Origin: Candidatus Nealsonbacteria bacterium
Lineage (GTDB): Bacteria; Patescibacteriota; Minisyncoccia; Minisyncoccales; RBG-13-42-11
Direction of reading: 5' to 3'
DNA: 64,000 bases
NCBI GenBank assembly: GCA_026396095.1
Contig: JAPLXK010000014.1
Span: 212 to 64,211, forward strand
In this document: one piece after another, positions 1-64,000 of the stretch
Position numbering within the stretch: position 1 is the stretch's first letter
Layout: every line of letters starts with the position of its first letter
Translations under genes and position numbers: made by a program
The notes under the pieces: generated by a model
The model's database searches: none
The model's input: only the letters and a program-made list of their open reading frames with translations
What the model was told of the DNA's origin: nothing

Positions 1-106
1 CTTGATTCGTTTTCTTTCTTATTTCTTCCTGGATTTCATTTATTTCGTCGGTCTTTAAGGTTCTTTTTGGCGACCGATGGCTAATTCCAACCGTCTTTTT
101 GAAAAA

Positions 107-550
107 TTAAAATAAGGACTCCTTTATTTTTTGTATCATGTAATTAGCAATCGGAGGATAAATATCTTCTTTAATTTTTTCAACTAAATCTAGGGAAACC
201 CATTTGTAGCTTGAGTGTTCTTCGGCAAGTATAACATCCTGATTTTTCCCAACGATTTCGCATACCCATATGGTGCCCTTTATCTTTATTTTGCCACGAG
301 CTGTGATTATTTCATCGGAAACCTCGTCGGCCACCTTTCTTATGGGCCTTACGTCTAAATTGGTTTCCTCTTTTACTTCTCTTATGGCTGCCTCCTTATC
401 ATTTTCGCCTTCTAATATGCCTCCTTTTACGGGTTCCCATTTTTTATTGTCTATCCGCTGAAGTAAAAGCAGATTGTTGTGTTGATCTAAAATAAGCGCC
501 ATCACCCCACAAACATTCCCGTCAACAATCTTTGTTTTTTCTGTTTCCAT
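107..550 (-). CDS. NUDIX hydrolase
   Basis: 147-aa ORF. Nudix box GGILEGENDKEAAIREVKEETNL fits GX5EX7REUXEEXGU. Confidence 0.85.
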   Translation of the reverse strand: METEKTKIVDGNVCGVMALILDQHNNLLLLQRIDNKKWEPVKGGILEGENDKEAAIREVKEETNLDVRPIRKVADEVSDEIITARGKIKIKGTIWVCEIVGKNQDVILAEEHSSYKWVSLDLVEKIKEDIYPPIANYMIQKIKESLF

Positions 551-553
551 ATA

Positions 554-1315
554 TTATTGTTGTTTTTCTCTTTTAATGGCTATCAAATTTTTATTTTTAC
601 CACTTTCTAGTTCTTTTAAAATATCTTCTATCAGCTCCTTTGCGCTAAAAACGCCCTTTTTATTATATCCCCTCTGCAGCTTCTTGGTTATTTTTTTATG
701 CTCCGGATATGCTTTTGTCGCTGCCTTGAATTCCTTAAGCCAAATAGGCGTGTTTTGAACAATTACATTAAATATTTCAGAAGCATCCCAAATTAAAAAA
801 TCATTTTTTCTTTTATCGTATTTCGGATAATTTTTAAGGAAATAATCATAAAATTTAAAATGCAGCATCTCGTGAGCAATAACTGCATTCACGTATTTCT
901 TGTTTTTGTGCACATAGGGTATTTGAAATGTTTTATCTTCTAGAAAGCGCGGGTACATTCCCCATATTGTTAAATAGGCTATATATTTCCCCTTTGGCCA
1001 ATAATTATTTTTAAATAATTTATCAGTTAATAGGTAAAATTCTTTCTCTAATTTTCCCCAACTTTTTGGGTACAGAGCCAAGCCTTTTTCCATGATTCTG
1101 CCCTTTTTTGCATAAATATCCAAGACGAATTTTTTGACCTTATCTTTTCCTATTTCAATAGAATTGTTGCTTTTATACCTTTTAAAAAATGGATATTTTT
1201 GGAAAATGGCCCAATCTAAAATCTTGCCATTGTCGTATCTGGCATCGCTAATAAAGCAATAAAAGGTTCTCATGTCTTTTTTTGAATCTAATTGAAATTT
1301 TATCTTCGGATACAT
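554..1315 (-). CDS. Hypothetical protein with HExxH motif (possible zinc-dependent hydrolase)
   Basis: 253-aa ORF with a 3-nt gap to the downstream Nudix gene. The only recognisable signature is AHEMLH (HExxH). Confidence 0.3.
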   Translation of the reverse strand: MYPKIKFQLDSKKDMRTFYCFISDARYDNGKILDWAIFQKYPFFKRYKSNNSIEIGKDKVKKFVLDIYAKKGRIMEKGLALYPKSWGKLEKEFYLLTDKLFKNNYWPKGKYIAYLTIWGMYPRFLEDKTFQIPYVHKNKKYVNAVIAHEMLHFKFYDYFLKNYPKYDKRKNDFLIWDASEIFNVIVQNTPIWLKEFKAATKAYPEHKKITKKLQRGYNKKGVFSAKELIEDILKELESGKNKNLIAIKREKQQ

Positions 1316-1386
1316 AAAAAGAGGACAGCTTTTAATCTATCCTCAATATAACATGGTTGTCATTCTTGTGCTTTTACTTACTATTT

Positions 1387-2955
1387 TTATCTTCTAATGG
1401 GTAATTCAATAAAAACTGTACTTCCTTTTCCTTTACCGGGCGACTCAGCCCAGATTCTGCCGTTATGAAAATCTACAAAGCGCTTGGCAATATGAAGGCC
1501 CAAGCCGGCTCCCTCTGCAGAAAGCTTGTTCCCGGCCGAACCCCTGGAAAAGCTTTTAAATAGTTTTGATATTTCTTCTTCTGCCATTCCGTCTCCTGTA
1601 TCAGATATCTCAATTCTGACTTTTGAATCATGGCTTTTTGCCCTTATAGTAACTCCTCCTTGGTTGGTATATTTTATGGCATTATCCATCAAATTCATGA
1701 TCACCTGCTTCATTTTGTCTTTATCAATAAAAATCTTGGGCAAAGAAGCTTCCGGTTTTTCCAGCTTCAGATAAAGCTTCTTCTTTTCTGCCTGCATTTT
1801 TGTTTCCTCCATCGCCAGGTTAATTACCTCTTCTATCGGAGTTTCTTCAAAATTCATGTCCACCCCTCCCGCTTCAATGCGGGAAATATTTAAAAGCTCA
1901 TTTATCAGCTTTATCAGCCTCTCGGTTGATTGATACACATTTTCTATGGGCGGTCTGTTCTTGTCGGTTAGCTTGCCATAACTTCCCTCAAGGAGCAAAG
2001 AAACATATCCCTTTATGGCTGTTAAGGGAGTTCTTAGCTGATGGGAAGCAATTGAGACAAATTCCGATTTGGCCTTATCAAGTTTTTGAAGTTCTTGATA
2101 GGCGTCTTGAAGTTTTTCTCTGTATTTAATTTCCTGCAAGACACCCCGAACAAGAAGAGATCCTGAAATGGTAAAAAGAAAGAATAGGGATCCTCTCCAA
2201 ATATAATCAAATGTTGATTGAGAGAGAAAAATTTGAACTAATAATAAGATACCAATCGCTCCAACTAAAATTTCTGTTAGAATCACTTTTATATCAAAAA
2301 GGTGATACCTCGCCACGGCAACGGCGGTAAGAATTATATAGAGGACCACCAATCCATTGCCGACGGGAGGGATGGGAACGTTATACCATAAAAAATAATT
2401 GGTCGAACCACCAAGAAACCCAATTAAAGTTCCTAATAATATGTATTGTATTTGTACCTTTTTTTGACCCTCGGAGTGCTCATGTGCCTTAGCTAATAAC
2501 CACCAAGAATACATCGCCCACGTAAAAAACATTAAAAGATAAAAATGATATAAAATTCCTGGTTCTGCCCAAAATTTAAATCCAAATTTGGGAACCATAT
2601 CTCTAATGAAAAGATTGGTAAAATCAAATATTAAAAAAACAAAAGATAAGAAATAACCAAAAATAAGGAGTTTCTTTTTCTTTTCACCCAAGTCTAAAAA
2701 TGTGAGCACGAAATGTAAATAAGTTGTTGAAACAAAGATGGAACCAATATGCAAGACGCGAAATGCGAGAAGAGCTGTATTTTTATCTTGAGCTCCGGGC
2801 CAAAAAATATAGGCCCAGCTCCAGGCTGCCACGCTCAAACAAAATAAAGCAAATTGTCGGTTGACTGGATTTTTTTTATTCGTAAGATAAACAAAAAGAC
2901 CTAAAAAGCTACTGGCGATAGCATTAATTAGGCCTGTTAAAACATAATAAAGCAT
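1387..2955 (-). CDS. Sensor histidine kinase with polytopic membrane N-terminal domain
   Basis: About 270 aa of consecutive hydrophobic helices. H-box SIASHQLRTPLTAIKGY, N-box MNLMDNAIKYT, G-boxes DTGDGM and GAGLGL. Confidence 0.85.
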   Translation of the reverse strand: MLYYVLTGLINAIASSFLGLFVYLTNKKNPVNRQFALFCLSVAAWSWAYIFWPGAQDKNTALLAFRVLHIGSIFVSTTYLHFVLTFLDLGEKKKKLLIFGYFLSFVFLIFDFTNLFIRDMVPKFGFKFWAEPGILYHFYLLMFFTWAMYSWWLLAKAHEHSEGQKKVQIQYILLGTLIGFLGGSTNYFLWYNVPIPPVGNGLVVLYIILTAVAVARYHLFDIKVILTEILVGAIGILLLVQIFLSQSTFDYIWRGSLFFLFTISGSLLVRGVLQEIKYREKLQDAYQELQKLDKAKSEFVSIASHQLRTPLTAIKGYVSLLLEGSYGKLTDKNRPPIENVYQSTERLIKLINELLNISRIEAGGVDMNFEETPIEEVINLAMEETKMQAEKKKLYLKLEKPEASLPKIFIDKDKMKQVIMNLMDNAIKYTNQGGVTIRAKSHDSKVRIEISDTGDGMAEEEISKLFKSFSRGSAGNKLSAEGAGLGLHIAKRFVDFHNGRIWAESPGKGKGSTVFIELPIRR

Positions 2956-2982
2956 AAACGGAAGCTAATTATTTAAAAATAT

Positions 2983-3867
2983 TTATGGCTTCGGCGTCCC
3001 AATCCCCATAAAATGAAATCCGTAGGAATCAGTAAATCCTTTTTTCCAAAGATATCCAGCTTGATCAAATATTTTTTTAAGTTTTTCCTCATTTTTATAA
3101 ACGAAATCCCAGTTTGCAACCCAGTTCATTATATAACAAGCGAAAGGATCTTCTTCTTTCATCTTGTCTGTAACATTACTTGCAATTATGCAACCACCTT
3201 CTTTTAGAAGCCCTCTAGCTGTTTGAAGTATATTAACACATACCTCGCTTTGTAGGGCACATAAAATTCCAACAAGAATTACGATGTCAAATTTCTTTTC
3301 CGGTTCGTATTTCAAAAAACTTCCTTCAACAAAATCAATTAGATGATCAACTTTTTTAATGCTTGCTATTCTTTTTCCTCGTTTTAAAGCCGTAACGTCT
3401 CTATCAACATTAATTGCTCTTATGTTAGAAAAATTTTGATAATACTTAGATAAAACGTCAACTACATCTCTACCAGGACCAGAACCAAAGTTACCAATTA
3501 GAACTTCTCCTTTTGGGCTATATTCCTCAATAACCTTATGAAGCTCGTCTTCTACGGCATCTAGGCGAGCTTTTATCGCACTGCCAGCCTTAGATTTAAG
3601 TGCGTAACTATCAAGGATAGATTGCGAAGGTAATCGCTCGTAAAGAAATTCTGTAACCATGGAACTCGCGTTTTGAGCTGCCATTGCCGAAAAGAAAACG
3701 CTATTATTAATGAAATACTCATGCGCCTCTTCTTCGACTTGAGGGTCAGAGGGTAGCCCCCTGTAATTATCAATAAGAAAATCTTTTATCCTTTTATTTT
3801 TTTCCTCAAGATCTTTGAATAATTGAAGAGATGCCTCGTCAAAATTACTTTCCTTGTCTTTTTCCAT
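2983..3867 (-). CDS. Class I SAM-dependent methyltransferase
   Basis: 294-aa ORF. Glycine-rich SAM loop LIGNFGSGPGRD followed by an acidic-residue strand pattern. Confidence 0.65.
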   Translation of the reverse strand: MEKDKESNFDEASLQLFKDLEEKNKRIKDFLIDNYRGLPSDPQVEEEAHEYFINNSVFFSAMAAQNASSMVTEFLYERLPSQSILDSYALKSKAGSAIKARLDAVEDELHKVIEEYSPKGEVLIGNFGSGPGRDVVDVLSKYYQNFSNIRAINVDRDVTALKRGKRIASIKKVDHLIDFVEGSFLKYEPEKKFDIVILVGILCALQSEVCVNILQTARGLLKEGGCIIASNVTDKMKEEDPFACYIMNWVANWDFVYKNEEKLKKIFDQAGYLWKKGFTDSYGFHFMGIGTPKP

Positions 3868-3871
3868 GGAA

Positions 3872-4124
3872 ATTAAAAATATTATAGCTTTTTTTGTTTT
3901 GCCGATTCTTTCTTTAATCTTACTAAATTATCGCTTAAATAACAACGAGCCCTGATTATATGAGGCCCTACGATGCGATCAGGCGCACCAAACAATAATT
4001 TGATCCTATAACATCTTTTACGATATTTCTAGCTAAGACCTAGCTTTTGACCTACCTTAGGATCTAAGTTTGTTGTAAACAATTTTTTGATTTCTTTTGG
4101 CTTAACCCACCTAATTTCAGCTAT
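3872..4124. repeat. Direct repeat copy A (~250 bp), homologous to 5141..5378
   Basis: By-eye alignment gives blocks at roughly 85% identity. Examples: ttaaaaatattatagctttt vs ttaaaaattatagctttt, and ctagctaagacctagc...cttttgg(c/t)t(t/c)aacccacctaatttcagctatt. Confidence 0.7.
4029..4124 (-). pseudogene. Remnant of a Nudix gene 3' end (last ~31 codons only)
   Basis: Translates to IAEIRWVKPKEIKKLFTTNLDPKVGQKLGLS*. The intact Nudix at 5283..5714 ends IAEIRWVEPKEMKKLFTTDLDSKVGHELGLS*. Upstream homology is cut off by the stop codon of the alpha/beta hydrolase gene. Confidence 0.65.
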
Positions 4125-5017
4125 TCTATCCAATTCTTAACCTTCTCGGCCAATTCCTTTTCTTTATTCTCAAAAGAGTGATTCGCCCCCCGGACAACCT
4201 CAACTCTACTTGGTTTATTTTTAATATTTCTTTTTAACAAATTAGCAATGGTTTTAATGTTTTTACTGAAAAAATATTTATCTTTATCCCCCATTAAAAT
4301 CAGAATTGGAATTTTTATTTTAGCTAATATTTTAAAGTCAGTTTTTTTATTATGAAAGGGGAAAACGTTCTCGCTGCTATTTTCTGAATACAGACTCGAA
4401 AATCTTTGATAAGAAATTGGAAATTCTAACCTATTGCCTAGGATTGGGAGGAGACCGAATCCTTTTCTTGTCATTTCTATCGATTCTTCAAGTAAACCCT
4501 GAAAATCCTTTCCCAATTCTTTTCTTCCGATAAGAATATTGCTGCCGGGCGATATAAATATTGCAGCGATTATTGCCCTATCGCCGTTTTGGCTGAGATA
4601 ATAGCCAACCTTATCTGCGCCGGAGCTTATGCCAGCTAATAATATTTCTTTAAATCCCTTCTTTTTCAAAAAACCTACACCAGCGCTAATATCAAGCACG
4701 CAATCCTCAAATCTTTCCATAGCTGAGCCTAAAACCCGGTACCCTCCCTTCTCCTTATGAGTTATGTTTAAAATATCGTGACCTCTCGTATTTAATGCCA
4801 AAACCGCAAACCCCACACCAATAAAGGCTTCTATTATCTTTTGGTTGCTTCTGAAATTTCCCGGAAAGCCGTGGATGAAAAGGATTGCCCTGTTCCTATT
4901 TCTTAAATTAAAAAATAGTCCATCCAAGACAAGTCCATCTCTTGTCTTAATTTTTTCAACTGAATATTTCATTAAGTAACATATAACACAAAAAAGATGG
5001 TTGAAATATCCAACCAT
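4121..5017 (-). CDS. Alpha/beta-fold hydrolase
   Basis: LFIHGFPGN oxyanion-region motif and nucleophile elbow GISSGAD (GxSxG). A more likely start is Met16 (coordinate 4972). Confidence 0.75.
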   Translation of the reverse strand: MVGYFNHLFCVICYLMKYSVEKIKTRDGLVLDGLFFNLRNRNRAILFIHGFPGNFRSNQKIIEAFIGVGFAVLALNTRGHDILNITHKEKGGYRVLGSAMERFEDCVLDISAGVGFLKKKGFKEILLAGISSGADKVGYYLSQNGDRAIIAAIFISPGSNILIGRKELGKDFQGLLEESIEMTRKGFGLLPILGNRLEFPISYQRFSSLYSENSSENVFPFHNKKTDFKILAKIKIPILILMGDKDKYFFSKNIKTIANLLKRNIKNKPSRVEVVRGANHSFENKEKELAEKVKNWIE

Positions 5018-5140
5018 TTTTGTTCAACATTTAGTCCAATTTTGGAGTTTGCCGCGCCAGTCGTCGGCTCGAGCTGACTCCTGTTCGTTCTTTACTTGGG
5101 AAAGAACGGTTTCAATGAACTCTTCTTTAGACATGTTGTT

Positions 5141-5378
5141 TTAAAAATTATAGCTTTTCTTAATTTTTTCTAATCTATCCTTAATCCTACTAAATTATTA
5201 CTTAAAAAACAATGAGGCATGCTTATACAAAGAACTATAGCGCACCCAAGTGCGCCACAGAGAATTACTTTTATCAATATCTCTAGCTAAGACCTAGCTC
5301 GTGTCCTACCTTAGAATCTAAATCTGTTGTAAATAATTTTTTCATTTCTTTTGGTTCAACCCACCTAATTTCAGCTAT
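5141..5378. repeat. Direct repeat copy B (includes the 3' end and downstream flank of the intact Nudix gene)
   Basis: Homologous to 3872..4124 (see copy A). Confidence 0.7.
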
Positions 5379-5714
5379 TTCATGAGGATTTTTTGGTTTT
5401 GCTATCGGTTCTTCTGATAGCAGCTTACAAAGATGATAAACAATAAATACCGGAAATTGAGGATGGATTCTAGATGAAATTTCTTTGATAGATTCAACTT
5501 TATAACCGGTTTCTTCTAATATTTCCCTCTCAACACACTCTTTTTTGCTTTCATTTTTATGCAATCTGCCCCCCGGAAACGCCCAGCTTAAAATTGATTT
5601 ATCCTTTCCTCCTTCTTTTTTGGCCCGCTTAATTAACAGAACCTCCTTATGGCTATTAATGACTATTCCTAGGTTGATAGTTTCTTTAACGTTGCTAACG
5701 GAAGGCCTTTTCAT
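5283..5714 (-). CDS. NUDIX hydrolase
   Basis: Nudix box GGRLHKNESKKECVEREILEETGY. Confidence 0.85.
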   Translation of the reverse strand: MKRPSVSNVKETINLGIVINSHKEVLLIKRAKKEGGKDKSILSWAFPGGRLHKNESKKECVEREILEETGYKVESIKEISSRIHPQFPVFIVYHLCKLLSEEPIAKPKNPHEIAEIRWVEPKEMKKLFTTDLDSKVGHELGLS

Positions 5715-5841
5715 ATTTTTATACTATCAAAAAATCGCCTTTCGGGAGATTTGTAAACCAGAATTCGCTTTAATATTTAAGTGCATCTCTTCCCTAAAAA
5801 TAAAAGGGAGCTTTAGTTCTCCTTTTGATAAAATCCTGAGT

Positions 5842-7293
5842 TTACCTATTAACAAAAATTGGTTGTGCTGACAATTTCATTGAAACGGGTAGTGGTCTAA
5901 ATGGCATGTTGTTTGTTTCATCAAGAACCTCCTTTATCAACTCATCTAATTTCATCTGTTTTTGTTTTCCGTCTTTTCTTATTCTGGCAGAAATTTTTTG
6001 ATTTTGGATTTCTTTGTCACCGATTATTATTACATACGGTATCCAATTTTTTTCAGCATCTCTAATTTTTTTATTTAGAGTTTCGTTACGATCATCAAGT
6101 TCAGTTCTTATTTTCTCTTTATTGAGTTTATCCGTTATTTTCAGTGAATATTCAACTTGCCTTTCGGTTATCGGAAGTATTCTTACTTGAATCGGCGACA
6201 ACCATAAAGGTAGGATTGGAACTTCTTTTTTTAAAGCTTCTTCAAGTATAGAAAATATCCAACGCTCTATTGAACCAACTGAGGAATGACATATGATACA
6301 TCCCTGATTTTTTCCCTGTTCATTAACGAAAGTAATTCCATAGCGTTCAGCATCTTCAATGTCTAATTGAACAGTAGATAATTGACAATTACCGTTCACT
6401 GAATCAATGAATTGGAATTCGTGTTTTACTGCCCAATAGTGTTTCATTTCCGAGAGAATCTCAATTAAAGCAGGTTTTCGACTGTATTTTAGAAGCTTTA
6501 TGATGTTTTCTTTATATTTTTCATAAAAATCTTCTACTATTCTGAATACAATAGCGTATTCTATTTTAGTTTCATCCGCTAAGTCAGCATAGTTTTCATA
6601 AAGACTTTTATATTCGTTCCATCCCTGGTCCAAATCACGGCAGAAGCAATGAATATCAGGCATACTAAAAGCTCTGAGCCTCCTTAATCCAACCAATTCA
6701 CCACTTCTTTCGTATCTGAAGCTATTAGAGAATTCGTAAATTCTTACTGGTAAATGTTTATAGCTCATATTTACATTCTTCATCATTCTAAATAACCCGA
6801 AATCACCAGCAAACCTTAAAATTAGTTCTTTTTTCTTGGTGGGTCCCTGAACCCTATAATGTCTTTCGTGGAATGATTCTCCTTGAGCCTTAATGTCCGG
6901 TTGGGACCAATCATAAATTAAAGGCGTACCAATTTCCATAGCATTAAAACGTTTTATGGCAATCTCTTCGGCCCAATCCCTCAATAAATTATAAATTAGC
7001 ATTCCTTTCGGATAAAACCGGAAATGTCCCGGATCGCTTGCTGATTCATAATCAACTAACTCTAAAGCCCTCATGGCTTTTACAGAAGGAGGTTCTTTCC
7101 CCAAAGATGCATCTTTCTGGAGAATTTCTATGTTAAGAAGTTTCTCTAGGGCTACGTTGTTTTTAATTATTGGGATTTCTTTTAGGTTACTTTTTTCGTC
7201 TATGCCAAATTCGTCTCCATTAGGAGATAGAATGCAAAATTTACTCTGAATTCCTGAAATTTTTTCTTCTCGTCCCATAAGTGGTGCAGACAT
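5842..7293 (-). CDS. thrS: Threonine--tRNA ligase, short archaeal-like form without an N-terminal editing domain
   Basis: Class II core: FRFYPKGMLIYNLLRDW, and RLRAFSMPDIHCFC (compare RVRGFTQDDAHIFC). C-terminal anticodon-binding domain: PLWLSPIQVRILPI...KKIRDAEKNWIPYVIIIGDKE. Only about 85 aa precede the catalytic core. Confidence 0.75.
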   Translation of the reverse strand: MSAPLMGREEKISGIQSKFCILSPNGDEFGIDEKSNLKEIPIIKNNVALEKLLNIEILQKDASLGKEPPSVKAMRALELVDYESASDPGHFRFYPKGMLIYNLLRDWAEEIAIKRFNAMEIGTPLIYDWSQPDIKAQGESFHERHYRVQGPTKKKELILRFAGDFGLFRMMKNVNMSYKHLPVRIYEFSNSFRYERSGELVGLRRLRAFSMPDIHCFCRDLDQGWNEYKSLYENYADLADETKIEYAIVFRIVEDFYEKYKENIIKLLKYSRKPALIEILSEMKHYWAVKHEFQFIDSVNGNCQLSTVQLDIEDAERYGITFVNEQGKNQGCIICHSSVGSIERWIFSILEEALKKEVPILPLWLSPIQVRILPITERQVEYSLKITDKLNKEKIRTELDDRNETLNKKIRDAEKNWIPYVIIIGDKEIQNQKISARIRKDGKQKQMKLDELIKEVLDETNNMPFRPLPVSMKLSAQPIFVNR

Positions 7294-7500
7294 CTTTTTT
7301 TCTCTCCTTTCAACTATTTTTTAATATTACCTCGACTTTTCTTTTCGGGCAAACAATATAGAAATAATTAGCTAATTCTTTTTTGACGCAATAAATTTAA
7401 AAAAAATCGTCCGAAAGGCGAGCGTCTTGAGAAATCGTGCTAATTCCTCCCAGATTTATAGCGAGGGTAGAATCCGGGGTGCTTCAAATATTTGTTAAAG

Positions 7501-8082
7501 TTAACTCAAGATTGGTTTTTTTAATTCCACTTTATTATTTTTTATTTCAAGCACCACAACTTCAGCTGGCATATATTGATATTTTTCTATTTTTTTTAAC
7601 GAAATGACGGTAAGGGATTTAAGGATTATTTTAATAATAGTAACGTGGGTAACTAATACTATATTTTTATTTTTCTTGATTAATTTTTTTACTAAAGGCA
7701 TTACTCTTTTTTCTGCGTCTTTGTAGCTTTCACCTTGGGGCATGCTAAAATTCCATTTATTTCTTTTTCTTTTTTTAAAAATTTCTGGGTATTTCTCCTC
7801 CGCCTCTTCTAATGTTAATCCCTCAAATATCCCAAAATTTACTTCTCTCAACTGCGGAACTATATGAATTTTCAAATTTAAACATTTTGTTAATTCTTCT
7901 GCGGTCTGAATACATCTCCTTAAATTACTCGTATAAATTTCTTCTATATTTTTATTTTTAAGTTCTAGAGCGACTCTCTTTGATTGTAAAATACCTTTTT
8001 TGGTCAAAGGTAAATCCGTGTAACTTAGAAATCCTATTTTACTCCAACTAATTTCACCGTGACGAACTATAAATAGCCTCAT
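7501..8082 (-). CDS. Histidine phosphatase family protein (phosphoglycerate mutase-like)
   Basis: N-terminal LFIVRHGE (RHG catalytic motif); 193 aa. Confidence 0.8.
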   Translation of the reverse strand: MRLFIVRHGEISWSKIGFLSYTDLPLTKKGILQSKRVALELKNKNIEEIYTSNLRRCIQTAEELTKCLNLKIHIVPQLREVNFGIFEGLTLEEAEEKYPEIFKKRKRNKWNFSMPQGESYKDAEKRVMPLVKKLIKKNKNIVLVTHVTIIKIILKSLTVISLKKIEKYQYMPAEVVVLEIKNNKVELKKPILS

Positions 8083-8090
8083 AATCTAAC

Positions 8091-8546
8091 TTATCTTTGT
8101 TGCCATTTCTGACCGCACTTGTTTTGAATTTTTGCATATTTGAATGTTTCTTTAATGTAATTTTTTACATTGGGAGGAAACTTAAACTTATCAATCTCAA
8201 TCTCTTTAATCCATTTTACTTCATCGGTATCTTCTAAGGGCTTGGCTTTTCCGCTTTTATATTGGCAGATAAAAACAATAGCCAAGGTTAGCTGACCATC
8301 TTCAGAGTGCTGAAAAACATTGCTATAAATTATAGCTTCTGGATTTACTATCAATCCTATTTCCTCTTTAATTTCTCTTTGAACGGTTTTTTGGAGAGGA
8401 TAGATAGCATTATTTAGCTCCATTTTTCCACCAGGCAAACACCATCTTCCTGCCTGATGTTTTTCTTTCTCGCTTCTCTTGATGATTAAAACCTGATTAT
8501 TTAAGAAAACCGCCCCATTGACTAAAACTGAATATTTTTTTACCAT
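8091..8546 (-). CDS. NUDIX hydrolase
   Basis: Nudix box GGKMELNNAIYPLQKTVQREIKEEIGL. Confidence 0.85.
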   Translation of the reverse strand: MVKKYSVLVNGAVFLNNQVLIIKRSEKEKHQAGRWCLPGGKMELNNAIYPLQKTVQREIKEEIGLIVNPEAIIYSNVFQHSEDGQLTLAIVFICQYKSGKAKPLEDTDEVKWIKEIEIDKFKFPPNVKNYIKETFKYAKIQNKCGQKWQQR

Positions 8547-8637
8547 TTTTGTTTCATTGATTGGCTAAATAGTCCGCTAAGCTTCATTATTTATAATTAA
8601 TTATAATATAATAAGCTTGCTTTTAATAAATCTTTTC

Positions 8638-9141
8638 TTAAAAACTGCCAAACCGCCAATGAGCTTTTTCTTCACCAAATTTTTTAACATAATAAGCGTC
8701 GATATTGTCTTCTATGTTATCCTTAAGGTTAAATCCTAGTTTTTTAGCAATTTTTTTAATATTTTTTTTCTTTCCCTCTATTTCACAAAAAACACCTATA
8801 GGATAAAAATCTATACAAATTTCATATCCTTGTCTGATATACAAAAATCTGATCTTTTCGTAAGAATTTTCAAGTTTTAAGTTTTTAGATAATGTTTTTA
8901 TCTTTCTTTCTCTTACCTTTTTAATCTTACCGTCTAACCATTTAGTTTTTTCATAAATTATTTCTTTATTTCTGCCGGAAAAAACTAATCTTTTTCTTAT
9001 TTTTTCCTCTTTAAATCCCTTGCCCGAGCCATAAACCTCATCTAAAATATAGGCAATTTTAGGAGGAGCGCCTCCTATTTTTTCAAACAATTTTTGAGCA
9101 TTTCCGACCGGAAACTTAAATTCTAATTCAATTTTTTTCAT
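8638..9141 (-). CDS. CYTH domain protein (triphosphate tunnel metalloenzyme, CyaB-like)
   Basis: N-terminal IELEFKF (ExExK). Basic strands KIRKRL and VRERK. C-terminal acidic strand VFCEIEG. Confidence 0.7.
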   Translation of the reverse strand: MKKIELEFKFPVGNAQKLFEKIGGAPPKIAYILDEVYGSGKGFKEEKIRKRLVFSGRNKEIIYEKTKWLDGKIKKVRERKIKTLSKNLKLENSYEKIRFLYIRQGYEICIDFYPIGVFCEIEGKKKNIKKIAKKLGFNLKDNIEDNIDAYYVKKFGEEKAHWRFGSF

Positions 9142-9951
9142 TTATTCTTTAAAAAATAGATTTTCAGCTAGGCTATAAAAAACGTTTTTCTGTTCGTCTT
9201 TACGAAAAACGCGCTCCACGAGTTTTATATAAGGTGCTACTTCGCATAATGACGTATCTTCTCCGCTATAATCTGTACCAAACATCACCTTCTTTTTAAC
9301 TTCCGGATAATATGAAAATACCCTGGACAAGTCTTTGATGTATTGATTTAAAATATCTCTCGCATCTTCTTTAGAGGATAGTCTCTCTATGGTTCCTGAA
9401 ATTTCCGTAAATACATTTTCATTTTTATATATAACCGTAGCGGTCTCTAATTGATAAGGGAATCCGAAATGAGAAATAATTATTTTACATTTTGGAAATT
9501 TAACAGCTAATTCATCTATATATATTGGATGTGCATACTTAAACAAAGCTTTTTTATCAACAGAATATGTGGTCCCCGAATGAAATATTAAGGGTTTGTT
9601 GTATTTTTGGCAGAGATCTGCGGTTGGATACACCTTTTCGTCCGAGGGATAAAAATATTGATAACCAGGATATAATTTTATTCCAAAGATTTTCTTCTCA
9701 CGAAATAATTTTTCAAGTTTTTCTAACTGTTCATTTATATTGCTTTCAATATTTACGGTCCCGACAAGAAAAAGATTGTTCTTTGTAGAGATAAAACTTA
9801 GCAAATCTTCTAAGTTTTGTTCATGCCAAGCCATAACTAAAACCTTTAACTCTCTGCCCTTTGTTTTACTAAGGTAGGTTTGATATGTTTCTTCGGTATA
9901 AATATGGGTATGAATATCGATAATCATAGAACATGACACCCTCTCCGCCAC
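9142..9951 (-). CDS. Amidohydrolase-family (TIM-barrel metal-dependent) hydrolase
   Basis: IIDIHTHIY metal-binding HxH motif close to the N-terminus. The start may be Met9 (9927). Confidence 0.7.
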   Translation of the reverse strand: MAERVSCSMIIDIHTHIYTEETYQTYLSKTKGRELKVLVMAWHEQNLEDLLSFISTKNNLFLVGTVNIESNINEQLEKLEKLFREKKIFGIKLYPGYQYFYPSDEKVYPTADLCQKYNKPLIFHSGTTYSVDKKALFKYAHPIYIDELAVKFPKCKIIISHFGFPYQLETATVIYKNENVFTEISGTIERLSSKEDARDILNQYIKDLSRVFSYYPEVKKKVMFGTDYSGEDTSLCEVAPYIKLVERVFRKDEQKNVFYSLAENLFFKE

Positions 9952-9969
9952 AGAAGCGGTAGGGTAATT

Positions 9970-10509
9970 TTATAGCTTAGACTCTATTTTATTAGTAAAT
10001 TTTTTAATTTCTTCGTCTGTCATCAGCTTAATACCCAACTCATCGGCTAAATTTTTAATTTGCCCCTCTGCGTATTCTTTTTTCTTGGGGCTACCAACAA
10101 CGATCTCCATTTCAATGTGGTATTTCCAATGTTTACTATATTTTACCGCAATCTCTATTCTTTTATAAAGATAGTTATGCCTCTTTTGCCAACTCTTCAT
10201 TGATTTACCCGGTAGGCTTAAGTGATCAAATATCTTAACGGCAGCCTCGTAGTCCGCTGAGTCAATTTTAATTTCCCATTCGCGAAAATCGCTCCCATGT
10301 CCAATACGGCGATCCTTTAATACGATCTTCGCCTTATTTTTGCTAGTCTCATTTACCACCTTAAATAATTTACCTGGCAATATATAAAAAACCGTCTCTT
10401 TATCGTCTTGACCCAGGTCTTTAGCATTTTTTTCTAAAAAACTATCTAACCATTCATACTTCTTTTTAGAAATTATAGCCCTGAATTCTATCTCTATATT
10501 GTTTGACAT
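9970..10509 (-). CDS. CYTH-like domain protein
   Basis: IEIEFRA N-terminal strand (ExExR), REWEIKI, and C-terminal HIEMEIV acidic strand. A divergent paralog of the two neighbouring CYTH genes. Confidence 0.55.
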   Translation of the reverse strand: MSNNIEIEFRAIISKKKYEWLDSFLEKNAKDLGQDDKETVFYILPGKLFKVVNETSKNKAKIVLKDRRIGHGSDFREWEIKIDSADYEAAVKIFDHLSLPGKSMKSWQKRHNYLYKRIEIAVKYSKHWKYHIEMEIVVGSPKKKEYAEGQIKNLADELGIKLMTDEEIKKFTNKIESKL

Positions 10510-10569
10510 AAAATAAACTATAATTAACGGTTATTAACGACTATCCCTAGGTTGATAACTCCCTTAACG

Positions 10570-11136
10570 TTACTTCTTTTCATTTTTTTCTAAAAGCATG
10601 ACTGGGTATCCTTTTTTAATATAATTACCTTCAACGTCTTTAATCCCAAGCTCTTGAAGAAAGCTCATGCATTCTCTTCTTGCTTCTGCCGTGCCTCCGA
10701 AGTCTCCTTTTGCTTCTACTTCCACGAAATATCCTAAGCCCTTAATGTCATCTAAAGCGATTTCTAAATTACCGCAAATCCAGTATTCTCTTTGTTTTTC
10801 TACGGTCACGATTTTTTTAAAATCTAAAAATGCCAGAATCTTTTTAAGCTCTTCGGGATTGGAAACATCTGTCTCGTATTCTTCGGCATATTCCTGATCG
10901 CCGTCCTCCTTTGTGTTTATAGATTTATCGTATTCAAAAATTACCCTATCGGGGTTGGTTCTTATCCTTAACCATTCTACAGGATGAGGCTTATTGGCAA
11001 AGAAATCTCTATGGCAAAGAATATAATAATCATCAATTTGTTTTATTGATTTTATCAGCCTTCCCAGCGCCGATACTTTTTTCTTAATTTCCTCGAGATT
11101 ATCTACTCTTATTTTTATTTCAACCTCTATATTCAT
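10570..11136 (-). CDS. CYTH domain protein (class IV adenylate cyclase / triphosphatase family)
   Basis: MNIEVEIKIRV (ExExK), WLRIRT, LEIALDDIKGLGYFVEVEAKG. Confidence 0.8.
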   Translation of the reverse strand: MNIEVEIKIRVDNLEEIKKKVSALGRLIKSIKQIDDYYILCHRDFFANKPHPVEWLRIRTNPDRVIFEYDKSINTKEDGDQEYAEEYETDVSNPEELKKILAFLDFKKIVTVEKQREYWICGNLEIALDDIKGLGYFVEVEAKGDFGGTAEARRECMSFLQELGIKDVEGNYIKKGYPVMLLEKNEKK

Positions 11137-11179
11137 ATTTTTATTTTTGTCTTTAAAATGTTACTAACCTAAAATACTT

Positions 11180-12169
11180 TTAATGCTTCAATATCTCAAT
11201 CTTTGACTTTTCAGCGATAGCTATCACCTTTACCACTCCGCCTATCGGGTAAGTTATTATTGGTCTTGTGTGGCCGAAATCGACATCTGCAATAACTGGA
11301 ATTTTGGATAATTCTTTTTTTGATAAAACTATCTGATCGAGCAAATAGCTTTCCATTTTACTTTGTTTTTGAAATCTTCCGATTATTAGCCCTCTGACCC
11401 CATCAAATCTTTTTTGGTGGATTAGCGATTGAAGATCCCGATCAAATAATGAGGAATCGGAAGATTCGTCATCTTCGACAAACAAAATTGAATTATTTAG
11501 GTCCGGAAAATATTCGGTACCCTGTAATAGGTTTAAGGTGCAAAGATTAGCCCCAATAATTGTTCCCTCCGCTTGCCCTTTATTAATTACACGCCAACCC
11601 TTATTCCTGATGAGATGTCTGTTTTCTTGATTTTCGTACCATGCATCATCGCTCCAATTCCCGCTAGGCTTAATATCAAAAGGATTATTGCTCATTAGGC
11701 ATTTCTTGAAGTAGTCCATTGAATAATCAAAATATAGCTTTTGTCCAAAAGTAGACCACGCCGGCCCCGAGTAGGTAACTAATCCTGCCTTCGCTAGCAT
11801 GGCGTTTTGCAAGGCAGTTGTATCTGAATAGCCAATAAAAATTTTGGGATGATTTTTTATAAGATTCCAATCAATGTAACGTAAAAGCTGATTGCAATTA
11901 AATCCTCCTATAACCGAAAGCACGGCGTCGATAGAATCGTCGCAAAAGGCGTCATGTAAATCTGTAATGCGCGAGGAGATGCTTGATGATAAAAAATCAT
12001 CGCATTCTTTAACATATTTACCAAAGCTTATATTAAGCCCTAATCCGGCAAGTCGTTCATTTGCAATCTTCCAATTCTCTGCCGAAATAATAGCTATTGA
12101 TCTTGAGGGAGCGACGACTCTTATATTCGAACCCTTTTTAAGTTTTTTGGGAAATTTTACTTTTATCAT
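11180..12169 (-). CDS. LD-carboxypeptidase (peptidase S66, LdcA/MccF-like)
   Basis: IRVVAPSRS, nucleophile motif IGYSDTTAL, and C-terminal DFGHT. Confidence 0.8.
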   Translation of the reverse strand: MIKVKFPKKLKKGSNIRVVAPSRSIAIISAENWKIANERLAGLGLNISFGKYVKECDDFLSSSISSRITDLHDAFCDDSIDAVLSVIGGFNCNQLLRYIDWNLIKNHPKIFIGYSDTTALQNAMLAKAGLVTYSGPAWSTFGQKLYFDYSMDYFKKCLMSNNPFDIKPSGNWSDDAWYENQENRHLIRNKGWRVINKGQAEGTIIGANLCTLNLLQGTEYFPDLNNSILFVEDDESSDSSLFDRDLQSLIHQKRFDGVRGLIIGRFQKQSKMESYLLDQIVLSKKELSKIPVIADVDFGHTRPIITYPIGGVVKVIAIAEKSKIEILKH

Positions 12170-12181
12170 TTGATAATAAAA

Positions 12182-12604
12182 CTATTTCAATTTAACCCAG
12201 AAAAGTTTTTTATCTTTAAGCCATTTTAGGGCTGATTCTTTTAGAATTACCGGTAAGATGTTCTCTTTTGCGAGTTGTTTTTTATCAAAAAGAAAGAATT
12301 GAATATGTTCTTCTTTGCTTTTGGTGGTTATTTTGTTTACTTTAGCGGCGAAAAATAAATTAATTTCGTGATGTTTCTTGTTGTTTTTAGTCCAAATGTG
12401 TTCTGATCCGCCGATAAAAAAGAATTTTTTAATTTTAAAACCCAATTCTTCGTTTAATTCACGCTCCAATGCCTCTTCTGCGTCTTCCCCTGGTTCTATG
12501 TGTCCACCAGGAAAGAAAAAGTATTTTCCCCCTATTTCTCTGCAAACCAAAATTCTTCCCTTGTCTTGAATCAACGCTCTTGCTACTGCTTCAATTTCTT
12601 TCAT
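12182..12604 (-). CDS. NUDIX hydrolase
   Basis: Nudix box PGGHIEPGEDAEEALERELNEELGF. Confidence 0.85.
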   Translation of the reverse strand: MKEIEAVARALIQDKGRILVCREIGGKYFFFPGGHIEPGEDAEEALERELNEELGFKIKKFFFIGGSEHIWTKNNKKHHEINLFFAAKVNKITTKSKEEHIQFFLFDKKQLAKENILPVILKESALKWLKDKKLFWVKLK

Positions 12605-12629
12605 AATTTTAAATTAATAAAATCAAGGA

Positions 12630-13172
12630 TCATAAATCTAAAAGCATTACAATTTCATCTTCTAATTTCCCTTTATATTGGAGCTGTTTTGGGATTTTAG
12701 CTACCTTCCGGAATCCTAATTTTTTATAAAGCGCCTGGGCTGATTTATTTCCTTGAAAAACATTTAATCTAATGGTTTTCGGCTTTGGCCTTAACTCTTT
12801 CTTGGCTAATTTTATTATCTCTTTCATCATGTGCGTTCCCAGTCCTATTCCCCTATAACCATCTTTTATGGAAATCGCAAAATATCCTATGTGATCTTGA
12901 CAATGTGTTCCTTTCTCAACATTTACACTGCCTACGTTTTCATTGTTAAATTCGGCTAATAGACAAACCTCTTCGTGTTTCTTGGTCCTTTGCAATAATC
13001 TTTTAAGCCATTCCCTTTCTTCTTTTAAAGAAATCCTTTTGTTTATTAGAATTCTAGCTCTTTCCTTAACTAAAGAATTGATAAAAACCTGAAACTTTTT
13101 GACGTTCCTCAAGTCTTTTTGAGATATTTTTCTGATTAATATCCTTTTTCCGTTAAAAATTTTAGTTTTCAT
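12630..13172 (-). CDS. GNAT family N-acetyltransferase
   Basis: Acetyl-CoA loop YRGIGLGTHMMKEIIKLAK. Confidence 0.75.
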   Translation of the reverse strand: MKTKIFNGKRILIRKISQKDLRNVKKFQVFINSLVKERARILINKRISLKEEREWLKRLLQRTKKHEEVCLLAEFNNENVGSVNVEKGTHCQDHIGYFAISIKDGYRGIGLGTHMMKEIIKLAKKELRPKPKTIRLNVFQGNKSAQALYKKLGFRKVAKIPKQLQYKGKLEDEIVMLLDL

Positions 13173-13848
13173 GGTTTTTTAAATTTTTAACCACACTAGC
13201 CACCTCTCTTAAGCTCTTTATGATTGCATCTGGCTTATATATTTTTAAAACTTTTTCGTCATTTTTTCTCCACCACCCTTTCTTTTTGTTTTTTAACCAG
13301 ATTGTTCTCATTCTTAAGCCAGTCGCTGCAACTAAATCTTCTGAAAGTTCGTCAGCAATAAAAACCGCCTGATCCGCCCTGATAGAAAGTTTTTTTAGGG
13401 CTTCGTAATAAATCACTCCATCTGGCTTTCTGGCTCCGATTTTTGAAGAAATAATTACAACATCAAATAGATCGTTAATTTTATAATTTTTAAGTATTGG
13501 CATAACCCAGCCCTGAACGTTATTAGATAAAATTCCAATCTTATATTCTTTTTTTAATTTTTTTATAATCTCAACGTTCTCTTTGGGTATAAAATGATTT
13601 TCAATTGTAAATTCAATTATCTTTTTAACCGGAATTTCCTTTTTTGTGATTCTCCTCATGAGAAACTCTAACTCTTTGTCGCTTTTTATTTTTCCCGCAG
13701 ATCTTAAGATATATAGATTTCTCCAAAGCGGAAGGAGTTTGCGCCAATTCAATCCGAAAGGAGCTAAAATTTTATTTATTTTTTTATCCCTATTTTTAAA
13801 ACCGCTAGTAATAGTATAGCCAAAGTCGAAAAGTATTGCTTTTATCAT
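13162..13848 (-). CDS. HAD-superfamily hydrolase
   Basis: Motif I ILFDFGYT (only the first Asp is present), motif III/IV-like K...FIADE. Overlaps the downstream GNAT by 11 nt. Confidence 0.65.
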   Translation of the reverse strand: MIKAILFDFGYTITSGFKNRDKKINKILAPFGLNWRKLLPLWRNLYILRSAGKIKSDKELEFLMRRITKKEIPVKKIIEFTIENHFIPKENVEIIKKLKKEYKIGILSNNVQGWVMPILKNYKINDLFDVVIISSKIGARKPDGVIYYEALKKLSIRADQAVFIADELSEDLVAATGLRMRTIWLKNKKKGWWRKNDEKVLKIYKPDAIIKSLREVASVVKNLKNHEN

Positions 13849-13893
13849 GTTCTTTTATTTTATTGAAAAATTACCTGATGACGCGTAGAAATA

Positions 13894-14442
13894 TTAATTT
13901 TTCTTTAACCATTGATATGCTTTTTTCCAAAGATTAGTACCGTCGACAGATTCCTTATTATTATTCTGAGCTTCTGCAATTGTATATTTGCTTTTACCTA
14001 ATACAACCACCCTATCAGACGATAATCCGATTCCTTTTGGCCGATTAACAAACTTACCCTTAATTATTTGCTTGAATAACTTTGATCCTTTTGACGATAT
14101 TGCACAAATTATATTCTCTAAAATAATTGATTTATCTTTTTTGCCCTTCATTAAGCTTAAAAAATCTTCTGCTTCAAGCCACTGATTAATATAATGCATA
14201 TATGGTCCGGGAAAACCCTTAAGGGATGGAATATTCCACCCTGAGTCGCTCACAATAAGTGGTTTTTTTAAAACTTCAAATGCCTGCTTTGCCTTGTCCT
14301 TAACGATATTTTCAATCGAATCGGATTGGATTTCTTTAATCCTTAATTTTTTCTGGACCAAACCAAAACCAAGCTTATCGGCGTATATTTTAGCGTTTTT
14401 AAACTTATATCTGTTTCCTGTGATATAAAATATTCTTTTCAT
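13894..14442 (-). CDS. Ham1/RdgB-like non-canonical purine NTP pyrophosphatase
   Basis: FYITGNRYKFKNA (TGNxxK) and SDSGWNIPSLKGFPGPY (D.G....L.G.PG). Confidence 0.7.
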   Translation of the reverse strand: MKRIFYITGNRYKFKNAKIYADKLGFGLVQKKLRIKEIQSDSIENIVKDKAKQAFEVLKKPLIVSDSGWNIPSLKGFPGPYMHYINQWLEAEDFLSLMKGKKDKSIILENIICAISSKGSKLFKQIIKGKFVNRPKGIGLSSDRVVVLGKSKYTIAEAQNNNKESVDGTNLWKKAYQWLKKN

Positions 14443-14456
14443 CCCCTTACTCTATC

Positions 14457-14479
14457 AAAAAATCGCCTTTTGGGCGATT
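14457..14479 (-). terminator. Rho-independent terminator after the GNAT gene
   Basis: Minus strand reads AATCGCCCAAAAGGCGATTTTTTGA: a GC hairpin followed by a T-run. Confidence 0.65.
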
Positions 14480-14570
14480 TATGCTTTTTATATTTTTTGG
14501 CTCAATTTTTTCAATTTTTGATTGCATTTTCTTCTTTTTGCTGATAATAATATCTAATAAAAAATTTTGC

Positions 14571-15113
14571 TTATTTTAAGTATTCTTTTCGCAAGATACC
14601 ATAAACTAGGTCGTCATACCATTTATTTTTAAAATACGTTTTCCGCCTTAATTTACCTTCTAATTTAAACCCCAATTTTTTAAACAAATTTTGAGCTAAA
14701 ATATTTCTATGAAGAACGCGGGCCTGGATTCTTTCTAGTTTTAATTTTTCGAAACCAAACTTAAGCATCAAGTTTAATGCCTCTTTTGCTAACCCTTGCC
14801 CCCAGTATTCCTTAGATATCCAAATTCCTATCTCTGAATTTTTGTTTTTTTTATTGATGTTTAAAAAATTAATCGTTCCGATTAACTCCTTTTTTTCCCG
14901 CAACTCAATACCAAACTCATAAGCCATTTTCTCTTTTATGTCTTGTTGAGTTTTTTTAATAAATTTTTTAGCCCTGACAAGATTAAAGGGTTGTTGAATT
15001 ATGTGGGTATATCTTGTAACGTCCTTATTCTTGGCGCTGTTACTAATGAACGACGCATCTGAACTTTTTAGTTTTCTTAATCCAATTTTTTTACTTTTTA
15101 TATATGTAGTCAT
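14571..15113 (-). CDS. GNAT family N-acetyltransferase (RimJ/RimL-like)
   Basis: WGQGLAKEALNLMLKFGF acetyl-CoA loop; 180 aa. Confidence 0.75.
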   Translation of the reverse strand: MTTYIKSKKIGLRKLKSSDASFISNSAKNKDVTRYTHIIQQPFNLVRAKKFIKKTQQDIKEKMAYEFGIELREKKELIGTINFLNINKKNKNSEIGIWISKEYWGQGLAKEALNLMLKFGFEKLKLERIQARVLHRNILAQNLFKKLGFKLEGKLRRKTYFKNKWYDDLVYGILRKEYLK

Positions 15114-15233
15114 ATTATGAAATCTTTATTTATTATAATGGTTTTTTGAAAAATTAAAAAAGTGGTATGGGTGCTTTAAAAAAGGGGGTAATTTGTGGTT
15201 TGATTTTAAAGTTTTTGGGGTTAAAATGAAAAA

Positions 15234-16268
15234 ATGATAGAAATAGACGGTTTAAACTTAAAGGAGGGCGGACAGGTGCTAAGAACAGCTTTTGCTCTTT
15301 CGGCAATCACTAAAAAAGATTGCCATTTTTTTAATATTCGAAGTAACGAAGCAAGTCCAGGACTAACATCTAAACAGCTTGCAGGCCTTAAATCTTTAAC
15401 TCAAATCTGTAATGCAAAAATGGAGGGCGATATGTTGGGAAGCAAGGAAATATCCTTTTCTCCTGATAGGCCTATAGAAGGCCAATCATCTTTTCATATA
15501 AAGAGTGAAATAGCTAACAGCATCACCTTATTCCTGCAATCCTTGATTCTGCCTATCATATTCTTTTCTAAACCCTTAAAGATTATTTTTGAAGGAGGGG
15601 CAACCGACACCTTTTTCTCTCCTACAATTGATTATTTTTCCCAGGTATTTTTAAAAACCTTGGAAAAAATGGGAATTAAGGCAGAAATAAACATCATTAA
15701 AAGGGGTTATTATCCCGAAGGTGGGGCAAGCGTTGAGGCTACTATTTTCCCCTCTAAATTAAAAAACCTCAATTTAATAAATAGGGGTAATCTTAAAATA
15801 ATTAAGGCTATATCCGGCGCTTCCGAGTCTTTGAAAGAGAAAAAAATAGCCGAAAGGCAGATGGCCGGAGTAAGAGAAGTTTTAGGAAAATTAAAACTAC
15901 CGATTGAAGAGAAAATTGAATATTATCAAACCCTTTGTCCAGGTAGCCAGATCTGTTTGATAGCTGAATTTGAAAATACTATAATCGGAACAGATAATCT
16001 GGGAAGATTGGGGAAAAGAGCGGAAGAATTAGGAAAAGAAGCTGCTCTAGAACTGTTGAAAGAATCAAAAACTAATACCTGTATAGACAAACATCTGACT
16101 GACCAGATTCTGCCTTTTATTGCTCTATCAGAAGGAAAAAGCAGATTTTCGGCCTCAGAAATAACCGAAAACTCTAAAAAAATTATTCAGATAATTGAAA
16201 AATTCTTAAACGGAAAATTTGAAATTAAAGAAAGTATAATCTCCTGGAATCCCAATCTAGCAGGTTAG
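15234..16268 (+). CDS. rtcA: RNA 3'-terminal phosphate cyclase
   Basis: IEIDGLNLKEGGQVLRTAFALSAIT (RtcA N-terminal signature) and the catalytic-His region DKHLTDQILPFIAL. Confidence 0.85.
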   Translation: MIEIDGLNLKEGGQVLRTAFALSAITKKDCHFFNIRSNEASPGLTSKQLAGLKSLTQICNAKMEGDMLGSKEISFSPDRPIEGQSSFHIKSEIANSITLFLQSLILPIIFFSKPLKIIFEGGATDTFFSPTIDYFSQVFLKTLEKMGIKAEINIIKRGYYPEGGASVEATIFPSKLKNLNLINRGNLKIIKAISGASESLKEKKIAERQMAGVREVLGKLKLPIEEKIEYYQTLCPGSQICLIAEFENTIIGTDNLGRLGKRAEELGKEAALELLKESKTNTCIDKHLTDQILPFIALSEGKSRFSASEITENSKKIIQIIEKFLNGKFEIKESIISWNPNLAG

Positions 16269-16619
16269 ATGAAAAAAACCGATTACCTTGTTTTGCTCTC
16301 CTTCTTCCTCTTCTGAATCATCACGGATTACATTAAAAGTTTTTACCGCATCTTCAGTTTTATCAATAATAAGCTTTATTCCTTTTTCAATGATAAGCTT
16401 TTTAGCTTTTTCATCTACCTGGGCCACTCCCGACTCTCCTGTGCCTATAACGATCGTGTCGGGATTCAGTGCGACAGCCTCTTCAATATCCTCAACATAA
16501 ATAACGTGGGATTCTTCCCTCCACCACTCCACCACCTCATCTGTCCATAAAACCTCCACATCGTGGTTATATGTTTTTCCGTTAATTGTAATTGAACCGA
16601 ATTTATATTCTTCTATCAT
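16257..16619 (-). CDS. Mth938-like domain protein
   Basis: FGSITINGKTYNHDVEV...SHVIYVEDIEE...PDTIVIGTGESG pattern. 120 aa. Its 3' end overlaps the rtcA 3' end by 12 nt (convergent). Confidence 0.55.
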   Translation of the reverse strand: MIEEYKFGSITINGKTYNHDVEVLWTDEVVEWWREESHVIYVEDIEEAVALNPDTIVIGTGESGVAQVDEKAKKLIIEKGIKLIIDKTEDAVKTFNVIRDDSEEEEGEQNKVIGFFHLTC

Positions 16620-16620
16620 T

Positions 16621-17865
16621 TTAAAACAAGGTTTTTTGTTTTATTAAGCTTTTCTCTTCTCCTTTAGAGAAAACCCTTACTCTTCCATATACTCCATCAT
16701 ATCCCGGCTCCTTAAAAACCCTTCCCTCTCTTACCCTTATTATCCCTTCCGCAATCTCGGGCAGAGTGACTTTTGCCAGTTTTTTTTGAGAAGCATCTAA
16801 AAGAATACTGAACTCTGAATCAAAATTTTCAATCAAATTATTGTATTCTTTTTCAACCTGCTTGGTCCCGGTTCCTTTATTTAAAACATCGGCAATGATT
16901 TCTTCCAAGGGAGCCAGGCTTTTAAAGGGAATCATCCCTTGTGGCTTGAATCCTTCTTCTTTATCAGCTATTGCCTCAATCCTGTTCAGAACCCCTATGG
17001 TCAACGGCTTTCCGCAAACAGGACAAATACCGTTATATTTCTTGGTCTCCTGAGGAGATAAACGCACATTGCAAATCCTGTGCCCGTCATAATGGTATTT
17101 TCCCTCTTCTGGATAAAACTCAACTGTATATAAAAACTTTTTAGGATCTTTGGTCTTAATCGCTTCAATAATAGCATGATAACTCATTTCCGTATCAAAA
17201 ACATTTGCCTCTCTTCCTATTTTTTGAGGAGAATGAGCGTCGCTGTTTGAAATTAAAGCCACTCTTCTGCCGTCAGGAATCCTCCAAAGCATTGCAGGAT
17301 CAGCAGAAAGCCCTGTTTCCATGGCATAAATATATTTTGAATAATCATCAAAGCATTCTTCAATTGAATCAAACCCTGATTTAGATCCGAATATGGCAAA
17401 CCAGGGCGTCATACAATGAGCCGGCACAAACAAGCAATCTTCCGAGGCGTCTAAAACAATTTTTAACAATTCTTTCACGTCCAGTCCAAGAATCGGCCGT
17501 CCATCGGATTTAATGTTTCCAATCAGATTTAATCGAGTATTGATTTTCTCTACAACTTCAAAAGACGGAGCAAAAATTATAACATGAATTTTTCGAACCT
17601 TGTCTTTTTTCTTATAAATGCAGCTTATCTCCGAAGTAAGAATAAACCTTGTTTCCGATTTCCCTTTTTTTAATTTAAATAAACCTGCTTCAGCAGGTTC
17701 CAGCTCTTGTTTTAAATTTTTAAACCATTCCGGATGGGTGAAATCTCCCGTGCCCAAAACCTTGATTCCTTTGATCTTTGCCCATTTATCCAGATTTTCC
17801 AAATCCATATTCCTGGCAGTGGCTCGGGAATATTTGCTATGTATATGAAAATCAGCAATAAACAT
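16621..17865 (-). CDS. PHP-domain nuclease, endonuclease Q-like
   Basis: FIADFHIHSKYSRAT PHP motif at the N-terminus, internal SNSDAHSP, and a CPVCGKPLTIGVLNRI zinc-ribbon-like segment. Confidence 0.6.
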   Translation of the reverse strand: MFIADFHIHSKYSRATARNMDLENLDKWAKIKGIKVLGTGDFTHPEWFKNLKQELEPAEAGLFKLKKGKSETRFILTSEISCIYKKKDKVRKIHVIIFAPSFEVVEKINTRLNLIGNIKSDGRPILGLDVKELLKIVLDASEDCLFVPAHCMTPWFAIFGSKSGFDSIEECFDDYSKYIYAMETGLSADPAMLWRIPDGRRVALISNSDAHSPQKIGREANVFDTEMSYHAIIEAIKTKDPKKFLYTVEFYPEEGKYHYDGHRICNVRLSPQETKKYNGICPVCGKPLTIGVLNRIEAIADKEEGFKPQGMIPFKSLAPLEEIIADVLNKGTGTKQVEKEYNNLIENFDSEFSILLDASQKKLAKVTLPEIAEGIIRVREGRVFKEPGYDGVYGRVRVFSKGEEKSLIKQKTLF

Positions 17866-17923
17866 CGCAATATTGCCTTTTAGAAATTAAGGCAAGGTTC
17901 TTGAAATATTTAATTAAAAGGCT

Positions 17924-18190
17924 TTAGACCTTATAAACCTTGTAATCTTCCCTTACTTTTTGTTCCGTTTTGAGCCCTACCGAATCTCCCTTCTTGGCTT
18001 TCTTTATCTTTTCGTGTTCAACTTCCATTGATTTGGCTTCCTGGGTGAAATCCGTCTCTCCTCCTATAAATCTTATCTCGTCTCCTTCTTCCAGCTTGTC
18101 TTTAAGCTCGATTACCGCCACCCCGATGTGGCCGAAATAATGACTTACTCTGCCAATTAATTTTTCTTTTTTTGAACTATTTTTTGGCAT
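17924..18190 (-). CDS. Small beta-barrel protein (EF-Tu domain-2-like)
   Basis: 88 aa: IGRVSHYFGHIGVAVIELKDKLEEGDEIRF...KKGDSVGLK. Overlaps the upstream gene by 14 nt. Confidence 0.4.
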   Translation of the reverse strand: MPKNSSKKEKLIGRVSHYFGHIGVAVIELKDKLEEGDEIRFIGGETDFTQEAKSMEVEHEKIKKAKKGDSVGLKTEQKVREDYKVYKV

Positions 18191-18758
18191 TTTTTAAGGT
18201 TCTTTTTTTATGAGCGCGACCTTTTTTGATTACTTGGATAAGCTTTGCCACTAATTTCTTGGGATCTTTCTCGTAAATAATCTGCTTTTTGTTTTTGTGA
18301 GTCATTTTTAGCAAATTCTTTATCATGTCAGCTGTTCCTCCGCTCCCTTCTAGGACGGCTGTCGGCTTCTCGTCTTCAAAGGCAATGGTAAATTCATTCA
18401 ATGTTCCCATCCTTCCGTAAATGACAATTATGCCGTCAGATGCTCTGGTCATTAAAAGGTTTCTTCCTGCATAGTCGAACCCGGTATAGACAATCACGTC
18501 AAAAACGTCTGTGGGCAGCTTGTAGGCCCTGACATGGGACAATTTAGAGGCGGCCGGGGAAAAGCCGATAGAAATTCCGCCTGCGGCTTTAGCTGCTTTG
18601 GCAGAGTAATAGGGAACGCCGGTAGTTGCTCCTGTAATTAAAACACAGCCCTGCCTGATAATTTCTCTGCCCACTTCTTCGGCCAATCTTATGGTTTCTT
18701 TCGGGCAATTCTTCAGGTTAGCGGCGCCGGAAACGGCGATTTTTAAGTTATTTTCCAT
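18177..18758 (-). CDS. TIGR00725/LOG-like Rossmann-fold nucleotide-binding protein
   Basis: IAVSGAAN...GREIIRQGCVLITGATTGVPYYSAKAAKAAGGISIGFSP. Confidence 0.6.
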   Translation of the reverse strand: MENNLKIAVSGAANLKNCPKETIRLAEEVGREIIRQGCVLITGATTGVPYYSAKAAKAAGGISIGFSPAASKLSHVRAYKLPTDVFDVIVYTGFDYAGRNLLMTRASDGIIVIYGRMGTLNEFTIAFEDEKPTAVLEGSGGTADMIKNLLKMTHKNKKQIIYEKDPKKLVAKLIQVIKKGRAHKKRTLKNAKK

Positions 18759-18785
18759 AGTGTATTTATTTTAACAGGTTTTATC

Positions 18786-18952
18786 TAAAAAATATATGGG
18801 CAGAAAAAATCGCCCATATATTTGAGGGAGAAACAATTCTTAACGAATTTGACATTTTACCCAAGTCCGATTGGACATTAACCGGGCAGCTGCGTAAGCC
18901 TCCTCCCTTAAAAATTGTTTGTCCATAGGGAATAAAATCCCGCACCCCCTCG
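18786..18952 (-). ncRNA. Candidate structured leader or small RNA upstream of the LOG-like gene
   Basis: Bounded by a sigma70-like promoter (18959..18987) and an intrinsic terminator, ATATATGGGC-N10-GCCCATATAT followed by TTTTTT (18787..18821). Internal helices include GGGAGGAG pairing with UUUCUCCC, and GUCC-AAUC-GGAC. It holds no convincing ORF. Confidence 0.4.
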
Positions 18953-18958
18953 GCTTCC

Positions 18959-18987
18959 AGTGTAGAAATAAGAAAAGCTCTTGTCAA
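18959..18987 (-). promoter_or_regulatory. Sigma70-like promoter TTGACA-N17-TACACT
   Basis: Minus strand reads TTGACAagagcttttcttatttcTACACT. Confidence 0.45.
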
Positions 18988-19058
18988 CCTTTTAAAGCTT
19001 AATAAAGACTTAAAGCTTATCCCCAGGTTATTAACAATAAAAAGAGGTCCCGTAGGAC

Positions 19059-19337
19059 CTATAAGAAAATATGATAATAGAAAAGAGTCAGCCAAAAAAC
19101 ATAAATGGCAAGAACTGTGGCTATTCCGATAAATAACTTTAACAGCAATTCCCACGTAGCATAGGGGCGGCAAAAATCAAAAATAGATTTTTTGCTCCTG
19201 GAATTAGGACAACTGCCGTCATGGTTACATTTGTCTGATCCGCAATTGCAATCGCTCTTTTTTTCTTCTCTCGTATGAAAACTAACTTCTACTCAATCTT
19301 TATCGTCGAATGAACCATCAGAGTCGCACTCTCCCAT
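19059..19337 (-). other. 93-codon Cys-rich membrane mini-gene frame interrupted by one in-frame TGA (codon 15)
   Basis: Translation: MGECDSDGSFDDKD*VEVSFHTREEKKSDCNCGSDKCNHDGSCPNSRSKKSIFDFCRPYATWELLLKLFIGIATVLAIYVFWLTLFYYHIFL*. GAGGTG lies 6 nt before the ATG. A promoter-like TTGACT-N17-TAATTT is at 19398..19426. A hairpin terminator AGGTCCTACGGGACCTCTTTTT follows directly at the stop. Confidence 0.3.
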
Positions 19338-19424
19338 CGCCAGCACCTCGTTTTTAATGTTCTATTGTCATTCCAATAATAAATATTGGGATTAATAAAA
19401 TTATCATTATTGATAATTTAAGTC

Positions 19425-19459
19425 AAATAAAAAGACCCTGGTAATAAATTTACCTGGGG
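19425..19459 (-). terminator. Rho-independent terminator of the 19491..19871 gene
   Basis: Minus strand reads CCCCAGGTAAATTTATTACCAGGGTCTTTTTATTT. Confidence 0.6.
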
Positions 19460-19490
19460 CCTTGGATATCGAAAGTGAACAGCAATCTTA

Positions 19491-19871
19491 TTATTCGCAT
19501 TTGAGCTGAAGAGTTATTTTTACGTTAAAATTGGACGCCAGGACATCCGCCAGATTCTTGGCCAATTGAATGTTTGTCCGGCCGATAACGTTGAAGACCC
19601 AATTACCATCATTAGCATTATATTTCCTGCTCTCAAGCCAAATTACTCCGATAAAGTCTGGGTACGGCTTTTCTGTGATTAAGCCGAACAATCTTTTGTA
19701 GGGCTTCTTTTCAGGGTCTTTATGCAGGACGCCGACATGATCCATATAGCACAGGGTGCTCAATCTGCAACCGTCGGAATTGCCGGGAATAAATCCTTTG
19801 GCAATCAGGAAATTGCCCACTTGAATTGACAGGGTTTCCTTATATTCAACCAATCCAACTTTCTCGCTCAT
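19491..19871 (-). CDS. Hypothetical protein
   Basis: 126-aa ORF with its own terminator. No motif recognised. Confidence 0.45.
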   Translation of the reverse strand: MSEKVGLVEYKETLSIQVGNFLIAKGFIPGNSDGCRLSTLCYMDHVGVLHKDPEKKPYKRLFGLITEKPYPDFIGVIWLESRKYNANDGNWVFNVIGRTNIQLAKNLADVLASNFNVKITLQLKCE

Positions 19872-20005
19872 TTTTTTCTCCTGTTAAGGTGCTAAAAAAT
19901 TCAATCAAAACCTATGTTTTGATGTGCTTAAACTATAACATATTTTAAAATTTAGTCAAAAATAAAAACTGGCCGGCTGTCCCCGGACAATCTTGTTTTC
20001 TTTAG

Positions 20006-20077
20006 TGCCCCCGACAGGAATTGAACCTGTATTTCTTCCTTCGGAGGGAAGTACTTTATCCGTTAAGCTACGGGGGC
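20006..20077 (-). tRNA. tRNA-Arg (anticodon CCG)
   Basis: Cloverleaf by hand: acceptor GCCCCCG/CGGGGGC, anticodon arm CTTCC-CTCCGAA-GGAAG, T-arm ACAGG-TTCAATT-CCTGT. No encoded CCA. Confidence 0.9.
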
Positions 20078-20082
20078 AAAAT

Positions 20083-20772
20083 TTACTTTTCAGCCACTAG
20101 CACAATATTGCTTTCTTCGCTTTCGGGCCTTTTTAAAATCCTTATTTCCTTCACGCTTAATCCGACTCTCTCGACAAGCCCTTTTATCTCGGACATAGAA
20201 AAATAATGAACGTAGCGCTGGGTCTTGTCTCCCCAACCAACAAAGCTGTCGCTCAAATCAATCTTTGATAATCCTACAATCCTTAAAATAAGATTTTTAA
20301 AAATTAACAATGCTTTTTTCCGGCGGGGAAGATACCAAACCGTTAAAAATAATTTACCTTTCGGTTTTAAAACTCTTTTCGCCTCATTCAAAAACTTAAA
20401 GCGGAACTCTTTAGAGGGAATGTGATGGAAAACAGCAATTCCGAATACGTTGTCGAAAAGATTATCCGAAAATGGTAGATTTAAAGCATCTCCTACCCGG
20501 AATCTTGCCCTGGGGTAGCGACTTTTAGCAATTTCGATCAGTTTTTCAGAAATGTCTATTCCGCAGTAACCGACTATTTTATCCTTGAATAATTCATACA
20601 GCCTGCCATTTCCGCAACCTAGGTCCAGGACTCTTTTATTGACAGCTACGTTATCCGCAAAAAATTTCAATTCCTCCCAGTTTTTGTTCCTGGTTCTTGA
20701 AAAATCATCGGAAATAAGGTTATAATCATTCTTGGTTTTTTCAAGGAGATAAGCAGCATATTCTTTTTTCAT
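20083..20772 (-). CDS. Class I SAM-dependent methyltransferase (type 11)
   Basis: VLDLGCGNGR SAM loop and DNVFGIAVFHHI motif. Confidence 0.8.
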   Translation of the reverse strand: MKKEYAAYLLEKTKNDYNLISDDFSRTRNKNWEELKFFADNVAVNKRVLDLGCGNGRLYELFKDKIVGYCGIDISEKLIEIAKSRYPRARFRVGDALNLPFSDNLFDNVFGIAVFHHIPSKEFRFKFLNEAKRVLKPKGKLFLTVWYLPRRKKALLIFKNLILRIVGLSKIDLSDSFVGWGDKTQRYVHYFSMSEIKGLVERVGLSVKEIRILKRPESEESNIVLVAEK

Positions 20773-20784
20773 AATTTAAAAAAA

Positions 20785-22320
20785 ATGAATAATTTTAATG
20801 AAAATATTATTCGAGAGTTAATTAAGGTTAAAGCGGATTCTCCGCCCGATTTGGCTTCGGCTAAAAGGAAAATATCCAAGGAAAACAAATCCTCATTTCC
20901 CACTAACATCTCCCTGCTTAAAACTTACCACGAACTTTTAAGAGATAAAAGCATAGGGCCTTCCGAAAAGATAGAGGGATTGCTGAAAACCAGGCCCGTC
21001 CGCTCCCTTTCCGGGATTGTTAATGTGGCTGTTCTGACCAAGCCCTATCCCTGCCCGGGAAAATGCATCTTCTGCCCGACGGAAAAAGGGATTCCCAAGA
21101 GCTATCTTTCGGGAGAGCCTGCCGTGGAAAGGGCCAAAAGACTGCATTTTGATCCTTATCTGCAGGTTAAAAAAAGAATTGAAATGCTTGAAAACGAAGG
21201 ACATCCGACAGATAAAATTGAATTAAGAATAATCGGGGGAACATGGTCTTTTTATCCAAAAAAATACCAGGAGTGGTTTATTAAAAAATGCTTTGACGCC
21301 TGCCTTGAAAAAAACGCCGAAAACCTGAAAATAGCCCAAAGGCTAAATGAAAAAGCCAGGCACAGGATTATCGGAGTATCAATTGAGACCAGGCCTGATT
21401 TTATAAATGAAAAAGAAATAAAACATTTAAGAGATCTGGGAATAACAATGGTCGAGCTGGGGGTCCAATCGACATACAATGATGTTTTAAAATCAAGCAA
21501 ACGGGGACATGGAATAAAAAAAACCATTAAAGCCACAAAGCTTCTTAAGGACGCTGGCTTTAAAATCCTTTACCAAATGATGCTTAATCTGCCAGAATCA
21601 AGCCCGAAGCGCGATGAAAAAATGTTTGAAGAATTGTTTTCCAATCCTGATTTTCAGCCCGATCTGTTAAAAATTTATCCCTGCGCACTGTTAAAGGAAG
21701 CTCCGTTATATAAACAATGGAAAAAAGGAAAATTCCATCCCTACAAAGCAAAGCAATTGGAAGCCATCGTTAAGGCAATAAAAAAGAAAATCCCTTATTA
21801 CGTAAGAATCCAAAGAATCACCAGAGACATCCCGTCCCAAAGGATCGCTGCCGGAGCTACTAAAATTTCCAATCTCCGCCAGACGATTAGCGGGCAGTCA
21901 ATGTGCCGATGCATAAGATGCCGGGAAATCAAGGAAAAATATGACAGAAAAGAAAAGGTTTTTCTTTTTAAGCAAGAATACCCTTCTTCCGACGGAAAAG
22001 AAATATTTTTAAGCCTTGAGAATAAGGAAAGAACAAAACTTTACAGTTTAATCCGTTTGCGCCTTTCATCAGAGGGAAAAGCCATAATCCGCGAGCTCCA
22101 TACCTACGGACAGCTTGTTTCAATCGGTAAGGGATTAAAATCCAACAAATCGGCACAGCACAAAGGAATGGGGAAAAAGCTGATAAAAGAAGCAGAAAAA
22201 ATAGCTAAAAAAGAATTCAAGGTAAAAAAAATCGCCATTATTTCCGGCGTGGGAGCAAGGGGTTACTACAGAAAACTGGGGTACAAACTGGAGGACACTT
22301 ATATGGTTAAAAACATTTAG
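20785..22320 (+). CDS. elp3: Elp3-type radical SAM/GNAT tRNA wobble-uridine modification enzyme
   Basis: VAVLTKPYPCPGKCIFCP radical-SAM cysteine cluster typical of Elp3, a TIM-barrel core, and a C-terminal GNAT loop QHKGMGKKLIKEAEKIA. Confidence 0.8.
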   Translation: MNNFNENIIRELIKVKADSPPDLASAKRKISKENKSSFPTNISLLKTYHELLRDKSIGPSEKIEGLLKTRPVRSLSGIVNVAVLTKPYPCPGKCIFCPTEKGIPKSYLSGEPAVERAKRLHFDPYLQVKKRIEMLENEGHPTDKIELRIIGGTWSFYPKKYQEWFIKKCFDACLEKNAENLKIAQRLNEKARHRIIGVSIETRPDFINEKEIKHLRDLGITMVELGVQSTYNDVLKSSKRGHGIKKTIKATKLLKDAGFKILYQMMLNLPESSPKRDEKMFEELFSNPDFQPDLLKIYPCALLKEAPLYKQWKKGKFHPYKAKQLEAIVKAIKKKIPYYVRIQRITRDIPSQRIAAGATKISNLRQTISGQSMCRCIRCREIKEKYDRKEKVFLFKQEYPSSDGKEIFLSLENKERTKLYSLIRLRLSSEGKAIIRELHTYGQLVSIGKGLKSNKSAQHKGMGKKLIKEAEKIAKKEFKVKKIAIISGVGARGYYRKLGYKLEDTYMVKNI

Positions 22321-22437
22321 AATTTCTTTTTCCTCCTGCCTTGCTTTCCGCAATTTTTCTGGGCTGAATATTCAAAAATCTGCTCGGAGTGCGATAAGCT
22401 GTTTTTCCTCTTTTCGCTCTTTTCGAAGAATAGTTTT

Positions 22438-23385
22438 TCACTTTACCCTTGAAATTCTTGTCAGGCCGGAACAAGGGATTATCTCAATTCCCTGTTTTTC
22501 CAGTTCGTCTAAAAACAAATTCATTCCCAAAGAATCTGAAGAGATATGGCCGGCGATGACAACATTTAAATTGGCTCTCTCCGCCTCTTTTTTATGCTCT
22601 TCGGATATATGCATTCCTATTACTGTTCCGATCCCGGCTTGCGCCATTTTGTCGTAAAGCTTTGGGGATCCTTCTGTCCCTCCGGTAATCTCGGTTAAGG
22701 TAATTCTGCCGCAACGGTTTTCTTCCGAACCGACAAAAACCTTGGGGCCGACTCCGATTTTCATTGCTTCTTTGTATTCGGGAACCTGTTTTAACAAATC
22801 CATGAGTTCGGAAATTCTTTCCGGTTTTTCTTTTTCAATCAAGTCTTTCAAAAACTTGGCTGCCAGATTATCTCCCGGAGTATGTATATTCATAAGGCTC
22901 ATATTCAAGAGCCTGGCTGCGTCAACTGTTCTTTGGTGGTTTAGCCTGTTTACTCCCCTGGCCACCTCTTCTATTCTTTCTCTCATCAATCCTTCGGCAA
23001 CGTTAATGGGAACGCCGTAATAATTTAAAACATCGCACTGCAAATCCATTACGTCGGCCAAGTGGGCCAGGCCCTTTCCTATGGGATGGTGGGCAATGAT
23101 CAAATCTATGCCTCCCAATTCTTTGGCCATTAAAATTTCAGCCGGTTCAATGTCTATTCCGACCAAAACCTTTTTTATCTCCTTGTCTTCAGAAATAAAA
23201 TAAACCCTTGAATCCAAATAAGGGTTTTCTAGGGCTTCTTTGTCGAAGTCTTCTTTATCTTTATCTGAAAGCTTTTCGTATTTCTGCTTTTTCCTTCCCA
23301 AAAACTTGGCTATTTCTTCTTTGCTTCTGAAATCGGCTTCTATCCCTTTATTTATCGCCAGATTGTAGATTTCATTTGTTCTCAT
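22438..23385 (-). CDS. NIF3-family dinuclear metal centre protein
   Basis: GIDLIIAHHP signature and C-terminal VVIAGHISSD. Confidence 0.7.
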   Translation of the reverse strand: MRTNEIYNLAINKGIEADFRSKEEIAKFLGRKKQKYEKLSDKDKEDFDKEALENPYLDSRVYFISEDKEIKKVLVGIDIEPAEILMAKELGGIDLIIAHHPIGKGLAHLADVMDLQCDVLNYYGVPINVAEGLMRERIEEVARGVNRLNHQRTVDAARLLNMSLMNIHTPGDNLAAKFLKDLIEKEKPERISELMDLLKQVPEYKEAMKIGVGPKVFVGSEENRCGRITLTEITGGTEGSPKLYDKMAQAGIGTVIGMHISEEHKKEAERANLNVVIAGHISSDSLGMNLFLDELEKQGIEIIPCSGLTRISRVK

Positions 23386-23590
23386 TTTTTTTGGGCGCTA
23401 ATTTTTTATACAATTCGTCAATTAATCTGTCCTGCTCTTTCACATTCAAAACCTGCCGGCGGATCCGGGCTTTTTCCAGGCGAACATGCTTTCGCATTGA
23501 GTTTGGCATTCTTTTTCTTTTCATTATTAAAAAACGCTTTAAATGGTTAATAGTACGATTAAAAAGCTTTCTCGCTAAAGAGTTAAGCAT
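23372..23590 (-). CDS. Hypothetical small basic protein
   Basis: 72-aa ORF (a later Met start is possible). Lys/Arg-rich. Overlaps the NIF3 start by 14 nt. Confidence 0.3.
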   Translation of the reverse strand: MLNSLARKLFNRTINHLKRFLIMKRKRMPNSMRKHVRLEKARIRRQVLNVKEQDRLIDELYKKLAPKKNENK

Positions 23591-23614
23591 TAATGTCTTC
23601 TGATTCTAATCTTT

Positions 23615-23842
23615 TTATCGGGTTTTGTCCAGTTTTCCTTTAAATAAAAAATGCCGAGAATTTTTCCCGACGGTAAAAATCGTCGATCTCTGCAATAAAA
23701 TCGCTGTTACGAAATTAGATACCTGCTTCTCATCCAGCTCTCCTATCCTCTTTCTGTACCAATCATTGTTTCTCAAGGCCTCTCTTATGACTCCTTTTCC
23801 GGCCTCTTCGTGTAATGTCAAAGTTCTCTCTCTCCATTCCAC
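23615..23842 (-). CDS. Hypothetical protein
   Basis: 75-aa ORF between the Mur ligase and the small basic ORF, on the same strand. Confidence 0.3.
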   Translation of the reverse strand: MEWRERTLTLHEEAGKGVIREALRNNDWYRKRIGELDEKQVSNFVTAILLQRSTIFTVGKNSRHFLFKGKLDKTR

Positions 23843-23866
23843 ATATTATACAATAAAAGAATTTCG

Positions 23867-25138
23867 TCAAATGTTGATTTTATTGAATTCCTCTCTGGCT
23901 GTTTTCCTGTCGTCCCAGGGAATTTTTTTACCATTAGCCAGGCAAATCCAAGGCTCGCATCCTTTTCCCGTGATAATCACCACATCATTCGGCTTTGCCG
24001 ATTTCAAGGCCTTGTTTATAGCCTCTTTCCTGTCTAAGATTTTTTCAGCCTTGCTCTTTGCCCCATCAGCGACCTGATCAATTATTTCCATGGGGTTTTC
24101 ATCATAAGGATCTTCATTGGTTACAATGACCTGGTCGCAGTATTTCTCCGCAATGCCTCCTAAGACCGGCCTCTTCCACTTGTCTCTTCCTCCTCCGCAA
24201 GAGCCTAAGACACAAATCATCTTATTGGGATTAAATCCGTCCCTGATCGCCTGATAAGCTTTCTCCAGGGCATTGGGAGTAAAGGCGTAATCGACAAAAA
24301 CCTTAAAGGGAGAAGATATCACTTCTTCCATTCTACCTGCCACTCCCTCGGCTTTTTCCAGGGCTTTTTTAGAGGTTTCAACCCCTATTCCCTGCGACAA
24401 TCCAACGCAAATCGCAGCCAAGGCATTATATATGTTGAACTCGCCCAGAAGCTTTAGGTTAAAAATAATATTTTTTACCGTAAAGCATGCTCCGTTTTTT
24501 GAGACGCTAACTTCTTCTGCTTTAATAAATTCCCATTTTTTATCTTCGGGATTGCCGTTTATTCCGTAAGCGTATTTTTTGTCTGAGGGAAAGCTTAAAA
24601 AATAATCTGCATATTTATCGTCCACATTAACAATATGCACCCCTTTAGCAGACCGGAAAAAGCTTCCTTTAGCTTTTTTATAGTTTTCAAACCCGCCGTG
24701 GGCCTCGATATGTTCAGGGGTCAGATTGGTAAAAACCGCTACCTGAAAATCAATAAAACGATGGCGGTGCTGTTTAACCCCTTCCGAGGCCACCTCTATC
24801 ACAGCGTATTGGCATCCAGACTTCACTGCTTGGCGCAAAAACTGCTTAATCTTAAAACGGCCCGGCATGGTCATTTTCAATTCATTGGGCCATTCTTTTT
24901 CTTTAATCTTAAATTTTATTGAAGATAAAGAAGCAACCCCATGTCCTGCTTCTTCCAAAATTCTGGTTATCAAATCAACTGTCGTTGATTTCCCGTTTGT
25001 CCCCGTAACTCCGATTATTTTAATCTTCTTTGAAGGAAACCAATATAAAACAGCGCCCAAAAAGGAAAGGGAAAAATGGTACCAGTCGATTAAAAAAGAG
25101 GGAATAAATTTTTTTATCTTTTCTTTCATTTTTTCCAT
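23867..25138 (-). CDS. Mur ligase family protein (MurE-like)
   Basis: P-loop GVTGTNGKSTT and C-terminal VTNEDPYDENP (compare the MurE DNPR region). An N-terminal hydrophobic segment replaces the usual N-domain. Confidence 0.75.
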   Translation of the reverse strand: MEKMKEKIKKFIPSFLIDWYHFSLSFLGAVLYWFPSKKIKIIGVTGTNGKSTTVDLITRILEEAGHGVASLSSIKFKIKEKEWPNELKMTMPGRFKIKQFLRQAVKSGCQYAVIEVASEGVKQHRHRFIDFQVAVFTNLTPEHIEAHGGFENYKKAKGSFFRSAKGVHIVNVDDKYADYFLSFPSDKKYAYGINGNPEDKKWEFIKAEEVSVSKNGACFTVKNIIFNLKLLGEFNIYNALAAICVGLSQGIGVETSKKALEKAEGVAGRMEEVISSPFKVFVDYAFTPNALEKAYQAIRDGFNPNKMICVLGSCGGGRDKWKRPVLGGIAEKYCDQVIVTNEDPYDENPMEIIDQVADGAKSKAEKILDRKEAINKALKSAKPNDVVIITGKGCEPWICLANGKKIPWDDRKTAREEFNKINI

Positions 25139-25211
25139 TTTAGCTTATTTTTTAACAAAAGAAAGCAAACTATTGAAAAAATTTTCAATCTTTGCTAACA
25201 TACTGCTACAT

Positions 25212-25478
25212 ATGGCAATTACCAAAGCAGCCAAAAAATCTCTCCGACAGAGCAAGAGAAGGAGAAAGATAAATATAAAAAGATGGAAAAACTTGAGAGC
25301 CCTCTTGAAGGAGGTGAAACTTTTGATTTCCCAGAAAAAAACAGAAGAAGCGAAAAAGCTTTTACCCGAAATTTATAAGATACTAGATAAGTCTGCCAAG
25401 GTCAGCTTGATCAAAAAAAATACCGCATCGCGGAGAAAATCAAGAATCAGCAGAATGATCAATAAAAACCCGAAATAA
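25212..25478 (+). CDS. rpsT: 30S ribosomal protein S20
   Basis: MAITKAAKKSLRQSKRRRKINIKRWKNLR... It is Met116 of the longer track ORF and sits in frame. TTGAAA-N17-TAACAT lies upstream. Confidence 0.85.
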   Translation: MAITKAAKKSLRQSKRRRKINIKRWKNLRALLKEVKLLISQKKTEEAKKLLPEIYKILDKSAKVSLIKKNTASRRKSRISRMINKNPK

Positions 25479-26447
25479 TCAGATCGAGACTATCAAAAAA
25501 TCTAAGGCAGCAGTCGGATTAATCTTTCCTGTTTTAATGGATAAATCTACCTGAAAAATCTTTTGGTAGATTTTTTTTAATTCCTGAAAAGTGAATTTCC
25601 CTGCCTGTTCGTAGGTTTTTTTAACCACGAAAGAGTGCATTTTTGTTATTTTCGGGATGGAATAATAGGGAACGTTCTTTTCCATCAAATCCTTTATTAT
25701 CAGAAGATTCCGGAACTGAAAATTAATCATGGAAAGAAGGTAAAGAGGATGGTCTCCTTTTTCCAGATGATCATGAAGTAATTTTAGGGCCTGCTTTTTA
25801 CCAGACCACTTGCTGTTAAAGGCTATGGCGTCAATGGTTTTAAAAATTTCTGGCTCGATTTTCGGCTTGACCAAAAGCTCTACATCCGCTACGCCAATTG
25901 CTTTTCCGTTTTTATAATTAACCAGCTTTTCTATTTCGTTTTTCATCCACCAAAGATCGCTGCCGACATATTCAACGAGCTTTTCCATGGCCGGCAGATC
26001 AATCTTCCCTCCGTAGGCCTCGATCTGGCCCTTCGCCCAACTTTTTAATTTCGGGGCGTCTAAAAGATTAAACTCCTGAACCTTTGCTTCTTTTCCAAAA
26101 AACTTGACCAAGGAAAGCCTCTTATCAGCCTCTTTTTCTTCATAAATAACGATGGTGTCTTTGGAATCAATAAATTTTTTAAAAAAATCCAAGGCCTTGT
26201 CTTCTTCTTTCAATCTGTCCAGGACGTTTTTAAAGATTATGAGCTTCTTTTCATCGAACATCGAAATCGTCTGAGTTTCATTTTTGGCATCTTCAAAATT
26301 AAAATCTCCGCCCTCGACATATCTCAAATTAAGTCCGCTTTTGTGGATTTTTTTATAGCTCTCAATTATTTCAGTCAGCTTCTGACGGGACCTGTAGGTA
26401 TCTTGGCCGTAAAGAAAGATGATCACAGTTTTTGGCATTTCGGGCAA
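25479..26447 (-). CDS. holA: DNA polymerase III delta subunit
   Basis: 322 aa. The N-terminal IIFLYGQDTY...L pattern and overall length and architecture match HolA. Confidence 0.65.
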   Translation of the reverse strand: MPEMPKTVIIFLYGQDTYRSRQKLTEIIESYKKIHKSGLNLRYVEGGDFNFEDAKNETQTISMFDEKKLIIFKNVLDRLKEEDKALDFFKKFIDSKDTIVIYEEKEADKRLSLVKFFGKEAKVQEFNLLDAPKLKSWAKGQIEAYGGKIDLPAMEKLVEYVGSDLWWMKNEIEKLVNYKNGKAIGVADVELLVKPKIEPEIFKTIDAIAFNSKWSGKKQALKLLHDHLEKGDHPLYLLSMINFQFRNLLIIKDLMEKNVPYYSIPKITKMHSFVVKKTYEQAGKFTFQELKKIYQKIFQVDLSIKTGKINPTAALDFLIVSI

Positions 26448-27313
26448 AAATGAGTGGATCGGTTGCCCATTTTTACTCTTTTAATAATATTTTTACAGCG
26501 GGAACATTTTTCTCCCTCTCTTTGATATGCCTTTCTTATGGAATCAAATTCTCCTTTTTCTCCCGAAGGGGTCCTGAAGTCGGAAAAGCTTTCGCCCTTA
26601 AGGACGATTGATTTTTTAAGCACATCCTTTAAAAACCTGTAGATGTTTTTAAGATCCTGTTTTTTTAGCTTTGACGTCTCTTTAAAAGGATGTATTTTCG
26701 CCCGCCACAGTATTTCGTCGGAATAAATATTTCCTATTCCCGCGATTATGTTTTGATCCATCAAGACCTGTTTAATTTTACCTTTTCTTTTCAGCTTTAG
26801 ATAGCTTCCGAGCGCCTCCAGAAACTTTTCAAAGGAAAAGTTTTTTTCCAGCGGCTCGGGACCCAATTTTTTCATGGCTTCCGAGTTCTCTAGGTCTCTT
26901 GTTGTCCAAAGCTCCGCCTTGGCGAATTTTCTTAAATCAGAAAGGGCCAGCATTTGGCCATTGTCAAGAGTAAACAATAAATGAATATAGCTGTTGGTCT
27001 TTTCCTGAAGAGGTCCCTTGATTTCAGAGTGCCATGCTCCTTTGTCGAAAGTCCATTTGCCGACCAAAAGATGGCCTGTGAGTTTTTGATGGATTAAAAG
27101 AGATTTGTTTTTCGAAAGGGTGAAAATAATGTTTTTTCCCCTTCTCCAGATATTCTGAATTTTTTCTCCCTTGATTTCTTTTTTGAATTGATTGAAGCTT
27201 TTAGGCCTCTTTATCTGTTTGGGGAAATCCGTCCAAACATCAAAAAAAATCCTTCCCAGGATTTTCGTCTTTAAACTTCTGATTGTCGTCTCCACTTCGG
27301 GCAATTCCGGCAT
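26423..27313 (-). CDS. mutM: Formamidopyrimidine-DNA glycosylase
   Basis: MPELPEVET N-terminus, H2TH region, and C-terminal zinc finger CSRCKNIIKRVKMGNRSTHFCPKCQ. Confidence 0.9.
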   Translation of the reverse strand: MPELPEVETTIRSLKTKILGRIFFDVWTDFPKQIKRPKSFNQFKKEIKGEKIQNIWRRGKNIIFTLSKNKSLLIHQKLTGHLLVGKWTFDKGAWHSEIKGPLQEKTNSYIHLLFTLDNGQMLALSDLRKFAKAELWTTRDLENSEAMKKLGPEPLEKNFSFEKFLEALGSYLKLKRKGKIKQVLMDQNIIAGIGNIYSDEILWRAKIHPFKETSKLKKQDLKNIYRFLKDVLKKSIVLKGESFSDFRTPSGEKGEFDSIRKAYQREGEKCSRCKNIIKRVKMGNRSTHFCPKCQKL

Positions 27314-27317
27314 ATTT

Positions 27318-27686
27318 TCACTTCAAAAATTCTTTGGCTTTTTCAATAATTTCTCTCGGAGTTAAATGAGCCTTGATTAAATAATCGGCAGCTCCCAGAT
27401 TAAGCCCTCTCTCTATTTCTTCCGGTCCGGCAAGATTAGAAAGAATGACTACGGGAATCGATTTTACGTCCGGGTCTTCCTTTATTTTTTTTAGAACCTC
27501 TATCCCGTCAATCCCCGGAAGGACTATATCGAGCAAAACCAGATCTGGCTTTTCTTTTTTTATTTTTTCTATTCCACCTTCGCCAGTTTCCGATTCTAAA
27601 CAATTAAAACCCTCGCTAACGATCTTTCTGACCATCAGCTCTCTTAAGAATTGGTCATCTTCTATAATAAGAATGGTTTTTGCCAT
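27318..27686 (-). CDS. Stand-alone response regulator receiver domain (CheY-like)
   Basis: MAKTILIIEDD, DLVLLDIVLPGIDG, and ILSNL...K. Start placed at Met18. Ends with TGA. Confidence 0.85.
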   Translation of the reverse strand: MAKTILIIEDDQFLRELMVRKIVSEGFNCLESETGEGGIEKIKKEKPDLVLLDIVLPGIDGIEVLKKIKEDPDVKSIPVVILSNLAGPEEIERGLNLGAADYLIKAHLTPREIIEKAKEFLK

Positions 27687-27756
27687 GTTTATTAATTTTA
27701 TAATAGTTATTAAACTGATGCAAGTCTTTTCTGGCAAGGCTTTTTAACAGGGCATA

Positions 27757-28749
27757 TTACCACAACCTTAGGTTCCCTTTGAATCTTTCCTCCGCTTCTT
27801 TTGTTTTTTTCTCTTTCTTGAATTTCTCCTCGCAAAAATCTTCTTTCTGTTGTCCGGGTACGGGCAAACGGGGAATCAAACTGTAAAATCCCAGATCCTC
27901 TAAAACGCTTGCTGCTTTTTGCTGATCGTAGTCTTTCCAGAAACATTCCTCTAGGCTCACATCTACGGGCACGTCTCTTTTTATTTGGGCCAGCTCTCTA
28001 CTTAAAAAAGCTTGCTCTTTTTGCTGTTCCAGCTTGAGGCGTATATTCTGGCTTATGTCGTTTTCTTTTCCCAAGTTTGAATATAATCCTTCCAGCGTAT
28101 TGAATTGTTTTATCAGACGAATAGCTGTTTTTTCTCCTATTCCCTTAACTCCCGGGATGTTGTCTGAAGGATCGCCCCTTAGGGCCTTAAACTCGTCGAG
28201 TTGGCTGGGATTCAGTCCCTGATATTTTTCTTTAACCAGTTTTTCGTCATATAAAATCGTATCCTTTACCCCCCTTCTCAGAAGAAAGGCTTTGGTATTT
28301 TTGTTGACCAGTTGGAGAACGTCCGAGTCTCCGCTCAGGATAACAACGTCTCTTTTTGATTTTTTTTGCTCTTGAGAAAATTTTTGGCTGACTGTTCCGA
28401 TAATGTCATCCGCCTCAAATCCCTGCTTCTCAAGAATAAGAACATTAAAGGCTCTTAAGACTTCTTTGACTCTGGGAATCTGATCGTAAAGCTCTTTTAT
28501 TGCCGGCGGTCTTTTGGCTTTGTATCCTTTGAATTTTTTATGGCGAAAAGTCGGGAAGGGCAGGTCAAAAGCGGCAACAATATGGTCAGGATGAAATTCT
28601 TTGATCGCCTTAAAAAAAACCAGCAAAAATCCGTACACCGCATTAACCATCTCCCCCTTTTTGGTGCTCAAGGGGGGCAGAGCGTGATATGCCCGGTGGA
28701 TAACGGAGTTGCTGTCAATTATTATCAGGCATTTTCTTTCTTCTGTCAT
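27757..28749 (-). CDS. 5'-3' exonuclease / flap endonuclease (Pol I N-terminal domain homolog, no polymerase domain)
   Basis: LIIIDSNSVIHRAYHALP, GFEADDIIGT, SGDSDVLQL, and the H3TH segment GVKGIGEKTA. Confidence 0.85.
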   Translation of the reverse strand: MTEERKCLIIIDSNSVIHRAYHALPPLSTKKGEMVNAVYGFLLVFFKAIKEFHPDHIVAAFDLPFPTFRHKKFKGYKAKRPPAIKELYDQIPRVKEVLRAFNVLILEKQGFEADDIIGTVSQKFSQEQKKSKRDVVILSGDSDVLQLVNKNTKAFLLRRGVKDTILYDEKLVKEKYQGLNPSQLDEFKALRGDPSDNIPGVKGIGEKTAIRLIKQFNTLEGLYSNLGKENDISQNIRLKLEQQKEQAFLSRELAQIKRDVPVDVSLEECFWKDYDQQKAASVLEDLGFYSLIPRLPVPGQQKEDFCEEKFKKEKKTKEAEERFKGNLRLW

Positions 28750-29195
28750 TTTTTAAAAATAATCTTTCTGGTTGTTTTGTTTATAAACTCAAACTTTAAA
28801 ACCAAGGAATTTGAAGGAAGTGTTTTTTTAACCCTCTCGGCCCATTCTATGGCCACAATATTAAAAGGGTCGGAAATTATTTTTTTAAAATCCAGCGCCG
28901 ACAGGTCTTTATGGCTTTTAATCCTATAGCAATCAAGGTGATAAAAATTTTTAAAGACTGACTTTTTGTTTCTTATCGAAAACCTTTTCATTAAAACAAA
29001 AGTTGGGCTCAGCACCCTGTCTTTTATTCCTAGTCCCCTGGCAAAACCCTGTAAAAAAGTGGTTTTTCCCCCTCCCAGATCTCCCTGCAAAGCCAAAACA
29101 AAGGCGTTTCTTCTTATCGGCTCTTTTAATGTCTTTTTTGCCAAAAGCTCTCCGGCCTTCCTCGTTCTGTTTTGATTTTTGGTTAGGATTTCCAA
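28746..29195 (-). CDS. tsaE: tRNA t6A biosynthesis ATPase TsaE
   Basis: LQGDLGGGKTTFLQGFARGLG and SPTF. Overlaps the exonuclease gene by 4 nt. Confidence 0.85.
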   Translation of the reverse strand: MEILTKNQNRTRKAGELLAKKTLKEPIRRNAFVLALQGDLGGGKTTFLQGFARGLGIKDRVLSPTFVLMKRFSIRNKKSVFKNFYHLDCYRIKSHKDLSALDFKKIISDPFNIVAIEWAERVKKTLPSNSLVLKFEFINKTTRKIIFKK

Positions 29196-29330
29196 GTCAG
29201 ACTTATTCTACCCTAAAAAAAAGATTTTACTACGGGGATAATCCGAAAATATTTTTAAAAAATATCTTTCCGGTTGACTTCTTGACCTCTTTGAGATAGT
29301 TTAAATTAATCAATTTATCCTTAGTCTTCC

Positions 29331-30641
29331 ATGACTGAACAATCCCAAACCATTGTCGACGGAGTAAAAATTTCTTCTGAAATAGAGAGTGAAATTAAGA
29401 AAAAAATAAAAACTGTTCTTGATTTCAAAGAAGAAGTTGATAGGTTTTCGACCAAAAGCATTTCCGGCCTTTCGGAAATCATCATGGGCGGAGGAATAAG
29501 CTTGGATGTTTCCGATGTTCATATCGAAACAGAAAAAAAACGGGTTAGAATACGGGCAAGGCGCGATGGTATTTTACAGGACGTAACGACAATTGATGAA
29601 AAAATTTACCAAGGGCTTCTTTCCAGGATTAAGCTTTTATCCGGCCTTAAAATAAATATATCCAATCGGCCCCAAGACGGCCGATTTAGCGTTTTTTATG
29701 GCGAACAGACTGTTGAGGTCAGGGTTTCCACCCTGCCTTCAGAATACGGAGAGTCTATTGTCCTGAGGCTTTTGAACCCCAAAAATTTGATTAGTCTGGA
29801 TGCTTTGGGATTAAGAAAAGACCTGTTGGCTCTTTTAAAAAAAGAAATTGAAAAGCCTAACGGGATGATTATTGTCACTGGACCGACAGGCTCAGGAAAA
29901 ACAACAACCCTTTACGCCTTTCTCAAACAGCTTCAAGGTCCGGGGATAAAAATCATTACCATCGAAGACCCGATAGAGTATCATTTGGACGGAATTTCCC
30001 AGACCCAAGTCTCTCCTTTAAAGGGATATACCTTTGCTTCTGGTCTGAGATCAATTGTCAGACAAGATCCGGACGTGATCTTGGTGGGAGAAATACGAGA
30101 CCTGGAAACAGCGGAAATTGCTTTGCAGTCAGCCCTAACTGGACACTTGGTTTTCTCTACCCTTCATACCAACGATGCGGCCGGGACGGTAGCTCGTTTG
30201 GTCAGTCTGGGATCTAGCCCTGCAAACATTGGTCCGGCTGTAAATCTGGCGGTTGCTCAAAGATTGGTGAGAAAGATATGCAGCGATTGCAGGGAATTAA
30301 AAGAAGTGTCGCCTGAAGACTTAAGAAAGATAAAAAACGGACTGAGCAATCTTTCGAAAAATGTAGAAATCCCTAAGATTGACGAAAACCTAAAGATTCC
30401 AAAGGCCAAGGGCTGTAAATATTGCAATAACACCGGATTCAGAGGGCGAATCGGCATATTCGAGGCCTTTTTAATTGACGACGAAATAGAAAATTTTATT
30501 GTTAAAAACCCTTCTATCGCTGACTTAAAGGAGAAAGCCGTAAAAAAGGGACTTGTCACTATGTACCAGGACGGGCTGATAAAGGTTTTGGAAGGAATGA
30601 CCACCATTGAAGAGCTGGAAAGAATAGCAGGAGAGGAATAG
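29331..30641 (+). CDS. GspE/PilB-family secretion ATPase (type IV pilus or type II secretion)
   Basis: Walker A VTGPTGSGKTTTLYA, Asp box, Walker B ILVGEIRD, His box TGHLVFSTLHTN, and tetracysteine CSDC...CKYC. Confidence 0.85.
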   Translation: MTEQSQTIVDGVKISSEIESEIKKKIKTVLDFKEEVDRFSTKSISGLSEIIMGGGISLDVSDVHIETEKKRVRIRARRDGILQDVTTIDEKIYQGLLSRIKLLSGLKINISNRPQDGRFSVFYGEQTVEVRVSTLPSEYGESIVLRLLNPKNLISLDALGLRKDLLALLKKEIEKPNGMIIVTGPTGSGKTTTLYAFLKQLQGPGIKIITIEDPIEYHLDGISQTQVSPLKGYTFASGLRSIVRQDPDVILVGEIRDLETAEIALQSALTGHLVFSTLHTNDAAGTVARLVSLGSSPANIGPAVNLAVAQRLVRKICSDCRELKEVSPEDLRKIKNGLSNLSKNVEIPKIDENLKIPKAKGCKYCNNTGFRGRIGIFEAFLIDDEIENFIVKNPSIADLKEKAVKKGLVTMYQDGLIKVLEGMTTIEELERIAGEE

Positions 30642-30652
30642 CATTTTTACAA

Positions 30653-30779
30653 TCAAAAAGCCCCAGAGATGGGGGCACTTAAGCTTATAATGCAAAGTTA
30701 AGAACTTTTCCGAGGAGTAGATTCGCCGAAGCCAATCTACCCGGCTAAGAAAAACTCCACGCCCCCATCTCTAGGGCTT
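30653..30779 (-). ncRNA. Candidate ~125-nt structured small RNA, antisense to the pilB-LTD intercistronic region
   Basis: Minus-strand promoter TTGACA-N17-TAGAAT at 30788..30816. The 5' arm AAGCCCTAGAGATGGGGGC pairs 18/19 with the 3' arm GCCCCCATCTCTGGGGCTT. An internal hairpin is capped by a cUUCGg tetraloop (GTAGATTGGCTTCGGCGAATCTAC). The 3' hairpin is followed by TTTTTGATT. Confidence 0.5.
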
Positions 30780-30787
30780 GATGTATT

Positions 30788-30816
30788 ATTCTAATATATT
30801 ATGTTGAATTTGTCAA
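30788..30816 (-). promoter_or_regulatory. Sigma70-like promoter TTGACA-N17-TAGAAT (minus strand)
   Basis: The reverse complement of 30781..30816 reads TTGACAaattcaacataatatatTAGAATaatacat. It overlaps the first codons of the LTD gene on the other strand. Confidence 0.5.
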
Positions 30817-32027
30817 GAGGGATCGCCTTTCTGCTGTTTTTGCTTTTGTTTTTTCCTTTTCCGTCTTTTGGCTCCCCCGATGTGATTATTAACGAAATCG
30901 CATGGATGGGAACAGAAAAAAGCAGCAGCGACGAATGGATAGAGCTATACAACAACAGCGACTCTCCTGTTTCTGTCGATAATTGGACCCTAAAATCATT
31001 AACAGGGACTCTGAAAATAAACCTAAAAGGAATAATCCCGTCAAAAGGATTTTATCTTTTAGAGAGAAGCGATGACGATACGATTCCCAGCGTTAAGGCT
31101 GACTTGATCTATACTGGAGCCCTAAAAAACACTGGAGAAATTATAGAGCTTTGCAATAACCTTGTCAACTCTGTGGATTCCGTTGATTGTTCGAACGGCT
31201 GGCCGGCCGGAGACAACGAAACAAAGCAAACAATGGAAAGAATTGCCCTGGGCTCGGACTGGCAGACAAGCAAAGATGTAGGGGGCACGCCGAAGTCTCA
31301 AAACAGCGCAGGCGCCGCCGCAAAGGCAGGCCTAGCGCCAGCAAAAGAAACTCCGGTAAAAACTACAACCGATGAAAAGCCAGCAGAATCGCCAGTAGCC
31401 GATCTGTCGCTAGGCTATCCTACGGGGATTATTTTAAATGAAGTCCTTCCCTCTCCAGAAGGGGCAGATGACCAAAACGAGTGGATTGAAATTTTTAATC
31501 AAAATATTTTTAAGGTTGACCTGTCCGGCTGGAGTATTTCTGATTCCGCGGGGTCAACGAAAACCTATATTTTCCCGGAAAACACAAAAATATTGCCAAA
31601 AGGATTTCTTGTTTTGCCCCGACCACTGACAGGAATTGTTTTAAATAATGAGGGGGATGGCTTAACGCTCTTCGGTCCTGACGAAAAAATAATAGATTCT
31701 GTAGTCTACGGCAAGGCAGTCCTGAAAGAATCATACGCCCGAACTGATTCTTCGTGGTCATGGAGCTCTGCTCTTACCCCCGGAGCAACAAATAAAATTA
31801 TTTCCCCGGGACAAGAAAAGCCGCAGGAAAAGCAAGTCAAAGGCCAAGACGAAGAATCGGCGACAAGCGAAAAAAGATTAGCGGCAATCAGCGAGCCGAT
31901 TAAGGAGATAAAAGAAAAGAAAGGATACAATTCTTTTTCTATTTCCTTTGTCGCCTTGACTATTTCTCTTTTCTCAGGAATAGTAATCTTAGCGCTAAAA
32001 AAGAAAACCAAACAATTAAGCAAATAA
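30801..32027 (+). CDS. Secreted, C-terminally anchored protein with two lamin-tail domains
   Basis: Signal peptide. Two LTD signatures: VIINEIAWMG...SDEWIELYN and IILNEVLPSPEG...NEWIEIFN. Ala/Pro/Lys-rich linker and a C-terminal TM helix. Confidence 0.8.
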   Translation: MLNLSRGIAFLLFLLLFFPFPSFGSPDVIINEIAWMGTEKSSSDEWIELYNNSDSPVSVDNWTLKSLTGTLKINLKGIIPSKGFYLLERSDDDTIPSVKADLIYTGALKNTGEIIELCNNLVNSVDSVDCSNGWPAGDNETKQTMERIALGSDWQTSKDVGGTPKSQNSAGAAAKAGLAPAKETPVKTTTDEKPAESPVADLSLGYPTGIILNEVLPSPEGADDQNEWIEIFNQNIFKVDLSGWSISDSAGSTKTYIFPENTKILPKGFLVLPRPLTGIVLNNEGDGLTLFGPDEKIIDSVVYGKAVLKESYARTDSSWSWSSALTPGATNKIISPGQEKPQEKQVKGQDEESATSEKRLAAISEPIKEIKEKKGYNSFSISFVALTISLFSGIVILALKKKTKQLSK

Positions 32028-32035
32028 ATTGTTTT

Positions 32036-32770
32036 ATGTCAGGGCATTCTCACGCAAAAAAAATAAAACATCAAAAAGCGATTACCGACCAAAAAAGAGG
32101 GCAGATATTCTCTAAGATGGCTCGGTTTATTTCCATTGCGGCAAAAGAAGGCGGGCCGAATCCGGAGTCAAACGCAAAGCTGGGCGTTGCCATAGAAACT
32201 GCCAAAAGATTGAATCTGCCGAAAGAAAACATTGAAAGAGCGATAAAAAGAGGGACCGGAGAAGAGGAGGACAATGAAAAACTGGAAGAGGTTTGCTTTG
32301 AGGCTTTCGGCCCTGAAGGCACTGCTGTTATTATCGAAGGCATTACCGACAACAAAAACAGGACGCTGGGTGAAATAAAACAAATCTTAAACCAATATAA
32401 TGGAAAATTGGTGGGAGAGGGCGCGGTTAAGTGGCTTTTTGAAAAAAGGGGGGTAATAGCCATTGTCCCAAGCGCCCAAGCTCCGGCCAAGACCAAAGAA
32501 GAATTAGAGCTTACGGCCATTGAGGCCGGAGCGGAAGATATGCGCTGGTACGACGAAGATATGGAAGTTTATACCAAGCCAGAAGAATTGGAAAAAGTGA
32601 AGAAAATCCTGGAAGAAAAAGGAGCAAAAACCGACTCAACTTCTTTGGACTGGGTGGCCAAAGAAGAGGTTTCTTTAGATGAAAACAAAAAAGCTTCTTG
32701 CCAAAAACTTTTTGACGCTTTGGATGAAAATGATTCCGTCCAAGATATTTATTCCAATTTAAGATTATGA
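32036..32770 (+). CDS. YebC/PmpR family DNA-binding regulator
   Basis: MSGHSHAKKIKHQKA...RGQIFSK...IAAKEGGPNPESN. Confidence 0.9.
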   Translation: MSGHSHAKKIKHQKAITDQKRGQIFSKMARFISIAAKEGGPNPESNAKLGVAIETAKRLNLPKENIERAIKRGTGEEEDNEKLEEVCFEAFGPEGTAVIIEGITDNKNRTLGEIKQILNQYNGKLVGEGAVKWLFEKRGVIAIVPSAQAPAKTKEELELTAIEAGAEDMRWYDEDMEVYTKPEELEKVKKILEEKGAKTDSTSLDWVAKEEVSLDENKKASCQKLFDALDENDSVQDIYSNLRL

Positions 32771-33258
32771 TCATACTCGGCATAGACCCGGGAACCGCAA
32801 GCACCGGCTACGGAGTAATAAGAAAATTAAACTCCGACAAAAAGTCAAAGGTTTTCAGGTGCGTGGAATACGGCGTCATCAGAACCCTGCCATCGTCAAA
32901 AGCTCCGGACCGGCTGAAAAAAATAAATAACGAGCTGAGTAAGATAATAAAAAAGCATCAACCGGAAATATTGATAATCGAAAACCTTTATTTTTTTAAA
33001 AACTTAAAAACAATCATCCCTGTAAGCCAGGCAAGCGGAGTTATTCTATTGACGGCTGCCAAAAATAATCTTCCTGTTTTCGGACTCACTCCCCCTCAGG
33101 TAAAACTAGCCATCACGGGGTTCGGCCGGGCGGAAAAAAAAGATGTTCAGGAAAAAATAAAAACCTTGCTGAATATGAAAGAACTTCCCAGGCCGGATGA
33201 CGCTGCTGACGCCCTGGCTATCGCCCTAGCGTTTTATTTAAAAAGAGAAGATTCATAA
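32767..33258 (+). CDS. ruvC: Holliday junction resolvase RuvC
   Basis: MIILGIDPGTASTGYGVI, ILIIENLYF, and C-terminal DDAADALAIAL. Overlaps yebC by 4 nt. Confidence 0.9.
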   Translation: MIILGIDPGTASTGYGVIRKLNSDKKSKVFRCVEYGVIRTLPSSKAPDRLKKINNELSKIIKKHQPEILIIENLYFFKNLKTIIPVSQASGVILLTAAKNNLPVFGLTPPQVKLAITGFGRAEKKDVQEKIKTLLNMKELPRPDDAADALAIALAFYLKREDS

Positions 33259-33300
33259 AAAATTAAAAAGGTCGGCCAATTTAAAAGAATTTACTTTGTT

Positions 33301-33441
33301 ATGGCTTATCAAGACGAAATTTTAAAAACTTTCCTCTCTCAGAATGAAGACTCTCCCGAAGAAGAAGAGTTAGCAGAAGAGGTCGCAGAAGAAGATGAGG
33401 AAGAGGAAGAGGAAGAAGACGATGACGAAGAAGAGCTTTAA
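33301..33441 (+). CDS. 46-aa hyper-acidic mini-protein (candidate)
   Basis: Translates to MAYQDEILKTFLSQNEDSPEEEELAEEVAEEDEEEEEEEDDDEEEL*. A strong hairpin terminator follows 8 nt later. Too short for the ORF track. Confidence 0.4.
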   Translation: MAYQDEILKTFLSQNEDSPEEEELAEEVAEEDEEEEEEEDDDEEEL

Positions 33442-33448
33442 GAAATTC

Positions 33449-33475
33449 AAAAAGCCCCTTAAAGGGGGCTTTTTA
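33449..33475. terminator. Bidirectional rho-independent terminator
   Basis: AAAAAGCCCCTTAAAGGGGGCTTTTT lies between the acidic mini-ORF (+) and tyrS (-). Confidence 0.7.
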
Positions 33476-33484
33476 ATTTTAAAA

Positions 33485-34666
33485 TTAAATTATCTTAATA
33501 AATTTCCCCTTTCCGAGTTGGATTACTAATCCCTTTTTTATTTCTATGTTTTTCTTCCAGTCGTCCTGTATTTCTCCTTCTATTTTTATACCTTTTTGTA
33601 AAACCAACCTTTGGGCTTCGGACTTATTAGAAACCAATTTTGTTTTTACTAATAAATCAAGAATGTTCAAATTTTCCTCTTCGATTTTGACTGTATCTAT
33701 ATTGGAGGGCAATTTTTTTTCTATAAAAACCCTATTAAATTCTTTCTTGGTTTTTTCCGCCCTTTCTTTTCCGTAGAACATCGAGATAATGGTGTCTGCC
33801 AGTTTCTCTTTAGCTCTTATGGGATTCAAAGACTTAATTTCTTCTAGGGAAACATCTGTGCAGGCGCTAAAAACAGGAACAATAGAATTGTCTTCCATGA
33901 GCATTATTTTCCGCCGCAACTCTTCGGGTTGATCGGTTATGCTTATGGCATTTCCTTCTGTTTTGCCCATCTTTTTCCCGGCCTCATCAGTCAATAACTT
34001 AATGCTCAGGACAAACTTTTCCTTGCCCTTTAATGCCTTTATTAGGTCGCGGCCGCAGAGCATGTTGAATATCTGATCACTTCCTCCGATTTCTAAATCA
34101 ATGTCCATTGCTACGCTGTCGTAGGCCTGGGCCAAGGGATAGAGAAATTCGTGCAGATATATGGGTTTTTTCTCTTTCATCCTTTCCTGGAACATATCTC
34201 TTGCTATCACTTGCTGAACCGTAAAATTGGAAGCTAAATCTATAAGGTCTTTAAAGGAAATCTTATCCAGCCATTTGCTGTTATACAAAACCCTTGCAGG
34301 ATTTTTACCTTTAAAATTAAGAATTTTTCCGGCAATTTTTTTATAGTTTTTAGAATTTTTAATAACCTCTTCACGGGTTATTTTTTTCCTTACCGCTTTC
34401 TTGTCGGTCGGGTCTCCGATCATCCCGGTGAAATCTCCTATCAGCATTATTACCTCATGCCCCAAGGACTGAAATTCTGCCATTTTTTTAAAAATCGCCA
34501 TGTTGCCGAGATGGAGGAATGGGGAAGAGGGGTCAAACCCGCAATAAAGCCTGATCTTTTTTCCTGTCATCATTCTTTTTTTTAGCGAATCAAAGTCAGG
34601 ATAAATCGCTTCCACGTTTTTCCTCAAAACTTGTTCTATTTTTTTTGAATCAGTAATTGCTTCCAT
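33485..34666 (-). CDS. tyrS: Tyrosine--tRNA ligase
   Basis: YCGFDPSSPFLHLGN (HIGH region), LIGDFTGMIGDPT, KMGKT (KMSKS), and a C-terminal S4-like SKSEAQRLVLQKGIKIEG. Confidence 0.85.
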   Translation of the reverse strand: MEAITDSKKIEQVLRKNVEAIYPDFDSLKKRMMTGKKIRLYCGFDPSSPFLHLGNMAIFKKMAEFQSLGHEVIMLIGDFTGMIGDPTDKKAVRKKITREEVIKNSKNYKKIAGKILNFKGKNPARVLYNSKWLDKISFKDLIDLASNFTVQQVIARDMFQERMKEKKPIYLHEFLYPLAQAYDSVAMDIDLEIGGSDQIFNMLCGRDLIKALKGKEKFVLSIKLLTDEAGKKMGKTEGNAISITDQPEELRRKIMLMEDNSIVPVFSACTDVSLEEIKSLNPIRAKEKLADTIISMFYGKERAEKTKKEFNRVFIEKKLPSNIDTVKIEEENLNILDLLVKTKLVSNKSEAQRLVLQKGIKIEGEIQDDWKKNIEIKKGLVIQLGKGKFIKII

Positions 34667-34698
34667 TGTTTAGTTATTTTATCAAAATCAAAGAAAAA

Positions 34699-34727
34699 TT
34701 GACAATTTAAGCTATTTTTAGTAAAGT
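34699..34727 (+). promoter_or_regulatory. Sigma70-like promoter TTGACA-N17-TAAAGT, only 8 nt before the PBP1A ATG
   Basis: Reads TTGACAatttaagctatttttagTAAAGTaatggaacATG, implying a leaderless or nearly leaderless mRNA. Confidence 0.4.
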
Positions 34728-34735
34728 AATGGAAC

Positions 34736-36748
34736 ATGCCTGAAATTAAGTTTTTTCGTAAAATATTTCAAAGAAAAAAAAAGCTTTACTGGATCTTAAG
34801 ATTTTTAAGCTCTGCTTTGTTGTTGCTCGTTATGGTTCCTTTTCTTGTTTTTATTTTTTACGCCAAAGACCTTCCCAGGCCGGAAAGTTTTACCGAAAAA
34901 CAATCCATCCAATCAACGAAAATTTTCGACAGGACGGGAAAGATTTTGCTTTATGAAATATATGGTGAAGAAAAAAGAACCTTGGTTCCTTTGAGTTCCA
35001 TACCGGAATATTTGAAGCAGGCGGTAATCGCAACCGAAGACAGTAATTTTTACAACAACATCGGAATCGATCCGAAAGGAATCTTGCGCTCGATTTTAAT
35101 CAACCTCAATATCAAGGAATCTGTTTACAGCGGATCGGCCGTCGGAGGATCGACCATTCCCCAGCAGCTGATAAGGTCCACCTTTTTGACCAATGAAAAA
35201 ACCATCCAAAGAAAAATAAGGGAAATAGTTCTTTCTTTGGAATTAAACAGGCGCTATCCGAAAGACCAGATCCTGGAATGGTATTTAAATCAGATTCCCT
35301 TCGGCTCAAACTCCTATGGGGTGGAAACGGCAAGCCAAACCTATTTCGGCAAGCCGGTCTCGGAGATATCCTTGCCCCAGGCAGCTGTTCTGGCGGCCCT
35401 GATACAGGCCCCTAGCCGCCTTTCCCCTTTCGGAGGGCACAAGGACGAGCTTTTAGCGAGAAAAGACTATGTTTTAAACAGGTTGGCGAGCGAAGGATTT
35501 ATAACCCAGGAAAAGGCTGAAGAAGCGCAGAAAGAAGAAATAAAATTTATTGAAAAGCCGATGCAGATCAAGGCTCCTTATTTTTCCTTATGGGTAAAAC
35601 AGCAGATAACTGACAGGTACGGAGAAGAGGCTCTGATGAAAGACGGATTAAAGGTTTACACTTCCTTGGATTGGGGCATCCAGCAATTGACTGAAAAAGC
35701 AACTAAAGACGGGGTAGAAAGAAATAAAAGTTATAATGCTTATAATGCCGGCGCGGTGGTAATCGATCCAAAAACCGGAGAGGTGCTGGCTATGACTGTC
35801 GGGACCGGAGACTATTACGCCGAACCTTATCCTAAAAATTGTACGGCCGGAGTTGATTGCCTGTTCGACCCGAGATTCAACGTGGTGGTGGGAACAAAAT
35901 CAAGCCCGGGCAGGCAGCCAGGCTCAGCTTTCAAGCCATTCATTTACGTTACAGCTTTTAAAAACGGATATGATGATAAAACAATAATAAATGATGAGTT
36001 GACCAGTTTCGGGATTTGGGGAGGAGAAGAATATGTTCCCCAAAATTACGACGGACTGTTCAGGGGCCCTGTTACTATCAGACAAGCCTTGTCCCAGTCA
36101 TTAAATGTCCCTGCGGTAAAAACTCTTATGAATCTTGCGGGGTTGCAGGAAAGCATCAAAACGGCGCAAAGTATGGGGATCACAACTCTGAATCCTCCAT
36201 ACGGTCCTGCAATTGTTTTGGGAGGATGGGAGGTAAAACTTTTGGACATGGCTTCCGCTTATGGAGTTTTTGCCACTGAAGGATTAAAAGTCCCCCCTGT
36301 TTCCATTTTAAAAATAGAAGACCAGGAAGGAAATATTGTTGAAGAAAATAAAAAAACCCCTGAAAGGGTTTTGGGGAAAGAAGAGTGCCGCTTGATTAAT
36401 GATATTTTATCGGACAACGTGGCTCGGACTCCCATGTTCGGGGCAACCTCTCATCTATATTTTGAAAACTATCAGGTGGCTGCCAAAACAGGCACGACCG
36501 ATAGTTTCAGGGATTGCTGGACAATAGGGTATGCTCCTTCGGTGGTTGTCGGAATTTGGGTCGGGAACAACAATAATGAGCCTATGATCAGAAGACAGCC
36601 CGCCGCCACTGTTGCCGGCCCGATATTCCATGAAATAATGGAAAAAATTCTTTCTAAATCTCCTGAAGAATATTTTACAAGGCCCGAAGGCGCTGCTCCG
36701 ATAATTATTCCTGACAACAACGCTACTCAGACAGCGCCCCAAATATAG
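34736..36748 (+). CDS. Class A penicillin-binding protein (glycosyltransferase + transpeptidase)
   Basis: GT51 motifs ATEDSNFYNNIGIDPKG and RKIREIVLSLELNRRY. Transpeptidase motifs SAFKPF (SxxK), SLN and KTGTT. Confidence 0.9.
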   Translation: MPEIKFFRKIFQRKKKLYWILRFLSSALLLLVMVPFLVFIFYAKDLPRPESFTEKQSIQSTKIFDRTGKILLYEIYGEEKRTLVPLSSIPEYLKQAVIATEDSNFYNNIGIDPKGILRSILINLNIKESVYSGSAVGGSTIPQQLIRSTFLTNEKTIQRKIREIVLSLELNRRYPKDQILEWYLNQIPFGSNSYGVETASQTYFGKPVSEISLPQAAVLAALIQAPSRLSPFGGHKDELLARKDYVLNRLASEGFITQEKAEEAQKEEIKFIEKPMQIKAPYFSLWVKQQITDRYGEEALMKDGLKVYTSLDWGIQQLTEKATKDGVERNKSYNAYNAGAVVIDPKTGEVLAMTVGTGDYYAEPYPKNCTAGVDCLFDPRFNVVVGTKSSPGRQPGSAFKPFIYVTAFKNGYDDKTIINDELTSFGIWGGEEYVPQNYDGLFRGPVTIRQALSQSLNVPAVKTLMNLAGLQESIKTAQSMGITTLNPPYGPAIVLGGWEVKLLDMASAYGVFATEGLKVPPVSILKIEDQEGNIVEENKKTPERVLGKEECRLINDILSDNVARTPMFGATSHLYFENYQVAAKTGTTDSFRDCWTIGYAPSVVVGIWVGNNNNEPMIRRQPAATVAGPIFHEIMEKILSKSPEEYFTRPEGAAPIIIPDNNATQTAPQI

Positions 36749-36750
36749 GG

Positions 36751-37929
36751 CTAGCTGGTTTTTATCGGCATTATCAAATAAAGGTAATTCTCGTCCTTTT
36801 TGGGCCTTAAAACTCCTGCCTTGTCTCCGCTGGTCAGCTCCAGAATTAACTCAGAGTCTTTTTCTTTTCCAGCCCCCTCCCGGCCGGAATTTTCTTTTTT
36901 TGAAACCATGCTCATTAGTCCGTCCAGTAAAAATTTATGGTTAAAAGAAATTTCGCAAGGCTTGCCCTCAACCTTGCAGTTTAAAACGCCGTAATGCTCT
37001 CCCACATCAACATTTTGACTGAACAGATTCAGTTGATTGTTTTTAGGATCAATTTTTAATTTTACCTCATTGATCTTGCTGCTAAAAAGAGAAGCTAGTT
37101 TAACCTGGCTGATAAGCTCGTTCGTGGAGACGGTAACTTTCGTGTCGTGCTTCTTGGGGATAATCTCTTGATAATTGGGGTACTCTCCTTCTATCAGCCG
37201 TGAAATAAGCTGAATTTGAGGGTGGGGAGTTTCAGAAAGAGGTGTTTCGAATAAGACCTGGTTGGGTGAAAAACAAATAGTCAGATCTCCTTCTTTTTCT
37301 CCAAATATATTAATGACTTCTTTGGCTGCCCTTTGGGGTAAAATTAAAGAATAGTCTTTTGAAATGCTAGATGAGGAAAAGTCTGCGTATAACTTTTTTT
37401 CCCCCAGCCTAAAGCTGTCTGTCGCAGCCATGGTAATCATATTTTTCTGAAACAAAAAGTATATTCCTGAAATTTCCGGCTTAAAGGAAGAATAGCTTGC
37501 GATATCAACAACACTGCTTAGGTTTTGACAAAAAAGCTTACTCGGCATTGTAATTTTTTCTTCATCTGAAATCTTGGGGATAATAGGAAAATCTTCTGGA
37601 TTAAATCCCTTAATCAGGGTTTGATAATTTTCACATTCTATTTTTAAAGATAAGTCTTTTATTTCCAAGTTTACTGGTTTATTTGGTAAAAAATTAACAA
37701 AACTTGATAAGATCCTGGAGGGAAGAGCTATTTTTCCTTCTTTTTCTGTTTTCACTAAAGACCACCAATTAATTCCTATTTCCAAATCTGTGGCCGTGAG
37801 GTTTAAAAAATTTTTCTCCACGGAAAGTAAGATATTATTCAATATCGGCAAGTTTAAAGATTTTCCTGAAACTCTTTCCACAACACTGATCCCTTCTTTT
37901 AATCTCTCTTTTAATATTATTGTTTTCAT
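36751..37929 (-). CDS. dnaN: DNA polymerase III beta sliding clamp
   Basis: 392 aa immediately downstream of dnaA. LNLTATDLEIG, MAATDSFRL and FNHKFLLD are clamp signatures. Confidence 0.85.
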   Translation of the reverse strand: MKTIILKERLKEGISVVERVSGKSLNLPILNNILLSVEKNFLNLTATDLEIGINWWSLVKTEKEGKIALPSRILSSFVNFLPNKPVNLEIKDLSLKIECENYQTLIKGFNPEDFPIIPKISDEEKITMPSKLFCQNLSSVVDIASYSSFKPEISGIYFLFQKNMITMAATDSFRLGEKKLYADFSSSSISKDYSLILPQRAAKEVINIFGEKEGDLTICFSPNQVLFETPLSETPHPQIQLISRLIEGEYPNYQEIIPKKHDTKVTVSTNELISQVKLASLFSSKINEVKLKIDPKNNQLNLFSQNVDVGEHYGVLNCKVEGKPCEISFNHKFLLDGLMSMVSKKENSGREGAGKEKDSELILELTSGDKAGVLRPKKDENYLYLIMPIKTS

Positions 37930-38063
37930 ATTATTATTGAATTACTACTTGTGTGGATAATTTTTATTTGAACCGACATTGTGCTTAAAATTGATAGTGG
38001 AAGTGAAAAAGCAAATAATGTTTAAAAGTTGTGGATAATAAAAAAGTATTATTTCTCCCCAGG
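37930..38063. promoter_or_regulatory. dnaA-dnaN spacer with two perfect DnaA boxes (candidate oriC element)
   Basis: TGTGGATAA occurs at 37952..37960 and 38030..38038 (reverse complement of TTATCCACA) in an AT-rich 134-bp spacer. Confidence 0.6.
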
Positions 38064-39413
38064 TTAAGCGACGGAAATCCTCTGCCTTATTAACTCGATT
38101 TCACTGGTAAGGTTTTCATTATTACCCATCTCTTCAGCAATTTTTTCACAAGAATAAATTGCCGTGGTGTGGTCTTTTCCTCCAAACCTTCTTCCGATAA
38201 AAGGATAGGAGCTTTTTAATATTTCTCTTAACAGAAACATTGCTATCTGGCGGGGCCTTACCACCTCCTTTTTTCTGGAAGTGGATAAAATCTCTTTTTC
38301 TTTCAGATCATAAAATTCTGCCACCGCCTGGATTATTTTTTTCGGATTAGCCACCTTATTGGGCGAAAGGAATAAGCTCTTGAGCAAAGACTTGGTCATT
38401 TCCAGGCTAGGAGCTTGGTTGTTTATCCTTTGGTAAGCAACTAGCCTGTTAAGAGCTCCTTCCAGCTCCCTTATATTCCTTTGTATGTTTGCGGCGACAT
38501 AGTCTAATATTTCTTCGGAAAAACCCACCCCTTTTTCCTGCCCTTTTGTTTTAAGGATCGCAACTCTTGTTTCGTAATCAGGGTATCCGATGTCTCCGGT
38601 CATCCCTCCCTCAAAGCGGGATCGCAACCTTTCGGCCAGAGCAGGAATTGCCTTGGGAGGCCTGTCGGAAGAAAGAATTATTTGTTTGTTGTTTTCATAT
38701 AAAGAATTGAAAGTATGGAAAAACTCTTCCTGGGTTTTTTCTTTTCCTGCCAGAAACTGGACATCATCTAAAATCAAAACATCAATTTCCCTGAGCTTAG
38801 CCTTGAAGTTTTCCATATCATGATTTTTAATCGAAGAGACAACTCCGGCGGTAAATTTTTCAGCAGGAATGTATTTTACTTTTTTCTGGGAAAAATTTTT
38901 AAGAACTACGTTTCCTATTGCCTGCAGGAGATGGGTTTTTCCGAGCCCTACGCCGCCGTAAATAAAAAGAGGATTGTAAACCAGGCCGGGCTTTTTTGAC
39001 ACAGCCCAAGCGGCGGCATGAGCAAGCTCATTGAAAGGACCGACAACAAAGTTTTCAAAAGTATATCTAGGATTAAGATTGGTGTCTTTGTTTACCTCAA
39101 ATTCTTCAAATTCCAGCTGCCCGGACAATGGCGAGGGAGCAGTAGCCCTCTTGAACGATCTTAGTTCGGTTTTTCCCACCGAATAATTAATTCCCTTGAT
39201 TTCTTTATCCAAGCCGTATAAAATTTTAAAAATATTTTTTCCGTATTTGTTTTCCAGCCATTCTTTGGCAAAAGAATTGGGAACAGAAATCACCACCTGC
39301 CCTTCTTTATGGGAAACGATTCCTGTGTCTTTAAACCATGTTGCAAAGTTAGCCTGAGAAATATTGAGTTGGATTTGGGCGAGAACTGCCTGCCAAAGCT
39401 CTTCTTTTATCAT
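38064..39413 (-). CDS. dnaA: Chromosomal replication initiator DnaA
   Basis: FIYGGVGLGKTHLLQAIGN, DVLILDDVQFL, and C-terminal HTH RQIAMFLLRE...GGKDHTTAIYSCEKI. Confidence 0.95.
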   Translation of the reverse strand: MIKEELWQAVLAQIQLNISQANFATWFKDTGIVSHKEGQVVISVPNSFAKEWLENKYGKNIFKILYGLDKEIKGINYSVGKTELRSFKRATAPSPLSGQLEFEEFEVNKDTNLNPRYTFENFVVGPFNELAHAAAWAVSKKPGLVYNPLFIYGGVGLGKTHLLQAIGNVVLKNFSQKKVKYIPAEKFTAGVVSSIKNHDMENFKAKLREIDVLILDDVQFLAGKEKTQEEFFHTFNSLYENNKQIILSSDRPPKAIPALAERLRSRFEGGMTGDIGYPDYETRVAILKTKGQEKGVGFSEEILDYVAANIQRNIRELEGALNRLVAYQRINNQAPSLEMTKSLLKSLFLSPNKVANPKKIIQAVAEFYDLKEKEILSTSRKKEVVRPRQIAMFLLREILKSSYPFIGRRFGGKDHTTAIYSCEKIAEEMGNNENLTSEIELIRQRISVA

Positions 39414-39559
39414 AATAAAATATTATATCATGAGCCAAACAATTGAGAAAATAAGACTAAAGATAATAATTTTGTTGATATCTTGGGGAAAAACTGTGAA
39501 TCTGCGCTGGAAAACAAGCTCCATTGAAAAAATATCTAACTTATTATAAGATTAATAAC

Positions 39560-39694
39560 ATGTCTATTACATACCACAAAAAAACAAGGAAAAGAAGCAG
39601 GACGCACGGCTTCAGGGCAAGAACCAAGACCACGGGAGGGAGGAAGGTTTTGGCCAGAAGGAGAACGAAAAAAAGACGGAAACTGACAGTTTAA
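39560..39694 (+). CDS. rpmH: 50S ribosomal protein L34
   Basis: Translates to [44 protein letters not shown]. Below the ORF-track size cutoff; found by hand. Confidence 0.9.
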
Positions 39695-39698
39695 GAAA

Positions 39699-40049
39699 AT
39701 GCTTCCTTTAAACAATCGGCTTAAAAAAACAGCGGATATCAGAAATGTTTTTAAACAAGGACATCTTTTCAAAGAAGGTTTTTTAATTTTCAAGACAGTA
39801 AAAAATGATTTGAAGAAAAGCCGTTTCGGATTTATAGTTTCCCAGAAGGTTTCCAAACAGGCGGTTGTCAGGAATAAAATCAAAAGAAGGATGAGAGGTT
39901 CGGTGATAAAAAAACTGAAAGAAATTAAAGTAGGAACAGACAATTTGTTTATCGCCCTGCCGGGATTGGCGAAAAAAGATTTTTTAAGTACAGAACAAGC
40001 GATCAACAGTCTTTTAAGAAAAGCCAACATGTTTTCCAATGAACAGTAA
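39699..40049 (+). CDS. rnpA: RNase P protein component
   Basis: FGFIVSQKVSKQAVVRNKIKRRMR (RNR motif region); position after rpmH. Confidence 0.85.
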   Translation: MLPLNNRLKKTADIRNVFKQGHLFKEGFLIFKTVKNDLKKSRFGFIVSQKVSKQAVVRNKIKRRMRGSVIKKLKEIKVGTDNLFIALPGLAKKDFLSTEQAINSLLRKANMFSNEQ

Positions 40050-40266
40050 ACAAAATTTTTCCCAAAAATTATTTATAGGAATGATAGGTTTTTACCAAAA
40101 ACTCTTGTCCCCCGGCTTGGGCAGAAATTGCCGTTTTTATCCCAGCTGTTCTTCTTATACAGCTTTAGCAATTGAAAAATACGGGACGATCAAGGGAATG
40201 ACAAAAAGTTTTTGGAGAATATTAAGATGCAACCCTTACAGCAAAGGAGGAATAAACTTACCCTAA
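40039..40266 (+). CDS. yidD: Membrane protein insertion efficiency factor YidD
   Basis: YQKLLSP...CRFYPSCSSYTALAIEKYG...RILRCNPYSKGG. Confidence 0.9.
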   Translation: MNSKQNFSQKLFIGMIGFYQKLLSPGLGRNCRFYPSCSSYTALAIEKYGTIKGMTKSFWRILRCNPYSKGGINLP

Positions 40267-40270
40267 AACA

Positions 40271-41002
40271 ATGAACTTTTTTATCCACGGGTTTACCGTT
40301 CTATTATACAATCCGCTATTCAATGCCCTGGTTTTACTTTATCTTTATCTGCCGGGCCGAGACTTCGGGGTAGCGGTGATTGTTCTAACGATTTTGATCA
40401 GAATCGTTCTTTATCCATTGATGGTAAAATCCCTTAAGTCTCAAAAAAATCTTTCCGAGTTGCAGCCTAAAATGCAAGAGATTCAGGAAAAGCATAAAAA
40501 TGACAAAGAAATGCAGACAAAAGAAATGATGGCTCTTTACCAGAGAGAAAAGATAAATCCTTTCGGCGGCTGCCTTCCTATCTTGCTCCAATTCCCAATT
40601 TTAATAGCCCTTTATCAGGTTTTTTGGAAAGGACTGGGTCCAAATACAATGCATCATCTGTATAGCTTTATTCCCAATCCGGGGACGATTAGCACCAGCT
40701 TTTTGGGACTGATCAATCTTACCGAGCCGAGCATTGTCTTGGCGGTTTTATCCGGAATTATTCAGTTTTTCCAAACAAAAACAATGACTCCTCAAAAGAA
40801 AAATGTCCAGGGCAAAAAAGACCAAATGTCCCAATTCTCTGATATAATGCAAAAAGAAATGCTTTATTTCTTTCCGATACTTACCGTTTTTATCCTTTGG
40901 AGACTGCCGTCAGCGATCGGTCTTTACTGGATAGTCACGGGACTATTTTCAATCTATCAGCAAATTTTGGTCAACAGGGAGACGAAATTAAAAACCATAT
41001 AA
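40271..41002 (+). CDS. yidC: Membrane insertase YidC (short form)
   Basis: AVIVLTILIRIVLYPL, LQPKMQEIQEKHKND, INPFGGCLPILLQFPI, and LYWIVTGLFSIYQQ. Confidence 0.85.
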   Translation: MNFFIHGFTVLLYNPLFNALVLLYLYLPGRDFGVAVIVLTILIRIVLYPLMVKSLKSQKNLSELQPKMQEIQEKHKNDKEMQTKEMMALYQREKINPFGGCLPILLQFPILIALYQVFWKGLGPNTMHHLYSFIPNPGTISTSFLGLINLTEPSIVLAVLSGIIQFFQTKTMTPQKKNVQGKKDQMSQFSDIMQKEMLYFFPILTVFILWRLPSAIGLYWIVTGLFSIYQQILVNRETKLKTI

Positions 41003-41015
41003 TTAATAAATTAAA

Positions 41016-41477
41016 ATGCTTAGCCAGGAAACAATAAATAAAATAAAAGAAACAGTTAACGAATTTTTTCAGAAAACAACCCTGGATGTTGCAATAGAAT
41101 TTTTGCCGGAGAAAGAAGGAACAATGCCAATCAACGTTAAAAGCGAAGAGCCCCAGATTTTAATAGGAGAAGGAGGACAGACCTTAATTGAAATTCAGAG
41201 ACTTCTGAAGTTGTCGCTGAAAAAGAAAATCAGCGAAGATTTTTATATTGATTTGGATATTAACGACTACAAGAAGAAAAAAATAGAATATCTTAAAGAA
41301 ATGGCAAAGTCCGAAGCAGACGAAGTTTCTCTTACCAAAATAGAAAAAGAGCTGGCGCCCATGCCAGCATACGAACGAAGAATTATTCACTTGGAGCTTC
41401 TTAACAGAAGCGACGTTGTCGGAGAGAGCGTTGGAGAGGATCAGGAAAGAAGAATAGTTATCAAACTCAAGCCCTAG
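41016..41477 (+). CDS. jag: Jag/KhpB-like RNA-binding protein (KH + R3H)
   Basis: Position after yidC. R3H segment MPAYERRIIHLEL. Confidence 0.75.
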   Translation: MLSQETINKIKETVNEFFQKTTLDVAIEFLPEKEGTMPINVKSEEPQILIGEGGQTLIEIQRLLKLSLKKKISEDFYIDLDINDYKKKKIEYLKEMAKSEADEVSLTKIEKELAPMPAYERRIIHLELLNRSDVVGESVGEDQERRIVIKLKP

Positions 41478-41500
41478 CTAAAGAAAAATTAAATAAATAA

Positions 41501-43294
41501 TTATTGCAAGCCAGCCCGTCTGGCTTTTCTTATTTTCAAAACTTCTTCCGGAGATGTCGTAATGAACTGGTCTTCGGTATAAGAAGCGATAACCTTGATG
41601 GCAACGTGTTTCTGTCCGGCGAAGAAGATGCCCTCTCCCACTTCTGACTCCAAAAGAAGATATTTTTCTTCATCTGTCAGATTAAAAATTCTTTGAACAC
41701 TCTCCATTGTCGCAGAAGACTGCTTCATAAGAAATTGAAGAGAAGAATTGGTGATGATCGGTTTTCCGTATTCTGATTTCATGAAATCATCAACGTCTTG
41801 CGTTATAGTGGTTACCCCCAGCCAGTATTTCCTTGCTCTTTTGCACATCCCGAAAAGGAAAGAAGCCCCGTCTTCGGTCTTCATTATCCACCAAGCCTCA
41901 TCAACCACCAGGATTCTTTTTTTCAGCTCTGATTTGACCCTGTTCCAGATGAATCTCATGATAATGAACATTGCCATGGGCCTCAGCTCGTCTTCCATGT
42001 CTCTTATCCCAAAAACCACCAAGGGTTTATCCATTGAAACATTGGTAGGCTGGTTGAAAAAGCTTCCAAAAGTTCCTTTTGTGAACTTTCTCACCCTTAT
42101 AACCAAAGATTCTCCCCCCTCCATTGTTCCCAGAACAGATTCAAAATCAGACATCAAGGGAATTTTTTCCGCCCAGCTGTTGGGATCTGTTTCCGGGGTA
42201 ATGTCTTTTGCCGCATAGGTTTCAGTTAAAGCCCTGTCAATAATCGCATCCTCTTCAGGGGTTAATCCACCGAGCATGATCCTTAAAAGGCTGACCAAGT
42301 TGATGACGTTGGACCTCAGGACATCTTCCTGTCTTTCGTCTTCTCTCGGTTTGGGCAAATCAAAAGGATTGATATGGCTTTGGGAAGCCAAAGACATATT
42401 GAAAAAAGCCCCTCCGGCAGTTTCAGCCAAGAACTGATACTCGTTTTCCGGGTCCACGACAATAACATCAACCCCCAGCATCAAAGAGCGGAGGATTTCC
42501 AGCTTTACGGCATATGATTTTCCGCTGCCGCTTTTTGCAAAAATGGTGAAATTAGCGTTTTCCAAGCTGAAACGGTCAAACAAGACCAAAGAATTATTAT
42601 GAAGGTTTATTCCATAGAGGATTCCTTCATTAGAGCTTAAATCAAAAGAAACAAAAGGAAAGGTGCTGGAAAAGGGCAGGGTGCTCATGGGAGTATGAAC
42701 GCCCAATTGGTCCAAGCCGTAAGGAGCGGTGGAATTAAACCCTTCTTTTTGCTGGTAAAGAGCCGGTTTTATATAAATCAATCTTGATTCCAAGATAGAT
42801 CTTAATGTGTTTTCTATATCTTTTATCTCCTTCATCTCATCTCCGTAAACAGTGAGATAAAGCCCGAACTTGAACATTCTCTCCTGGGCGGTCTGGAGCC
42901 TGTCTCTTAACCCTTCCAGATCGTGAAAAGCGACTTCCAGCGCCGGGTCGCGGATCAAACCCTTGTCTCCTCTTTCCATGAGCTCCGCCTGGACCTCAGT
43001 CACTCTTTTTCTTAATTGTTTTAAAATCAGCCCTGTTTCAACGGGATGGATATGAAAACTTATATCCATGGGGGTGCTCAGATTGATGATCGGAGCAAAC
43101 CAGGAAGTGGAGAGATATCTCGGATAGGAAAAGATAAAAAAGGATTTGGCATATCTGTTCCCCAGCTTTATATTGTCAGGAGTAACAAAAATGGCAGCAG
43201 GAGCGATAATGTCTTTTGCTTCAATGGCAGGAGTTTCAAATATTTTTTCTCCCAGATGTCCGGTTAATTTCTTTTTAAAAAAAGGTAATTGCAT
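41501..43294 (-). CDS. VirB4/TrbE-like type IV secretion ATPase (C-terminal motor part)
   Basis: Walker A FAKSGSGKSYAVK, Walker B RILVVDEAWW, and TTITQDVDDF. 597 aa. Confidence 0.8.
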   Translation of the reverse strand: MQLPFFKKKLTGHLGEKIFETPAIEAKDIIAPAAIFVTPDNIKLGNRYAKSFFIFSYPRYLSTSWFAPIINLSTPMDISFHIHPVETGLILKQLRKRVTEVQAELMERGDKGLIRDPALEVAFHDLEGLRDRLQTAQERMFKFGLYLTVYGDEMKEIKDIENTLRSILESRLIYIKPALYQQKEGFNSTAPYGLDQLGVHTPMSTLPFSSTFPFVSFDLSSNEGILYGINLHNNSLVLFDRFSLENANFTIFAKSGSGKSYAVKLEILRSLMLGVDVIVVDPENEYQFLAETAGGAFFNMSLASQSHINPFDLPKPREDERQEDVLRSNVINLVSLLRIMLGGLTPEEDAIIDRALTETYAAKDITPETDPNSWAEKIPLMSDFESVLGTMEGGESLVIRVRKFTKGTFGSFFNQPTNVSMDKPLVVFGIRDMEDELRPMAMFIIMRFIWNRVKSELKKRILVVDEAWWIMKTEDGASFLFGMCKRARKYWLGVTTITQDVDDFMKSEYGKPIITNSSLQFLMKQSSATMESVQRIFNLTDEEKYLLLESEVGEGIFFAGQKHVAIKVIASYTEDQFITTSPEEVLKIRKARRAGLQ

Positions 43295-43299
43295 ATATA

Positions 43300-43941
43300 T
43301 TAATGGGTAAGTTCAGGAGGAAGTTCAGGGTAATATCCCACTTCCGCCTCTTCCGGGTGGTACAAGCTCCAAAAGAGCTCGATTAATTCTGAGGTATTCA
43401 AGGGAACGCATTGCAGCCCGCATCTTTTAAGCCCCATAGTAACAAATTCCATTCTTTGCCAAAGCTGTGCCTTGGCTCTTTGGAACTGTTCTTCCGTCTG
43501 AGGCTGTTCTTGATTTTTTCTGGTTGGATCCTTTTTTTGCTGAAAGCCGGGAACTTCAATCAAGGTGAAGGGAATTACGACGAAAAACGTTTTAGAGAGA
43601 ATTTGGCCTCCGGCGACAAGGCTTTCTATAAACTTCCTGTATTCTCCGGTCTGGATCTTGAGCAGTTCGTTTTCTTGATTTTTTTCCAATTCTTTCAGCT
43701 TATCCAAATAGCCCGTGATATTAACCAGCCTTGACTGGATGACGATTTCTAAAGAAAAATCCAGAGAGTTTAAAAAGTTTTGGAACTGATAGATGATCGC
43801 TTCCTGCTCATCGCCTGACTTCAAAGCAAAATTCAGGGAAGAAACCATGATAACTCCTCTTAAGGAGTGGTTTTTTAAAAGCAAAACTCCTTCTCTGACT
43901 TGGTCGATCTCTAGAAATTGTTGAGTAGAGGCATTAGCCAT
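43300..43941 (-). CDS. VirB4 N-terminal-domain-like protein (separate ORF)
   Basis: FLEIDQVREGVLLLKNHSLRGVIMVSSLNFALKSGDEQEAIIYQFQNFLNSL resembles the N-terminal domain of Gram-positive VirB4 proteins. Its stop lies 5 nt before the ATPase ATG. 213 + 597 aa sums to a normal VirB4 length. Confidence 0.5.
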   Translation of the reverse strand: MANASTQQFLEIDQVREGVLLLKNHSLRGVIMVSSLNFALKSGDEQEAIIYQFQNFLNSLDFSLEIVIQSRLVNITGYLDKLKELEKNQENELLKIQTGEYRKFIESLVAGGQILSKTFFVVIPFTLIEVPGFQQKKDPTRKNQEQPQTEEQFQRAKAQLWQRMEFVTMGLKRCGLQCVPLNTSELIELFWSLYHPEEAEVGYYPELPPELTH

Positions 43942-43942
43942 T

Positions 43943-44362
43943 TTATGTTTTTATTTCAATCTTGGTTTTTATTTTTTTCAATTGGCTGTTTTCGGCTATT
44001 CCCAAAGAAACCCCCCGTACGTCGCTTTCTTTATCTTTTTCCAACTCTTTTTTCATCTCGCTTTTCACATACATTATGGGAGCTTCTTTTTTCTTCCAGA
44101 CATACATTTTGGCGCCCATGCTGAACTTAAAAAAGCTCATTAAAATAATGGGCACAGGCCTTCCGCCGACTTTCAAAAGGGCAAGAACAAAAGCAACTGG
44201 CATTACGATTGCAAGGACAAAGAGAAAAACGACAAAGGGAAGAATGAAATAAAGAACGAAGCAAACAGCGGTAGTCATTCCGATAAAAACAAACTGGCCG
44301 AAAGTAAAAGGGCCGACTATCTTTGTTTCGTATTCAATGAATTGAGGAACGGTATATTTCAT
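43943..44362 (-). CDS. PrgI/VirB3-like small membrane protein
   Basis: MKYTVPQFIEYETKIVGPFTFGQFVFIG followed by two TM helices. Lies directly upstream of the VirB4 ORFs (1-nt gap). Confidence 0.55.
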   Translation of the reverse strand: MKYTVPQFIEYETKIVGPFTFGQFVFIGMTTAVCFVLYFILPFVVFLFVLAIVMPVAFVLALLKVGGRPVPIILMSFFKFSMGAKMYVWKKKEAPIMYVKSEMKKELEKDKESDVRGVSLGIAENSQLKKIKTKIEIKT

Positions 44363-44432
44363 CTAGGTTATCTTTATGAAATTATATCACAAAAGAAAAC
44401 AATAAAATAGTTTTTAGCTGACGGATTGCGAT

Positions 44433-44461
44433 TTGACAAAAGCTAAAAAGTGTTGTATAAA
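44433..44461 (+). promoter_or_regulatory. Sigma70-like promoter TTGACA-N17-TATAAA
   Basis: Located in the divergent spacer between the PrgI-like and SPFH-like genes. Confidence 0.4.
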
Positions 44462-44528
44462 GTAAACATCAAGGGAGACATGGTTTTCCTTGGTAAAATT
44501 GATCTTTGTAAATTAAGAATGGAAGGAT

Positions 44529-45746
44529 TTGGTAAAAATGGCACAACAACCAGAAAAAAAACCAACGGAATCGTTCAAGGAAAAGATTAAGGAAAAATGG
44601 GGTTTGATAGCAGGCCTCATCTTGCTGCTAATCATAGTCTCGTTCGTAAACGGCTTGGTTGCTCTTCTCTTGTTTCTGGCAATAGTCTTTTGCCCGAAAT
44701 TCACATTAGTCGAAGAGGGCACAGTGAAAATAGTAGTGAGGCTTGGTCAATACAGCAAGTCTCTTATCTCCTGGAGGGAGCATACAATCGACGAGGACGG
44801 AAACGTCATAAAAGGAGACGAGGTTCATCTTCTTGGAGGCTTGCGTTTTGCAGGGTTCTATTGGATAGATGATATTTATCAGTACAAATTCAGATGGCTT
44901 AGCCTTGAATTGGTAGACGGGCAAGAAAAGATTGTGTTCCACGAAAAACAGCTTGACTACATTTTTGTCAGGCCGGACGTTTACCCTGTCGAGCAAAAAG
45001 GAGCAGAAACAAAACCGCCGGAAAGAATAGCGCTGGATAATGTATGGTTAGCAACAATAAGAGTTGTTAATCCTTATAAAGCGCTTTTCAGAGCCCCTTC
45101 AAACTGGAACGAAAACGTTCTGTCTAAGCTTGAGGCTCTTCTGCGGGGATGGGTCGGAATGCACGACTTTGACGAAATTCTTAATATATTGGGCACAAAA
45201 AAATCCGCACCCTGGGATGACCTTAAAGACGAAGACCTGCTCGTCGAGAAGTTCGAGAAAGAGTGGGGAATCAAAGTTGAAGAAAAAGGGATAGAGATAA
45301 AAAAGGTTACCCCGCCAAAATATATTGAAGAATCTGCCAGCAGGCAGAGACAGCAGGAACTTGAGGCAGCAGGAACAGCAGCCGCTACAGTAGGCGCGGT
45401 TATCGCCCAAATGTCCGTTGCTCGGGGGAAGACACAGAAAGAGATTCAAGTCGAAATCGAAAAAGACGACAATCTTAAAAGGGAATTCTTGGACATAGCC
45501 AAGGACCTGACTATCAGGCAAATGGGTATCAAGGGAAAAGCCTATGTAGATATCCGAGTACCGGAAGGCACAGGAGGCCTGGAAAAAACAATTCTTGAGG
45601 CCTTAGCGGCTTTTGCAAGAATGCCGACAGGCGGACAATCTTCTGACCAGCAAGGTGAGGGAGGAAAAAAAGATAAACAATCTAAGCAAGGCGGCGAAAG
45701 AGAAAAGGCCATACAGCAAGGACTGAGAGTATTAGGTTTAGAATAA
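44529..45746 (+). CDS. Membrane-anchored SPFH/band-7-like protein (divergent)
   Basis: N-terminal TM followed by TLVEEGTVKIVVRLGQYSKSL, an SPFH-like opening. Coiled, Gly/Gln-rich tail. The track start is TTG; the ATG at 44538 is more likely. Confidence 0.4.
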   Translation: MVKMAQQPEKKPTESFKEKIKEKWGLIAGLILLLIIVSFVNGLVALLLFLAIVFCPKFTLVEEGTVKIVVRLGQYSKSLISWREHTIDEDGNVIKGDEVHLLGGLRFAGFYWIDDIYQYKFRWLSLELVDGQEKIVFHEKQLDYIFVRPDVYPVEQKGAETKPPERIALDNVWLATIRVVNPYKALFRAPSNWNENVLSKLEALLRGWVGMHDFDEILNILGTKKSAPWDDLKDEDLLVEKFEKEWGIKVEEKGIEIKKVTPPKYIEESASRQRQQELEAAGTAAATVGAVIAQMSVARGKTQKEIQVEIEKDDNLKREFLDIAKDLTIRQMGIKGKAYVDIRVPEGTGGLEKTILEALAAFARMPTGGQSSDQQGEGGKKDKQSKQGGEREKAIQQGLRVLGLE

Positions 45747-45786
45747 AAAAAGGATTCTTTTTAATGAATCCTTGTTTTTTTAGAAT

Positions 45787-46302
45787 TTAATCAATTTGTT
45801 CTTTGTAGATATCTTTTCCCCTAGGTTGTGGATCTTTTTTTTCCACTTCAGATATTTCTGGAGCAAGCTTTTCTTCCCTAATAATTCCTTCGTCGGTAGG
45901 ATTTTCAATAACCAAAAGAAGAAGATTTTCTTGCAGATCGTTGCTTAATTTTTCAGCTTTTTCTTGAGACAAGCCAAAGCTTTTTTGAAGAGCAATAGTA
46001 AAACCTTCATCGGGGATTTTGTTTATACTCAACTCCTCAATAAAAAATTTTAATTTCCTAGAAGCTAAGATTTCATCAAGGCTCTTTCCCTTTTCTAACT
46101 GTTCTCTCACCTTTTTACTAAAAAGAACCTTGATTCCCGCTTTTTGTGCAAAACTTTCTTTCCCGGTCAGGTTTTTTTTGACATCTTCCTCCTCCTCTAT
46201 TTCTTTATCTAGTTTATATTCTTCAACTAACCTTCCAATGATTTCAACGATACTTTCCGAGAATGTTAATTCGTTATTTTGTTTAAGGTTTTGATTGGCC
46301 AT
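45787..46302 (-). CDS. Hypothetical acidic protein
   Basis: 171-aa ORF downstream of the VirB6-like gene. No motif recognised. Confidence 0.4.
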   Translation of the reverse strand: MANQNLKQNNELTFSESIVEIIGRLVEEYKLDKEIEEEEDVKKNLTGKESFAQKAGIKVLFSKKVREQLEKGKSLDEILASRKLKFFIEELSINKIPDEGFTIALQKSFGLSQEKAEKLSNDLQENLLLLVIENPTDEGIIREEKLAPEISEVEKKDPQPRGKDIYKEQID

Positions 46303-46320
46303 AAATAAATTAATTAAAAA

Positions 46321-48294
46321 TTAAGCAGTGGCATATCCTACCTTAGCTAATACTTCATCCCTTTCTTTTTCAAAATCGTCGTGAGATTTTTTTAGTGGCG
46401 CTAGTTGCGCTTTTAAATCATTTAGCAGGTCTATCTCAGCAGGATCGCTGAGAGATCCATTCTTCCTTCTTTTTTCTAATGGCTCTATCGCCAATTCTAA
46501 TGGGCTTATCCGCCTTTTTAATGGCTCTATTTTTGCGTTTGATGCTTTTATTTTTATCTCATAGTCAGCCAGATTTTTTTCTACCAAACATTTTAATGCC
46601 TGTTTTTTATCATCACTTCCCTTTTCCATCAGCACTTTAATTTGATTTGCACTTGCCAAGTCGAATACTTCTATATCACCACTTTCAAAGGCTTCTTTTT
46701 GGGTGTTTTTTGCGAAATCTGCAGGAGCTTCCGACTGGATCAATTTTTTCTTTGCCGCACGATCGCCAGCTTTATGCGGCATACGCTTTAAGGCCTCATG
46801 TTCATCAAATCCAAAAATCTTATAATCTTTTGCTTCATCCATATCTTTTCCCGTAAGAATTCCTCTTTTCGTCGCTTCATTAAGCCCCTTAGTTTTTGTT
46901 CTCGCATCACGTTCAGTAATTACGCGTTTTTCTATTACAGCCCTCAGATCTTCATCTTCCAAAGATTCTAATCCCTTTGCTGTTTTGGCGACCTTTTCTT
47001 TCATTTTCGCTTCATATGATCCTGGCTCAAGGCCTACGATAGGAATTTTTTCTGCTGTTTTGTATAATGACTTTTCCCCCTTTGCCCTGCCCTCAGTAGT
47101 AAAACCGCCCCTGACGATTCTTTCCAAAGCCGGTCTTTTATCTTCAGCGTCTGTTGCCCCCTTATACATTCCGGCAGCCGTTATAGCTGCCCCTGTGCCC
47201 GCACCAATAATAGCCGCTTTTCCGTAACCTACTGCTTTATTAAATCCAGGGACGCTGCTTCCCGAATCCAAGACAGAGAAGAGCCCGATAAGAAGAAGAG
47301 CGAGAGGAAAGAGATAAGAAAAAAGAGATCCAAGAGCACTAAGTCCGCCACCAGGGGCAGATGTTACAATTTTTCCACTAGCCATTGCCGTCATTAAATT
47401 GTTTGCCAGAGCAATAAAGAAAGCAGCATATATGCCCACGGTTGCCCATTGGATAAAGCTTTTCCACCATTCGTCCCAATGGAAAAAACTTGGAAAGAAC
47501 TGTTTGGCTTGTGACAACGAAGGGAAAACTTTACTGACAAAAGCAATGGGCGAAATAATTATTAAAATCCAAAGGAATACATATCTTGCAATAAACAGTA
47601 AAGCATAGAGAGCATAAACAATAGCGCCCACCATGCCAAAAATAAAAAAAATTAAAATTAATCCTAGATATTTAAGAAAATCTTGTCCCGCCAATTGCGA
47701 CATTCCGTTTTGGACTTCATTGAAAAGCCCTTTTCCAAGAGAACCGGCACCCAAGAGATAGTTCATCAAAAGATTGGCAAAATCAAGGATAAAGCCGCAG
47801 ATTACCAGGGTGAAATTGATTAAAAGAGCGATGGCTATTAATTTCGGTAAGGTTTTTTTTGCCTGGTACTCTTCAAGTCCCAAAATAATTCCCAAACCGA
47901 TCACGACCAGGCCCAAAAGAAGAAAGATATTAGCCAGGTCTCGAGTAATTGACCAGCCGTAAGCGACAACGACATTATCGGGACCAGTCATGCTTATTGT
48001 CAAAAAGTTCGGACTTATGACCCAGCTTAACAACGATTGGCTTATTTCTAAAAGAGCGACGGGTATCGCACCGATAAGTCCAAGAATGCCCTTTATAAGG
48101 CCCGTGCCTATATCAGCGACCATTTGGTTGCCCTGGCCTACTGCTTGCAATATTATTGCGCATGTTGGACAAATTGGAAAAATTAATATTGATAACGCAC
48201 TAGGACCCTGGGCCACGGCTTCAAAGGGCGAAATTATTCCTACGAAAACAAGAAGCAAAAAAACAATAGCAATTTTTTTATTTTTTCTTTTCAT
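46321..48294 (-). CDS. VirB6/TrbL-like polytopic membrane protein with a long charged C-terminal tail
   Basis: Signal peptide, then about 7-8 TM helices across residues 60-390, then about 270 aa of hydrophilic coiled-coil-like tail. Confidence 0.55.
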   Translation of the reverse strand: MKRKNKKIAIVFLLLVFVGIISPFEAVAQGPSALSILIFPICPTCAIILQAVGQGNQMVADIGTGLIKGILGLIGAIPVALLEISQSLLSWVISPNFLTISMTGPDNVVVAYGWSITRDLANIFLLLGLVVIGLGIILGLEEYQAKKTLPKLIAIALLINFTLVICGFILDFANLLMNYLLGAGSLGKGLFNEVQNGMSQLAGQDFLKYLGLILIFFIFGMVGAIVYALYALLFIARYVFLWILIIISPIAFVSKVFPSLSQAKQFFPSFFHWDEWWKSFIQWATVGIYAAFFIALANNLMTAMASGKIVTSAPGGGLSALGSLFSYLFPLALLLIGLFSVLDSGSSVPGFNKAVGYGKAAIIGAGTGAAITAAGMYKGATDAEDKRPALERIVRGGFTTEGRAKGEKSLYKTAEKIPIVGLEPGSYEAKMKEKVAKTAKGLESLEDEDLRAVIEKRVITERDARTKTKGLNEATKRGILTGKDMDEAKDYKIFGFDEHEALKRMPHKAGDRAAKKKLIQSEAPADFAKNTQKEAFESGDIEVFDLASANQIKVLMEKGSDDKKQALKCLVEKNLADYEIKIKASNAKIEPLKRRISPLELAIEPLEKRRKNGSLSDPAEIDLLNDLKAQLAPLKKSHDDFEKERDEVLAKVGYATA

Positions 48295-48378
48295 CGCTTT
48301 TGATGATTACTGTGTTTAGTTATTTAATTATAATGCTATAATTGAAACAATACAATAACTTAATTTTAACAGTTCAAA

Positions 48379-48741
48379 ATGTTTTTAAAATTTCCCAAGT
48401 TTACGCCCGAATTTCTGATTCTTCTCTTGGCGTTTCTAATTGACTCGATTGGAGTAATTCTTCTTTTATTTGGCGCCGATGATTTTGGGGTACTTGATAG
48501 CATCGGTATTGCTACTATCGGTATGTGGCAGCTTTTTAAGGCGGGGAAAATAACTGCGCCAAAAGCAAAAAAAAGCAGTTTTTTAAGAAAAACTTTCACT
48601 GGGAAATGGTCCAAGTTTTTTGTGACCTGGGGCGGAGAATTGATTCCCTATGTCGGCTGCCTTCCTTTTTGGACCTGGGCTGTTTATTATCAATTAATAC
48701 AGCAAGAAGAACAGCAAAACGAGCAGCAGTTAACAACATAA
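48379..48741 (+). CDS. Small membrane protein (hypothetical)
   Basis: 120 aa with 3-4 hydrophobic helices. Its stop lies 1 nt before the next gene. Confidence 0.4.
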   Translation: MFLKFPKFTPEFLILLLAFLIDSIGVILLLFGADDFGVLDSIGIATIGMWQLFKAGKITAPKAKKSSFLRKTFTGKWSKFFVTWGGELIPYVGCLPFWTWAVYYQLIQQEEQQNEQQLTT

Positions 48742-48742
48742 A

Positions 48743-51238
48743 ATGAAGCGCGGACCTAAAAAAACAAAATTAATATTATTTATTCTGCTTTTGTTTATTT
48801 TAAGCGCTTCTTTTGCTTTTGCCGCAAAAATGGAAACTGACCTTCCAACAGTCGTCGGCCAAAAGCCCAACGCCAGCACTACTTTTCCGGAAGCCGTAAA
48901 ATATCTTTTTAATTTTTCCATGTTTGTCGGTGCGCTTCTTGTCCTCGGAGTATTGGTCTGGTCCGGATTCCGCTATGTGACATCAGGAAACAATCCGGCA
49001 GTGACAGGAGACGTTAAGAAAAGAATGTACGGCGCCTTCTTGGGACTATTGATTTTACTTTCCACTTATTTGATTTTAACAACCATTAATCCTGGCTTGG
49101 TAATTCTTTCTCTGCAGAAGATTTCTCCCGCCTCCACTTCTACAACCCCCGCGATAGCCATTACTCAAGCATCAACAACGTTTCAGGAAATACCCCTGGG
49201 CACCATTATCGAAGATCTTTTGGCCGGCAATGCTTCCACTACAGCTCACCCAGCCTTAAGGTGCTATAAATATGATACGAACGGAGATACGGTTGATGTA
49301 AATGGCGACGGACAGATCGACGGAAGCGACACATTCAATTATAATGACTTTTATTGCGTCAATCTTATCAATGATGCCTTTGGGAAAAAAGCCAGCGAGC
49401 TTATTGTTAAAATAAACGAGCTAAAGGCACTTTTATCCGGATGCGGATGCGATAAATGTAGGGTTATGGGAAGTTGCCAAACGGTATACTATCCGTGTGG
49501 CAATTGTTCCCCGACGTGTTCCGCCTGTTGCGATGGATCGAATTGTGTTTCAAATTGTTCTTGCTGTGGAGAAGCAAGGGGAACAGATTCGGGATGCCCG
49601 GGCACAGATCCTTGCCCAAACAGAGGATCAATAGACTGCAAAAGACAGGAGATAAAACAGCTAATAGACGGAGGAGAGTTGGTTAAAGGCGTAACCGCCC
49701 TCTGCCCCTCTTCGTATGATCCGTTAAAAGATCCTCAAAAAAATCCTAAAACCACTTTTTTAACCATGACAGAGGCGGAAAGCAGGACAGATGAATTTCG
49801 CCAGGCGTTTTCAGACGACCTTAGCGATCTGAAAGATGCGGAGCTTATGATGAAGTCTCCTTACGGCAAAAGACTGACTCTGCAAGAATTTTTCAATTTA
49901 GAGACGACGGGCAGCAAGGAGATAGATAAAGTTGAATTTAAAACCTACAACACTTCGGAATATTGTAAAGATTTTAACTGCGTCGGATTAGACAGCAGCG
50001 GGTTATGTAATGCATGCAATGTGAACAGCAAAAACAGGATGTGCAAGATAGCCGGAGGCAATGAGTTTTATGTAACAACCGGAGACAACGCGACCTTTTA
50101 TCTCGGCAGCGAAAATTATAGAACAGAAAATATTACTCCCGGGGAGAAATGCATGATTGACCCGAAAGAAGAAAAAGGTTTTCAGGTCGGCTTGATTCCT
50201 ATCGGAGAAACCGTTGATGAAGCTGAAAATCTTGGAGAAAGAATTCTTTCCCTATATAATTTTCTGTTAGACAATTATCAGAAAACAATGAACTCGGCCC
50301 TGTCTTTGTTAGATTATCCCGAGCAATGCGAGTGCAGCAGATGCAGCAATGAATCTGATTGCAGGTACGATTGTTGTAAGTCTAGCCATCGTGGCGTTTG
50401 CTGCCTTCCAAAATTCAACTATTGTTCAACGTGCTTATCTTGCCATCCGAATAACCAAGATAAGAATCTGAACGACGCAACAACCCTTAGGTGGATTACT
50501 AAGAAGTATCCCGGCAACAACTGTACTAATTTAATTTCTGTTCCAGTATGGAAATCCCAAGATAATGTTTGCCCTCTTGATGCGATAGATCAAGAAATTA
50601 AAAAGATTTTCAATTTAAATGCAGACCCCGCTAATTATCGCTGTTGCAGATACTCAACCAGTACCACAGGCGCTACAATAGCTAAATTAGCCACTACGAC
50701 CAGCTGGGCTGTTACAGTAAATACAACCCAAACCTGGATTACAACTAATCGGGGGTTTAAAATAGCTCCTTACCAAACATCAAATACAATTACAGTATTT
50801 CCGGAAGAGCTCGGATATATCCAAATAATTACAATGGTAGCGCAAAGAATGGGCGACATATTTGATGCAGTAAACTTAGAACCAGGAGAATTGAACAAAT
50901 GCACAATTTTGGATAAGCTTACCATCTCAAGAGAAAAAATGATGAAATGTATTACCGGCTTCGGCGTTCCCGTTAAAGAAGCAGCGGCCAAAGAAAGAAC
51001 CTTAAGCTGTTCGGTTGCCTGGGATTCGATACGCAGCCTGGACAAAAATTTAATAATATTGCCTAAGTTTCCCAATCCGGCAATAAGTACTTATCTTAAT
51101 TGTTATCCCTACAGCAGCGCTGATTTAACTGCTGCGCAGAAACTTAAGTGCTTACAAAACATGAATAGTCCGGAATGCGCTTCTTCAAGCTATTATTTAC
51201 TGGATAATTATTATTGCTGCAGCGGAGGAACAAATTAA
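48743..51238 (+). CDS. Pilin-headed giant surface protein: VirB2/TrbC-like two-helix N-module fused to a 48-cysteine ectodomain
   Basis: Signal peptide (SFAFA/AK), then helix-loop-helix FSMFVGALLVLGVLVWSGFRYVTSGNNPAVTGDVKKRMYGAFLGLLILLSTYLILTTINP. About 690 aa follow, with Cys clusters and a DVNGDGQIDGSD Ca-binding-like loop. Confidence 0.6.
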   Translation: MKRGPKKTKLILFILLLFILSASFAFAAKMETDLPTVVGQKPNASTTFPEAVKYLFNFSMFVGALLVLGVLVWSGFRYVTSGNNPAVTGDVKKRMYGAFLGLLILLSTYLILTTINPGLVILSLQKISPASTSTTPAIAITQASTTFQEIPLGTIIEDLLAGNASTTAHPALRCYKYDTNGDTVDVNGDGQIDGSDTFNYNDFYCVNLINDAFGKKASELIVKINELKALLSGCGCDKCRVMGSCQTVYYPCGNCSPTCSACCDGSNCVSNCSCCGEARGTDSGCPGTDPCPNRGSIDCKRQEIKQLIDGGELVKGVTALCPSSYDPLKDPQKNPKTTFLTMTEAESRTDEFRQAFSDDLSDLKDAELMMKSPYGKRLTLQEFFNLETTGSKEIDKVEFKTYNTSEYCKDFNCVGLDSSGLCNACNVNSKNRMCKIAGGNEFYVTTGDNATFYLGSENYRTENITPGEKCMIDPKEEKGFQVGLIPIGETVDEAENLGERILSLYNFLLDNYQKTMNSALSLLDYPEQCECSRCSNESDCRYDCCKSSHRGVCCLPKFNYCSTCLSCHPNNQDKNLNDATTLRWITKKYPGNNCTNLISVPVWKSQDNVCPLDAIDQEIKKIFNLNADPANYRCCRYSTSTTGATIAKLATTTSWAVTVNTTQTWITTNRGFKIAPYQTSNTITVFPEELGYIQIITMVAQRMGDIFDAVNLEPGELNKCTILDKLTISREKMMKCITGFGVPVKEAAAKERTLSCSVAWDSIRSLDKNLIILPKFPNPAISTYLNCYPYSSADLTAAQKLKCLQNMNSPECASSSYYLLDNYYCCSGGTN

Positions 51239-51262
51239 AAAATAATACCATAAATCAAAAAT

Positions 51263-52525
51263 ATGTTTTTTAAAAAACAAAAACCATTTTTTATTCTTGT
51301 TTCTTTCCTCCTGCTTTTTATATGTTTTTCTTTTGTCTTTGCCCTGGAGATTGAATATCCCCAAATGGGGGGACAACAAGTAGCCTCTTCAACCTCTTTC
51401 CCTCAATACGCTGTATATCTTTTTAATTTTTCAATAATAATGTCCGGAATTATCGCTTTCGGCGTTTTAGTTTTTTCCGGAATCAAGATATTGACCTCTC
51501 CCGACCAGCCGGATACGATTCAAGACGCCAGAACCAAAATAATAGGCGCTTTTTTGGGAATAGTAATCTTACTTGCTTCTTATTTGATTTTGACAACCAT
51601 GAATCCTCAGTTCATAATGTTCGGTCTTAAAGACATTAAGCCGGTTACAGGGGTTTATTTAACGGACAGCAACGGAAAAGACTATTATATTGCTGACAGC
51701 AGTCCTGATGTTGGTTTTACGGCCACTAATGTAAAGTTTATTTCTCCGCCGGAAGAATTAATTGCCGTTTACGATTCAAGCAGCAATAAAGTGGACAACA
51801 TGGGGGTTGGTTTAGGGGGGCCTTTTTCCGGAAAATCAATTTATTTTCTATGGAACAGGCCGGGAATTTACCTCTATCCAAATATTAATTTTGTCGGCCA
51901 GCCGCTATATTTTAATTCAAGCGTTTCCAGCTTGTCAAACTATAATTTTGATAAAAAAGCAAAATCTATTATATTCAGATATAATTATGCTACGAGCGCT
52001 GCGACAGCTGCTTATGGAGCTGTTTTCTTTAACCAGAATGATTACGGCGGAGAATGCGGTTTTGTTAGCATAGACAATAAAATACCAGATTTATCTGTTC
52101 CAACTCCATTCGGAGGCTATATCTATCCGATGCCAGGAGGACTATCCTCTTTTTACTTTTTTAATTATGCGTCAGCCGCTTCCAGTACTGTAATTTTTTG
52201 GGATGGTCCAAACTGTACGGGACATAGAAAAGAATACAATATTCCTGCCTCTCAGTTGCATTATGCTAAAGATCTTAGCCTGCAATTTTTTGATGATGAC
52301 CCTACAATTTCACTGCAAAATCATATCGTATCTTTTAACATAATTGGAAACTTCAGCGTTCTTCTTTCCACGAAAACTGACTTTAAGGGAAAGTGCGAGA
52401 TTTTTTTTAAGCCGTCTAACACGAGTTGCTACCCTTCCATAGTAAGCAGTTCTCTTTGGGATTATTTAATATCGCTGCTTGGGCCTAGCGTTGGAACCTG
52501 GTTAGTAATTCCCATGGCTGAGTAA
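51263..52525 (+). CDS. Pilin-headed surface protein, paralog of the preceding N-module with an unrelated ~300-aa C-domain
   Basis: YLFNFSIIMSGIIAFGVLVFSGIKILTSPDQPDTIQDARTKIIGAFLGIVILLASYLILTTMNP aligns residue for residue with the upstream gene. Confidence 0.6.
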   Translation: MFFKKQKPFFILVSFLLLFICFSFVFALEIEYPQMGGQQVASSTSFPQYAVYLFNFSIIMSGIIAFGVLVFSGIKILTSPDQPDTIQDARTKIIGAFLGIVILLASYLILTTMNPQFIMFGLKDIKPVTGVYLTDSNGKDYYIADSSPDVGFTATNVKFISPPEELIAVYDSSSNKVDNMGVGLGGPFSGKSIYFLWNRPGIYLYPNINFVGQPLYFNSSVSSLSNYNFDKKAKSIIFRYNYATSAATAAYGAVFFNQNDYGGECGFVSIDNKIPDLSVPTPFGGYIYPMPGGLSSFYFFNYASAASSTVIFWDGPNCTGHRKEYNIPASQLHYAKDLSLQFFDDDPTISLQNHIVSFNIIGNFSVLLSTKTDFKGKCEIFFKPSNTSCYPSIVSSSLWDYLISLLGPSVGTWLVIPMAE

Positions 52526-52576
52526 AATCTTAAGATAATTTTGGGAATATCTCAAATTTAAAATTTTTACTAAAAA

Positions 52577-52598
52577 GTCGCCCAAAAGGCGATTTTTT
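52577..52598 (+). terminator. Rho-independent terminator
   Basis: GTCGCCCAAAAGGCGATTTTTT. Confidence 0.65.
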
Positions 52599-52614
52599 AT
52601 GATAAACTGATCAA

Positions 52615-53439
52615 ATGAATCATTTTTCAAAGCAGGATACCAAAAGCTTACTCCAAAAATACAAAACTCAGCCCATTAAAAGATTTGGCCAGAATTTTTT
52701 AATTGATAAATCAGCAATTAATAAAATCATTGAAGTGGCTGAGATTAGTCCGAATGATATTGTTTTAGAAATTGGCCCCGGAACAGGAGCCCTAACCCAA
52801 GAATTGGCTAAAAGGGCAAAAAAAGTTATTGCCGTAGAAAAAGACATAAAAATGATAGAAATTCTTGAAGAAACGCTTAAAGATTTTAATAATATAGAGA
52901 TTATACAGGGAGATGCTTTAAAAATGGCTGATAGCCAAGTAATTTCCCCTTACAAAGTTGTGGGCAACCTTCCGTTTTATCTTACTGCTCCGATTATTCG
53001 TCAGTTTCTTGAAACAGAAAACCCTCCAAAGGAAATGACCTTAATAGTTCAAAAAGAAGTAGGGCAGAGAATATGCGCCAAGCCGCCCAGAATGAGCATT
53101 TTAGCAGTTTCGGTCCAGATTTACGCTGAACCGAAAATAATATCTTATATCTCCAAGAAATCATTCTGGCCTTCACCAAAAGTTGATTCAGCCATTATAA
53201 AGATATTAAAAATCAATTCCAATCAAGAAATTGACAGAGATTTATTCTTTAAAATTGTAAAAGCCGGTTTTTCTCAGCCCAGGAAGCAATTAATCAATAA
53301 TTTATCCAAAGGAATGGGAATGGAAAAGGAAAAAACGGAAAAATGGATTTTAAAGAATAAAATAGAGCCCTCCCAAAGAGCCGAGACTCTTAGCATTGAC
53401 GATTGGCTTAAACTATTGCGAGATTTTTTAAAAAATTAG
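52615..53439 (+). CDS. rsmA: 16S rRNA (adenine1518/1519-N6)-dimethyltransferase
   Basis: KRFGQNFLIDKSAINKI, LEIGPGTGALT, and VVGNLPFYLT. Confidence 0.9.
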   Translation: MNHFSKQDTKSLLQKYKTQPIKRFGQNFLIDKSAINKIIEVAEISPNDIVLEIGPGTGALTQELAKRAKKVIAVEKDIKMIEILEETLKDFNNIEIIQGDALKMADSQVISPYKVVGNLPFYLTAPIIRQFLETENPPKEMTLIVQKEVGQRICAKPPRMSILAVSVQIYAEPKIISYISKKSFWPSPKVDSAIIKILKINSNQEIDRDLFFKIVKAGFSQPRKQLINNLSKGMGMEKEKTEKWILKNKIEPSQRAETLSIDDWLKLLRDFLKN

Positions 53440-53470
53440 GGTTTCCGATGGTTTTAGCCTCTTTAAAAGG

Positions 53471-53523
53471 TCTGGATAATATGTGGATAACACTCTTGAC
53501 TTAATGCCTGGAAGGGGTAGATT
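53471..53523 (+). promoter_or_regulatory. Tandem DnaA-box-like sites abutting a TTGACT-N16-TAGATT promoter
   Basis: TCTGGATAA at 53471..53479 (one mismatch) and a perfect TGTGGATAA at 53482..53490. The -35 is at 53496..53501 and the -10 at 53518..53523. The ATG is at 53536. Confidence 0.35.
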
Positions 53524-53535
53524 AGAAACATAATA

Positions 53536-54666
53536 ATGAATTGGTTTTCTAAACCATTTTTTAGTAATTTTAAGGGGTCTCAGAGAGATCCTTTCATGCG
53601 TTTGGCCTTACTTTTAACAATTTTGATCGTTCCAGTAGCTTTTAAACCAGGCATGATGCCTAAGCCCATTATTGAAAAAGGGCTTTTTTGTTTGGAAATA
53701 GCTTCAAAAGCGCTGGGAGGAACAGATCAGAGCAAGGTTTGCCTTGAAAAACAGCAAAAAACCCTTTCAGAAGTGTTCTTGGACCCTTTAAAAAGAGCTC
53801 TGCCCGAATCGCCGGAGCTTATTTTAGTTGGAGAAGGCAGTATAAGGGCATCTTCTCCTCCGACAACTTTTTCTTACCAGGTCCTGGGAGCTTTAGTTGG
53901 CGGGCTTGAAATAGAAGAAGACAAAAAGGCGATAATTGAATACATTGTTGAAGACGGAGAAACCCTTTCTTCTATTGCAACTAGGTTTAATATCTCCTTA
54001 AATACAGTTCTTTTGGCTAATAATTTGACCAAGAGCACCCAGATAAAGCCGGGAGTCAGCCTTATCATCCTTCCCGTAACAGGAATCATTTACCATGTTA
54101 AAAGCGGAGACACAATTTCAGTGATCGCAGAGAAATACAAAGGAAAGACTGATGAGATAGTTGCCATAAACAGCCTTCCTGAAGAAGGAGACATATATAC
54201 AGGAGACATTCTTATCATCCCGAACGGCGTAATACCCGCTGCTCCAGTTTACGTCGCTTCTCAGAGCATTCCCGTGGCCAGCAGTTATTTTATTTGCCCG
54301 GTTGTTTCTCCTTGCAGAAAAACTCAAGGCCTCCATTGGTATAATGCGGTAGACTTTTCTCACGGCCAGTGCGGTGAATTGATTTACGCTGCCGCCGCTG
54401 GAACGGTATTGAATGTTAAGCTTACCAATTCTACGTCTAGAGGGGCGTTCGGGGGGGCGGGAAACACCATAACCATCTTGCATCCTAACGGAGTCGTGAC
54501 AAGCTACGGCCACATTGCAGTGAGCTTGGTTACTCCAGGGCAATCTGTTTCCCAGGGACAGCCGATCGCTTTAATGGGCGGGAAGCCCGGAACAGCAGGC
54601 GCCGGACTGTCAACCGGCTGCCACGTGCACTTCGGAGTTTCCGGAGCCGTGAATCCATTCAGATAA
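53536..54666 (+). CDS. LysM-domain M23 peptidoglycan endopeptidase
   Basis: Two LysM repeats (VEDGETLSSIATRFNISLNTVLLANNL and VKSGDTISVIAEKYKGKTDEIVAINSL). M23 motifs HWYNAVDF, HPNGVVTSYGH and GCHVHFG. Confidence 0.85.
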   Translation: MNWFSKPFFSNFKGSQRDPFMRLALLLTILIVPVAFKPGMMPKPIIEKGLFCLEIASKALGGTDQSKVCLEKQQKTLSEVFLDPLKRALPESPELILVGEGSIRASSPPTTFSYQVLGALVGGLEIEEDKKAIIEYIVEDGETLSSIATRFNISLNTVLLANNLTKSTQIKPGVSLIILPVTGIIYHVKSGDTISVIAEKYKGKTDEIVAINSLPEEGDIYTGDILIIPNGVIPAAPVYVASQSIPVASSYFICPVVSPCRKTQGLHWYNAVDFSHGQCGELIYAAAAGTVLNVKLTNSTSRGAFGGAGNTITILHPNGVVTSYGHIAVSLVTPGQSVSQGQPIALMGGKPGTAGAGLSTGCHVHFGVSGAVNPFR

Positions 54667-54695
54667 GAATAATATTTTTTTATTGTTTTTCATAT

Positions 54696-54730
54696 AAAAA
54701 ATCGACCCATAGGGTCGAATTTTATTTTTA
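54696..54730. terminator. Bidirectional rho-independent terminator
   Basis: AAAAAATCGACCCATAGGGTCGAATTTTATTTTT lies between convergent genes. Confidence 0.65.
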
Positions 54731-54754
54731 AAAATATTAATGCCTAAACCGTCT

Positions 54755-55123
54755 TTACTTGCAACCATTGCAGGTTTTGGCTTCTGGAAAAGCCCTTAAT
54801 CTTTCTTCGCTCATCTCCTTTTTGCATTTTTCGCACTTGCCGTAAACGCCTTTTTTAATTTTTTCCAAAGCTAAGTTGATATTTTTGAGCTTTAGTTCCA
54901 AGCTGTGCTCGATAGGCAAAAGGGTGCTGTATTCTTCCACCTCGTCAGCTGCTTTTTCCATGTCCCCGCTGCCCGATTCTCCGCCGCTAAAATTGGGGAA
55001 AATAGTGTCCCAATCTCCCCTTAGCTTATCGTCCTTTTTGGCGAATGTATTCAATTCTTTTTCAATGCTTTTTCCTTCTTTTTCCAGAGTTTCTTTTAAT
55101 TCTTCTATTAATTTTTTATTCAT
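54755..55123 (-). CDS. DksA/TraR-family C4 zinc-finger protein
   Basis: C-terminal CEKCKKEMSEERLRAFPEAKTCNGC (CxxC-N17-CxxC) after a coiled-coil region. Confidence 0.75.
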   Translation of the reverse strand: MNKKLIEELKETLEKEGKSIEKELNTFAKKDDKLRGDWDTIFPNFSGGESGSGDMEKAADEVEEYSTLLPIEHSLELKLKNINLALEKIKKGVYGKCEKCKKEMSEERLRAFPEAKTCNGCK

Positions 55124-55179
55124 TTTAATTTTAATGGCAGGAATGAAAACTGTGGCAAGAACTCAATCAAGACAATTGT

Positions 55180-56835
55180 TCATTCCGAAAGCGCATCGAT
55201 TACTCTCATCATGCTTTCCCCGGAACAAGTCCAGAGAAAGTAATTGTTAAAAGTCGACCAGCAAATGCCGAAATTATTATATGTGGGGAAAGAAATGTAT
55301 CGGAAAACGGCTCCCCTGTAAGTAGTTCGGGTAAAATAAGGATTGTCCGCTGTTTTGTCCTTGCCCAGAGATGCGAAGAGATTTTCAAAGTCTTTTTCCA
55401 TTGTCGGCTCCCAGTAATTAAGAATATTGGTCAGGTTTTCTTGTTCATTTTCTTTTATTCTTGCGATAAATCCAAAGCGGCCGGAATTATTATCGGAATG
55501 AACAAATAAAGTGAAGCCGTTGTTGAGTTTTTCCAGCAGTCCGGCCGGAGGGGATATTTTGAAAGCAGCCAAAAAATCATTTAATTCAAAGACTTTTTTT
55601 TCTCCGGTGTTTTCTATCAATATCCTGGCAAAGCTGCCGGTTTCCAGATTTTTTTCTAAAAATTGAGGCAACAGCAAGGCGGCGTCTTCTGAGCTTGAGG
55701 CTTCTATGGTTATGGTTGTTTGCACATCAATCAGAGAAGGGGGAATGATCATTGTTTCCGTTTCAATCTGGGGCTGTTCTTTTTCCGTGGGTGAAATTGT
55801 CAGATACCAGTATAAAAATCCTGCGAAAATTTCTAAAACAATAATAATGGCAACTATTGCAAATCTGATCAAAACTTTTTTGAGGGAAGATAAAAATTGG
55901 GGACCTTCTGGTTTAAAGGAAGAAATTTTTTGAAAAATTTCTGGAGTCTGAACTGGTGCCTCCTCCTTTTCTTCCATTATTTCTTCCAGCTCTTTCGTTC
56001 TTTCTATTTCCCTTACTTTTCCCGTTTCCCTCTCTCTTTCTATCTCTTGAGCCTCTCTTACTTCGGCTGCCAGCTCCATTTCCCTTAATTTTTTTGTTTC
56101 TTCTATTAATTTTGCTTCCTCTGCCCTTCTTGCCTCTGTAATTGCCTCCGCGTCCTCAGTCATTTTTATTTCTTCTGCCCTTCTTGCCTCTTCAATCTTT
56201 TTCACCTCCTCGGCCCTCTTTATCTCTGTAGCCCTTTCTTCTTCTCTCGCCCTTCTCATCTCTTCTATCTTTCTCGCTGCTTCGGCTCTTCTTGCCTCCT
56301 CCGTCTTTTTTAATTCTTCAACCTTTCTTATTTCTTCCATCCTCCGCGCCTCCTGGGTTCTTCTTGCCTCCTCCGCTTTTTTTATTTCTGCTAATCTTTC
56401 TGCCTCTCTTGCTTTTCTCATCTCTTCAGCCCTTTTTGTTTCCTCGATTCTTCTCTTTTCCTCCATCCTTCTTGCCTCTTCAGCCCTTCTTATCTCCTCA
56501 ATTCTCCTCATCTCTTCCGTTTTTTCTGCCTCTCTTGCTTTTCTTTCTTGCTCTTTCCTTAATTCATCTTCTTTTTGTAGAACGGAAGAATATCCTTCTT
56601 GCCCCTTTCCAACCTTAAGAGAGATCATCCTCTCTTTTTCTTTTTGGGCCTCTGCTTCCCTTATCAAGGAGATGTCTTTTTTCATCGTCCTGATTTCCTC
56701 CCGGCTGAGAAGCCCTTTTTTTTCATCTCGAGAGTCGTCCACAGGAAAACCTTCCGCTTGCGGAGTTTCCGTTTCAAGCTCTTTTTTTTTCTGTCCCTGT
56801 TGTTTTTTTAATTCTTCGCTTTGTGTCTCCTCCAT
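55180..56835 (-). CDS. Bitopic membrane protein with a ~200-aa Glu/Arg/Lys repeat (ER/K single-helix-like) N-terminal region and a globular C-terminal ectodomain
   Basis: Residues ~90-290 iterate AEEARRxEE(I/M)(R/K)K-type units. One TM helix (VLIRFAIVAIIIVLEIFAGFLYWYL). A 210-aa C-domain of unknown family. Confidence 0.6.
   Translation of the reverse strand: MEETQSEELKKQQGQKKKELETETPQAEGFPVDDSRDEKKGLLSREEIRTMKKDISLIREAEAQKEKERMISLKVGKGQEGYSSVLQKEDELRKEQERKAREAEKTEEMRRIEEIRRAEEARRMEEKRRIEETKRAEEMRKAREAERLAEIKKAEEARRTQEARRMEEIRKVEELKKTEEARRAEAARKIEEMRRAREEERATEIKRAEEVKKIEEARRAEEIKMTEDAEAITEARRAEEAKLIEETKKLREMELAAEVREAQEIERERETGKVREIERTKELEEIMEEKEEAPVQTPEIFQKISSFKPEGPQFLSSLKKVLIRFAIVAIIIVLEIFAGFLYWYLTISPTEKEQPQIETETMIIPPSLIDVQTTITIEASSSEDAALLLPQFLEKNLETGSFARILIENTGEKKVFELNDFLAAFKISPPAGLLEKLNNGFTLFVHSDNNSGRFGFIARIKENEQENLTNILNYWEPTMEKDFENLFASLGKDKTADNPYFTRTTYRGAVFRYISFPTYNNFGICWSTFNNYFLWTCSGESMMRVIDALSE
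55965..56570 (-). repeat. Degenerate in-frame tandem coding repeats (ER/K region)
   Basis: The plus strand repeats cttcttgcctc(c/t)tc... at irregular ~33-70 nt spacing. They encode the EEARR-type units. Confidence 0.6.
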
Positions 56836-56841
56836 AATAAT

Positions 56842-58998
56842 TTAAAAGATTTTTTTATCCTTCGCCTCTTTTAAGGATAAATTTATCCGTCCCTGCTCGT
56901 CAATAGAAATTACTTTTACCGGGATAATATCTCCGATTTTAACTATATCCTCCACCTTGGCCACCCTATAGGGAGCCAGCTCGGAAATATGGACCAGTCC
57001 GTCCTGACCCGGCAGGATTTCAACAAAAGCACCAAAGTTTAAAATTCTTGAAACTTTTCCCTGGAAATATTCTCCCACCTTAACCTCCCTGGTGATGTTT
57101 TTAATCCAGGAAGAGGCTTTTTCTCCCGCCTCAGCTTTTTCAGCAGTGATAAAAATCTTTCCGCTGTCTTCAATATCAATGGAAACCCCGCAATCTCCGA
57201 TTATTTCATTAATAACTTTGCCTCCCGGGCCGATAACTTCCCTAATTTTGGCAGGATTAATCTGCAGGATTATGATCCTTGGCGCAAAAGGAGAAAGCTC
57301 TTTTTTAGGCTCGGAAATAGTCTTTGACATTTCCTCCAATATTTTAAGGCGGATATTTTTTCCGGCGGCTAAGGTTTCTTTTAGAATTTCTTCTCCTATT
57401 CCGTCGGTTTTTACATCCATCTGGATTGCTGTTATTCCTTTTTCAGTGCCGGCTATCTTAAAGTCCATGTCTCCGTGATGGTCTTCCGGCCCCTGGATAT
57501 CGCTTAAAATTTTGCAAGTTCCTTTATAGTCATGTATCAGGCCTATGGCAATCCCGGCAGCCGGTCTTTTGATGGGCACTCCGGCATCCATCAGCGCCAA
57601 GCTGGAACTGGAAACAGAGGCCATGGAGGTTGATCCGTTGGAAGAAAGTATTTCCGTTACAATTCTGATGGTATATGGAAAATCATCAAAAACAGGCACT
57701 AAAGGCATCAGAGCTCTTTCAGCCAGCATTCCATGGCCTATTTCCCGCCTGCCGGGACCTCTCATGGGTTTTATCTCCCCCGAGCAGTAGGGAGGGAAGT
57801 TGTAGTGGTGCATAAAGCGTTTTTTCCCCGTAATCTCCATTCCTTCCAAGATTCTTACGTCTCCGGGCGAGCCCAAGGTTAAAATGGAAAGAGCCCTAGT
57901 CTTTCCTCTGGAAAAAATTCCCGAACCGTGAGTTCTGGGAAGGAGACCTACTTGCGCACTGATTTTTCTTATTTCGTCAATCTTTCTGCCGTCAGGCCTT
58001 CTTTCGCTTTTAAGAATATTTTCATGTATCAGATCGTCAACCTTGTTCTCAAAAAATTCTTTGGTATAGCCGACCTTTTTGTCTGTCGGCTCAGGATATA
58101 TTTTCTTTATCAAATCAACGAGAGAGTCTTTTAAAATATCCAGCTCGTCTACCCCTCTTCCCTGGTTGTTGTGGAAAAGAGCTTTTTCCAGCTTATCGGC
58201 CAGAAATCCGTTGATTTCATTTTCCAGTTTAGAGTCTTTTACCGGAGGCTCGATAACGGTTTTTTCTTTTCCGACTTTTTCAGCGATTTCTTTTTGGAAA
58301 TCAATAAGTTTTTTTAAATACGGCTTGGCGAAATCAACCGCCTCTAAAATTGCTTCATTTTCAATCTCGTCTCCTTCTCCCTCTATCATATTGATTAAAA
58401 TATCGTCATCAGGCTTGTTGCCCAAAAACTTGGCCAAAGGAGAAGATATGGCGGCCAGAGATATTTCCAGCTCTTTTTTTTCTCTTTCAGCATAGGTAGG
58501 ATTAAGAATGAGCTTTCCGTCTTTCTTCTCAACTCTTAGACAAGAAATAGGTCCTGACCAGGGAATATTGGAAAGAGAAAGAGCAAGTGATGCTGCAATT
58601 AGTCCCACTATGTCCGGGTCGTTATCTCCGTCCCAGGAAAGGCAGGTAACGACTATCTGGACTTCTCTTTTCAAGCCCTTTGGAAATCTGGGCCTGATCG
58701 CCCGGTCAATGAATCTGGCGGTTAAAATAGCTTCGTCCGAAGGACGGCTTTCCCTTCTTACATATCTTGATCCCAGAATTTTTCCGGCAGCGTAAAACCT
58801 TTCTTCGTATTCAACCGTTAAAGGAAAAAAATCTATTCCTTCTCTGGCGGAATCAGACATTACGGCCGTGGCTAAAACCATGGTATCTCCGTATTGGACG
58901 AGAACATTACCCGAAGACTGCTCTGCTAAATTGCTTAATATTACCCTTAGCTCTTTCCCTCCGATTTCTATTTTAAAAACAGAGTTTTCGCTAGTCAT
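56842..58998 (-). CDS. pnp: Polyribonucleotide nucleotidyltransferase (PNPase)
   Basis: 718 aa with two RNase PH domains, KH (IGPGGKVINEI) and S1 (VGEYFQGKVSRILNFGAFVEI). Confidence 0.95.
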   Translation of the reverse strand: MTSENSVFKIEIGGKELRVILSNLAEQSSGNVLVQYGDTMVLATAVMSDSAREGIDFFPLTVEYEERFYAAGKILGSRYVRRESRPSDEAILTARFIDRAIRPRFPKGLKREVQIVVTCLSWDGDNDPDIVGLIAASLALSLSNIPWSGPISCLRVEKKDGKLILNPTYAEREKKELEISLAAISSPLAKFLGNKPDDDILINMIEGEGDEIENEAILEAVDFAKPYLKKLIDFQKEIAEKVGKEKTVIEPPVKDSKLENEINGFLADKLEKALFHNNQGRGVDELDILKDSLVDLIKKIYPEPTDKKVGYTKEFFENKVDDLIHENILKSERRPDGRKIDEIRKISAQVGLLPRTHGSGIFSRGKTRALSILTLGSPGDVRILEGMEITGKKRFMHHYNFPPYCSGEIKPMRGPGRREIGHGMLAERALMPLVPVFDDFPYTIRIVTEILSSNGSTSMASVSSSSLALMDAGVPIKRPAAGIAIGLIHDYKGTCKILSDIQGPEDHHGDMDFKIAGTEKGITAIQMDVKTDGIGEEILKETLAAGKNIRLKILEEMSKTISEPKKELSPFAPRIIILQINPAKIREVIGPGGKVINEIIGDCGVSIDIEDSGKIFITAEKAEAGEKASSWIKNITREVKVGEYFQGKVSRILNFGAFVEILPGQDGLVHISELAPYRVAKVEDIVKIGDIIPVKVISIDEQGRINLSLKEAKDKKIF

Positions 58999-59014
58999 TT
59001 TAATAATATCCTTT

Positions 59015-59551
59015 TTATTTGTTTAAAAATTTTGTTTTTTGGTTTTTGCTTGAAATTAAATATTTATCTGGCTCCTGGCCCAGATCTATAAACTCATCAG
59101 CCTCTTCTTTCAGCCTTGAAGAGGATGATTTGGCAAATGCGATAACCTCAACTCTTTTGCCTTGGTTTTTCAGATATTCAATCAATTGGAGAAAATCGCC
59201 GTCTCCGGAACCGAGGATAATGACATCAACGCTGGGAGCGATTCTTATTGCGTCAACGGTAATTCCGACGTCCCAATCAGCCTTTTTCATGCCGCCGTAA
59301 AACTCCTGGAGATCCCTGACTCTTGTTTCAATGCCCAGCTTGCTGATAGCCTCAAAAAAAGGCTTTTCTTCGCCCGTTTTCGTTCTTACAACATAGGCAA
59401 AAGCCCTTATTAAAACCCTTTCGCCAACCGCTGATTTCAAGACTTCGCGGAAATTAACCTTGGCCCTGTAAATATTTTTAGCCGAATGGTAAAGGTTTTG
59501 AACATCGATTAAAACTGCTACTCGCTGAGCGGGATGTTTAACGATTGACAT
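59015..59551 (-). CDS. NYN-domain (LabA-like) protein
   Basis: VAVLIDVQNLYHSAK, DWDVGITVDA, and ILGSGDGDF. Confidence 0.8.
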   Translation of the reverse strand: MSIVKHPAQRVAVLIDVQNLYHSAKNIYRAKVNFREVLKSAVGERVLIRAFAYVVRTKTGEEKPFFEAISKLGIETRVRDLQEFYGGMKKADWDVGITVDAIRIAPSVDVIILGSGDGDFLQLIEYLKNQGKRVEVIAFAKSSSSRLKEEADEFIDLGQEPDKYLISSKNQKTKFLNK

Positions 59552-59575
59552 AATATTAATAAATTTTAAAGGATA

Positions 59576-59842
59576 TTATTTTTTAAGCCCGATTTTTTCT
59601 AAAATGATGTTGTATCTTTTGGTTCCCTCTTTTTTCAGATAAGCCAAAAGAGTCCTTCTTTTAGAAACCATCTTCAATAGCCCCTTTTTTGAATGCACGT
59701 CCTTGGGATGCTTTTTCAAATGCAAAAGCAGCTGCTTTATTTCTTCGCTCAGAATCGCAACCTGAACTTCAGGGGATCCGGTATCCAGATCATGCAGTTT
59801 GTATTTTTTTATTATTTTGCCTTTTTCTTCTGTTGATAGCAT
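59576..59842 (-). CDS. rpsO: 30S ribosomal protein S15
   Basis: [52 protein letters not shown]. Confidence 0.9.
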
Positions 59843-59886
59843 ATTTTTTTGATAACTTTTAATTTATATATTTTTCAATCGTAATG

Positions 59887-59959
59887 TGCGCCCAGCAGGA
59901 ATCGAACCTGCAACCTTGGGCTTAAGAGGCCCCTGCTCTGCCGATTGAGCTATGGGCGC
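59887..59959 (-). tRNA. tRNA-Lys (anticodon CTT)
   Basis: Acceptor GCGCCCA/TGGGCGC, anticodon loop CTCTTAA, T-arm GCAGG-TTCGATT-CCTGC. No encoded CCA. Confidence 0.9.
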
Positions 59960-60348
59960 GGAGTCCACGTTGATACGTTGATATATGTGAAGAATAAGTT
60001 TACAAGCAGCCAGGCGGTAAAAACAATGAATAATCCTATTAGCACCGCCCTAATAATGTCTTTCGCTTTTTGTATCGATCCGGGATTTCCTCCGGAAAAA
60101 ATGAAATAAACTCCGGCCAGAACGATTCCTGCCACAGCAATGGGCGGAACAATGCAGAGCAAAAGAAACTGAATCAGGTTGTTAAAAAGAACAAAAAGAT
60201 GGCAGAATTTGCAAGCAGATTGAGGCGTTGTTCCGTCCATTCCGCCGCAAGGAACAATCGGTCCTCCGCAGGTCGTTGCAGCTAAAACAGAATTGGCTGA
60301 AAATAAAAAAAATAAGGCGACGAACAGTACCGGCAGTAATTTTTTCAT
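59950..60348 (-). CDS. Free-standing VirB2/TrbC-like pilin candidate
   Basis: Start placed at Met34 of the track ORF (MKKLLPVLFVALFFLFSANSVLA signal peptide). A Cys-containing loop is followed by two TM helices joined by FSGGNPGSIQKAKD. The last 10 nt overlap the 5' end of tRNA-Lys. Confidence 0.55.
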   Translation of the reverse strand: MKKLLPVLFVALFFLFSANSVLAATTCGGPIVPCGGMDGTTPQSACKFCHLFVLFNNLIQFLLLCIVPPIAVAGIVLAGVYFIFSGGNPGSIQKAKDIIRAVLIGLFIVFTAWLLVNLFFTYINVSTWTPRP

Positions 60349-60384
60349 TTTATTTTTAAAAATAAACCTGTTTTTCATATACTG

Positions 60385-60456
60385 TGCCCTCGCCAGGACT
60401 CGAACCCGGACTTCAGCGTCCGAAGCGCCGCGTGATATCCATTTCACTACGAGGGC
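60385..60456 (-). tRNA. tRNA-Arg (anticodon TCG)
   Basis: Acceptor GCCCTCG/CGAGGGC, anticodon arm CGGCG-CTTCGGA-CGCTG, T-arm CCGGG-TTCGAGT-CCTGG. No encoded CCA. Confidence 0.9.
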
Positions 60457-60534
60457 GAGGGTAATTTAGATATAATAACAAATTAATTGAAAAAAACAAG
60501 TTTTTAAGATAGGATTAAGCAAAAGATAAAATCA

Positions 60535-62013
60535 ATGACCATTCCAAAAGAAGTAAAAGCAGTTATTGAAAAATTGGAGAAAAAAGGTTTTGAAGCCTAT
60601 GCCGTGGGCGGTTGCGTCCGCGATTTTCTCTTAGAAAAAGAGCCGGAAGACTGGGATATAGCCACCAGCGCCAAGCCCGAAGAAATTCAAAAAATATTTC
60701 CTGAAAATTTTTACGAAAACAGGTTTTTTACCGTGACAGTCAGGACGGGAAGCAAAAAACCCAAACTGGGAGAGATCGAAATCACCACCTATCGCCTGGA
60801 GGCTCAATATACCGACAAGCGCCATCCTGACGAAATAAAATTCGCCAAGTCCATAGAGGAAGATTTAGCCAGAAGGGATTTTACGATAAACGCCATAGCG
60901 CTGAAAGCGGAAAAATTGAAATCAAAAATTAATTTTATTGATCCCTTCGGCGGCCAAGCAGATTTAAAAAATAAAATTATCAGAGCAGTGGGAAGCCCCG
61001 ACGACAGATTCAACGAAGATGCCCTGAGAATGGTCAGGGCAGTAAGATTTGCGGCAACCCTAAGCGCCGCGGGAGAAGATTGGGGAATAGAAGAAAAAAC
61101 AAAGCAGGCAATTAAAAAAAATTCTTCGGGGTTAAGGATTATTTCCCAAGAAAGAATAAGGGATGAATTTATGAAGATCATCATGTCAGACAAATCAGCT
61201 CAAGGAATAGAGCTGTTAAGGGATCTTGATCTGATGCAATATATTATTCCCGAGCTTGAAGAGGGCTGCGGCGTAAGCCAGAACAAGCATCACATATATG
61301 AATGCTATGATCACAACGTCCGTTCCCTGGAGTTCGCCGCCAAAAAGAAATTTAATAAATACGTAAGAATAGCCGCCCTTCTCCATGATATAGGCAAGCC
61401 GAGGTCTAAAAACGGCGAAGGACCGGACGCCACTTTTTACAATCACGAGATGATCGGAGCCAAAATGGCGGACAGAATTTTAAACCGTTTGAAGTTTCCC
61501 AAAAAAGAAATTGAAAAAATAGTGAAGCTGGTCAGATATCATCTTTTTTACTATAACGTTGGTGAGGTTTCAGAAAGCTCGGTAAGGCGCTTAGTTTCCC
61601 AGGCCGGCACGGAAAACATGGAAGAGTTATTGCAGGTAAGAATGTCTGACAGAATAGGCTCGGGAGTTCCCAAAGCAGAGCCCTATAAATTAAGGCATTT
61701 AAAGTATATTATCGAGAAGGTGTCTTTGGATCCTATTTCGGTTAAGATGATGAAGATTTCAGGGAATGAAGTAATGAAGATTTTAAACATTCAGCCGGGG
61801 CCGAAAGTGGGACAGGTTTTGGACATTCTACTTGGCCAGGTTTTATCCGATCCGGAAAAGAATAAAAAAGAATACCTGGAAAAAGAAATTAAAAAACTGG
61901 GAGAGCTTTCCGAAAAAGAATTGATTTCTCTTTCGGAAAAAGGCAGGAAAGAAAGAGAAAAGCTAGAAATAAAAAGAGACGAAATGACCAAGAATAAATA
62001 TTGGGTCACCTAG
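60535..62013 (+). CDS. cca: CCA-adding tRNA nucleotidyltransferase with HD domain
   Basis: YAVGGCVRDFLL, RRDFTINA, EDALRMVRAVRFA, and HD region LLHDIGKP. Confidence 0.85.
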   Translation: MTIPKEVKAVIEKLEKKGFEAYAVGGCVRDFLLEKEPEDWDIATSAKPEEIQKIFPENFYENRFFTVTVRTGSKKPKLGEIEITTYRLEAQYTDKRHPDEIKFAKSIEEDLARRDFTINAIALKAEKLKSKINFIDPFGGQADLKNKIIRAVGSPDDRFNEDALRMVRAVRFAATLSAAGEDWGIEEKTKQAIKKNSSGLRIISQERIRDEFMKIIMSDKSAQGIELLRDLDLMQYIIPELEEGCGVSQNKHHIYECYDHNVRSLEFAAKKKFNKYVRIAALLHDIGKPRSKNGEGPDATFYNHEMIGAKMADRILNRLKFPKKEIEKIVKLVRYHLFYYNVGEVSESSVRRLVSQAGTENMEELLQVRMSDRIGSGVPKAEPYKLRHLKYIIEKVSLDPISVKMMKISGNEVMKILNIQPGPKVGQVLDILLGQVLSDPEKNKKEYLEKEIKKLGELSEKELISLSEKGRKEREKLEIKRDEMTKNKYWVT

Positions 62014-62033
62014 TCTTCTAAATTTTTAACCTA

Positions 62034-62104
62034 CGGGGTGTAGTATAACGGCAGTATACAGGCTTCGGGAGTCTGTGGCCTGGGTTCAATTCCCAGCACC
62101 CCGA
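62034..62104 (+). tRNA. tRNA-Pro (anticodon CGG)
   Basis: Acceptor CGGGGTG/CACCCCG, anticodon arm CAGGC-TTCGGGA-GTCTG, T-arm CTGGG-TTCAATT-CCCAG. No encoded CCA. Confidence 0.85.
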
Positions 62105-62113
62105 CTGAATAAA

Positions 62114-62743
62114 ATGAAACCGAAATTAATTATTTTTGATTTTTCCGGAACACTGGCTCATTTCAAAAAATCAGACCAGAAAGAATTTTTTTCCGGGATG
62201 GCCAAGTTAGGGATAGAAATTAAAACCGAAGAAGAGGTAAAATCTTTTAATAATTTATTTTGGCAGTTAATGAGTCAGGCAGAGGACCTGAAAGATTTCA
62301 GCGGAAAAATTCTTAATTATTTTTCGATTAAAAAAGACGAAAAAATTATTAAAAAAGCAGCAGATTTTTTCCAGGAGTTTATTAGCTTTGATCTTTTTGA
62401 GGACGCAAAGGAAATAATTGATTTGCCCGTCAAAAAAGCAATACTATCAAGCGCCTCCGATTTTTTAATCAGACAAGCCCTTCCTCGGGAATTTGAAATT
62501 TTTGGCTCGAAAAAAAATAAATTTCACAAACCGGATCCCAGGGCGTTTTTAACGGTTTTGGAAATATTAGAGGTAAATCCCGAAGACGCAGTGATGGTCG
62601 GAGACGAGGCGGAAAGAGATTTGGTTCCCGCTCAAAAATTAGGCATGAAAACAGTCTTTATTGATAGAAATAACGAAATTAAAAATTATTCAGGAATTAA
62701 AATCAGCTCTTTAAAAGAGATCAAAAATATATTTGATTTTTAA
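62114..62743 (+). CDS. HAD-superfamily hydrolase
   Basis: Start moved to Met14, because the track ORF starts with GTG inside tRNA-Pro. Motif I LIIFDFSGTLA; motif IV VGDEAERD. Confidence 0.7.
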   Translation: MKPKLIIFDFSGTLAHFKKSDQKEFFSGMAKLGIEIKTEEEVKSFNNLFWQLMSQAEDLKDFSGKILNYFSIKKDEKIIKKAADFFQEFISFDLFEDAKEIIDLPVKKAILSSASDFLIRQALPREFEIFGSKKNKFHKPDPRAFLTVLEILEVNPEDAVMVGDEAERDLVPAQKLGMKTVFIDRNNEIKNYSGIKISSLKEIKNIFDF

Positions 62744-62747
62744 TTAA

Positions 62748-62818
62748 GGGCCCGTAGTTAAGTGGCAAAACGCCGCATTCGCATTGCGGAGGCAGGGGTT
62801 CGACTCCCCTCGGGTCCA
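62748..62818 (+). tRNA. tRNA-Ala (anticodon CGC)
   Basis: Acceptor GGGCCCG/CGGGTCC carries the G3:U70 alanine identity pair. Anticodon arm CCGCA-TTCGCAT-TGCGG. T-arm AGGGG-TTCGACT-CCCCT. Confidence 0.9.
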
Positions 62819-62821
62819 CAC

Positions 62822-62850
62822 TTGACAAAATAAAAATTAAGATGTACACT
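62822..62850 (+). promoter_or_regulatory. Sigma70-like promoter TTGACA-N17-TACACT
   Basis: Sits immediately after tRNA-Ala and 44 nt before the next ATG. It has the same -10 variant as the promoter at 18959..18987. Confidence 0.4.
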
Positions 62851-62894
62851 ATAAACACAGAGCAGATTGCTCTTTTAAAAATTTAGGTGATTAA

Positions 62895-63560
62895 ATGTTC
62901 TTTACTGAAGTCTTTATCGGAAAAATTGTCCAGATTTATCCGGATCAAGGGTGGGGTATCATACAGTCGTGCAGATACCTGGAGAGCAAGGCCACGTTCC
63001 TTTTAAGGGACCAAAGAGGTCTTGACAAGAAGGGTAATATTGACCCTGAGAAGATAAGAACAACCGCCCCCGAGAAAGGGACAATCGTAAAATTCAAAAT
63101 TGATAGGAACAGAATGATTCTTGATGGCGCAATGGTCTTTTTGTGGGCTACAGAAGAAAAAACCCTCCGCAAACAACACCAAAAGCCAGGCGGAAAGAAG
63201 CTGATACAAGCTCATTTCTATCCTAGGCATGATCAATATCAAAAAACACCCGACGCAAACATAGTTGTTTCTAAGGAGCAAAAACCAGCTCCCGTTATTG
63301 CACAAGCGCCCGTTCCAGAACTTTCCAGCGCGGAAACAAGCGCAAAGGTTCAGGATCAAAAGATTGCCGATAATGCAGCTCAGACTAATCAGCCAGAGAC
63401 TAAAAAATTTGTTGCTCAAGAAACGGTTCAGTATCCTATAAAACAACCGCAAAAAATAGCACAAGGTTCTGGTCATGGCCTACCTGACTGGGCCGCAAAA
63501 GAAGGGGTGGCAATCTTAAAAGATGGAGGAAAGATCCGGCTAGGAGTAGTAGGATCTTAA
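62895..63560 (+). CDS. Hypothetical protein with a cold-shock/OB-like N-terminus and a Gln/Pro-rich tail
   Basis: GKIVQIYPDQGWGIIQS resembles the CSD G.V..[FY]....G[FW]G[FI]I pattern. The remainder is low-complexity. Confidence 0.4.
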   Translation: MFFTEVFIGKIVQIYPDQGWGIIQSCRYLESKATFLLRDQRGLDKKGNIDPEKIRTTAPEKGTIVKFKIDRNRMILDGAMVFLWATEEKTLRKQHQKPGGKKLIQAHFYPRHDQYQKTPDANIVVSKEQKPAPVIAQAPVPELSSAETSAKVQDQKIADNAAQTNQPETKKFVAQETVQYPIKQPQKIAQGSGHGLPDWAAKEGVAILKDGGKIRLGVVGS

Positions 63561-63657
63561 GAAACAAAGAATATTTCTTTGGTTCTGGTTAACGAGAAAT
63601 TCGTTAACCCTTTTTATTTGCCTCCAAAGCTTAAACCTGTTAAGATTATTTAACAAT

Positions 63658-64000
63658 ATGTTTAAGCTTTTTTTATTGCTTTTTTTCGGTTATTTATTAG
63701 GCTCTATTCCGTCCGGATATTTGATTTCTAAAAGAAAGGGAGTTGATATTAGAAAAGTAGGCAGCGGGAATATCGGAGGCACCAATGTTTCCCGGGCATT
63801 CGGCTTGAAATGGGGAGTGATAGTTGGCGTTTTAGATATTTTTAAAGGGGTAATTCCCGCTTACCTAGCTATTCATTATTTATCTTCTGACTGGCAGATG
63901 GCCTTAGTGGCTGTTTCTCCGGTCTTAGGGCACATCTTTCCTGTTTGGATTAAATTTAAAGGAGGAAAGGGCGTGGCAACCAGTGCCGGCGCTCTTTTTG
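63658..64000 (+). CDS. plsY: Glycerol-3-phosphate acyltransferase PlsY (3' end outside the window)
   Basis: FFGYLLGSIPSGYLISKRKGVDIRKVGSGNIGGTNVSRAFG...LDIFKG. Confidence 0.85.
   Translation, partial: MFKLFLLLFFGYLLGSIPSGYLISKRKGVDIRKVGSGNIGGTNVSRAFGLKWGVIVGVLDIFKGVIPAYLAIHYLSSDWQMALVAVSPVLGHIFPVWIKFKGGKGVATSAGALF

Follow-up and report, generated by a model that had tools for sequence, protein, structure and literature searches.

Here we describe a gene island on a contig from a metagenome-assembled genome (MAG) of Candidatus Nealsonbacteria, a CPR bacterium, within a window of 64,000 nucleotides (the whole stretch of DNA that was analysed, to which all coordinates refer). ORF calling revealed 19 consecutive minus-strand ORFs at 107–15113. 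An earlier note on this DNA had reported such a nineteen-gene run; it was indeed seen, but reaches past the proposed end at 14442, and 18 of the 19 ORFs fall inside the limits of 107–14442. Families were assigned by profile searches against Pfam and NCBIfam, in which the superfamily assignments, Nudix and CYTH among them, held; the Ham1, histidine phosphatase, HAD, amidohydrolase, alpha/beta hydrolase, thrS and histidine kinase genes named previously were all matched by profiles. An LD-carboxypeptidase, a methyltransferase and a zincin-like protein (see below) had not been mentioned, and an evident nucleotide connection is lacking for about 9 of the 19 genes. As dnaA and dnaN lie at 36.7–39.4 kb, replication proceeds through the region on their left in the direction in which minus-strand genes are transcribed, and the same-strand run is thus largely accounted for by position.

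Four intact Nudix genes are present, as had been claimed, each above the PF00293 gathering threshold of 21.1 bits. Nudix1 (107–550; 58 bits) contains the canonical Nudix box GGILEGENDKEAAIREVKEETNL and is weakly similar to Ap4A hydrolase and NudB, its best solved relatives being Ap4A hydrolases (E = 1e-9). Nudix2 (5283–5714; 72 bits) is MutT/NUDT1-like. Nudix3 (8091–8546; 49 bits, and 39 bits with NUDIX_4) is MutT-like and has a Nudix box with a non-canonical loop (core REIKEEIGL). Nudix4 (12182–12604; 62 bits) has a canonical box, a Nudt16-like signal (PF22327, 31 bits; threshold 27) and weak RppH similarity. Three of these proteins have an intact Nudix box, and all four an intact REx2EE core. 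The term paralogous, applied to them earlier, is appropriate at the superfamily level only: pairwise identities are 22–38% over partial lengths, and for three of the four, orthologs in other genomes are clearly closer (95, 83 and 51%). The exception is Nudix1, for which the best ortholog (L019:11665; L numbers denote related CPR contigs), at 36% identity, is no clearer than the island paralogs. All Nudix, Ham1, HAD and histidine-phosphatase matches of island proteins scored under the NCBIfam equivalog cutoffs, and none of the subfamily motifs looked for was seen on inspection by eye.

Three CYTH genes had been proposed, of which one is solid, one is shown as such by profile and fold, and one is weak. 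The first, CYTH_CyaB (10570–11136), scores 70 bits with PF01928 and 90 bits with TIGR00318, passing the cutoff (58) for 'class IV adenylate cyclase', as which it is named in the NCBI record. Among solved structures, it is most closely related to SaTTM (E = 1.5e-10), which is a triphosphatase rather than a cyclase and forms no cyclic nucleotide (PMC8233210); judged by homology, CYTH_CyaB is more likely to be a triphosphatase than an adenylate cyclase. The second, a divergent TTM/CYTH-like protein (8638–9141; hereafter TTM-like), has no Pfam match, and PF01928 misses its family, which is small and unannotated (about 10 homologs at at least 45% identity). However, it scores 93.8% against CYTH in hhalign and 96 bits with a remote-homolog profile. 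Its AlphaFold model (pLDDT 85) is an eight-strand barrel that Foldseek matches to PH1819, SaTTM and AC-IV with a TM-score of ~0.7 (2een, 7ns9), and profiles and predicted fold together show the protein to belong to the CYTH/TTM superfamily. Its homologs adjoin Nudix, CYTH, MazG, Maf and NDK genes, and one family member sits on an IMG/VR viral contig. The third protein (9970–10509), with an N-terminal ExExR, remains below threshold with PF01928 (16.2 versus 23.2 bits) and scores 19 bits with TIGR00318; a remote CYTH profile gives 11.3 bits (E = 2.6e-4), against at most 3 bits for island proteins outside the CYTH trio, and a PDB search returned no CYTH match. It is probably, if marginally, CYTH-like. 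We did not find three TTM genes abreast, tied to Nudix, MazG and Maf, described in the literature searchable here.

The variable region is bordered by two conserved genes. On the right, the divergent rtcA (15234–16268, plus strand; RTC, 220 bits), encoding an RNA 3'-phosphate cyclase, has a 70% DNA match in L032 at an alike position. On the left, a 7TM sensor histidine kinase (1387–2955; HisKA_7TM, HisKA and HATPase_c) has an ortholog in L032 with 53% amino-acid and 72% DNA identity. Both GNAT acetyltransferases reported previously were found: GNAT1 (12630–13172; Acetyltransf_1, 56 bits) and the RimJ/RimL-like GNAT2 (14571–15113; Acetyltransf_3, 100 bits), which has a 52% ortholog in the L019 island but lies beyond the end first assigned to this one. 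A divergent Ham1/ITPase-like protein (13894–14442; 'hypothetical' at NCBI) scores 66.6 bits with Ham1p_like and 117 bits with NF011396 (cutoff 203) and is 41% identical to a Ham1-like gene product in the equal position beside rtcA in L032; by eye, the usual C-terminal GFGYDP-type motif is seemingly missing. A HAD-IA phosphatase (13162–13848; HAD_2, 66 bits), the gene of which overlaps GNAT1 by 11 nt, has a sub-threshold match (61 bits) to YjjG-type nucleotidases. The branch 1 histidine phosphatase (7501–8082; His_Phos_1, 169 bits) is below the CobC and PspA cutoffs, and an Amidohydro_2 metal-dependent hydrolase (9142–9951; PF04909, 72 bits) abuts the TTM-like gene with a 0-bp gap.

Several further genes appear to be passengers: a SAM-dependent methyltransferase (2983–3867; Methyltransf_31, 42.6 bits), an LD-carboxypeptidase of peptidoglycan recycling (11180–12169; Peptidase_S66, 114 bits; S66C, 96 bits) and, probably, the zincin-like protein (554–1315). 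The latter has no Pfam match and belongs to a CPR-wide HExxH family (H148, E149 and H152 invariant) of 276 homologs, Patescibacteria mostly, with weak DUF3267, DUF5700 and SprT-like matches among members; only 3 bp separate its gene from Nudix1, and the L019 homolog lies directly upstream of a Nudix fusion gene. An archaeal-type ThrRS without editing domain is encoded by thrS (5842–7293; NF003068, 531 bits, profile positions 147–612 of 613), the neighbours of which differ in relatives at 53–75% ThrRS identity; thrS would be an essential passenger that has moved into the island. The alpha/beta hydrolase gene (4121–5017; Abhydrolase_1, 39.6 bits; Hydrolase_4) has a direct repeat on both sides and was thus presumably inserted or duplicated in.

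Gene fragments and repeats, all on the minus strand, accompany these genes. Instead of the single Nudix remnant noted earlier, which is real (~4029–4125), there are two stubs of Nudix2. The first, a 3' stub with translation EIRWVKPKEIKKLFTTNLDPKVGQKLGLS (up to the stop) that matches the Nudix2 C-terminus, forms a direct-repeat copy (3889–4125; repeats D1 and D2) together with a terminator/promoter-like module (3889–4028). This region aligns with 5125–5400, the copy is 95.5% identical to the L034 Nudix gene, and the module is present in L032 at 84%. A second copy of the intergenic module (5156–5282; repeat D2), with a terminator-like hairpin (site 5260–5235), lies downstream of the intact Nudix2. 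The other stub is a 19-codon relic of the Nudix2 5' end (10529–10583; repeat D6 and alignment) right behind CYTH_CyaB. It is collinear with the overlapping CYTH–Nudix pair of L034 and L035, in which the Nudix gene is 83% identical to Nudix2. These alignments indicate that Nudix2 has been separated from its ancestral partner CYTH_CyaB, the pair of close relatives having apparently been split here to leave a 5' and a 3' stub. In addition, a module consisting of a hairpin, a T-run and ATGAAAAG occurs at 5707–5752 (repeat D7, 83%) and, upstream of Ham1, at 14435–14480 (repeat search), with exactly two matches in 64 kb versus none expected; it is also present upstream of the L032 Ham1-like gene. 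Terminator and promoter scans of the island gave no excess over shuffled background.

The same families are not scattered in relatives but are again neighbours (L019, L021, L024, L027, L032 and L034), with Nudix, CYTH, Ham1, MazG, Maf, HD and NDK genes grouped in related CPR contigs; such comparable stretches indicate that the grouping of hydrolase genes is real. L019/L020 contains a Nudix fragment, CYTH, Nudix, a TTM-like gene, a Nudix4 ortholog (51%) adjoining the latter, an HD/YfbR-like gene and another Nudix, as well as a methyltransferase, three GNATs (one of them the GNAT2 ortholog), the zincin homolog (39%) and a Nudix–AdoHcyase fusion. L021 has a Nudix fusion, AAA_18, Ppx-GppA, Maf, CYTH and a TTM-like gene; L024 has NDK, then a TTM-like gene, then a Nudix2 ortholog (72%); L027 has a TTM-like gene, MazG and AAA_18; and in L034/L035 CYTH_CyaB overlaps Nudix2. 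In L032, rtcA is followed by a Ham1-like gene, a Nudt16-like Nudix and Nudix3, with the 7TM kinase further on; the interval from rtcA to the kinase holds 5 genes, versus 16 here. At the DNA level, Nudix3 and its L032 counterpart share 95.5% identity over 426 nt, whereas the flanks share just 70–72%, pointing to a recently exchanged cassette. The 19 genes constitute neither a single unit nor a fixed operon; the comparisons show a recently rearranged mosaic, assembled from small modules and bordered by conserved flanks.

Clustering of hydrolases in the island is not due to chance. Among the 41 larger ORFs scanned at 15.2–62 kb (the scan of the remaining 49 kb covered ORFs of at least 100 aa other than two at 62075–63560), no Nudix, CYTH, Ham1, HAD or histidine phosphatase was found. 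In simulations of a genome of 1173 genes, the probability of at least 4 Nudix within 19 genes was 3e-5 to 0.044 for 4 to 20 Nudix per genome, and ten genes of the nucleotide/phosphate-hydrolase class within 19 did not occur in 1e5 trials. The claim of an unusual enzyme density is borne out in that placement is non-random, with P < 0.05 even at 20 Nudix genes per genome. The island also differs in composition (GC3 0.31 versus 0.41 elsewhere; P ~1e-7), and the L019 and L032 islands show a GC drop as well. In principle, the low GC could stem from an assembly join; however, the GC change is gradual and the rtcA–Ham1 junction is backed by L032.

We propose, with confidence that we put at about even, that this is a flexible island, subject to lateral exchange, whose genes serve sanitation of the nucleotide pool and salvage. 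The analysis shows family membership, mosaic structure, recurrence in other genomes and the shift in composition; the role and all substrates we infer. An AT-rich flexible chromosome region that starts at rtcA (15.2 kb) and reaches left beyond the 7TM histidine kinase as far as Nudix1 would have gathered small stand-alone hydrolases acting on nucleotides, phosphoanhydrides or phosphoesters: four Nudix of different subfamilies, three CYTH/TTM, Ham1/ITPase-like, HAD and histidine phosphatase. Their likeliest joint job would be housekeeping of a scavenged nucleotide pool, in which Nudix and Ham1 would turn (d)NTPs and NDPs that are non-canonical or in surplus into monophosphates, TTM enzymes would remove triphosphate or PPPi-type compounds, and the HAD and histidine phosphatases would dephosphorylate the products for salvage. 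A scavenging lifestyle, as invoked in the earlier note, agrees with published work on Ca. Nealsonbacteria, which are described as biomass-recycling epibionts of methanogens and as incapable of nucleotide synthesis themselves (10.1101/2022.04.20.488981). The building modules are the overlapping CYTH–Nudix2 pair, TTM-like plus Nudix, Ham1–Nudix–Nudix3 and zincin–Nudix1, several bringing their own terminator-like or promoter-like spacers. Between related lineages, these would be inserted, lost, duplicated and exchanged, with thrS, the LD-carboxypeptidase, the GNATs, the methyltransferase and the alpha/beta hydrolase as unrelated riders.

The island could instead be a neutral recombination hotspot in which dispensable small genes accumulate and decay without functional coupling, Nudix, GNAT and CYTH genes abounding merely because they are short, common and easily transferred accessory genes. 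Content that varies between conserved flanks, the stubs and repeats, the unrelated passengers (with an essential thrS that changes neighbours among relatives) and a low GC typical of flexible gene pools would all fit. However, in five independent contexts the same few hydrolase families turn up again beside members of the TTM-like family, which is rare, together with MazG, Maf, NDK and HD as further nucleotide enzymes; certain gene pairs overlap or abut like translationally coupled genes (L021 and L034/L035); and catalytic motifs are kept intact. We regard a purely neutral origin as rather unlikely.

An alternative along the lines already raised in the earlier note for nucleotide-derived signals, turnover of signals or storage phosphate (control of cAMP, Ap4A, (p)ppGpp, polyphosphate or triphosphate, with the neighbouring 7TM histidine kinase as a possible regulator), seems improbable to us. 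The TIGR00318 assignment and NCBI name of CYTH_CyaB, the Ap4A hydrolases related to Nudix1, the Ppx-GppA gene in the L021 cluster, the kinase as a conserved neighbour and the preference of SaTTM for PPPi, with its connection to polyP metabolism, speak for it. Against these stand the absence of cyclic nucleotide formation by the closest solved CYTH_CyaB relative (PMC8233210) and the partners Ham1, MazG and Maf, which indicate NTP sanitation; moreover, no cNMP-binding protein, phosphodiesterase, RelA/SpoT or PPK was seen within the window, where the sole response regulator lies 24 kb off. Quite improbable, too, is a conflict system, that is, a defence or counter-defence island depleting or degrading nucleotides or nucleotide signals in phage attack or host interaction. 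The island is hypervariable, AT-rich and laterally exchanged as defence islands are, and the TTM-like family has its member on a viral contig; all four Nudix proteins match the PADLOC candidate PDC-S07, but these matches are generic for the Nudix domain. Pfam and PADLOC revealed no nuclease, sensor, STAND or TIR-like domain, toxin or restriction component in the island, the phage and plasmid records searched showed no similarity, and viral Nudix relatives reach 29–41% identity only. RNA-end metabolism with rtcA, in which RppH-/Nudt16-like Nudix and RNA-triphosphatase-like TTM proteins would act on 5' ends bearing triphosphates or caps and on 3' ends, is very unlikely. In its favour, the rtcA–Ham1 adjacency is kept in L032, Nudix4 matches the Nudt16-like profile and, weakly, RppH, and the TTM fold is common to Cet1-type RNA triphosphatases (PMC8233210). 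Against it, the Foldseek ranking has RNA triphosphatases much lower than TTMs of the small PPPase and AC-IV types, the scores fall far short of every RppH equivalog cutoff, and neither RtcB nor an RNA ligase is present.

Nucleotide-pool sanitation has its closest counterpart in the house-cleaning pyrophosphatases (MutT/Nudix, Ham1/ITPA-RdgB, MazG and Maf), with which the island shares superfamilies and intact catalytic motifs, although none of the island proteins scores at equivalog level for an enzyme that has been characterised. House-cleaning genes are scattered in model organisms, whereas up to ten lie within 15 kb here. In mammals, ITPA (Ham1) and NUDT16 together clear ITP and IDP (PMC2875033, PMC2919730); this pairing is mirrored by the Ham1-like protein and the Nudt16-like Nudix, in one tight run here and adjacent in L032. 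An N-terminal ExExK and a near-C-terminal ExE are shared with the TTM metalloenzymes (SaTTM Saci_0718, PH1819 and class IV adenylyl cyclase); the predicted barrel of the TTM-like protein is alike, yet PF01928 does not see its family, and the protein at 9970–10509 is marginal.

Chromosomal integron cassette arrays often abound in GNAT and Nudix genes. The island is likewise a same-strand series of small genes, GNAT and Nudix frequent among them, that are replaced in the manner of cassettes, but it is without an IntI integrase, and many spacers, at 0–45 bp, are below attC size; repeat searches found no shared imperfect inverted repeats at island gene ends. Flexible or defence islands offer another comparison. 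Here, no integrase, transposase or flanking tRNA was found, nucleotide/phosphate hydrolases dominate instead of defence, toxin–antitoxin and mobility genes, and an essential aminoacyl-tRNA synthetase is present. Features shared with such islands are conserved genes on either side, here rtcA and the 7TM kinase, content that differs in a relative, lower GC, gene fragments and one cassette that is near-identical between lineages ~30% apart in DNA. Of note, the poorly conserved gene order and the pseudogene stubs, a sign of turnover, are compatible with a neutral dumping ground too.

Between positions 107 and 15113 of the window, 19 minus-strand ORFs follow one another in unbroken succession, and we refer to this run as the island. 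Profile searches identified four Nudix genes (Nudix1, 107-550; Nudix2, 5283-5714; Nudix3, 8091-8546; Nudix4, 12182-12604), a solid CYTH gene (CYTH_CyaB, 10570-11136), a sub-threshold CYTH gene (CYTHweak, 9970-10509), a Ham1-like gene (13894-14442), a histidine phosphatase (7501-8082), a HAD hydrolase (13162-13848), an Amidohydro_2 gene (9142-9951), an alpha/beta hydrolase (4121-5017) and two GNATs (12630-13172 and 14571-15113). Also present are an archaeal-type ThrRS without editing domain (5842-7293), a 7TM histidine kinase (1387-2955) and three genes that the earlier note had not listed: an LD-carboxypeptidase (11180-12169), a methyltransferase (2983-3867) and a 253-amino-acid zincin-like protein (554-1315). 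The 19-gene same-strand hydrolase run described in that note is thus confirmed, with these three additions and with the second GNAT placed past its proposed end at 14442; its family assignments survived the searches (at Pfam thresholds for all four Nudix genes and the Ham1-like gene). The ThrRS shows 100% identity to an NCBI protein of a Candidatus Nealsonbacteria MAG, and ten of the island proteins are matched exactly in that record (MCX6760734-MCX6760751; locus tags around NTZ84_01325-01410).

The density of these enzymes exceeds chance. We distributed N Nudix genes randomly over 1173 positions, as many as a closed Nealsonbacteria genome has CDSs; the simulated probability of finding at least four within 19 genes ranged from 3e-5 (N=4) to 0.044 (N=20), and ten members of the class never fell within 19 genes in 1e5 trials, even at 40 such genes per genome. 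The 41 larger ORFs scanned in the remaining 49 kb (those of at least 100 amino acids, apart from two at 62075-63560) include no Nudix, CYTH, Ham1, HAD or histidine-phosphatase gene. The remainder of the window is ordinary CPR core, including a Mur ligase, holA, fpg, pilB, ruvC, tyrS, a PBP, dnaN, dnaA, yidC, T4SS-like genes, PNPase and the CCA-adding enzyme. The length of the same-strand run itself is largely explained by the position of dnaA and dnaN at 36.7-39.4 kb, as minus-strand genes to the left of them are co-directional with replication.

The earlier note counted three CYTH proteins. One is solid: CYTH_CyaB scores 70 bits against PF01928 and carries EVEIK and VEVE, corresponding to the N-terminal ExExK and C-terminal ExE motifs that are the hallmark of CYTH/TTM proteins (PMC8233210). 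CYTHweak is the doubtful member of the trio, with 16.2 bits against a threshold of 23.2 and the motifs EIEFR (R in place of K) and IEME. The third, at 8638-9141, has ELEFK and CEIE, matches no Pfam or NCBIfam family and has only about ten homologs among 5.8 billion clusters. Its membership in the CYTH/TTM superfamily is newly demonstrated here, on modelled and profile-based grounds, by four lines. First, hhalign matched its family alignment to the CYTH alignment (93.8% probability, E 1.7e-7). Second, an AlphaFold model built from a 10-sequence alignment (pLDDT 85, pTM 0.81; a single-sequence run was unusable, with pLDDT 47) predicts the eight-stranded beta-barrel tunnel fold; this is the sole CYTH gene that we modelled. 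Third, the top 20 Foldseek matches in the PDB are all TTM, AC-IV or PH1819-type proteins (E to 1e-8, TM 0.6-0.74), the best being PH1819, Sulfolobus SaTTM and class IV adenylyl cyclases at TM ~0.7. Fourth, a profile of 117 remote homologs, 86 of which are ordinary CYTH proteins by phmmer, scores this protein at 96 bits, CYTH_CyaB at 80 and CYTHweak at 11.3, and all island proteins outside the trio at 3 bits or less. This TTM-like family, missed by Pfam, is an addition to the superfamily. One member (46% identity) lies on a 76.8-kb contig listed as viral in IMG/VR (IMGVR_UViG_3300033150_002805; L022/L036 in our comparison set), which also bears HNH, Dam-type methylases and TnpB; a Hodarchaeales (Asgard) MAG is the annotated source of another. 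A second candidate viral homolog, L022:10676-11188, was dropped as an unrelated DPPY methyltransferase. CYTH_CyaB passes the class IV adenylate cyclase model TIGR00318 (90 bits versus 58); its closest solved relative, SaTTM, bore that label too and is a triphosphatase without cyclase activity (PMC8233210).

All four Nudix genes exceed the PF00293 gathering threshold of 21.1 bits (49-72 bits). The Nudix box GX5EX7REUXEEXGU is canonical in Nudix1, Nudix2 and Nudix4, and Nudix3 retains REIKEEIGL behind a longer loop. The prediction of substrates from subfamily motifs, as earlier suggested, failed. Compared with MutT 8-oxo-dGTPase, Ap4A hydrolase, RppH, NudB, ADP-ribose pyrophosphatase and NUDT16, none of the four reached NCBIfam equivalog level (best 36-55 bits versus cutoffs of 98-259), and substrates are not assignable. 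In the 20 residues that follow each box, visual inspection revealed no Tyr or Pro at the positions regarded as diagnostic. The sole passing subfamily-type match is the Pfam Nudt16-like domain in Nudix4 (31 bits versus 27). The best solved relatives are weak (E 1e-7 to 1e-9) and differ between the genes: Ap4A hydrolase/NudB for Nudix1, NUDT1/MutT for Nudix2, MutT for Nudix3 and MutT/RppH for Nudix4. The Ham1-like protein passes PF01725 (66.6 bits versus 22.5) and scores below the equivalog cutoffs (NF011396, 117 versus 203 bits; TIGR00042, 78 versus 145 bits); judged by sequence, it is a Ham1/ITPase superfamily member of unproven specificity.

The Nudix genes had been described as paralogous, with recent local duplication and distinct subfamilies as the alternatives. 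They share only 22-38% identity with each other over partial lengths. The nearest proteins in other genomes are 95% identical for Nudix3, 83% and 71% for Nudix2, 51% for Nudix4 and 36% for Nudix1, and each groups with these orthologs over its local paralogs, Nudix1 only weakly. Recent tandem duplication is thereby ruled out by identity comparison, and the four are old, distinct lineages.

Whole-island gene order is not shared in any of five contigs from other genomes or metagenomes (L002, L003, L018, L019 and L032), and the island does not behave as an operon by this measure. Only sub-modules recur: CYTH-Nudix2, TTM-like with Nudix, rtcA|Ham1-Nudix-Nudix3...kinase, and zincin-Nudix. When thrS was used as anchor in genome and metagenome collections and a protein database, its relatives (53-75% ThrRS identity) had Amidohydro_2 upstream and PqqD, radical-SAM/SPASM and methyltransferase genes downstream, and no island; thrS thus serves poorly as an anchor and is a passenger gene, and the rare TTM-like family is a better anchor. 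The 103-kb CPR contig L019 carries a Nudix fragment, CYTH, Nudix, TTM-like, a Nudix4 ortholog, an HD/YfbR-like gene, a further Nudix, a methyltransferase and three GNATs (one the ortholog of the second island GNAT), with a zincin-like homolog just upstream of a Nudix-AdoHcyase fusion. L021 bears a Nudix fusion, AAA_18, Ppx-GppA, Maf, CYTH and TTM-like genes; L024, NDK, a 317-amino-acid protein, TTM-like and a Nudix2 ortholog; and L027, TTM-like, MazG and AAA_18. Thus, the theme of adjacent nucleotide pyrophosphatases and triphosphatases with GNATs nearby recurs and the exact arrangement does not; the families are clustered rather than scattered in related genomes. A search for Nudix clusters in CPR/Patescibacteria returned nothing relevant, and we found this clustered, shuffled arrangement described nowhere in the searchable literature. 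The sister island in L019 also holds decayed genes (8306-8541 and 9138-9476; two Nudix3-matching pieces and a DegT fragment), and gene decay is therefore a common property of these islands.

L032, a contig from a relative, shares both conserved flanks with the window, rtcA (15234-16268, plus strand; 70% DNA identity) and the 7TM kinase (72%). Between them L032 has only 5 genes, versus 16 in the window; the five are a Ham1-like gene, a Nudt16-like Nudix, Nudix3, a small ORF and a shikimate-dehydrogenase-like gene. The Nudix3 DNA is 95.5% identical over 426 nt (window 8129-8554 versus L032:1885-2310), in a block running from 8 nt before the start codon to 38 nt before the stop, whereas the Ham1-like proteins are only 41% identical. 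Given this disparity with both the flanks and the Ham1-like proteins, recent gene-sized exchange is the best explanation, and the block looks like a product of lateral exchange of a single gene or of gene conversion.

Nudix2 has also been displaced. In the close relatives L034 and L035 (90% DNA identity), Nudix2 is intact and overlapped by CYTH_CyaB. In the window, CYTH_CyaB is directly followed by a 19-codon Nudix2 stub (10529-10583), and the intact Nudix2 lies 4.8 kb further on, past CYTHweak, Amidohydro_2, TTM-like, Nudix3, the histidine phosphatase and thrS. At its 5' end, the intact Nudix2 is joined to a module of hairpin, T-run and ATGAAAAG that has one other copy in the window, ahead of Ham1. 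A 3' stub of Nudix2 (~4029-4125), 95.5% identical to L034 versus 88% for the intact copy, is located on the far side of the alpha/beta hydrolase gene, and a ~235-nt direct repeat flanks that gene. An intergenic module of ~75 nt (hairpin, T-run, then AAAGCTATAAT) occurs at 3889-3960 and 5156-5227 and, at 84% identity, at L032:2531-2613; it probably combines a terminator with a promoter. It matches no Rfam family, and a search for structured RNA in the spacers gave, across the window, Rfam matches to tRNAs only. Promoter and terminator counts in the window were not above shuffled background, so that transcription units are drawn only from spacing and the two repeated hairpin modules. Just upstream of the alpha/beta hydrolase gene lies a 36-codon minus-strand ORF (5024-5134, MSKEEFIETVLSQVKNEQESARADDWRGKLQNWTKC) with no known domain; the gene calls for Logan contig L001 include it.

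GC3 is 0.41 in genes beyond 23 kb and 0.31 in island genes (Mann-Whitney P ~1e-7), with a gradual shift at 15-18 kb; L019 (flank 0.40, island 0.31-0.34) and L032 (rtcA 0.44, Ham1/Nudix 0.30) show the same drop. The left boundary of the island lies outside the window. Domain searches of the ORFs revealed no integrase or transposase, no tRNA borders the island (the nearest is at 20005) and megablast against phage and plasmid collections gave no match; although the composition is atypical, a prophage or plasmid was rejected, and on these searches the stretch does not qualify as a mobile genomic island. An integron cassette array was rejected as well: no ORF encodes an integrase, there are no attC sites, spacers are often 0-45 bp and gene ends share no inverted repeats in a repeat search. 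For Nudix3 and CYTH_CyaB, transfer by phage was rejected, the viral relatives found being distant only. A known defence system was likewise rejected, PADLOC matching, for the 10 of 19 proteins scanned, only the single-gene candidate PDC-S07 through generic Nudix similarity, apart from noise-level matches.

The interpretation with most support, in part inferential, is that of a flexible island, subject to lateral exchange and rich in enzymes for cleaning and recycling scavenged nucleotides; the proposal of the earlier note is thus partly supported. Nudix, Ham1 and kindred superfamilies are classical house-cleaning enzymes. The Ham1-like gene and a Nudt16-like Nudix parallel ITPA and NUDT16, which jointly clear ITP and IDP in mammals (PMC2875033, PMC2919730); sister clusters add MazG, Maf, HD and NDK genes; and Nealsonbacteria are reported to be biomass-recycling epibionts of methanogens that lack nucleotide synthesis (10.1101/2022.04.20.488981). 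Against it, nearly half of the genes are unrelated passengers, no substrate is established and neutral accumulation could also account for the gene turnover. A neutral hotspot is a possible, less supported alternative. The island might instead turn over signals or polyphosphate, act as a conflict system or process RNA ends, again with less support than pool cleaning.

A broader and rather unlikely proposal is that CPR such as Nealsonbacteria keep dedicated, laterally exchanged single-gene 'nucleotide-sanitation cassettes' (Nudix, TTM, Ham1, MazG, Maf, HD), slotted into AT-rich hotspots between conserved genes and tuned to damaged or non-canonical nucleotides, or nucleotide-based toxins or signals, from an archaeal host or prey. 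The TTM-like family would be a core member, possibly shared with viruses and acting on a new substrate. The arrangement would be analogous to defence islands, except for its tuning to supplied nucleotides. The enzymes themselves belong to well-known superfamilies, and their arrangement is no new kind of system.

To our knowledge, how CPR bacteria, which make no nucleotides and live off other cells, handle the quality of imported ones is largely unexplored, and this recurrent, fast-reshuffled hydrolase cluster provides concrete, testable candidate enzymes. The CYTH/TTM superfamily gains consistent genomic partners (Nudix, MazG, Maf, NDK) that hint at a physiological role. Nudix3 looks like a clear instance of lateral exchange, on the scale of one gene, between CPR lineages; current views are not overturned.

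The zincin-like protein is one of a family of ~240-amino-acid hypothetical proteins spread across the CPR (276 matches), with an invariant HExxH, many invariant aromatic residues and weak zincin-type profile matches; a PDB profile search found no solved relative. Its gene lies immediately upstream of a Nudix gene in the window and L019, and not in L030. The archaeal-type ThrRS covers profile positions 147-612 of 613, the N-terminal editing domain being missing, and no free-standing editing protein was seen in the window. Short ThrRS (474-499 amino acids) occur in other CPR bacteria too; archaeal homologs retain PF08915.

To the right of the island, 15234-22320 encodes RtcA without RtcB, DUF498, a TIGR00375 PHP-type protein and an Elp3-like radical-SAM+GNAT protein, together with a SLOG/LOG-like protein (18177-18758), another possible nucleotide-processing enzyme. 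These families, which we take to be mainly archaeal, would fit gene flow from archaeal hosts. A T4SS-like cluster at 41501-52525 includes a VirB4/TraG-type ATPase, a PrgI-like protein and two large proteins with T4SS-pilin-like N termini; several neighbours (657 and 551 amino acids) had no domain match. It lies beside the likely replication origin, near 39.4-40.3 kb, which is suggested by an 857-bp gap between dnaN/dnaA and yidC (36751-40270). Inside this gap is an unannotated 167-amino-acid ORF with a TTG start (39536-40039).

Follow-up and report, generated by a model that had tools for sequence, protein, structure and literature searches.

A conserved pseudoknotted non-coding RNA upstream of SLOG genes in a Parcubacteria clade, with a covarying palindrome that suggests an RNA homodimer

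The HIV-1 DIS is an example of a natural RNA homodimer, a class held together by palindromic pairing or kissing loops. In type III toxin-antitoxin systems such as ToxI-ToxN, a promoter, an RNA, a terminator, and a protein gene follow one another, and how much RNA is made relative to protein depends on the terminator. Natural RNA homodimers and oligomers have been reviewed and include the HYER1 and HYER5 group IIC introns, OLE, ARRPOF, and dimers of cobalamin riboswitches (PMC12990946), while ROOL, GOLLD, and OLE have been described as natural RNA assemblies (PMC12286853). The raiA motif RNA is an orphan structured RNA that lies beside a characteristic gene and is made as a separate RNA (PMC10861870). 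The genomes of CPR bacteria (Patescibacteria) are tiny, and almost nothing published was found on their regulatory RNAs: full-text literature searches returned no report of a CPR riboswitch or structured RNA, nothing on the RNA described here, and nothing linking TIGR00725 to an RNA.

The window analyzed here is a 64,000-nt stretch of DNA from Candidatus Nealsonbacteria bacterium (assembly GCA_026396095.1, contig JAPLXK010000014.1, positions 212 to 64,211). On its minus strand, the promoter TTGACA-17-TACACT precedes a structured stretch of ~130 nt, behind which come a terminator hairpin, its U-run, and a TIGR00725/SLOG gene. A preliminary description had placed the promoter, structured region, and terminator on this strand, and all three are present there, at the following coordinates:

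18982..18987, minus strand: -35 hexamer TTGACA of the RNA promoter; a perfect TTGACA stands at the equivalent place in 41/42 representatives
18959..18964, minus strand: -10 hexamer TACACT, separated from the -35 by a 17-nt spacer and from the first G of helix P1 by 7 nt
18787..18951, minus strand: predicted RNA transcript of ~165 nt that starts at the first G of P1 and takes in the whole U-run, drawn from promoter and terminator geometry
18787..18823, minus strand: intrinsic terminator, formed by a hairpin (12-nt arms, 10-nt loop) and U6 (18792-18787)
18768..18776, minus strand: extended -10 TGTTAAAAT, 9 nt before the SLOG ATG and downstream of the terminator
18177..18758, minus strand: SLOG cluster 4/TIGR00725-like protein of 193 aa (Pfam PF18306, E = 2.9e-36)
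17924..18190, minus strand: beta-barrel protein of 88 aa with a weak match to EF-Tu domain 2/U32_C; overlaps the end of the SLOG gene

Comparison across genomes indicates that the flagged stretch is a real, conserved non-coding RNA of ~165 nt that is pseudoknotted and lies outside the catalogued families. A covariance model of the element, R1, matched the window (123.9 bits, E = 2e-27) and a further 45 loci, with weak scores in two (L090 and L110), and every match lay on the gene strand directly upstream of SLOG. No other significant match to R1 was found in 818 kb searched on both strands; all loci were collected through SLOG homology, and the linkage to SLOG is counted only within that set. 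The check proposed earlier, a search for the motif upstream of TIGR00725 orthologues, was thus answered by conservation in 45 other loci. In blastn and nhmmer searches, a core of ~130 nt was recovered in 31-40 loci at 69-84% nucleotide identity, with SLOG proteins that are 58-80% identical. The RNA lies within about 110 nt of the SLOG start in about 40/46 loci. Large insertions are commoner upstream of the RNA, where they exceed 400 nt in about 9 loci, than between the RNA and SLOG, where they exceed 200 nt in 2. So far the RNA is confined to one clade of Parcubacteria (ultra-small CPR bacteria), in which it has many members, and searches with filters off found no degenerate copies in clade members that lack it. 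A single pattern match in an IMG/VR viral contig (L162) fell in G+C-rich coding DNA, went unrecognized by the model, and was set aside as chance.

The promoter-like match taken alone is not above chance (4 found versus 6.2 expected in the region). That the element as a whole exceeds chance is shown by comparison: the same element, with promoter and terminator, stands upstream of SLOG orthologues in 45 other loci. The fold of a 175-nt RNA from the window also beats its shuffled versions (z = -3.5; 1/200 shuffles as good). The strands of the predicted structure, in order of transcription, are as follows:

18945..18951, minus strand: P1 5' strand GAGGGGG, paired with 18824-18830; all cells paired
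18928..18941, minus strand: hairpin P1a (GGGA-loop-UCCC); all cells paired
18920..18925, minus strand: pseudoknot 5' strand UGGACA, paired with the P3 loop at 18872-18877
18905..18918, minus strand: 5' strand of P2, a 14-bp helix, paired with 18833-18846
18899..18904, minus strand: AGGAGG, nearly invariant in the conserved alignment columns, between P2 and P2a
18898..18900, minus strand: P2a 5' strand GGC, paired with 18851-18853
18886..18893, minus strand: 8-nt self-complementary tract GCAGCUGC, the intermolecular dimerization site predicted from palindrome covariation
18867..18885, minus strand: hairpin P3 (CCGGU/AUCGG), with both-side changes in 5/5 pairs
18872-18877, minus strand: P3 loop UGUCCA, the 3' strand of the pseudoknot, paired with UGGACA
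18851..18853, minus strand: P2a 3' strand GUC, covarying with GGC
18833..18846, minus strand: P2 3' strand, covarying with 18905-18918
18824..18830, minus strand: P1 3' strand CUCCCUC, covarying with GAGGGGG

The 7-bp helix P1 closes the molecule and occurs in compensatory variants such as GAGGAGG/CCUCCUC. Within it, no pair of the alignment exceeds the P1a pair at columns 19/27 in mutual information, and P1a is missing from five divergent members. Changes on both sides were found in 13/14 pairs of P2 and in 3/3 pairs of P2a, where 97% of cells are paired. The distal domain contains hairpin P3, whose loop (UGUCC) is joined in a pseudoknot by GGACA upstream of P2; the UGGACA strand is mostly invariant, and the exceptions are compensatory, namely GGGC/GCCC in L120, L090, and L110, GGGU/GCCC in L044, and AGGC/GCCU in L019. 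Overall, a structure-blind MAFFT alignment contained compensatory changes in 29/31 predicted pairs. In the model-based alignment, both sides changed in 35/41 pairs and 93.2% of cells were paired, compared with 79% in shuffles and 40-54% when the partners were slid. Because G-U pairs are frequent, the transcribed strand is fixed. The covariation test proposed in the preliminary description therefore came out in favor of a structure, with support for 29/31 and 35/41 pairs in the two alignments, but against the fold drawn there, in which GGGAGGAG paired with UUUCUCCC and enclosed two smaller hairpins. What covaries is P1, P3, and the pseudoknot: the partner of CUCCCUC is the 5' GAGGGGG rather than GGGAGGAG, and the former GUCC-AAUC-GGAC hairpin is replaced by CCGGU/AUCGG with UGUCC in its loop.

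Neither a known RNA family nor a protein accounts for the region. At gathering thresholds, the 4227 covariance models of Rfam 15 returned only 5 tRNAs from the whole window. A 1-kb search with E up to 10 gave noise, since its best match lay outside the core and reached 22.6 bits where the gathering score is 80, and twelve other representatives searched with E up to 0.1 gave only tRNA-related and unrelated matches. The earlier remark that the region could not be matched to the TPP, purine, FMN, SAM, glycine, ZTP, ykkC, or c-di-GMP consensus agrees with the outcome of the Rfam check: no known riboswitch class is matched in Rfam 15. That the region instead encodes a protein, or is a functionless spacer with chance hairpins, has next to no likelihood in our estimation. 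A 130-aa ORF (18781-19173) and a 28-aa ORF (18840-18926) are both present in the window, and the promoter-like match, as noted above, is by itself no better than chance. Against coding, however, the orthologous regions carry stops in all six frames, and the 130-aa ORF, already doubted in the preliminary description, is spurious; the longest open run has a median of 54 of 72 codons, its frame varying from region to region; only 10/42 sequences retain the ATG of the 28-aa ORF, with AAG, TAG, AGG, ACG, or another triplet in 32/42; neither ORF has a Pfam or NCBIfam match; and the indels in the alignment are not multiples of three. The pattern of covariation is that of RNA helices, and together with the ORF-conservation analysis it refutes both versions. 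Reading the sequence by eye likewise upheld the earlier remark on a Shine-Dalgarno-like tract without a start codon: this AGGAG(G) occupies an internal-loop position, and no start codon follows downstream.

The 5' end, 3' end, and abundance of the transcript are predictions from consensus signals. Across the family, the RNA promoter is near-consensus and sigma-70-type (TTGACA, a 16-17 nt spacer, TAnnnT), and its distance to the structure hardly varies: 28 representatives have 7 nt between the -10 and P1, 5 have 6 nt, 6 have 8 nt, one has 5 nt, and one has 9 nt, which puts 39/41 at 7 +/- 1 nt. This geometry places the predicted transcription start on the first base of P1, a G. At the other end, the inverted-repeat arms of the window terminator are perfect over 12 nt (18790-18801 and 18812-18823), the folded stem TATATGGGCGA/TCTGCCCATATA has a dG of -12.9 kcal/mol, and 28 nt separate TTTTTT at 18792-18787 from the SLOG ATG (18758). 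The consensus scan had a loop limit of 8, and the 10-nt loop of the window hairpin was the only reason that it was missed. By a strict rule, a terminator starts 0-8 nt after P1 in 37/42 representatives, and 3 more were recognized by eye. L044 and L120 lack a separate terminator hairpin, the U-run coming straight after P1, and in these two members the RNA may continue into the gene.

The SLOG gene has signals of its own. Its protein scores 93.8 bits against TIGR00725, under the curated cut-off of 106.9, has 1RCU as its closest solved structure, and has > 4,000 relatives at E <= 1e-10. A -10-like hexamer stands 4-12 nt before the SLOG ATG in 35/46 loci with the RNA and in 53/111 without it, mostly with a TG extension (TGnTAnAAT) at 6-10 nt from the ATG, and close relatives without the RNA (e.g., L004, L037, and L086) keep the order tRNA-Arg, extended -10, ATG. 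We predict that this extended -10 is the promoter of a leaderless SLOG mRNA. Shine-Dalgarno-like sequences are rare before SLOG and apparently lacking for most genes of this genome (present in 6/62, by a rough count). The gene for the 88-aa protein follows SLOG in 44/46 RNA-bearing loci and is thus a conserved partner.

The junction strand between P2a and P3 carries the tract GCAGCUGC, whose sequence varies among genomes while its self-complementarity is kept by compensatory change. Its cells are 93% paired, compared with 70% in shuffles (0/500 shuffles as high), in an alignment of the tract that was not fitted to the tested pairs, and by mutual information its pairs come 2nd and 3rd. Pair types are CG 22, GC 7, UA 6, and AU 1 at columns 72/78, and GC 23, CG 6, UA 6, and AU 1 at columns 75/76. 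About 16 or more distinct palindromes occur, with a median duplex dG of -13.7 kcal/mol for the predicted 8-bp intermolecular helix. Since the two halves of the palindrome are adjacent and leave no loop, pairing within one molecule is impossible, and we infer an RNA homodimer. This covariation, the sole ground for dimer formation, suggests that two copies of the RNA pair through the palindrome into a symmetric homodimer. Two window RNAs cofold to -127.5 kcal/mol, compared with 2 x -59.3 when each is folded as a monomer. If the dimer reading is correct, changing the palindrome GCAGCUGC to GCAGGUGC is predicted to abolish the dimer.

Collectively, these findings lead us to favor, with a confidence that we would call even, a separately transcribed, dimer-forming small RNA of an uncatalogued family over a terminator-type riboswitch. 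The RNA would be a separate transcription unit because an extended -10 of its own precedes SLOG whether or not the RNA is present, and because no antiterminator pairing is conserved. At the level of sequence prediction, its own promoter and terminator bound a short non-coding transcript, as in a stand-alone small RNA gene; the terminator would shield SLOG from the strong RNA promoter, and the folded, probably dimeric RNA would bind a protein or a small ligand without being a classical riboswitch. The sole pointer to such a partner is that the SLOG and 88-aa beta-barrel genes are conserved as neighbors of the RNA. Base pairing of the RNA with the 5' end of the SLOG mRNA gave no signal (median z versus shuffles, -0.07; 42 loci). 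A perfect 10-nt match in the window between a terminator arm and SLOG codons 5-8 was discarded, as it is not conserved (median z, 0.04; 0/39 loci below -2). A bolder version, to which we give somewhat less than even confidence, is a compact CPR-specific RNA of ~130-165 nt that would be an obligate symmetric homodimer through an 8-bp palindromic junction helix, and either the partner of the SLOG and beta-barrel pair or a cooperative dimeric sensor.

Several observations run against a separate small RNA and are those expected of a cis-regulator. RNA and SLOG share a strand in 46/46 loci and mostly lie close together, insertions between the two are rarer than upstream, and the order of promoter, structured domain, terminator, and gene holds in at least 40/46 loci, near the ATG. 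A terminator-type riboswitch (transcription attenuator), which we consider the less likely reading, would have a pseudoknotted aptamer closed by P1 that binds a small molecule; the LOG-like enzyme downstream makes a metabolite derived from a nucleotide plausible, and the ligand would set read-through from the upstream promoter into the SLOG and beta-barrel genes, and the dimer site would allow cooperative sensing. The structured domain is supported by covariation and has highly conserved junction nucleotides and a pseudoknot, as in aptamers. In L044 and L120, which lack a separate terminator hairpin, formation of P1 itself could decide termination. Translation without a Shine-Dalgarno sequence appears to be usual in this genome, so read-through transcripts could still be translated. 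The 5' strands of the terminators are G-rich more often than those of control terminators (29:5 versus 407:256; p = 0.006, uncorrected for relatedness), and GAGG, the complement of CCUC in the 3' strand of P1, stands at the start of many; this would suit a CCUC:GAGG antiterminator. However, a search for a conserved antiterminator found none, yielding only this ~4-bp option and the modest G/C strand bias. P1 and the terminator are adjacent and non-overlapping rather than mutually exclusive, and minimum-free-energy folds hold the structured domain and the terminator simultaneously. The SLOG extended -10, kept by relatives that lack the RNA, lies downstream of the terminator and would bypass any switch, the predicted start is locked to the first base of P1, and a single gene family is associated with the RNA, in loci collected through that same family. 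The pair of options offered in the preliminary description, an attenuating cis-regulator or a stand-alone small RNA, is still the right one; its riboswitch-specific side is weakened, because no antiterminator is conserved, the start is fixed at the first base of P1, and SLOG has an extended -10 of its own.

We think it improbable, more so than a riboswitch, that the RNA is a protein-binding cis-regulatory leader, in which binding of the SLOG or the 88-aa protein to the RNA from its locus would modulate termination or RNA stability, a feedback control like that of ribosomal-protein leaders. Association with one gene family fits this reading, as do the retention of the SLOG and 88-aa pair in 44/46 RNA loci and the weak resemblance of the 88-aa protein to the RNA-facing barrels EF-Tu domain 2 and U32_C; an oligomeric protein would also be a fitting partner for a symmetric RNA dimer. 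It is opposed by SLOG's own predicted promoter and the lack of a conserved alternative fold, RNA binding by either protein is only putative, and SLOG proteins from loci with the RNA have basic C-terminal tails similar to those from loci lacking it (median K/R count over the final 20 residues, 7.5 versus 6).

A new, well-supported RNA family with a pseudoknot and a covarying dimerization site is a testable object in CPR bacteria and a handle on the function of the very widespread SLOG/TIGR00725 protein, and its locus illustrates CPR tandem units of strong promoter, RNA, terminator, and leaderless promoter. Natural RNA-only assemblies are an emerging class (PMC12990946, PMC12286853), for which it is a candidate both small and tractable. 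If obligate, the predicted homodimer would be among the smallest natural non-viral RNA quaternary assemblies.

Compared with known systems, the locus resembles terminating riboswitches (e.g., purine and SAM-I) in its promoter, its multi-helix domain closed by P1, its conserved junctions, its pseudoknot, its terminator, and its same-strand gene. It differs from them in having no Rfam match, no overlap of P1 and terminator, and no conserved antiterminator, in a SLOG gene with its own predicted promoter after the terminator, and in a covarying palindrome, which is not a usual riboswitch feature. With type III toxin-antitoxin systems it shares the order of promoter, RNA, terminator, and protein gene, but the downstream gene encodes a SLOG/LOG-like enzyme in a stable core-gene neighborhood rather than an endoribonuclease toxin, and a type III antitoxin RNA was rejected, with no tandem repeats in 18700-19500 and no direct-repeat family within the element. 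The raiA motif RNA is similar in its complex conserved fold, its recurrent gene neighbor, and its own promoter and terminator, whereas the present RNA belongs to an unrelated family without an Rfam match, is known so far from one Parcubacteria clade, and carries a dimer site. It has no sequence or structure similarity to HIV-1 DIS, HYER1/HYER5, OLE, ARRPOF, the cobalamin riboswitch dimers, ROOL, or GOLLD. Relative to the natural RNA homodimers, the SLOG-linked RNA is much smaller (about 130-165 nt), its dimer is a prediction, and its palindrome is the strand joining P2a to P3 instead of a hairpin loop; what it has in common with them is a self-complementary tract that covariation keeps palindromic.

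The promoter, structured stretch and terminator that a preliminary description had proposed in front of the SLOG gene were all present in the window, on its minus strand. They are listed here with the pairing elements of the RNA.

Predicted promoter, RNA and terminator elements upstream of SLOG
18987-18982, minus: -35 element TTGACA, read from the sequence
18964-18959, minus: -10 element TACACT, 17-nt spacing from the -35
18951-18945, minus: G-rich start GAGGGGG
18951-18945 / 18830-18824, minus: P1
18941-18938 / 18931-18928, minus: P1a
18925-18920 (UGGACA) / 18877-18872 (UGUCCA, P3 loop), minus: pseudoknot
18918-18905 / 18846-18833, minus: P2, 14 bp
18900-18898 / 18853-18851, minus: P2a
18893-18886, minus: 8-nt palindrome GCAGCUGC, between P2a and P3
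18885-18881 / 18871-18867, minus: P3
18790-18801 and 18812-18823, minus: arms of the terminator hairpin, perfect over 12 nt, 10-nt loop, dG -12.9 kcal/mol
18792-18787, minus: U6 at the hairpin end, 28 nt 5' of the ATG at 18758
18776-18768, minus: extended -10 TGnTAnAAT, 3' of the terminator; no Shine-Dalgarno sequence

The terminator scan, which allows loops of up to 8 nt, missed the window hairpin solely because of its 10-nt loop. Promoter-like matches numbered 4 against 6.2 expected, so in DNA this rich in A+T a lone match does not exceed chance expectation, and the case therefore depends on cross-genome comparison.

For this comparison, 160 loci encoding SLOG relatives were sampled, 80 each from genomes and metagenomes. 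Using a 732-nt intergenic query, blastn found conservation limited to positions 18951-18823 and their flanks, with an RNA identity of 69-84% although the SLOG proteins are just 58-80% identical. Iterated nhmmer recovered 40 instances, and a covariance model (R1, built on alignment A1) matched the window and 45 loci, two of them weakly (L090 and L110); by eye, both carry the same promoter, P1 and pseudoknot, and a palindrome. All instances lie on the SLOG strand directly upstream of SLOG, an adjacency partly built into a sample obtained entirely via SLOG homology. No further significant R1 match was present on either strand of 818 kb, and the exclusivity of the linkage was judged from the flanks and the 64-kb window only. 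The search upstream of SLOG orthologues that had been suggested earlier found the RNA conserved there, with covarying helices. In locus L092 (2339-2431, minus), ARAGORN called a 93-nt "tRNA-Gln" opposite the RNA strand, overlapping the RNA 3' half, which is probably a false positive. The window also holds ~450 nt (19045-19490, minus) between a 126-aa ORF (19491-19871) and the RNA promoter that lack a counterpart in related loci; this stretch contains a 27-aa ORF (19139-19222) and a 29-aa hydrophobic ORF (19059-19148, MLLKLFIGIATVLAIYVFWLTLFYYHIFL) ending at a terminator-like hairpin (19060-19045).

The predicted RNA promoter is strikingly uniform among the representatives: TTGACA is perfect in 41/42, the spacer measures 16-17 nt, and the first G of P1 lies 7 +/- 1 nt past the end of the -10 in 39/41. 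This uniform spacing places the predicted 5' end at the first base of P1. A hairpin with a U-run begins 0-8 nt past P1 in 37 of the 42 by a strict rule and in 3 more by eye; in L044 and L120, P1 is followed by nothing but a U-run. Locus L083 carries a tandem duplicate of the terminator hairpin 3' of the RNA (~2395-2475). Several genomes, though not the window, contain a short inverted repeat, CCGTTAGARA ... TYTCTAACGG, with arms 40-290 nt apart (L002 2417-2474; L146 2422-2483; L081 2373-2490; L005 4533-4661; L161 2046/2337). It often sits in the RNA-SLOG interval and can there stand in for the terminator hairpin; it may represent a small mobile repeat of palindromic type.

The window RNA folds more stably than its shuffles (z = -3.5), and RNAalifold on a structure-blind MAFFT alignment gave 31 pairs, 29 of them with compensatory changes. 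Pairs were then counted on A2, a model-based alignment of 42 representative sequences, with the pseudoknot and palindrome, both outside the model, added. Paired cells reached 93.2%, against 79.2% in column shuffles (0/500 as high), a type of statistic that relatedness of the sequences inflates, and against 40-54% with partners slid by 1-3 columns; 35/41 pairs showed both-sided changes. Both the slid-partner controls and the number of distinct pair types speak for a genuine covariation signal. The frequent G-U pairs show which strand is transcribed. Statistical support for the pseudoknot is modest because its strands are mostly invariant; independent compensations were found as GGGC/GCCC (L120, L090, L110), GGGU/GCCC (L044) and AGGC/GCCU (L019). 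In L098 (2307-2442) and L104 (2306-2441) the distal domain is lost, comprising the palindrome, P3 and the pseudoknot 3' strand, and the pseudoknot 5' strand is changed too. Hairpin P1a is missing from L019, L021, L121, L090 and L110. Covariation supported neither the pairing of GGGAGGAG with UUUCUCCC nor the GUCC/GGAC hairpin of the preliminary description; AGGAG is nearly invariant and lies in an internal loop.

The palindrome varies between genomes, occurring as GUAGCUAC, GCGGCCGC, GGAUAUCC, GGACGUCC, GUGCGCAC, GCACGUGC, GGGUACCC, GAGUACUC, GUGUACAC, AGAAUUCU, GCCUAGGC, UUGCGCAA, AUGCGCAU and others, ~16 or more different sequences, every one self-complementary. Its cells are paired in 93% versus 70% in shuffles (0/500 as high), with 31 cells changed on both sides versus 8 expected, and by corrected mutual information its two inner pairs rank 2 and 3 of all column pairs. 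Since the halves are adjacent and leave no room for a loop, pairing between them inside a single RNA is impossible. Read most simply, the palindrome would form an 8-bp helix joining two RNA molecules (predicted median dG -13.7 kcal/mol).

A coding reading was rejected. Orthologous regions contain stops in all frames, with the open frame differing between loci; the ATG (18926) of a 28-aa ORF is kept in 10/42 sequences and is TAG in 8; and a 130-aa ORF, already doubted on first inspection, matched nothing in Pfam or NCBIfam. The earlier failure to assign a known riboswitch class agrees with Rfam 15, which gave no match for the RNA in the window or 12 relatives. The full-text literature search returned nothing on a TIGR00725-linked RNA and no report of native CPR riboswitches.

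The product of the downstream gene (18177-18758) belongs to SLOG cluster 4 (PF18306, E = 2.9e-36) and is TIGR00725-like (93.8 bits, under the curated cut-off), with 1RCU as nearest solved structure; the host contig is named Candidatus Nealsonbacteria, a CPR/Parcubacteria lineage. The extended -10 sits 6-10 nt ahead of the SLOG ATG, and by a looser rule a -10 precedes SLOG in 35/46 loci with the RNA and 53/111 without it. Across Parcubacteria (L002-L161), SLOG-family genes show TGnTAnAAT at a distance of 6-10 nt from the ATG and lack a Shine-Dalgarno sequence, predicting leaderless mRNAs. In close relatives lacking the RNA (L004, L037, L086), tRNA-Arg(CCG), extended -10 and ATG follow in direct succession, and a filters-off model search confirmed its absence there. 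SLOG therefore has the appearance of a leaderless gene served by a promoter of its own, ahead of which the promoter-RNA-terminator unit seems to have been added. The conserved order is class-I methyltransferase, tRNA-Arg(CCG), [RNA], SLOG, 88-aa beta-barrel and PHP protein. This neighbourhood spans 16257-20772 in the window and is conserved among L002-L161; the PHP-domain protein is MJ0043_C, and the beta-barrel is EF-Tu-D2/U32_C-like, its gene overlapping the SLOG end in the window. Neighbour-joining of 160 SLOG proteins placed all 46 RNA loci in one 75-leaf clade, mixed with RNA-less members, which fits a single origin followed by several losses; SLOG therefore does not require the RNA.

The preliminary description left open an attenuating cis-regulator or a stand-alone sRNA. 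Its promoter-RNA-terminator-gene layout held. A cis-acting attenuator, as in a metabolite riboswitch, would account for the constant position and orientation of the RNA and for larger insertions tending to fall upstream of it rather than between it and SLOG. The terminator 5' strands are also G-rich (29:5 versus 407:256 in control hairpins, p = 0.006, ignoring relatedness), the missing hairpin in L044 and L120 points the same way, and genes of this genome seem normally to be translated without a Shine-Dalgarno sequence (SD-like motifs in ~6/62 window ORFs, a rough count with naively assigned starts). Against such an attenuator, there is no overlap between P1 and the terminator, the sole antiterminator option is ~4 bp, aptamer and terminator coexist in predicted folds, the predicted transcription start is locked to P1, and SLOG's own predicted promoter would bypass the terminator.

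On balance, we give a separately transcribed small RNA an even chance of being correct; a metabolite riboswitch is possible but rather unlikely, and a protein-binding leader improbable. Neither the RNA nor its terminator was found to pair with the SLOG mRNA start. In the window, the terminator 5' arm and loop (18805-18814) are perfectly complementary over 10 nt to SLOG codons 5-8 (18735-18744), a match that is not conserved in 39 related loci and is probably due to chance.

The RNA belongs to none of the families tested, and we rate it as a structured RNA of a new class, within a kind of system already known. In layout it resembles a terminator-type riboswitch. Its covarying palindrome resembles the natural RNA homodimers, of which few are known (reviewed in PMC12990946), with ROOL, GOLLD and OLE as the comparison cases (PMC12286853).

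Follow-up and report, generated by a model that had tools for sequence, protein, structure and literature searches.

The spacer behind pilB in the DNA analysed here (hereafter the window, the whole stretch of 64,000 nucleotides) almost certainly carries, as read from its sequence, the gene of an independently transcribed and constitutively folded small RNA of ~128 nt. This predicted RNA belongs to a so far undescribed structured-RNA family of Paceibacteria (CPR), which is always arranged tail-to-tail with pilB among assessable members. The explanation that we favour as a whole, with about even confidence, is that this orphan-family RNA is stable and recognized by a protein, and that its gene doubles as a boundary module of the pilB locus.

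Predicted transcript and fold in the window

The RNA is predicted on the minus strand between two genes of the plus strand, with the following features.

29331 to 30641, plus strand: pilB (PilB/GspE-family ATPase gene; Pfam T2SSE, E = 3e-115), convergent with the small RNA
30653 to 30781, minus strand: predicted small RNA, ~128 nt, its start near 30781 judged from the -10 hexamer and its 3' end placed in the U-tract
30655 to 30659, minus strand: U-tract UUUUU that closes the RNA; the stop codon of pilB is 13 nt away
30658 to 30676, minus strand: 3' arm of P1, GCCCCCAUCUCUGGGGCUU, also a local hairpin
30677 to 30698, minus strand: junction motif and the weaker P4 hairpin (UAACUUUGC...AAGCUUAAGU)
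30701 to 30711, minus strand: 3' strand of P2, GGAAAAGUUCU
30715 to 30742, minus strand: P3 hairpin, GTAGATTGGCTTCGGCGAATCTAC, with an invariant GG..CC base, a conserved UGG and a UUCG cap (30727-30730), then a conserved CCUC
30748 to 30758, minus strand: 5' strand of P2, GGAGUUUUUCU
30761 to 30779, minus strand: 5' arm of P1, AAGCCCUAGAGAUGGGGGC
30787 to 30793, minus strand: -10 hexamer TAGAAT and the next A (TAGAATA, that is, TAnnnTA, a symmetrical -10)
30801 to 32027, plus strand: lamin-tail-domain (LTD) gene (Pfam LTD, E = 5.5e-29), divergent from the small RNA
30811 to 30816, minus strand: -35 hexamer TTGACA of the small-RNA promoter, overlapping LTD codons 4-6

Neither the pilB nor the LTD coding sequence overlaps the small RNA. 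The promoter (TTGACA-17-TAGAAT, 30816 to 30788 on the minus strand) agrees with the consensus at 11 of 12 positions and is among seven sites in the 64-kb window that reach at least 11/12; the LTD ATG (30801) lies inside its spacer. The two P1 arms are 19 nt each and 95% complementary with 84 nt between them, and at the one position that breaks the complementarity the minus-strand RNA forms a G-U pair. Their motif was found at two places only in the window, the arms themselves, compared with a chance expectation of 0.05. P3 consists of nine base pairs and one G-G mismatch and is capped by UUCG. On the minus strand, a hairpin (30676 to 30660) is followed by TTTTTGATT in the manner of an intrinsic terminator, and termination is predicted there. 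A preliminary description, made from the sequence, had already pointed to a near-consensus minus-strand promoter across the first LTD codons, to complementary arms, to a self-contained terminator hairpin in the 3' arm and to an inner 9-bp UUCG-capped hairpin, all of which our analysis confirmed.

Folding of the minus strand yielded -66 to -67.5 kcal/mol (z = -7.95), and none of 200 shuffled sequences folded as well. The fold is almost certainly a three-way junction, comprising a closing helix P1 of 19-22 bp, a P2-P3 rod and the small P4 hairpin. The P2-P3 rod contains the core GG..UGG-cap-C..CCUC as well as an asymmetric internal loop that is conserved.

A family of homologues convergent with pilB

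In 28 GTDB species-level genomes, homologues were found immediately behind the 3' end of pilB and on the strand opposite to it, with covariance-model scores of 76-135 bits on the minus strand compared with 24-48 bits on the plus strand. The window matched the model at 30654-30783 on the minus strand (95.8 bits, E = 1.4e-22), a score from a model that included the window itself. It shows all the features of the new family, namely the P1-P4 fold, the core, the TTGACA-17-TAnAAT promoter and a convergent pilB less than 150 nt away. Its RNA is close to metagenome relatives such as L109; in the five closest sequences, RNA and promoter average 89% column identity, and their PilB proteins are 73-86% identical to that of the window.

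A motif scan of metagenomes, carried out without regard to gene context, gave at least 120 hits. Of these, 105 were convergent with pilB within 150 nt and four more had insertions in between; the others lay at contig ends (nine) or were high-GC false positives (two). All 109 genuine and assessable metagenome hits (109/109) were therefore convergent with pilB, and this pairing was kept where both flanks change. LTD occupied the other side in 47 members, and 42 had a different gene there, in most cases RuvB. The family is present in one copy in the 64-kb window and in one copy per locus, and its motif gave no hits in viral contigs. In one related lineage (L013, L014, L020, L022, L023, L027, L029 and L063), pilB abuts ruvB and the RNA was not found within 9 kb. 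This lineage therefore either does without the RNA or carries it elsewhere, and the case for a housekeeping role is weaker accordingly.

Compensatory changes support the helices of this model. In the pilB-anchored set, 92.6% of pair cells were paired and 29 of 48 pairs had changed on both sides. Across 95 distinct sequences, the corresponding values were 92.9% and 39/48, as high as in none of 500 shuffles, and slid controls of the same set gave 38-59%; the search for covariation in relatives suggested by the preliminary description thus speaks for the structure. By helix, both sides had changed in 17 of 21 pairs of P1 (95% of cells paired), in 11 of 12 pairs of P2 and in all five pairs of P4 (80% paired). 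The pairs with the highest mutual information were the model's own, and one extra covarying pair extends P3. As nothing else emerged, we rejected a pseudoknot or an alternative pairing. P2 escaped RNAalifold when the raw MAFFT alignment, with its shifted register, was the input, and we therefore used hand registration and model-based realignment; alignment A3 was fitted to the model. Part of the invariance of TGGGGG, TGG, CCTC and CCCCCA among the metagenome sequences is a consequence of the pattern used to search for them.

Read on the minus strand, the alignment contains 555 G-U/U-G cells compared with 74 A-C/C-A cells, an excess that fixes the minus strand as the functional one, and many G-U pairs of P2 are possible on this strand only. 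The promoter is kept as well: 90 of 96 members match the consensus at 10 or more of the 12 positions on the minus strand, more than 90 have a perfect TTGACA, and the spacer is usually 17 nt long. Covariation, the G-U strand bias and the conserved promoter together support the view, put forward at the outset, of a structured minus-strand RNA bounded by a promoter and a terminator. Other parts of the element vary more. The apical loop can be UUCG, GAGA, UAAG, UCCG or another sequence (UNCG- or GNRA-like caps), a U-rich tail follows P1 in 67 of the 95 sequences, the 5' flank is A-rich in 65, and 23 carry an extra dedicated terminator hairpin after P1.

Longer forms with the same core and topology occur in more distant lineages of Paceibacteria, namely Lloydbacteria, RAAC4, Nomurabacteria and Jorgensenbacteria. 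Short and long forms have the core AGGA..UGG-hairpin-CUGG..UCCUC in common, and the UAAACUUU-like junction motif is present in the long forms, too. As Lloydbacteria-type long forms are beyond the reach of model R1, they were found via a regular expression for the core motif and folded separately. Their core, topology, context and promoter are shared with the short family, suggesting that the two are homologous. The long forms lie 100-550 nt from pilB and often have their own terminator, so that sharing of a terminator alone cannot explain the linkage to pilB.

A symmetrical -10 element in front of the next gene

The TAnnnTA form of the -10 element is present in 64 of 87 members, and the start codon of the gene on the other side lies at a preferred distance from the small-RNA -10: of 79 members, 42 have it at +8 and 18 at +13. 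In bidirectional promoters with a TAnnnTA -10, -7T and -11A pair reciprocally and the divergent starts are ~18 bp apart, as summarized in PMC10268837, citing Warman et al. 2021. Together, the TAnnnTA and the fixed ATG offset give a geometry compatible with a bidirectional promoter from which an LTD mRNA with almost no leader would start. An LTD mRNA launched in this way from the shared promoter would not overlap the small RNA, contrary to the initial proposal of an RNA antisense to the pilB-LTD linker. A conserved pilB-sense promoter within the RNA gene that could serve the next gene was not found across the family, and no Shine-Dalgarno sequences were found upstream of the 13 genes checked in the genome. 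An anti-Shine-Dalgarno role of CCUC was discarded on this ground and because CCUC is largely paired.

Comparison with known RNAs and regulatory elements

Searching 30300-31200 with the 4227 models of Rfam 15 at E up to 10 returned only noise (best 20 bits versus a threshold of 45). At gathering thresholds, the whole window contained five tRNAs and nothing on the element, and nothing was hit on the element in seven long-form loci and 16 further members either. These scans bear out the earlier impression that the RNA matches neither SRP, 6S, tmRNA nor RNase P. ARAGORN likewise gave five tRNAs in the window and no tmRNA, the hallmarks of which are a tRNA-like domain and a tag reading frame. The one public contig carrying this PilB has no annotated gene in the spacer. 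A keyword search of the full-text literature on non-coding RNAs of Patescibacteria/Parcubacteria/CPR found no description of a pilB-linked RNA, a result that does not prove its absence there. The two minus-strand ORFs that overlap the spacer (56 and 54 aa) have no Pfam hit, and the substitutions are compensatory rather than codon-like, so that we rejected a small protein. A mobile or palindromic repeat was rejected because the element occurs once in the 64-kb window and once per locus, always beside pilB and without viral hits.

The pilB-linked RNA resembles 4.5S/SRP RNA, 6S RNA and bacterial Y RNAs in its size class (100-200 nt), in ends paired in a long closing helix and in a dedicated strong promoter. 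As in these RNAs, compensatory changes keep the structure and sequence conservation sits in internal loops and the junction. Conservation concentrated in loops and junction is typical of protein-bound RNAs. However, no covariance model of the three groups matches it. SRP RNA is recognized by a conserved apical GNRA-type tetraloop together with the symmetric and asymmetric loops of domain IV. The pilB-linked RNA has neither a conserved GNRA tetraloop nor the domain-IV loops; its apical loop varies freely, and RF00169 and RF01854 do not match. In 6S RNA (RF00013), a rod of ~180 nt opens into a large central bubble where neither strand is paired, whereas the pilB-linked RNA lacks a two-stranded central bubble, the 5' strand between P1 and P2 being only 2-6 nt in the short form, and the 6S model does not match it. 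Unlike the closed-rod stable RNAs, it is also absent from at least one related lineage and strictly tied to one neighbouring gene.

Structured antisense RNAs at the 3' end of their targets include AspocR of Listeria, which is controlled by a B12 riboswitch, and the antisense RNA of the Clostridium ubiG operon, which is controlled by an S-box. Like these, the pilB-linked RNA has its own promoter, a structured domain and a terminator and is convergent directly behind a protein gene. In contrast to them, it shows no sign of a ligand or of a conserved alternative pairing, its closing helix is too stable to switch, and it is predicted to terminate before any overlap with the pilB coding sequence. 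The hairpin stands between A-rich and U-rich tracts in most members, as in bidirectional intrinsic terminators, and the TAnnnTA -10 with the next start codon at a distance compatible with starts ~18 bp apart recalls bidirectional promoters (PMC10268837, citing Warman et al. 2021). Yet a mere terminator or promoter could do without the internal structure of 85 nt (P2, P3, P4 and core) that is conserved and covaries. The family is also alike in kind to the orphan structured-RNA motifs of Rfam, which come from comparative genomic surveys of intergenic regions, are defined by covariation, a conserved gene context and the lack of a coding signal, and have no assigned function when first found. Unlike these, it has no entry in Rfam 15, has Paceibacteria (CPR) as its only hosts and is defined by an association with a gene that is convergent rather than upstream.

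Discussion

In the explanation that we favour, the near-consensus sigma-70 promoter read from the sequence would drive the RNA, and P1, or in the subgroup of the window the local hairpin of the P1 3' arm, would end it together with the U-tract 13 nt from the pilB stop codon. The product would be a stable RNA recognized by a protein rather than by base pairing, as suggested by its shape as a closed rod, by the inert tetraloop that caps it and by the conserved sequence of junction and loops. At the same time, the RNA gene would act as the boundary module of a compact locus: with an A-run on one side and a U-run on the other, P1 would stop not only the RNA itself but also the convergent transcription of pilB, and the TAnnnTA -10 would in addition start the mRNA of the next gene (LTD or ruvB) with almost no leader. 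Either this double duty or a direct functional link of the RNA to pilB would account for the fact that the RNA does not occur apart from that gene.

A possible, though not a probable, alternative is that the RNA regulates pilB and read-through in cis, as an antisense RNA or by transcription interference. Strong convergent transcription, together with pairing of the RNA to a pilB 3' UTR that extends through the element, would then set pilB mRNA stability (for example via RNase III) and the amount of transcription that reaches the downstream genes. The strict tail-to-tail linkage to pilB in all assessable members, through rearrangements of the flanks and across distant lineages, is what such a regulator would show, as is the lack of a conserved pilB-sense promoter within the RNA gene. 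In addition, the A-rich 5' flank seen in 65 of 95 members provides a pilB-sense U-run only after the whole element, which would make the pilB 3' UTR fully complementary to the RNA. In the window, however, the pilB-sense side of the element is only U-rich (UUGAUGUAUUAUU) and has no clean U-run. Pure antisense action would not need the three-way junction, the internal-loop nucleotides and the core, all conserved while the helices drift. The main rod offers no loop for kissing, as its only apical loop is a variable and inert UNCG/GNRA-type cap, and pairing between two very stable rods would be slow.

We consider it unlikely that the RNA is a trans-acting, protein-binding partner of the type IV pilus/DNA-uptake machinery of CPR, with its level set against pilB by convergence, and that it controls pilus assembly or competence.

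Very unlikely is a ligand- or protein-sensing, riboswitch-like RNA antisense to its target, in which terminator formation decides on antisense read-through into pilB. The promoter, the P1-closed junction fold, the U-tract and the convergent gene resemble those of riboswitch-controlled antisense RNAs, junction and loop nucleotides are conserved, and alternative local arm hairpins are possible in half of the members. But P1, with 19-22 near-perfect base pairs and a pairing probability of ~1.0 for the long-range helix, is far too stable to switch on a ligand, the alternative pairing is neither conserved nor covarying, and 23/95 members have a second dedicated terminator after P1.

The reading of the preliminary description, a two-state minus-strand switch antisense to the pilB-LTD linker that gates LTD, appears highly improbable. 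Both arms do fold locally in the window (-6.9 and -9.3 kcal/mol), as it had proposed for two mutually exclusive structures, and the promoter overlaps the LTD start. This capacity is weak, and a fold with local arms totals about -43 kcal/mol versus -66 kcal/mol for the long-range fold, leaving the long helix favoured by ~23 kcal/mol at equilibrium. Local arm hairpins of -4 kcal/mol or lower are found in only about half of the family (46-47 of 95 sequences; in both arms in only 36) and do not covary. Nor is LTD the constant neighbour: it follows in only about half of the members (47), with RuvB and others in its place elsewhere, so that of the suggested co-occurrence of the element with the pilB-LTD adjacency only the pilB side stands. 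The invariant partner is pilB, which tells against gating of LTD, and the fixed +8 ATG offset from TAnnnTA suggests a divergent LTD mRNA without overlap with the small RNA.

We give hardly any credence to the idea that the pilB-sense strand is the functional one, as a 3' UTR, terminator or intercistronic processing hairpin of pilB, and that the minus-strand promoter is incidental. The plus strand folds well, too (-53.2 kcal/mol, z = -6.9), an inverted repeat being two-stranded by nature; however, the G-U versus A-C counts, the covariance-model scores and the conservation of the minus-strand promoter all oppose a plus-strand element, and U-tracts and extra terminators lie on the minus-strand side. 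Least credible of all is a divergent copy of a known housekeeping RNA (SRP 4.5S, 6S, 5S, tmRNA or RNase P) or, at the level of DNA, a palindrome or mobile repeat. The RNA does form a closed rod, has a strong promoter and is widely conserved within one bacterial class, but no Rfam family rises above noise in any of the loci scanned, ARAGORN finds no tmRNA, the apical loop is unconserved and a 6S-type bubble is missing, one related lineage lacks the RNA, the element is present once in the window and once per locus, always at the same place, with 0 viral-contig hits, and strand-specific G-U pairs and the promoter speak against a role in DNA only.

CPR/Patescibacteria make up a large share of bacterial diversity, and to our knowledge their non-coding RNAs are almost unexplored. 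The type IV pili with which CPR episymbionts are believed to attach and to take up DNA have PilB as their motor ATPase. The family described here is a well-supported orphan RNA class, with well over 100 distinct representatives, a promoter among the strongest predicted in the window, helices backed by compensatory changes and a nearly unbroken association with pilB. Its covariance model, predicted boundaries and core motif offer a testable handle on RNA-level control in CPR, and its gene shows how a streamlined genome packs an RNA gene and a predicted two-way terminator and two-way promoter into ~160 bp. If the RNA were a partner of the pilus machinery, this would be RNA control of a PilB-type ATPase system of an undescribed kind. 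Binding of a pilus or competence factor by the RNA would amount to a new regulatory principle; otherwise, it still represents a family missing from Rfam.

A structured minus-strand RNA is predicted between pilB and the LTD gene

In the window, pilB, which encodes a PilB/GspE-family ATPase, is followed by a lamin-tail-domain (LTD) gene, with TsaE, 5'-3' exonuclease, YebC, RuvC and DnaN genes nearby. By these neighbours and the relatives of its PilB, the window belongs to Paceibacteria/Parcubacteria, within the candidate phyla radiation (CPR). The anatomy set out for a small RNA in the spacer by a preliminary description was borne out. Its promoter, TTGACA-17-TAGAAT at 30816..30788 on the minus strand, agrees with the consensus at 11 of 12 positions, as only 7 sites in the 64-kb window do (11/12 or better). 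Eight nt past the -10 element begins the 5' arm of the closing helix P1, AAGCCCUAGAGAUGGGGGC (30779..30761), and 84 nt beyond it lies the 3' arm, GCCCCCAUCUCUGGGGCUU (30676..30658). The arms are 95% complementary over 19 nt, the sole mismatch being a G-U pair on the minus strand, and no further copies of the arm motif were found elsewhere in the 64-kb window. The 3' arm doubles as a local hairpin that leads into the terminator UUUUUGAUU, 13 nt short of the pilB stop codon, and the inner hairpin comprises 9 pairs, one G-G mismatch and a UUCG cap. The minus strand folds at -67.5 kcal/mol (z = -7.95), compared with -53.2 kcal/mol for the plus strand.

Features of the locus (window positions)
29331-30641, plus: pilB (Pfam T2SSE, E = 3e-115)
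30801-32027, plus: LTD gene (Pfam LTD, E = 5.5e-29)
30816-30811, minus: -35 element TTGACA
30793-30788, minus: -10 element TAGAAT, followed by A to give TAnnnTA
about 30781, minus: predicted transcription start
30779-30761 with 30676-30658, minus: P1
30758-30748 with 30711-30701, minus: inner helix P2
minus: asymmetric internal loop, 5' side UAGCC, 3' side C (family consensus UC)
30742-30715, minus: hairpin P3, with invariant GG/CC base, conserved UGG and UUCG cap
immediately 3' of P3, minus: conserved CCUC
30698-30677, minus: junction UAACUUU and weak hairpin P4
30659-30655, minus: U-tract

Gene orientation changes at about 29195-29331: six genes to its left are read from the minus strand, and pilB, LTD, yebC and ruvC to its right from the plus strand. 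Near 30 kb both AT and GC skew reverse sign, dnaN lies at 36751-37929 (minus), and a replication origin may be close to this ~30 kb region.

The fold is conserved by compensatory change

We compared 80 pilB-anchored loci from species-level genomes. With nhmmer, about 25 of them matched the spacer sequence directly 3' of pilB, each with the same fold shape. When 27 sequences were aligned with MAFFT and the structure was registered by hand (P1 21 bp, P2 12, P3 10, P4 5), 92.6% of cells were paired and 29 of 48 pairs had changes on both sides; 0 of 500 shuffles attained any of the measures. With the covariance model built from that alignment, 28 loci scored 76-135 bits when read opposite to pilB, against only 24-48 bits on the pilB-sense strand. 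In the model-aligned set of 95 distinct sequences, pairing reached 92.9% of cells and 39 of 48 pairs were altered on both sides, figures to be read with the caveats that the search pattern forced several invariant positions of the metagenome set and that the model-fitted alignment (A3) follows the model. The pilB-anchored alignment (A1) lacks the pattern bias and gave an unchanged picture. Sliding the partners lowered pairing to 38-59%. An independent mutual-information ranking recovered the model pairs and one extra pair lengthening P3, and contained no pseudoknot. The small RNA with its promoter had a mean column identity of 89% over the five closest sequences; in the four relatives, PilB proteins were 73-86% and LTD proteins 56-71% identical to those of the window. 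On this comparative sequence evidence, the element is a conserved RNA rather than a chance hairpin.

Covariation did not extend to the proposed two-state switch, in which each arm would fold either locally or with the other. In the window, the P1 fold reached -66 kcal/mol and the local-hairpin fold about -43, with a pairing probability of about 1.0 for P1; across the family, local hairpins of -4 kcal/mol or lower occurred in only 46-47 of 95 members, with no supporting covariation. At most, in the subgroup of the window, the 3'-arm hairpin could act as a kinetic terminator before the RNA settles into P1.

Paired cells held 555 G-U/U-G against 74 A-C/C-A combinations, an excess indicating that the folded strand is the one opposite pilB. 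A promoter with at least 10/12 consensus matches lay 5' of P1 in 90 of 96 members; TTGACA was exact in more than 90 of the 96 and the usual spacer was 17 nt. No conserved pilB-sense promoter was found inside the RNA gene, 9/12 being attained in 14 of 95 at scattered positions. A U-rich tail followed P1 in 67 of 95 members and an A-rich 5' flank was present in 65 of 95; 23 of 95 had an extra G+C-rich terminator hairpin, mostly where the 3' arm cannot self-fold. From these signals we infer that the small RNA is transcribed. The apical loop alternates between UNCG-like and GNRA-like caps across members and thus caps the structure rather than serving for recognition.

A perfect sigma-70 promoter, TTGACA-17-TATAAT (12/12; 31140-31168, minus), also lies within the LTD gene. 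It faces the small-RNA gene, reading antisense across the 5' portion of LTD, and may drive a second antisense transcript; it is kept in the closest relative (metagenome locus L109) but not in two others (L145, L189).

pilB is the constant partner

A context-blind metagenome scan with the pattern TGGGGG..GGN6TGGYTN3RCN9CCTC..CCCCCA matched at least 120 stretches. Among the matches listed, a convergent pilB lay within 150 nt of the RNA 3' end in 105, 9 were at contig ends and 6 were exceptions. Two exceptions were high-GC false positives; in the other four, an insertion of 150-950 nt, one IS-like, separated the RNA from pilB. All 109 assessable genuine members among the matches listed were therefore convergent with pilB. 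In metagenome locus L178 (640-1600), the insertion of ~950 nt between RNA and pilB carries a TTGACA..TATAAT promoter of its own together with a reading frame that resembles a transposase. The same pattern gave zero matches in viral contigs.

The next pilB-sense gene was LTD in 47 members and another gene, mostly RuvB, in 42, and was TsaE or MurE in rearranged genomes. With pilB as the constant partner, the suggestion that the RNA gates LTD expression is not supported. In a related lineage pilB abuts ruvB (L013, L014, L020, L022, L023, L027, L029, L063), and the 9-kb loci of these genomes contained no RNA copies, making it a natural contrast group for traits that co-vary with the RNA. Several of the closest genomes, L001, L003 and L004 among them, are titled 'uncultured Candidatus Saccharibacteria'; gene order and PilB identity group such loci with Paceibacterota, Nealsonbacteria and Minisyncoccales records, and these titles look unreliable.

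The promoter may be shared with the next gene

In 42 of 79 members the next gene has its start codon +8 nt from the small-RNA -10 element, and in 18 of 79 at +13; the -10 element was TAnnnTA in 64 of 87 members (alignment A3). Bidirectional promoters, according to PMC10268837, have reciprocal pairing of -7T with -11A, and their divergent start sites are ~18 bp apart, a geometry that the TAnnnTA and fixed offset fit. Family members would fit a bidirectional promoter with nearly leaderless LTD or ruvB mRNAs, and in the window this geometry would put the plus-strand start at about 30799-30801. A near-leaderless LTD mRNA is in keeping with 13 genes at 24-38 kb of the window, whose leaders are A+U-rich and have no Shine-Dalgarno-like sequence in the 30 nt 5' of the gene. 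If the start is so placed, the LTD mRNA and small RNA would diverge without overlap, and the RNA would not be antisense to a transcript linking pilB to LTD, as had been thought.

A new family, probably with longer forms

Rfam 15 scans of the window, seven long-form loci and sixteen further members were empty even at permissive E-values; ARAGORN found no tmRNA, and small overlapping ORFs matched no Pfam family. A 4.5S RNA was ruled out by the variable apical loop and missing SRP domain-IV features, and a 6S-type bubble by the 5' strand joining P1 to P2, which measures 2-6 nt. The small RNA is present once in the 64-kb window and once per family locus, and full-text literature searches found no published description of it.

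Five loci (L056, L037, L036, L039, L068) carried intermediate forms with the inner P1 CUGUGGGC/GCCCACAG. Long forms of about 150 nt occurred in Lloydbacteria-type genomes, RAAC4_OD1 and one Nomurabacteria genome, behind pilB in matching position and orientation. They share with the short form the core AGGA-N-YUGG-[hairpin]-CUGG-N-UCCYC, and have in common a long closing helix, a UUUAACU junction motif, a P4 hairpin and the TTGACA promoter. Nine Lloydbacteria-type sequences had separate covariation support and an additional 5' hairpin. The core pattern was present in 12 of 24 distant loci (chance expectation below 1% per locus, a rough estimate). Because covariance model R1 does not bridge both forms, their homology is inferred. 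At eight loci (L034, L035, L048, L050, L051, L053, L059, L073), a conserved box GGCAAGAUAAUGAGAUGA and then a G+C-rich terminator hairpin follow on the RNA strand, 60-100 nt past the long-form RNA and before pilB; this may point to a much longer transcript at these loci or to a second element.

A candidate protein-bound RNA at a proposed locus boundary

As read from sequence, the small RNA is a constitutively folded three-way-junction rod behind a strong promoter, ended just short of pilB by a hairpin and U-tract. We give an even chance to a stable RNA that a protein recognises, its gene also serving as a locus boundary. The protein would bind the conserved junction and internal loop, a reading drawn from helices that drift by compensatory change, conserved loops and core, an inert cap and paired ends. 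The gene would end transcription in both directions, that of pilB and that of the RNA, helped by the A-rich 5' flank, and would act as a two-way promoter launching the next gene. Terminator sharing alone is insufficient to account for the pilB linkage, since this survives in lineages whose RNA lies 100-550 nt from pilB and is followed by a terminator of its own. That persistence favours the main rival, in which the RNA acts on pilB in cis, by antisense or by transcription interference. We consider this about half as likely; it leaves unexplained why the internal structure, 85 nt long, and its specific core are conserved. The protein-recognised boundary RNA and the antisense role could both be true.

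The feature is real and belongs to a new RNA family, whose general kind, the promoter- and terminator-bounded structured small RNA, is familiar. The family is unusual in three respects: its restriction to CPR bacteria, its virtually unbroken convergent coupling to pilB, and the compression of RNA gene, terminator and promoter into about 160 bp.
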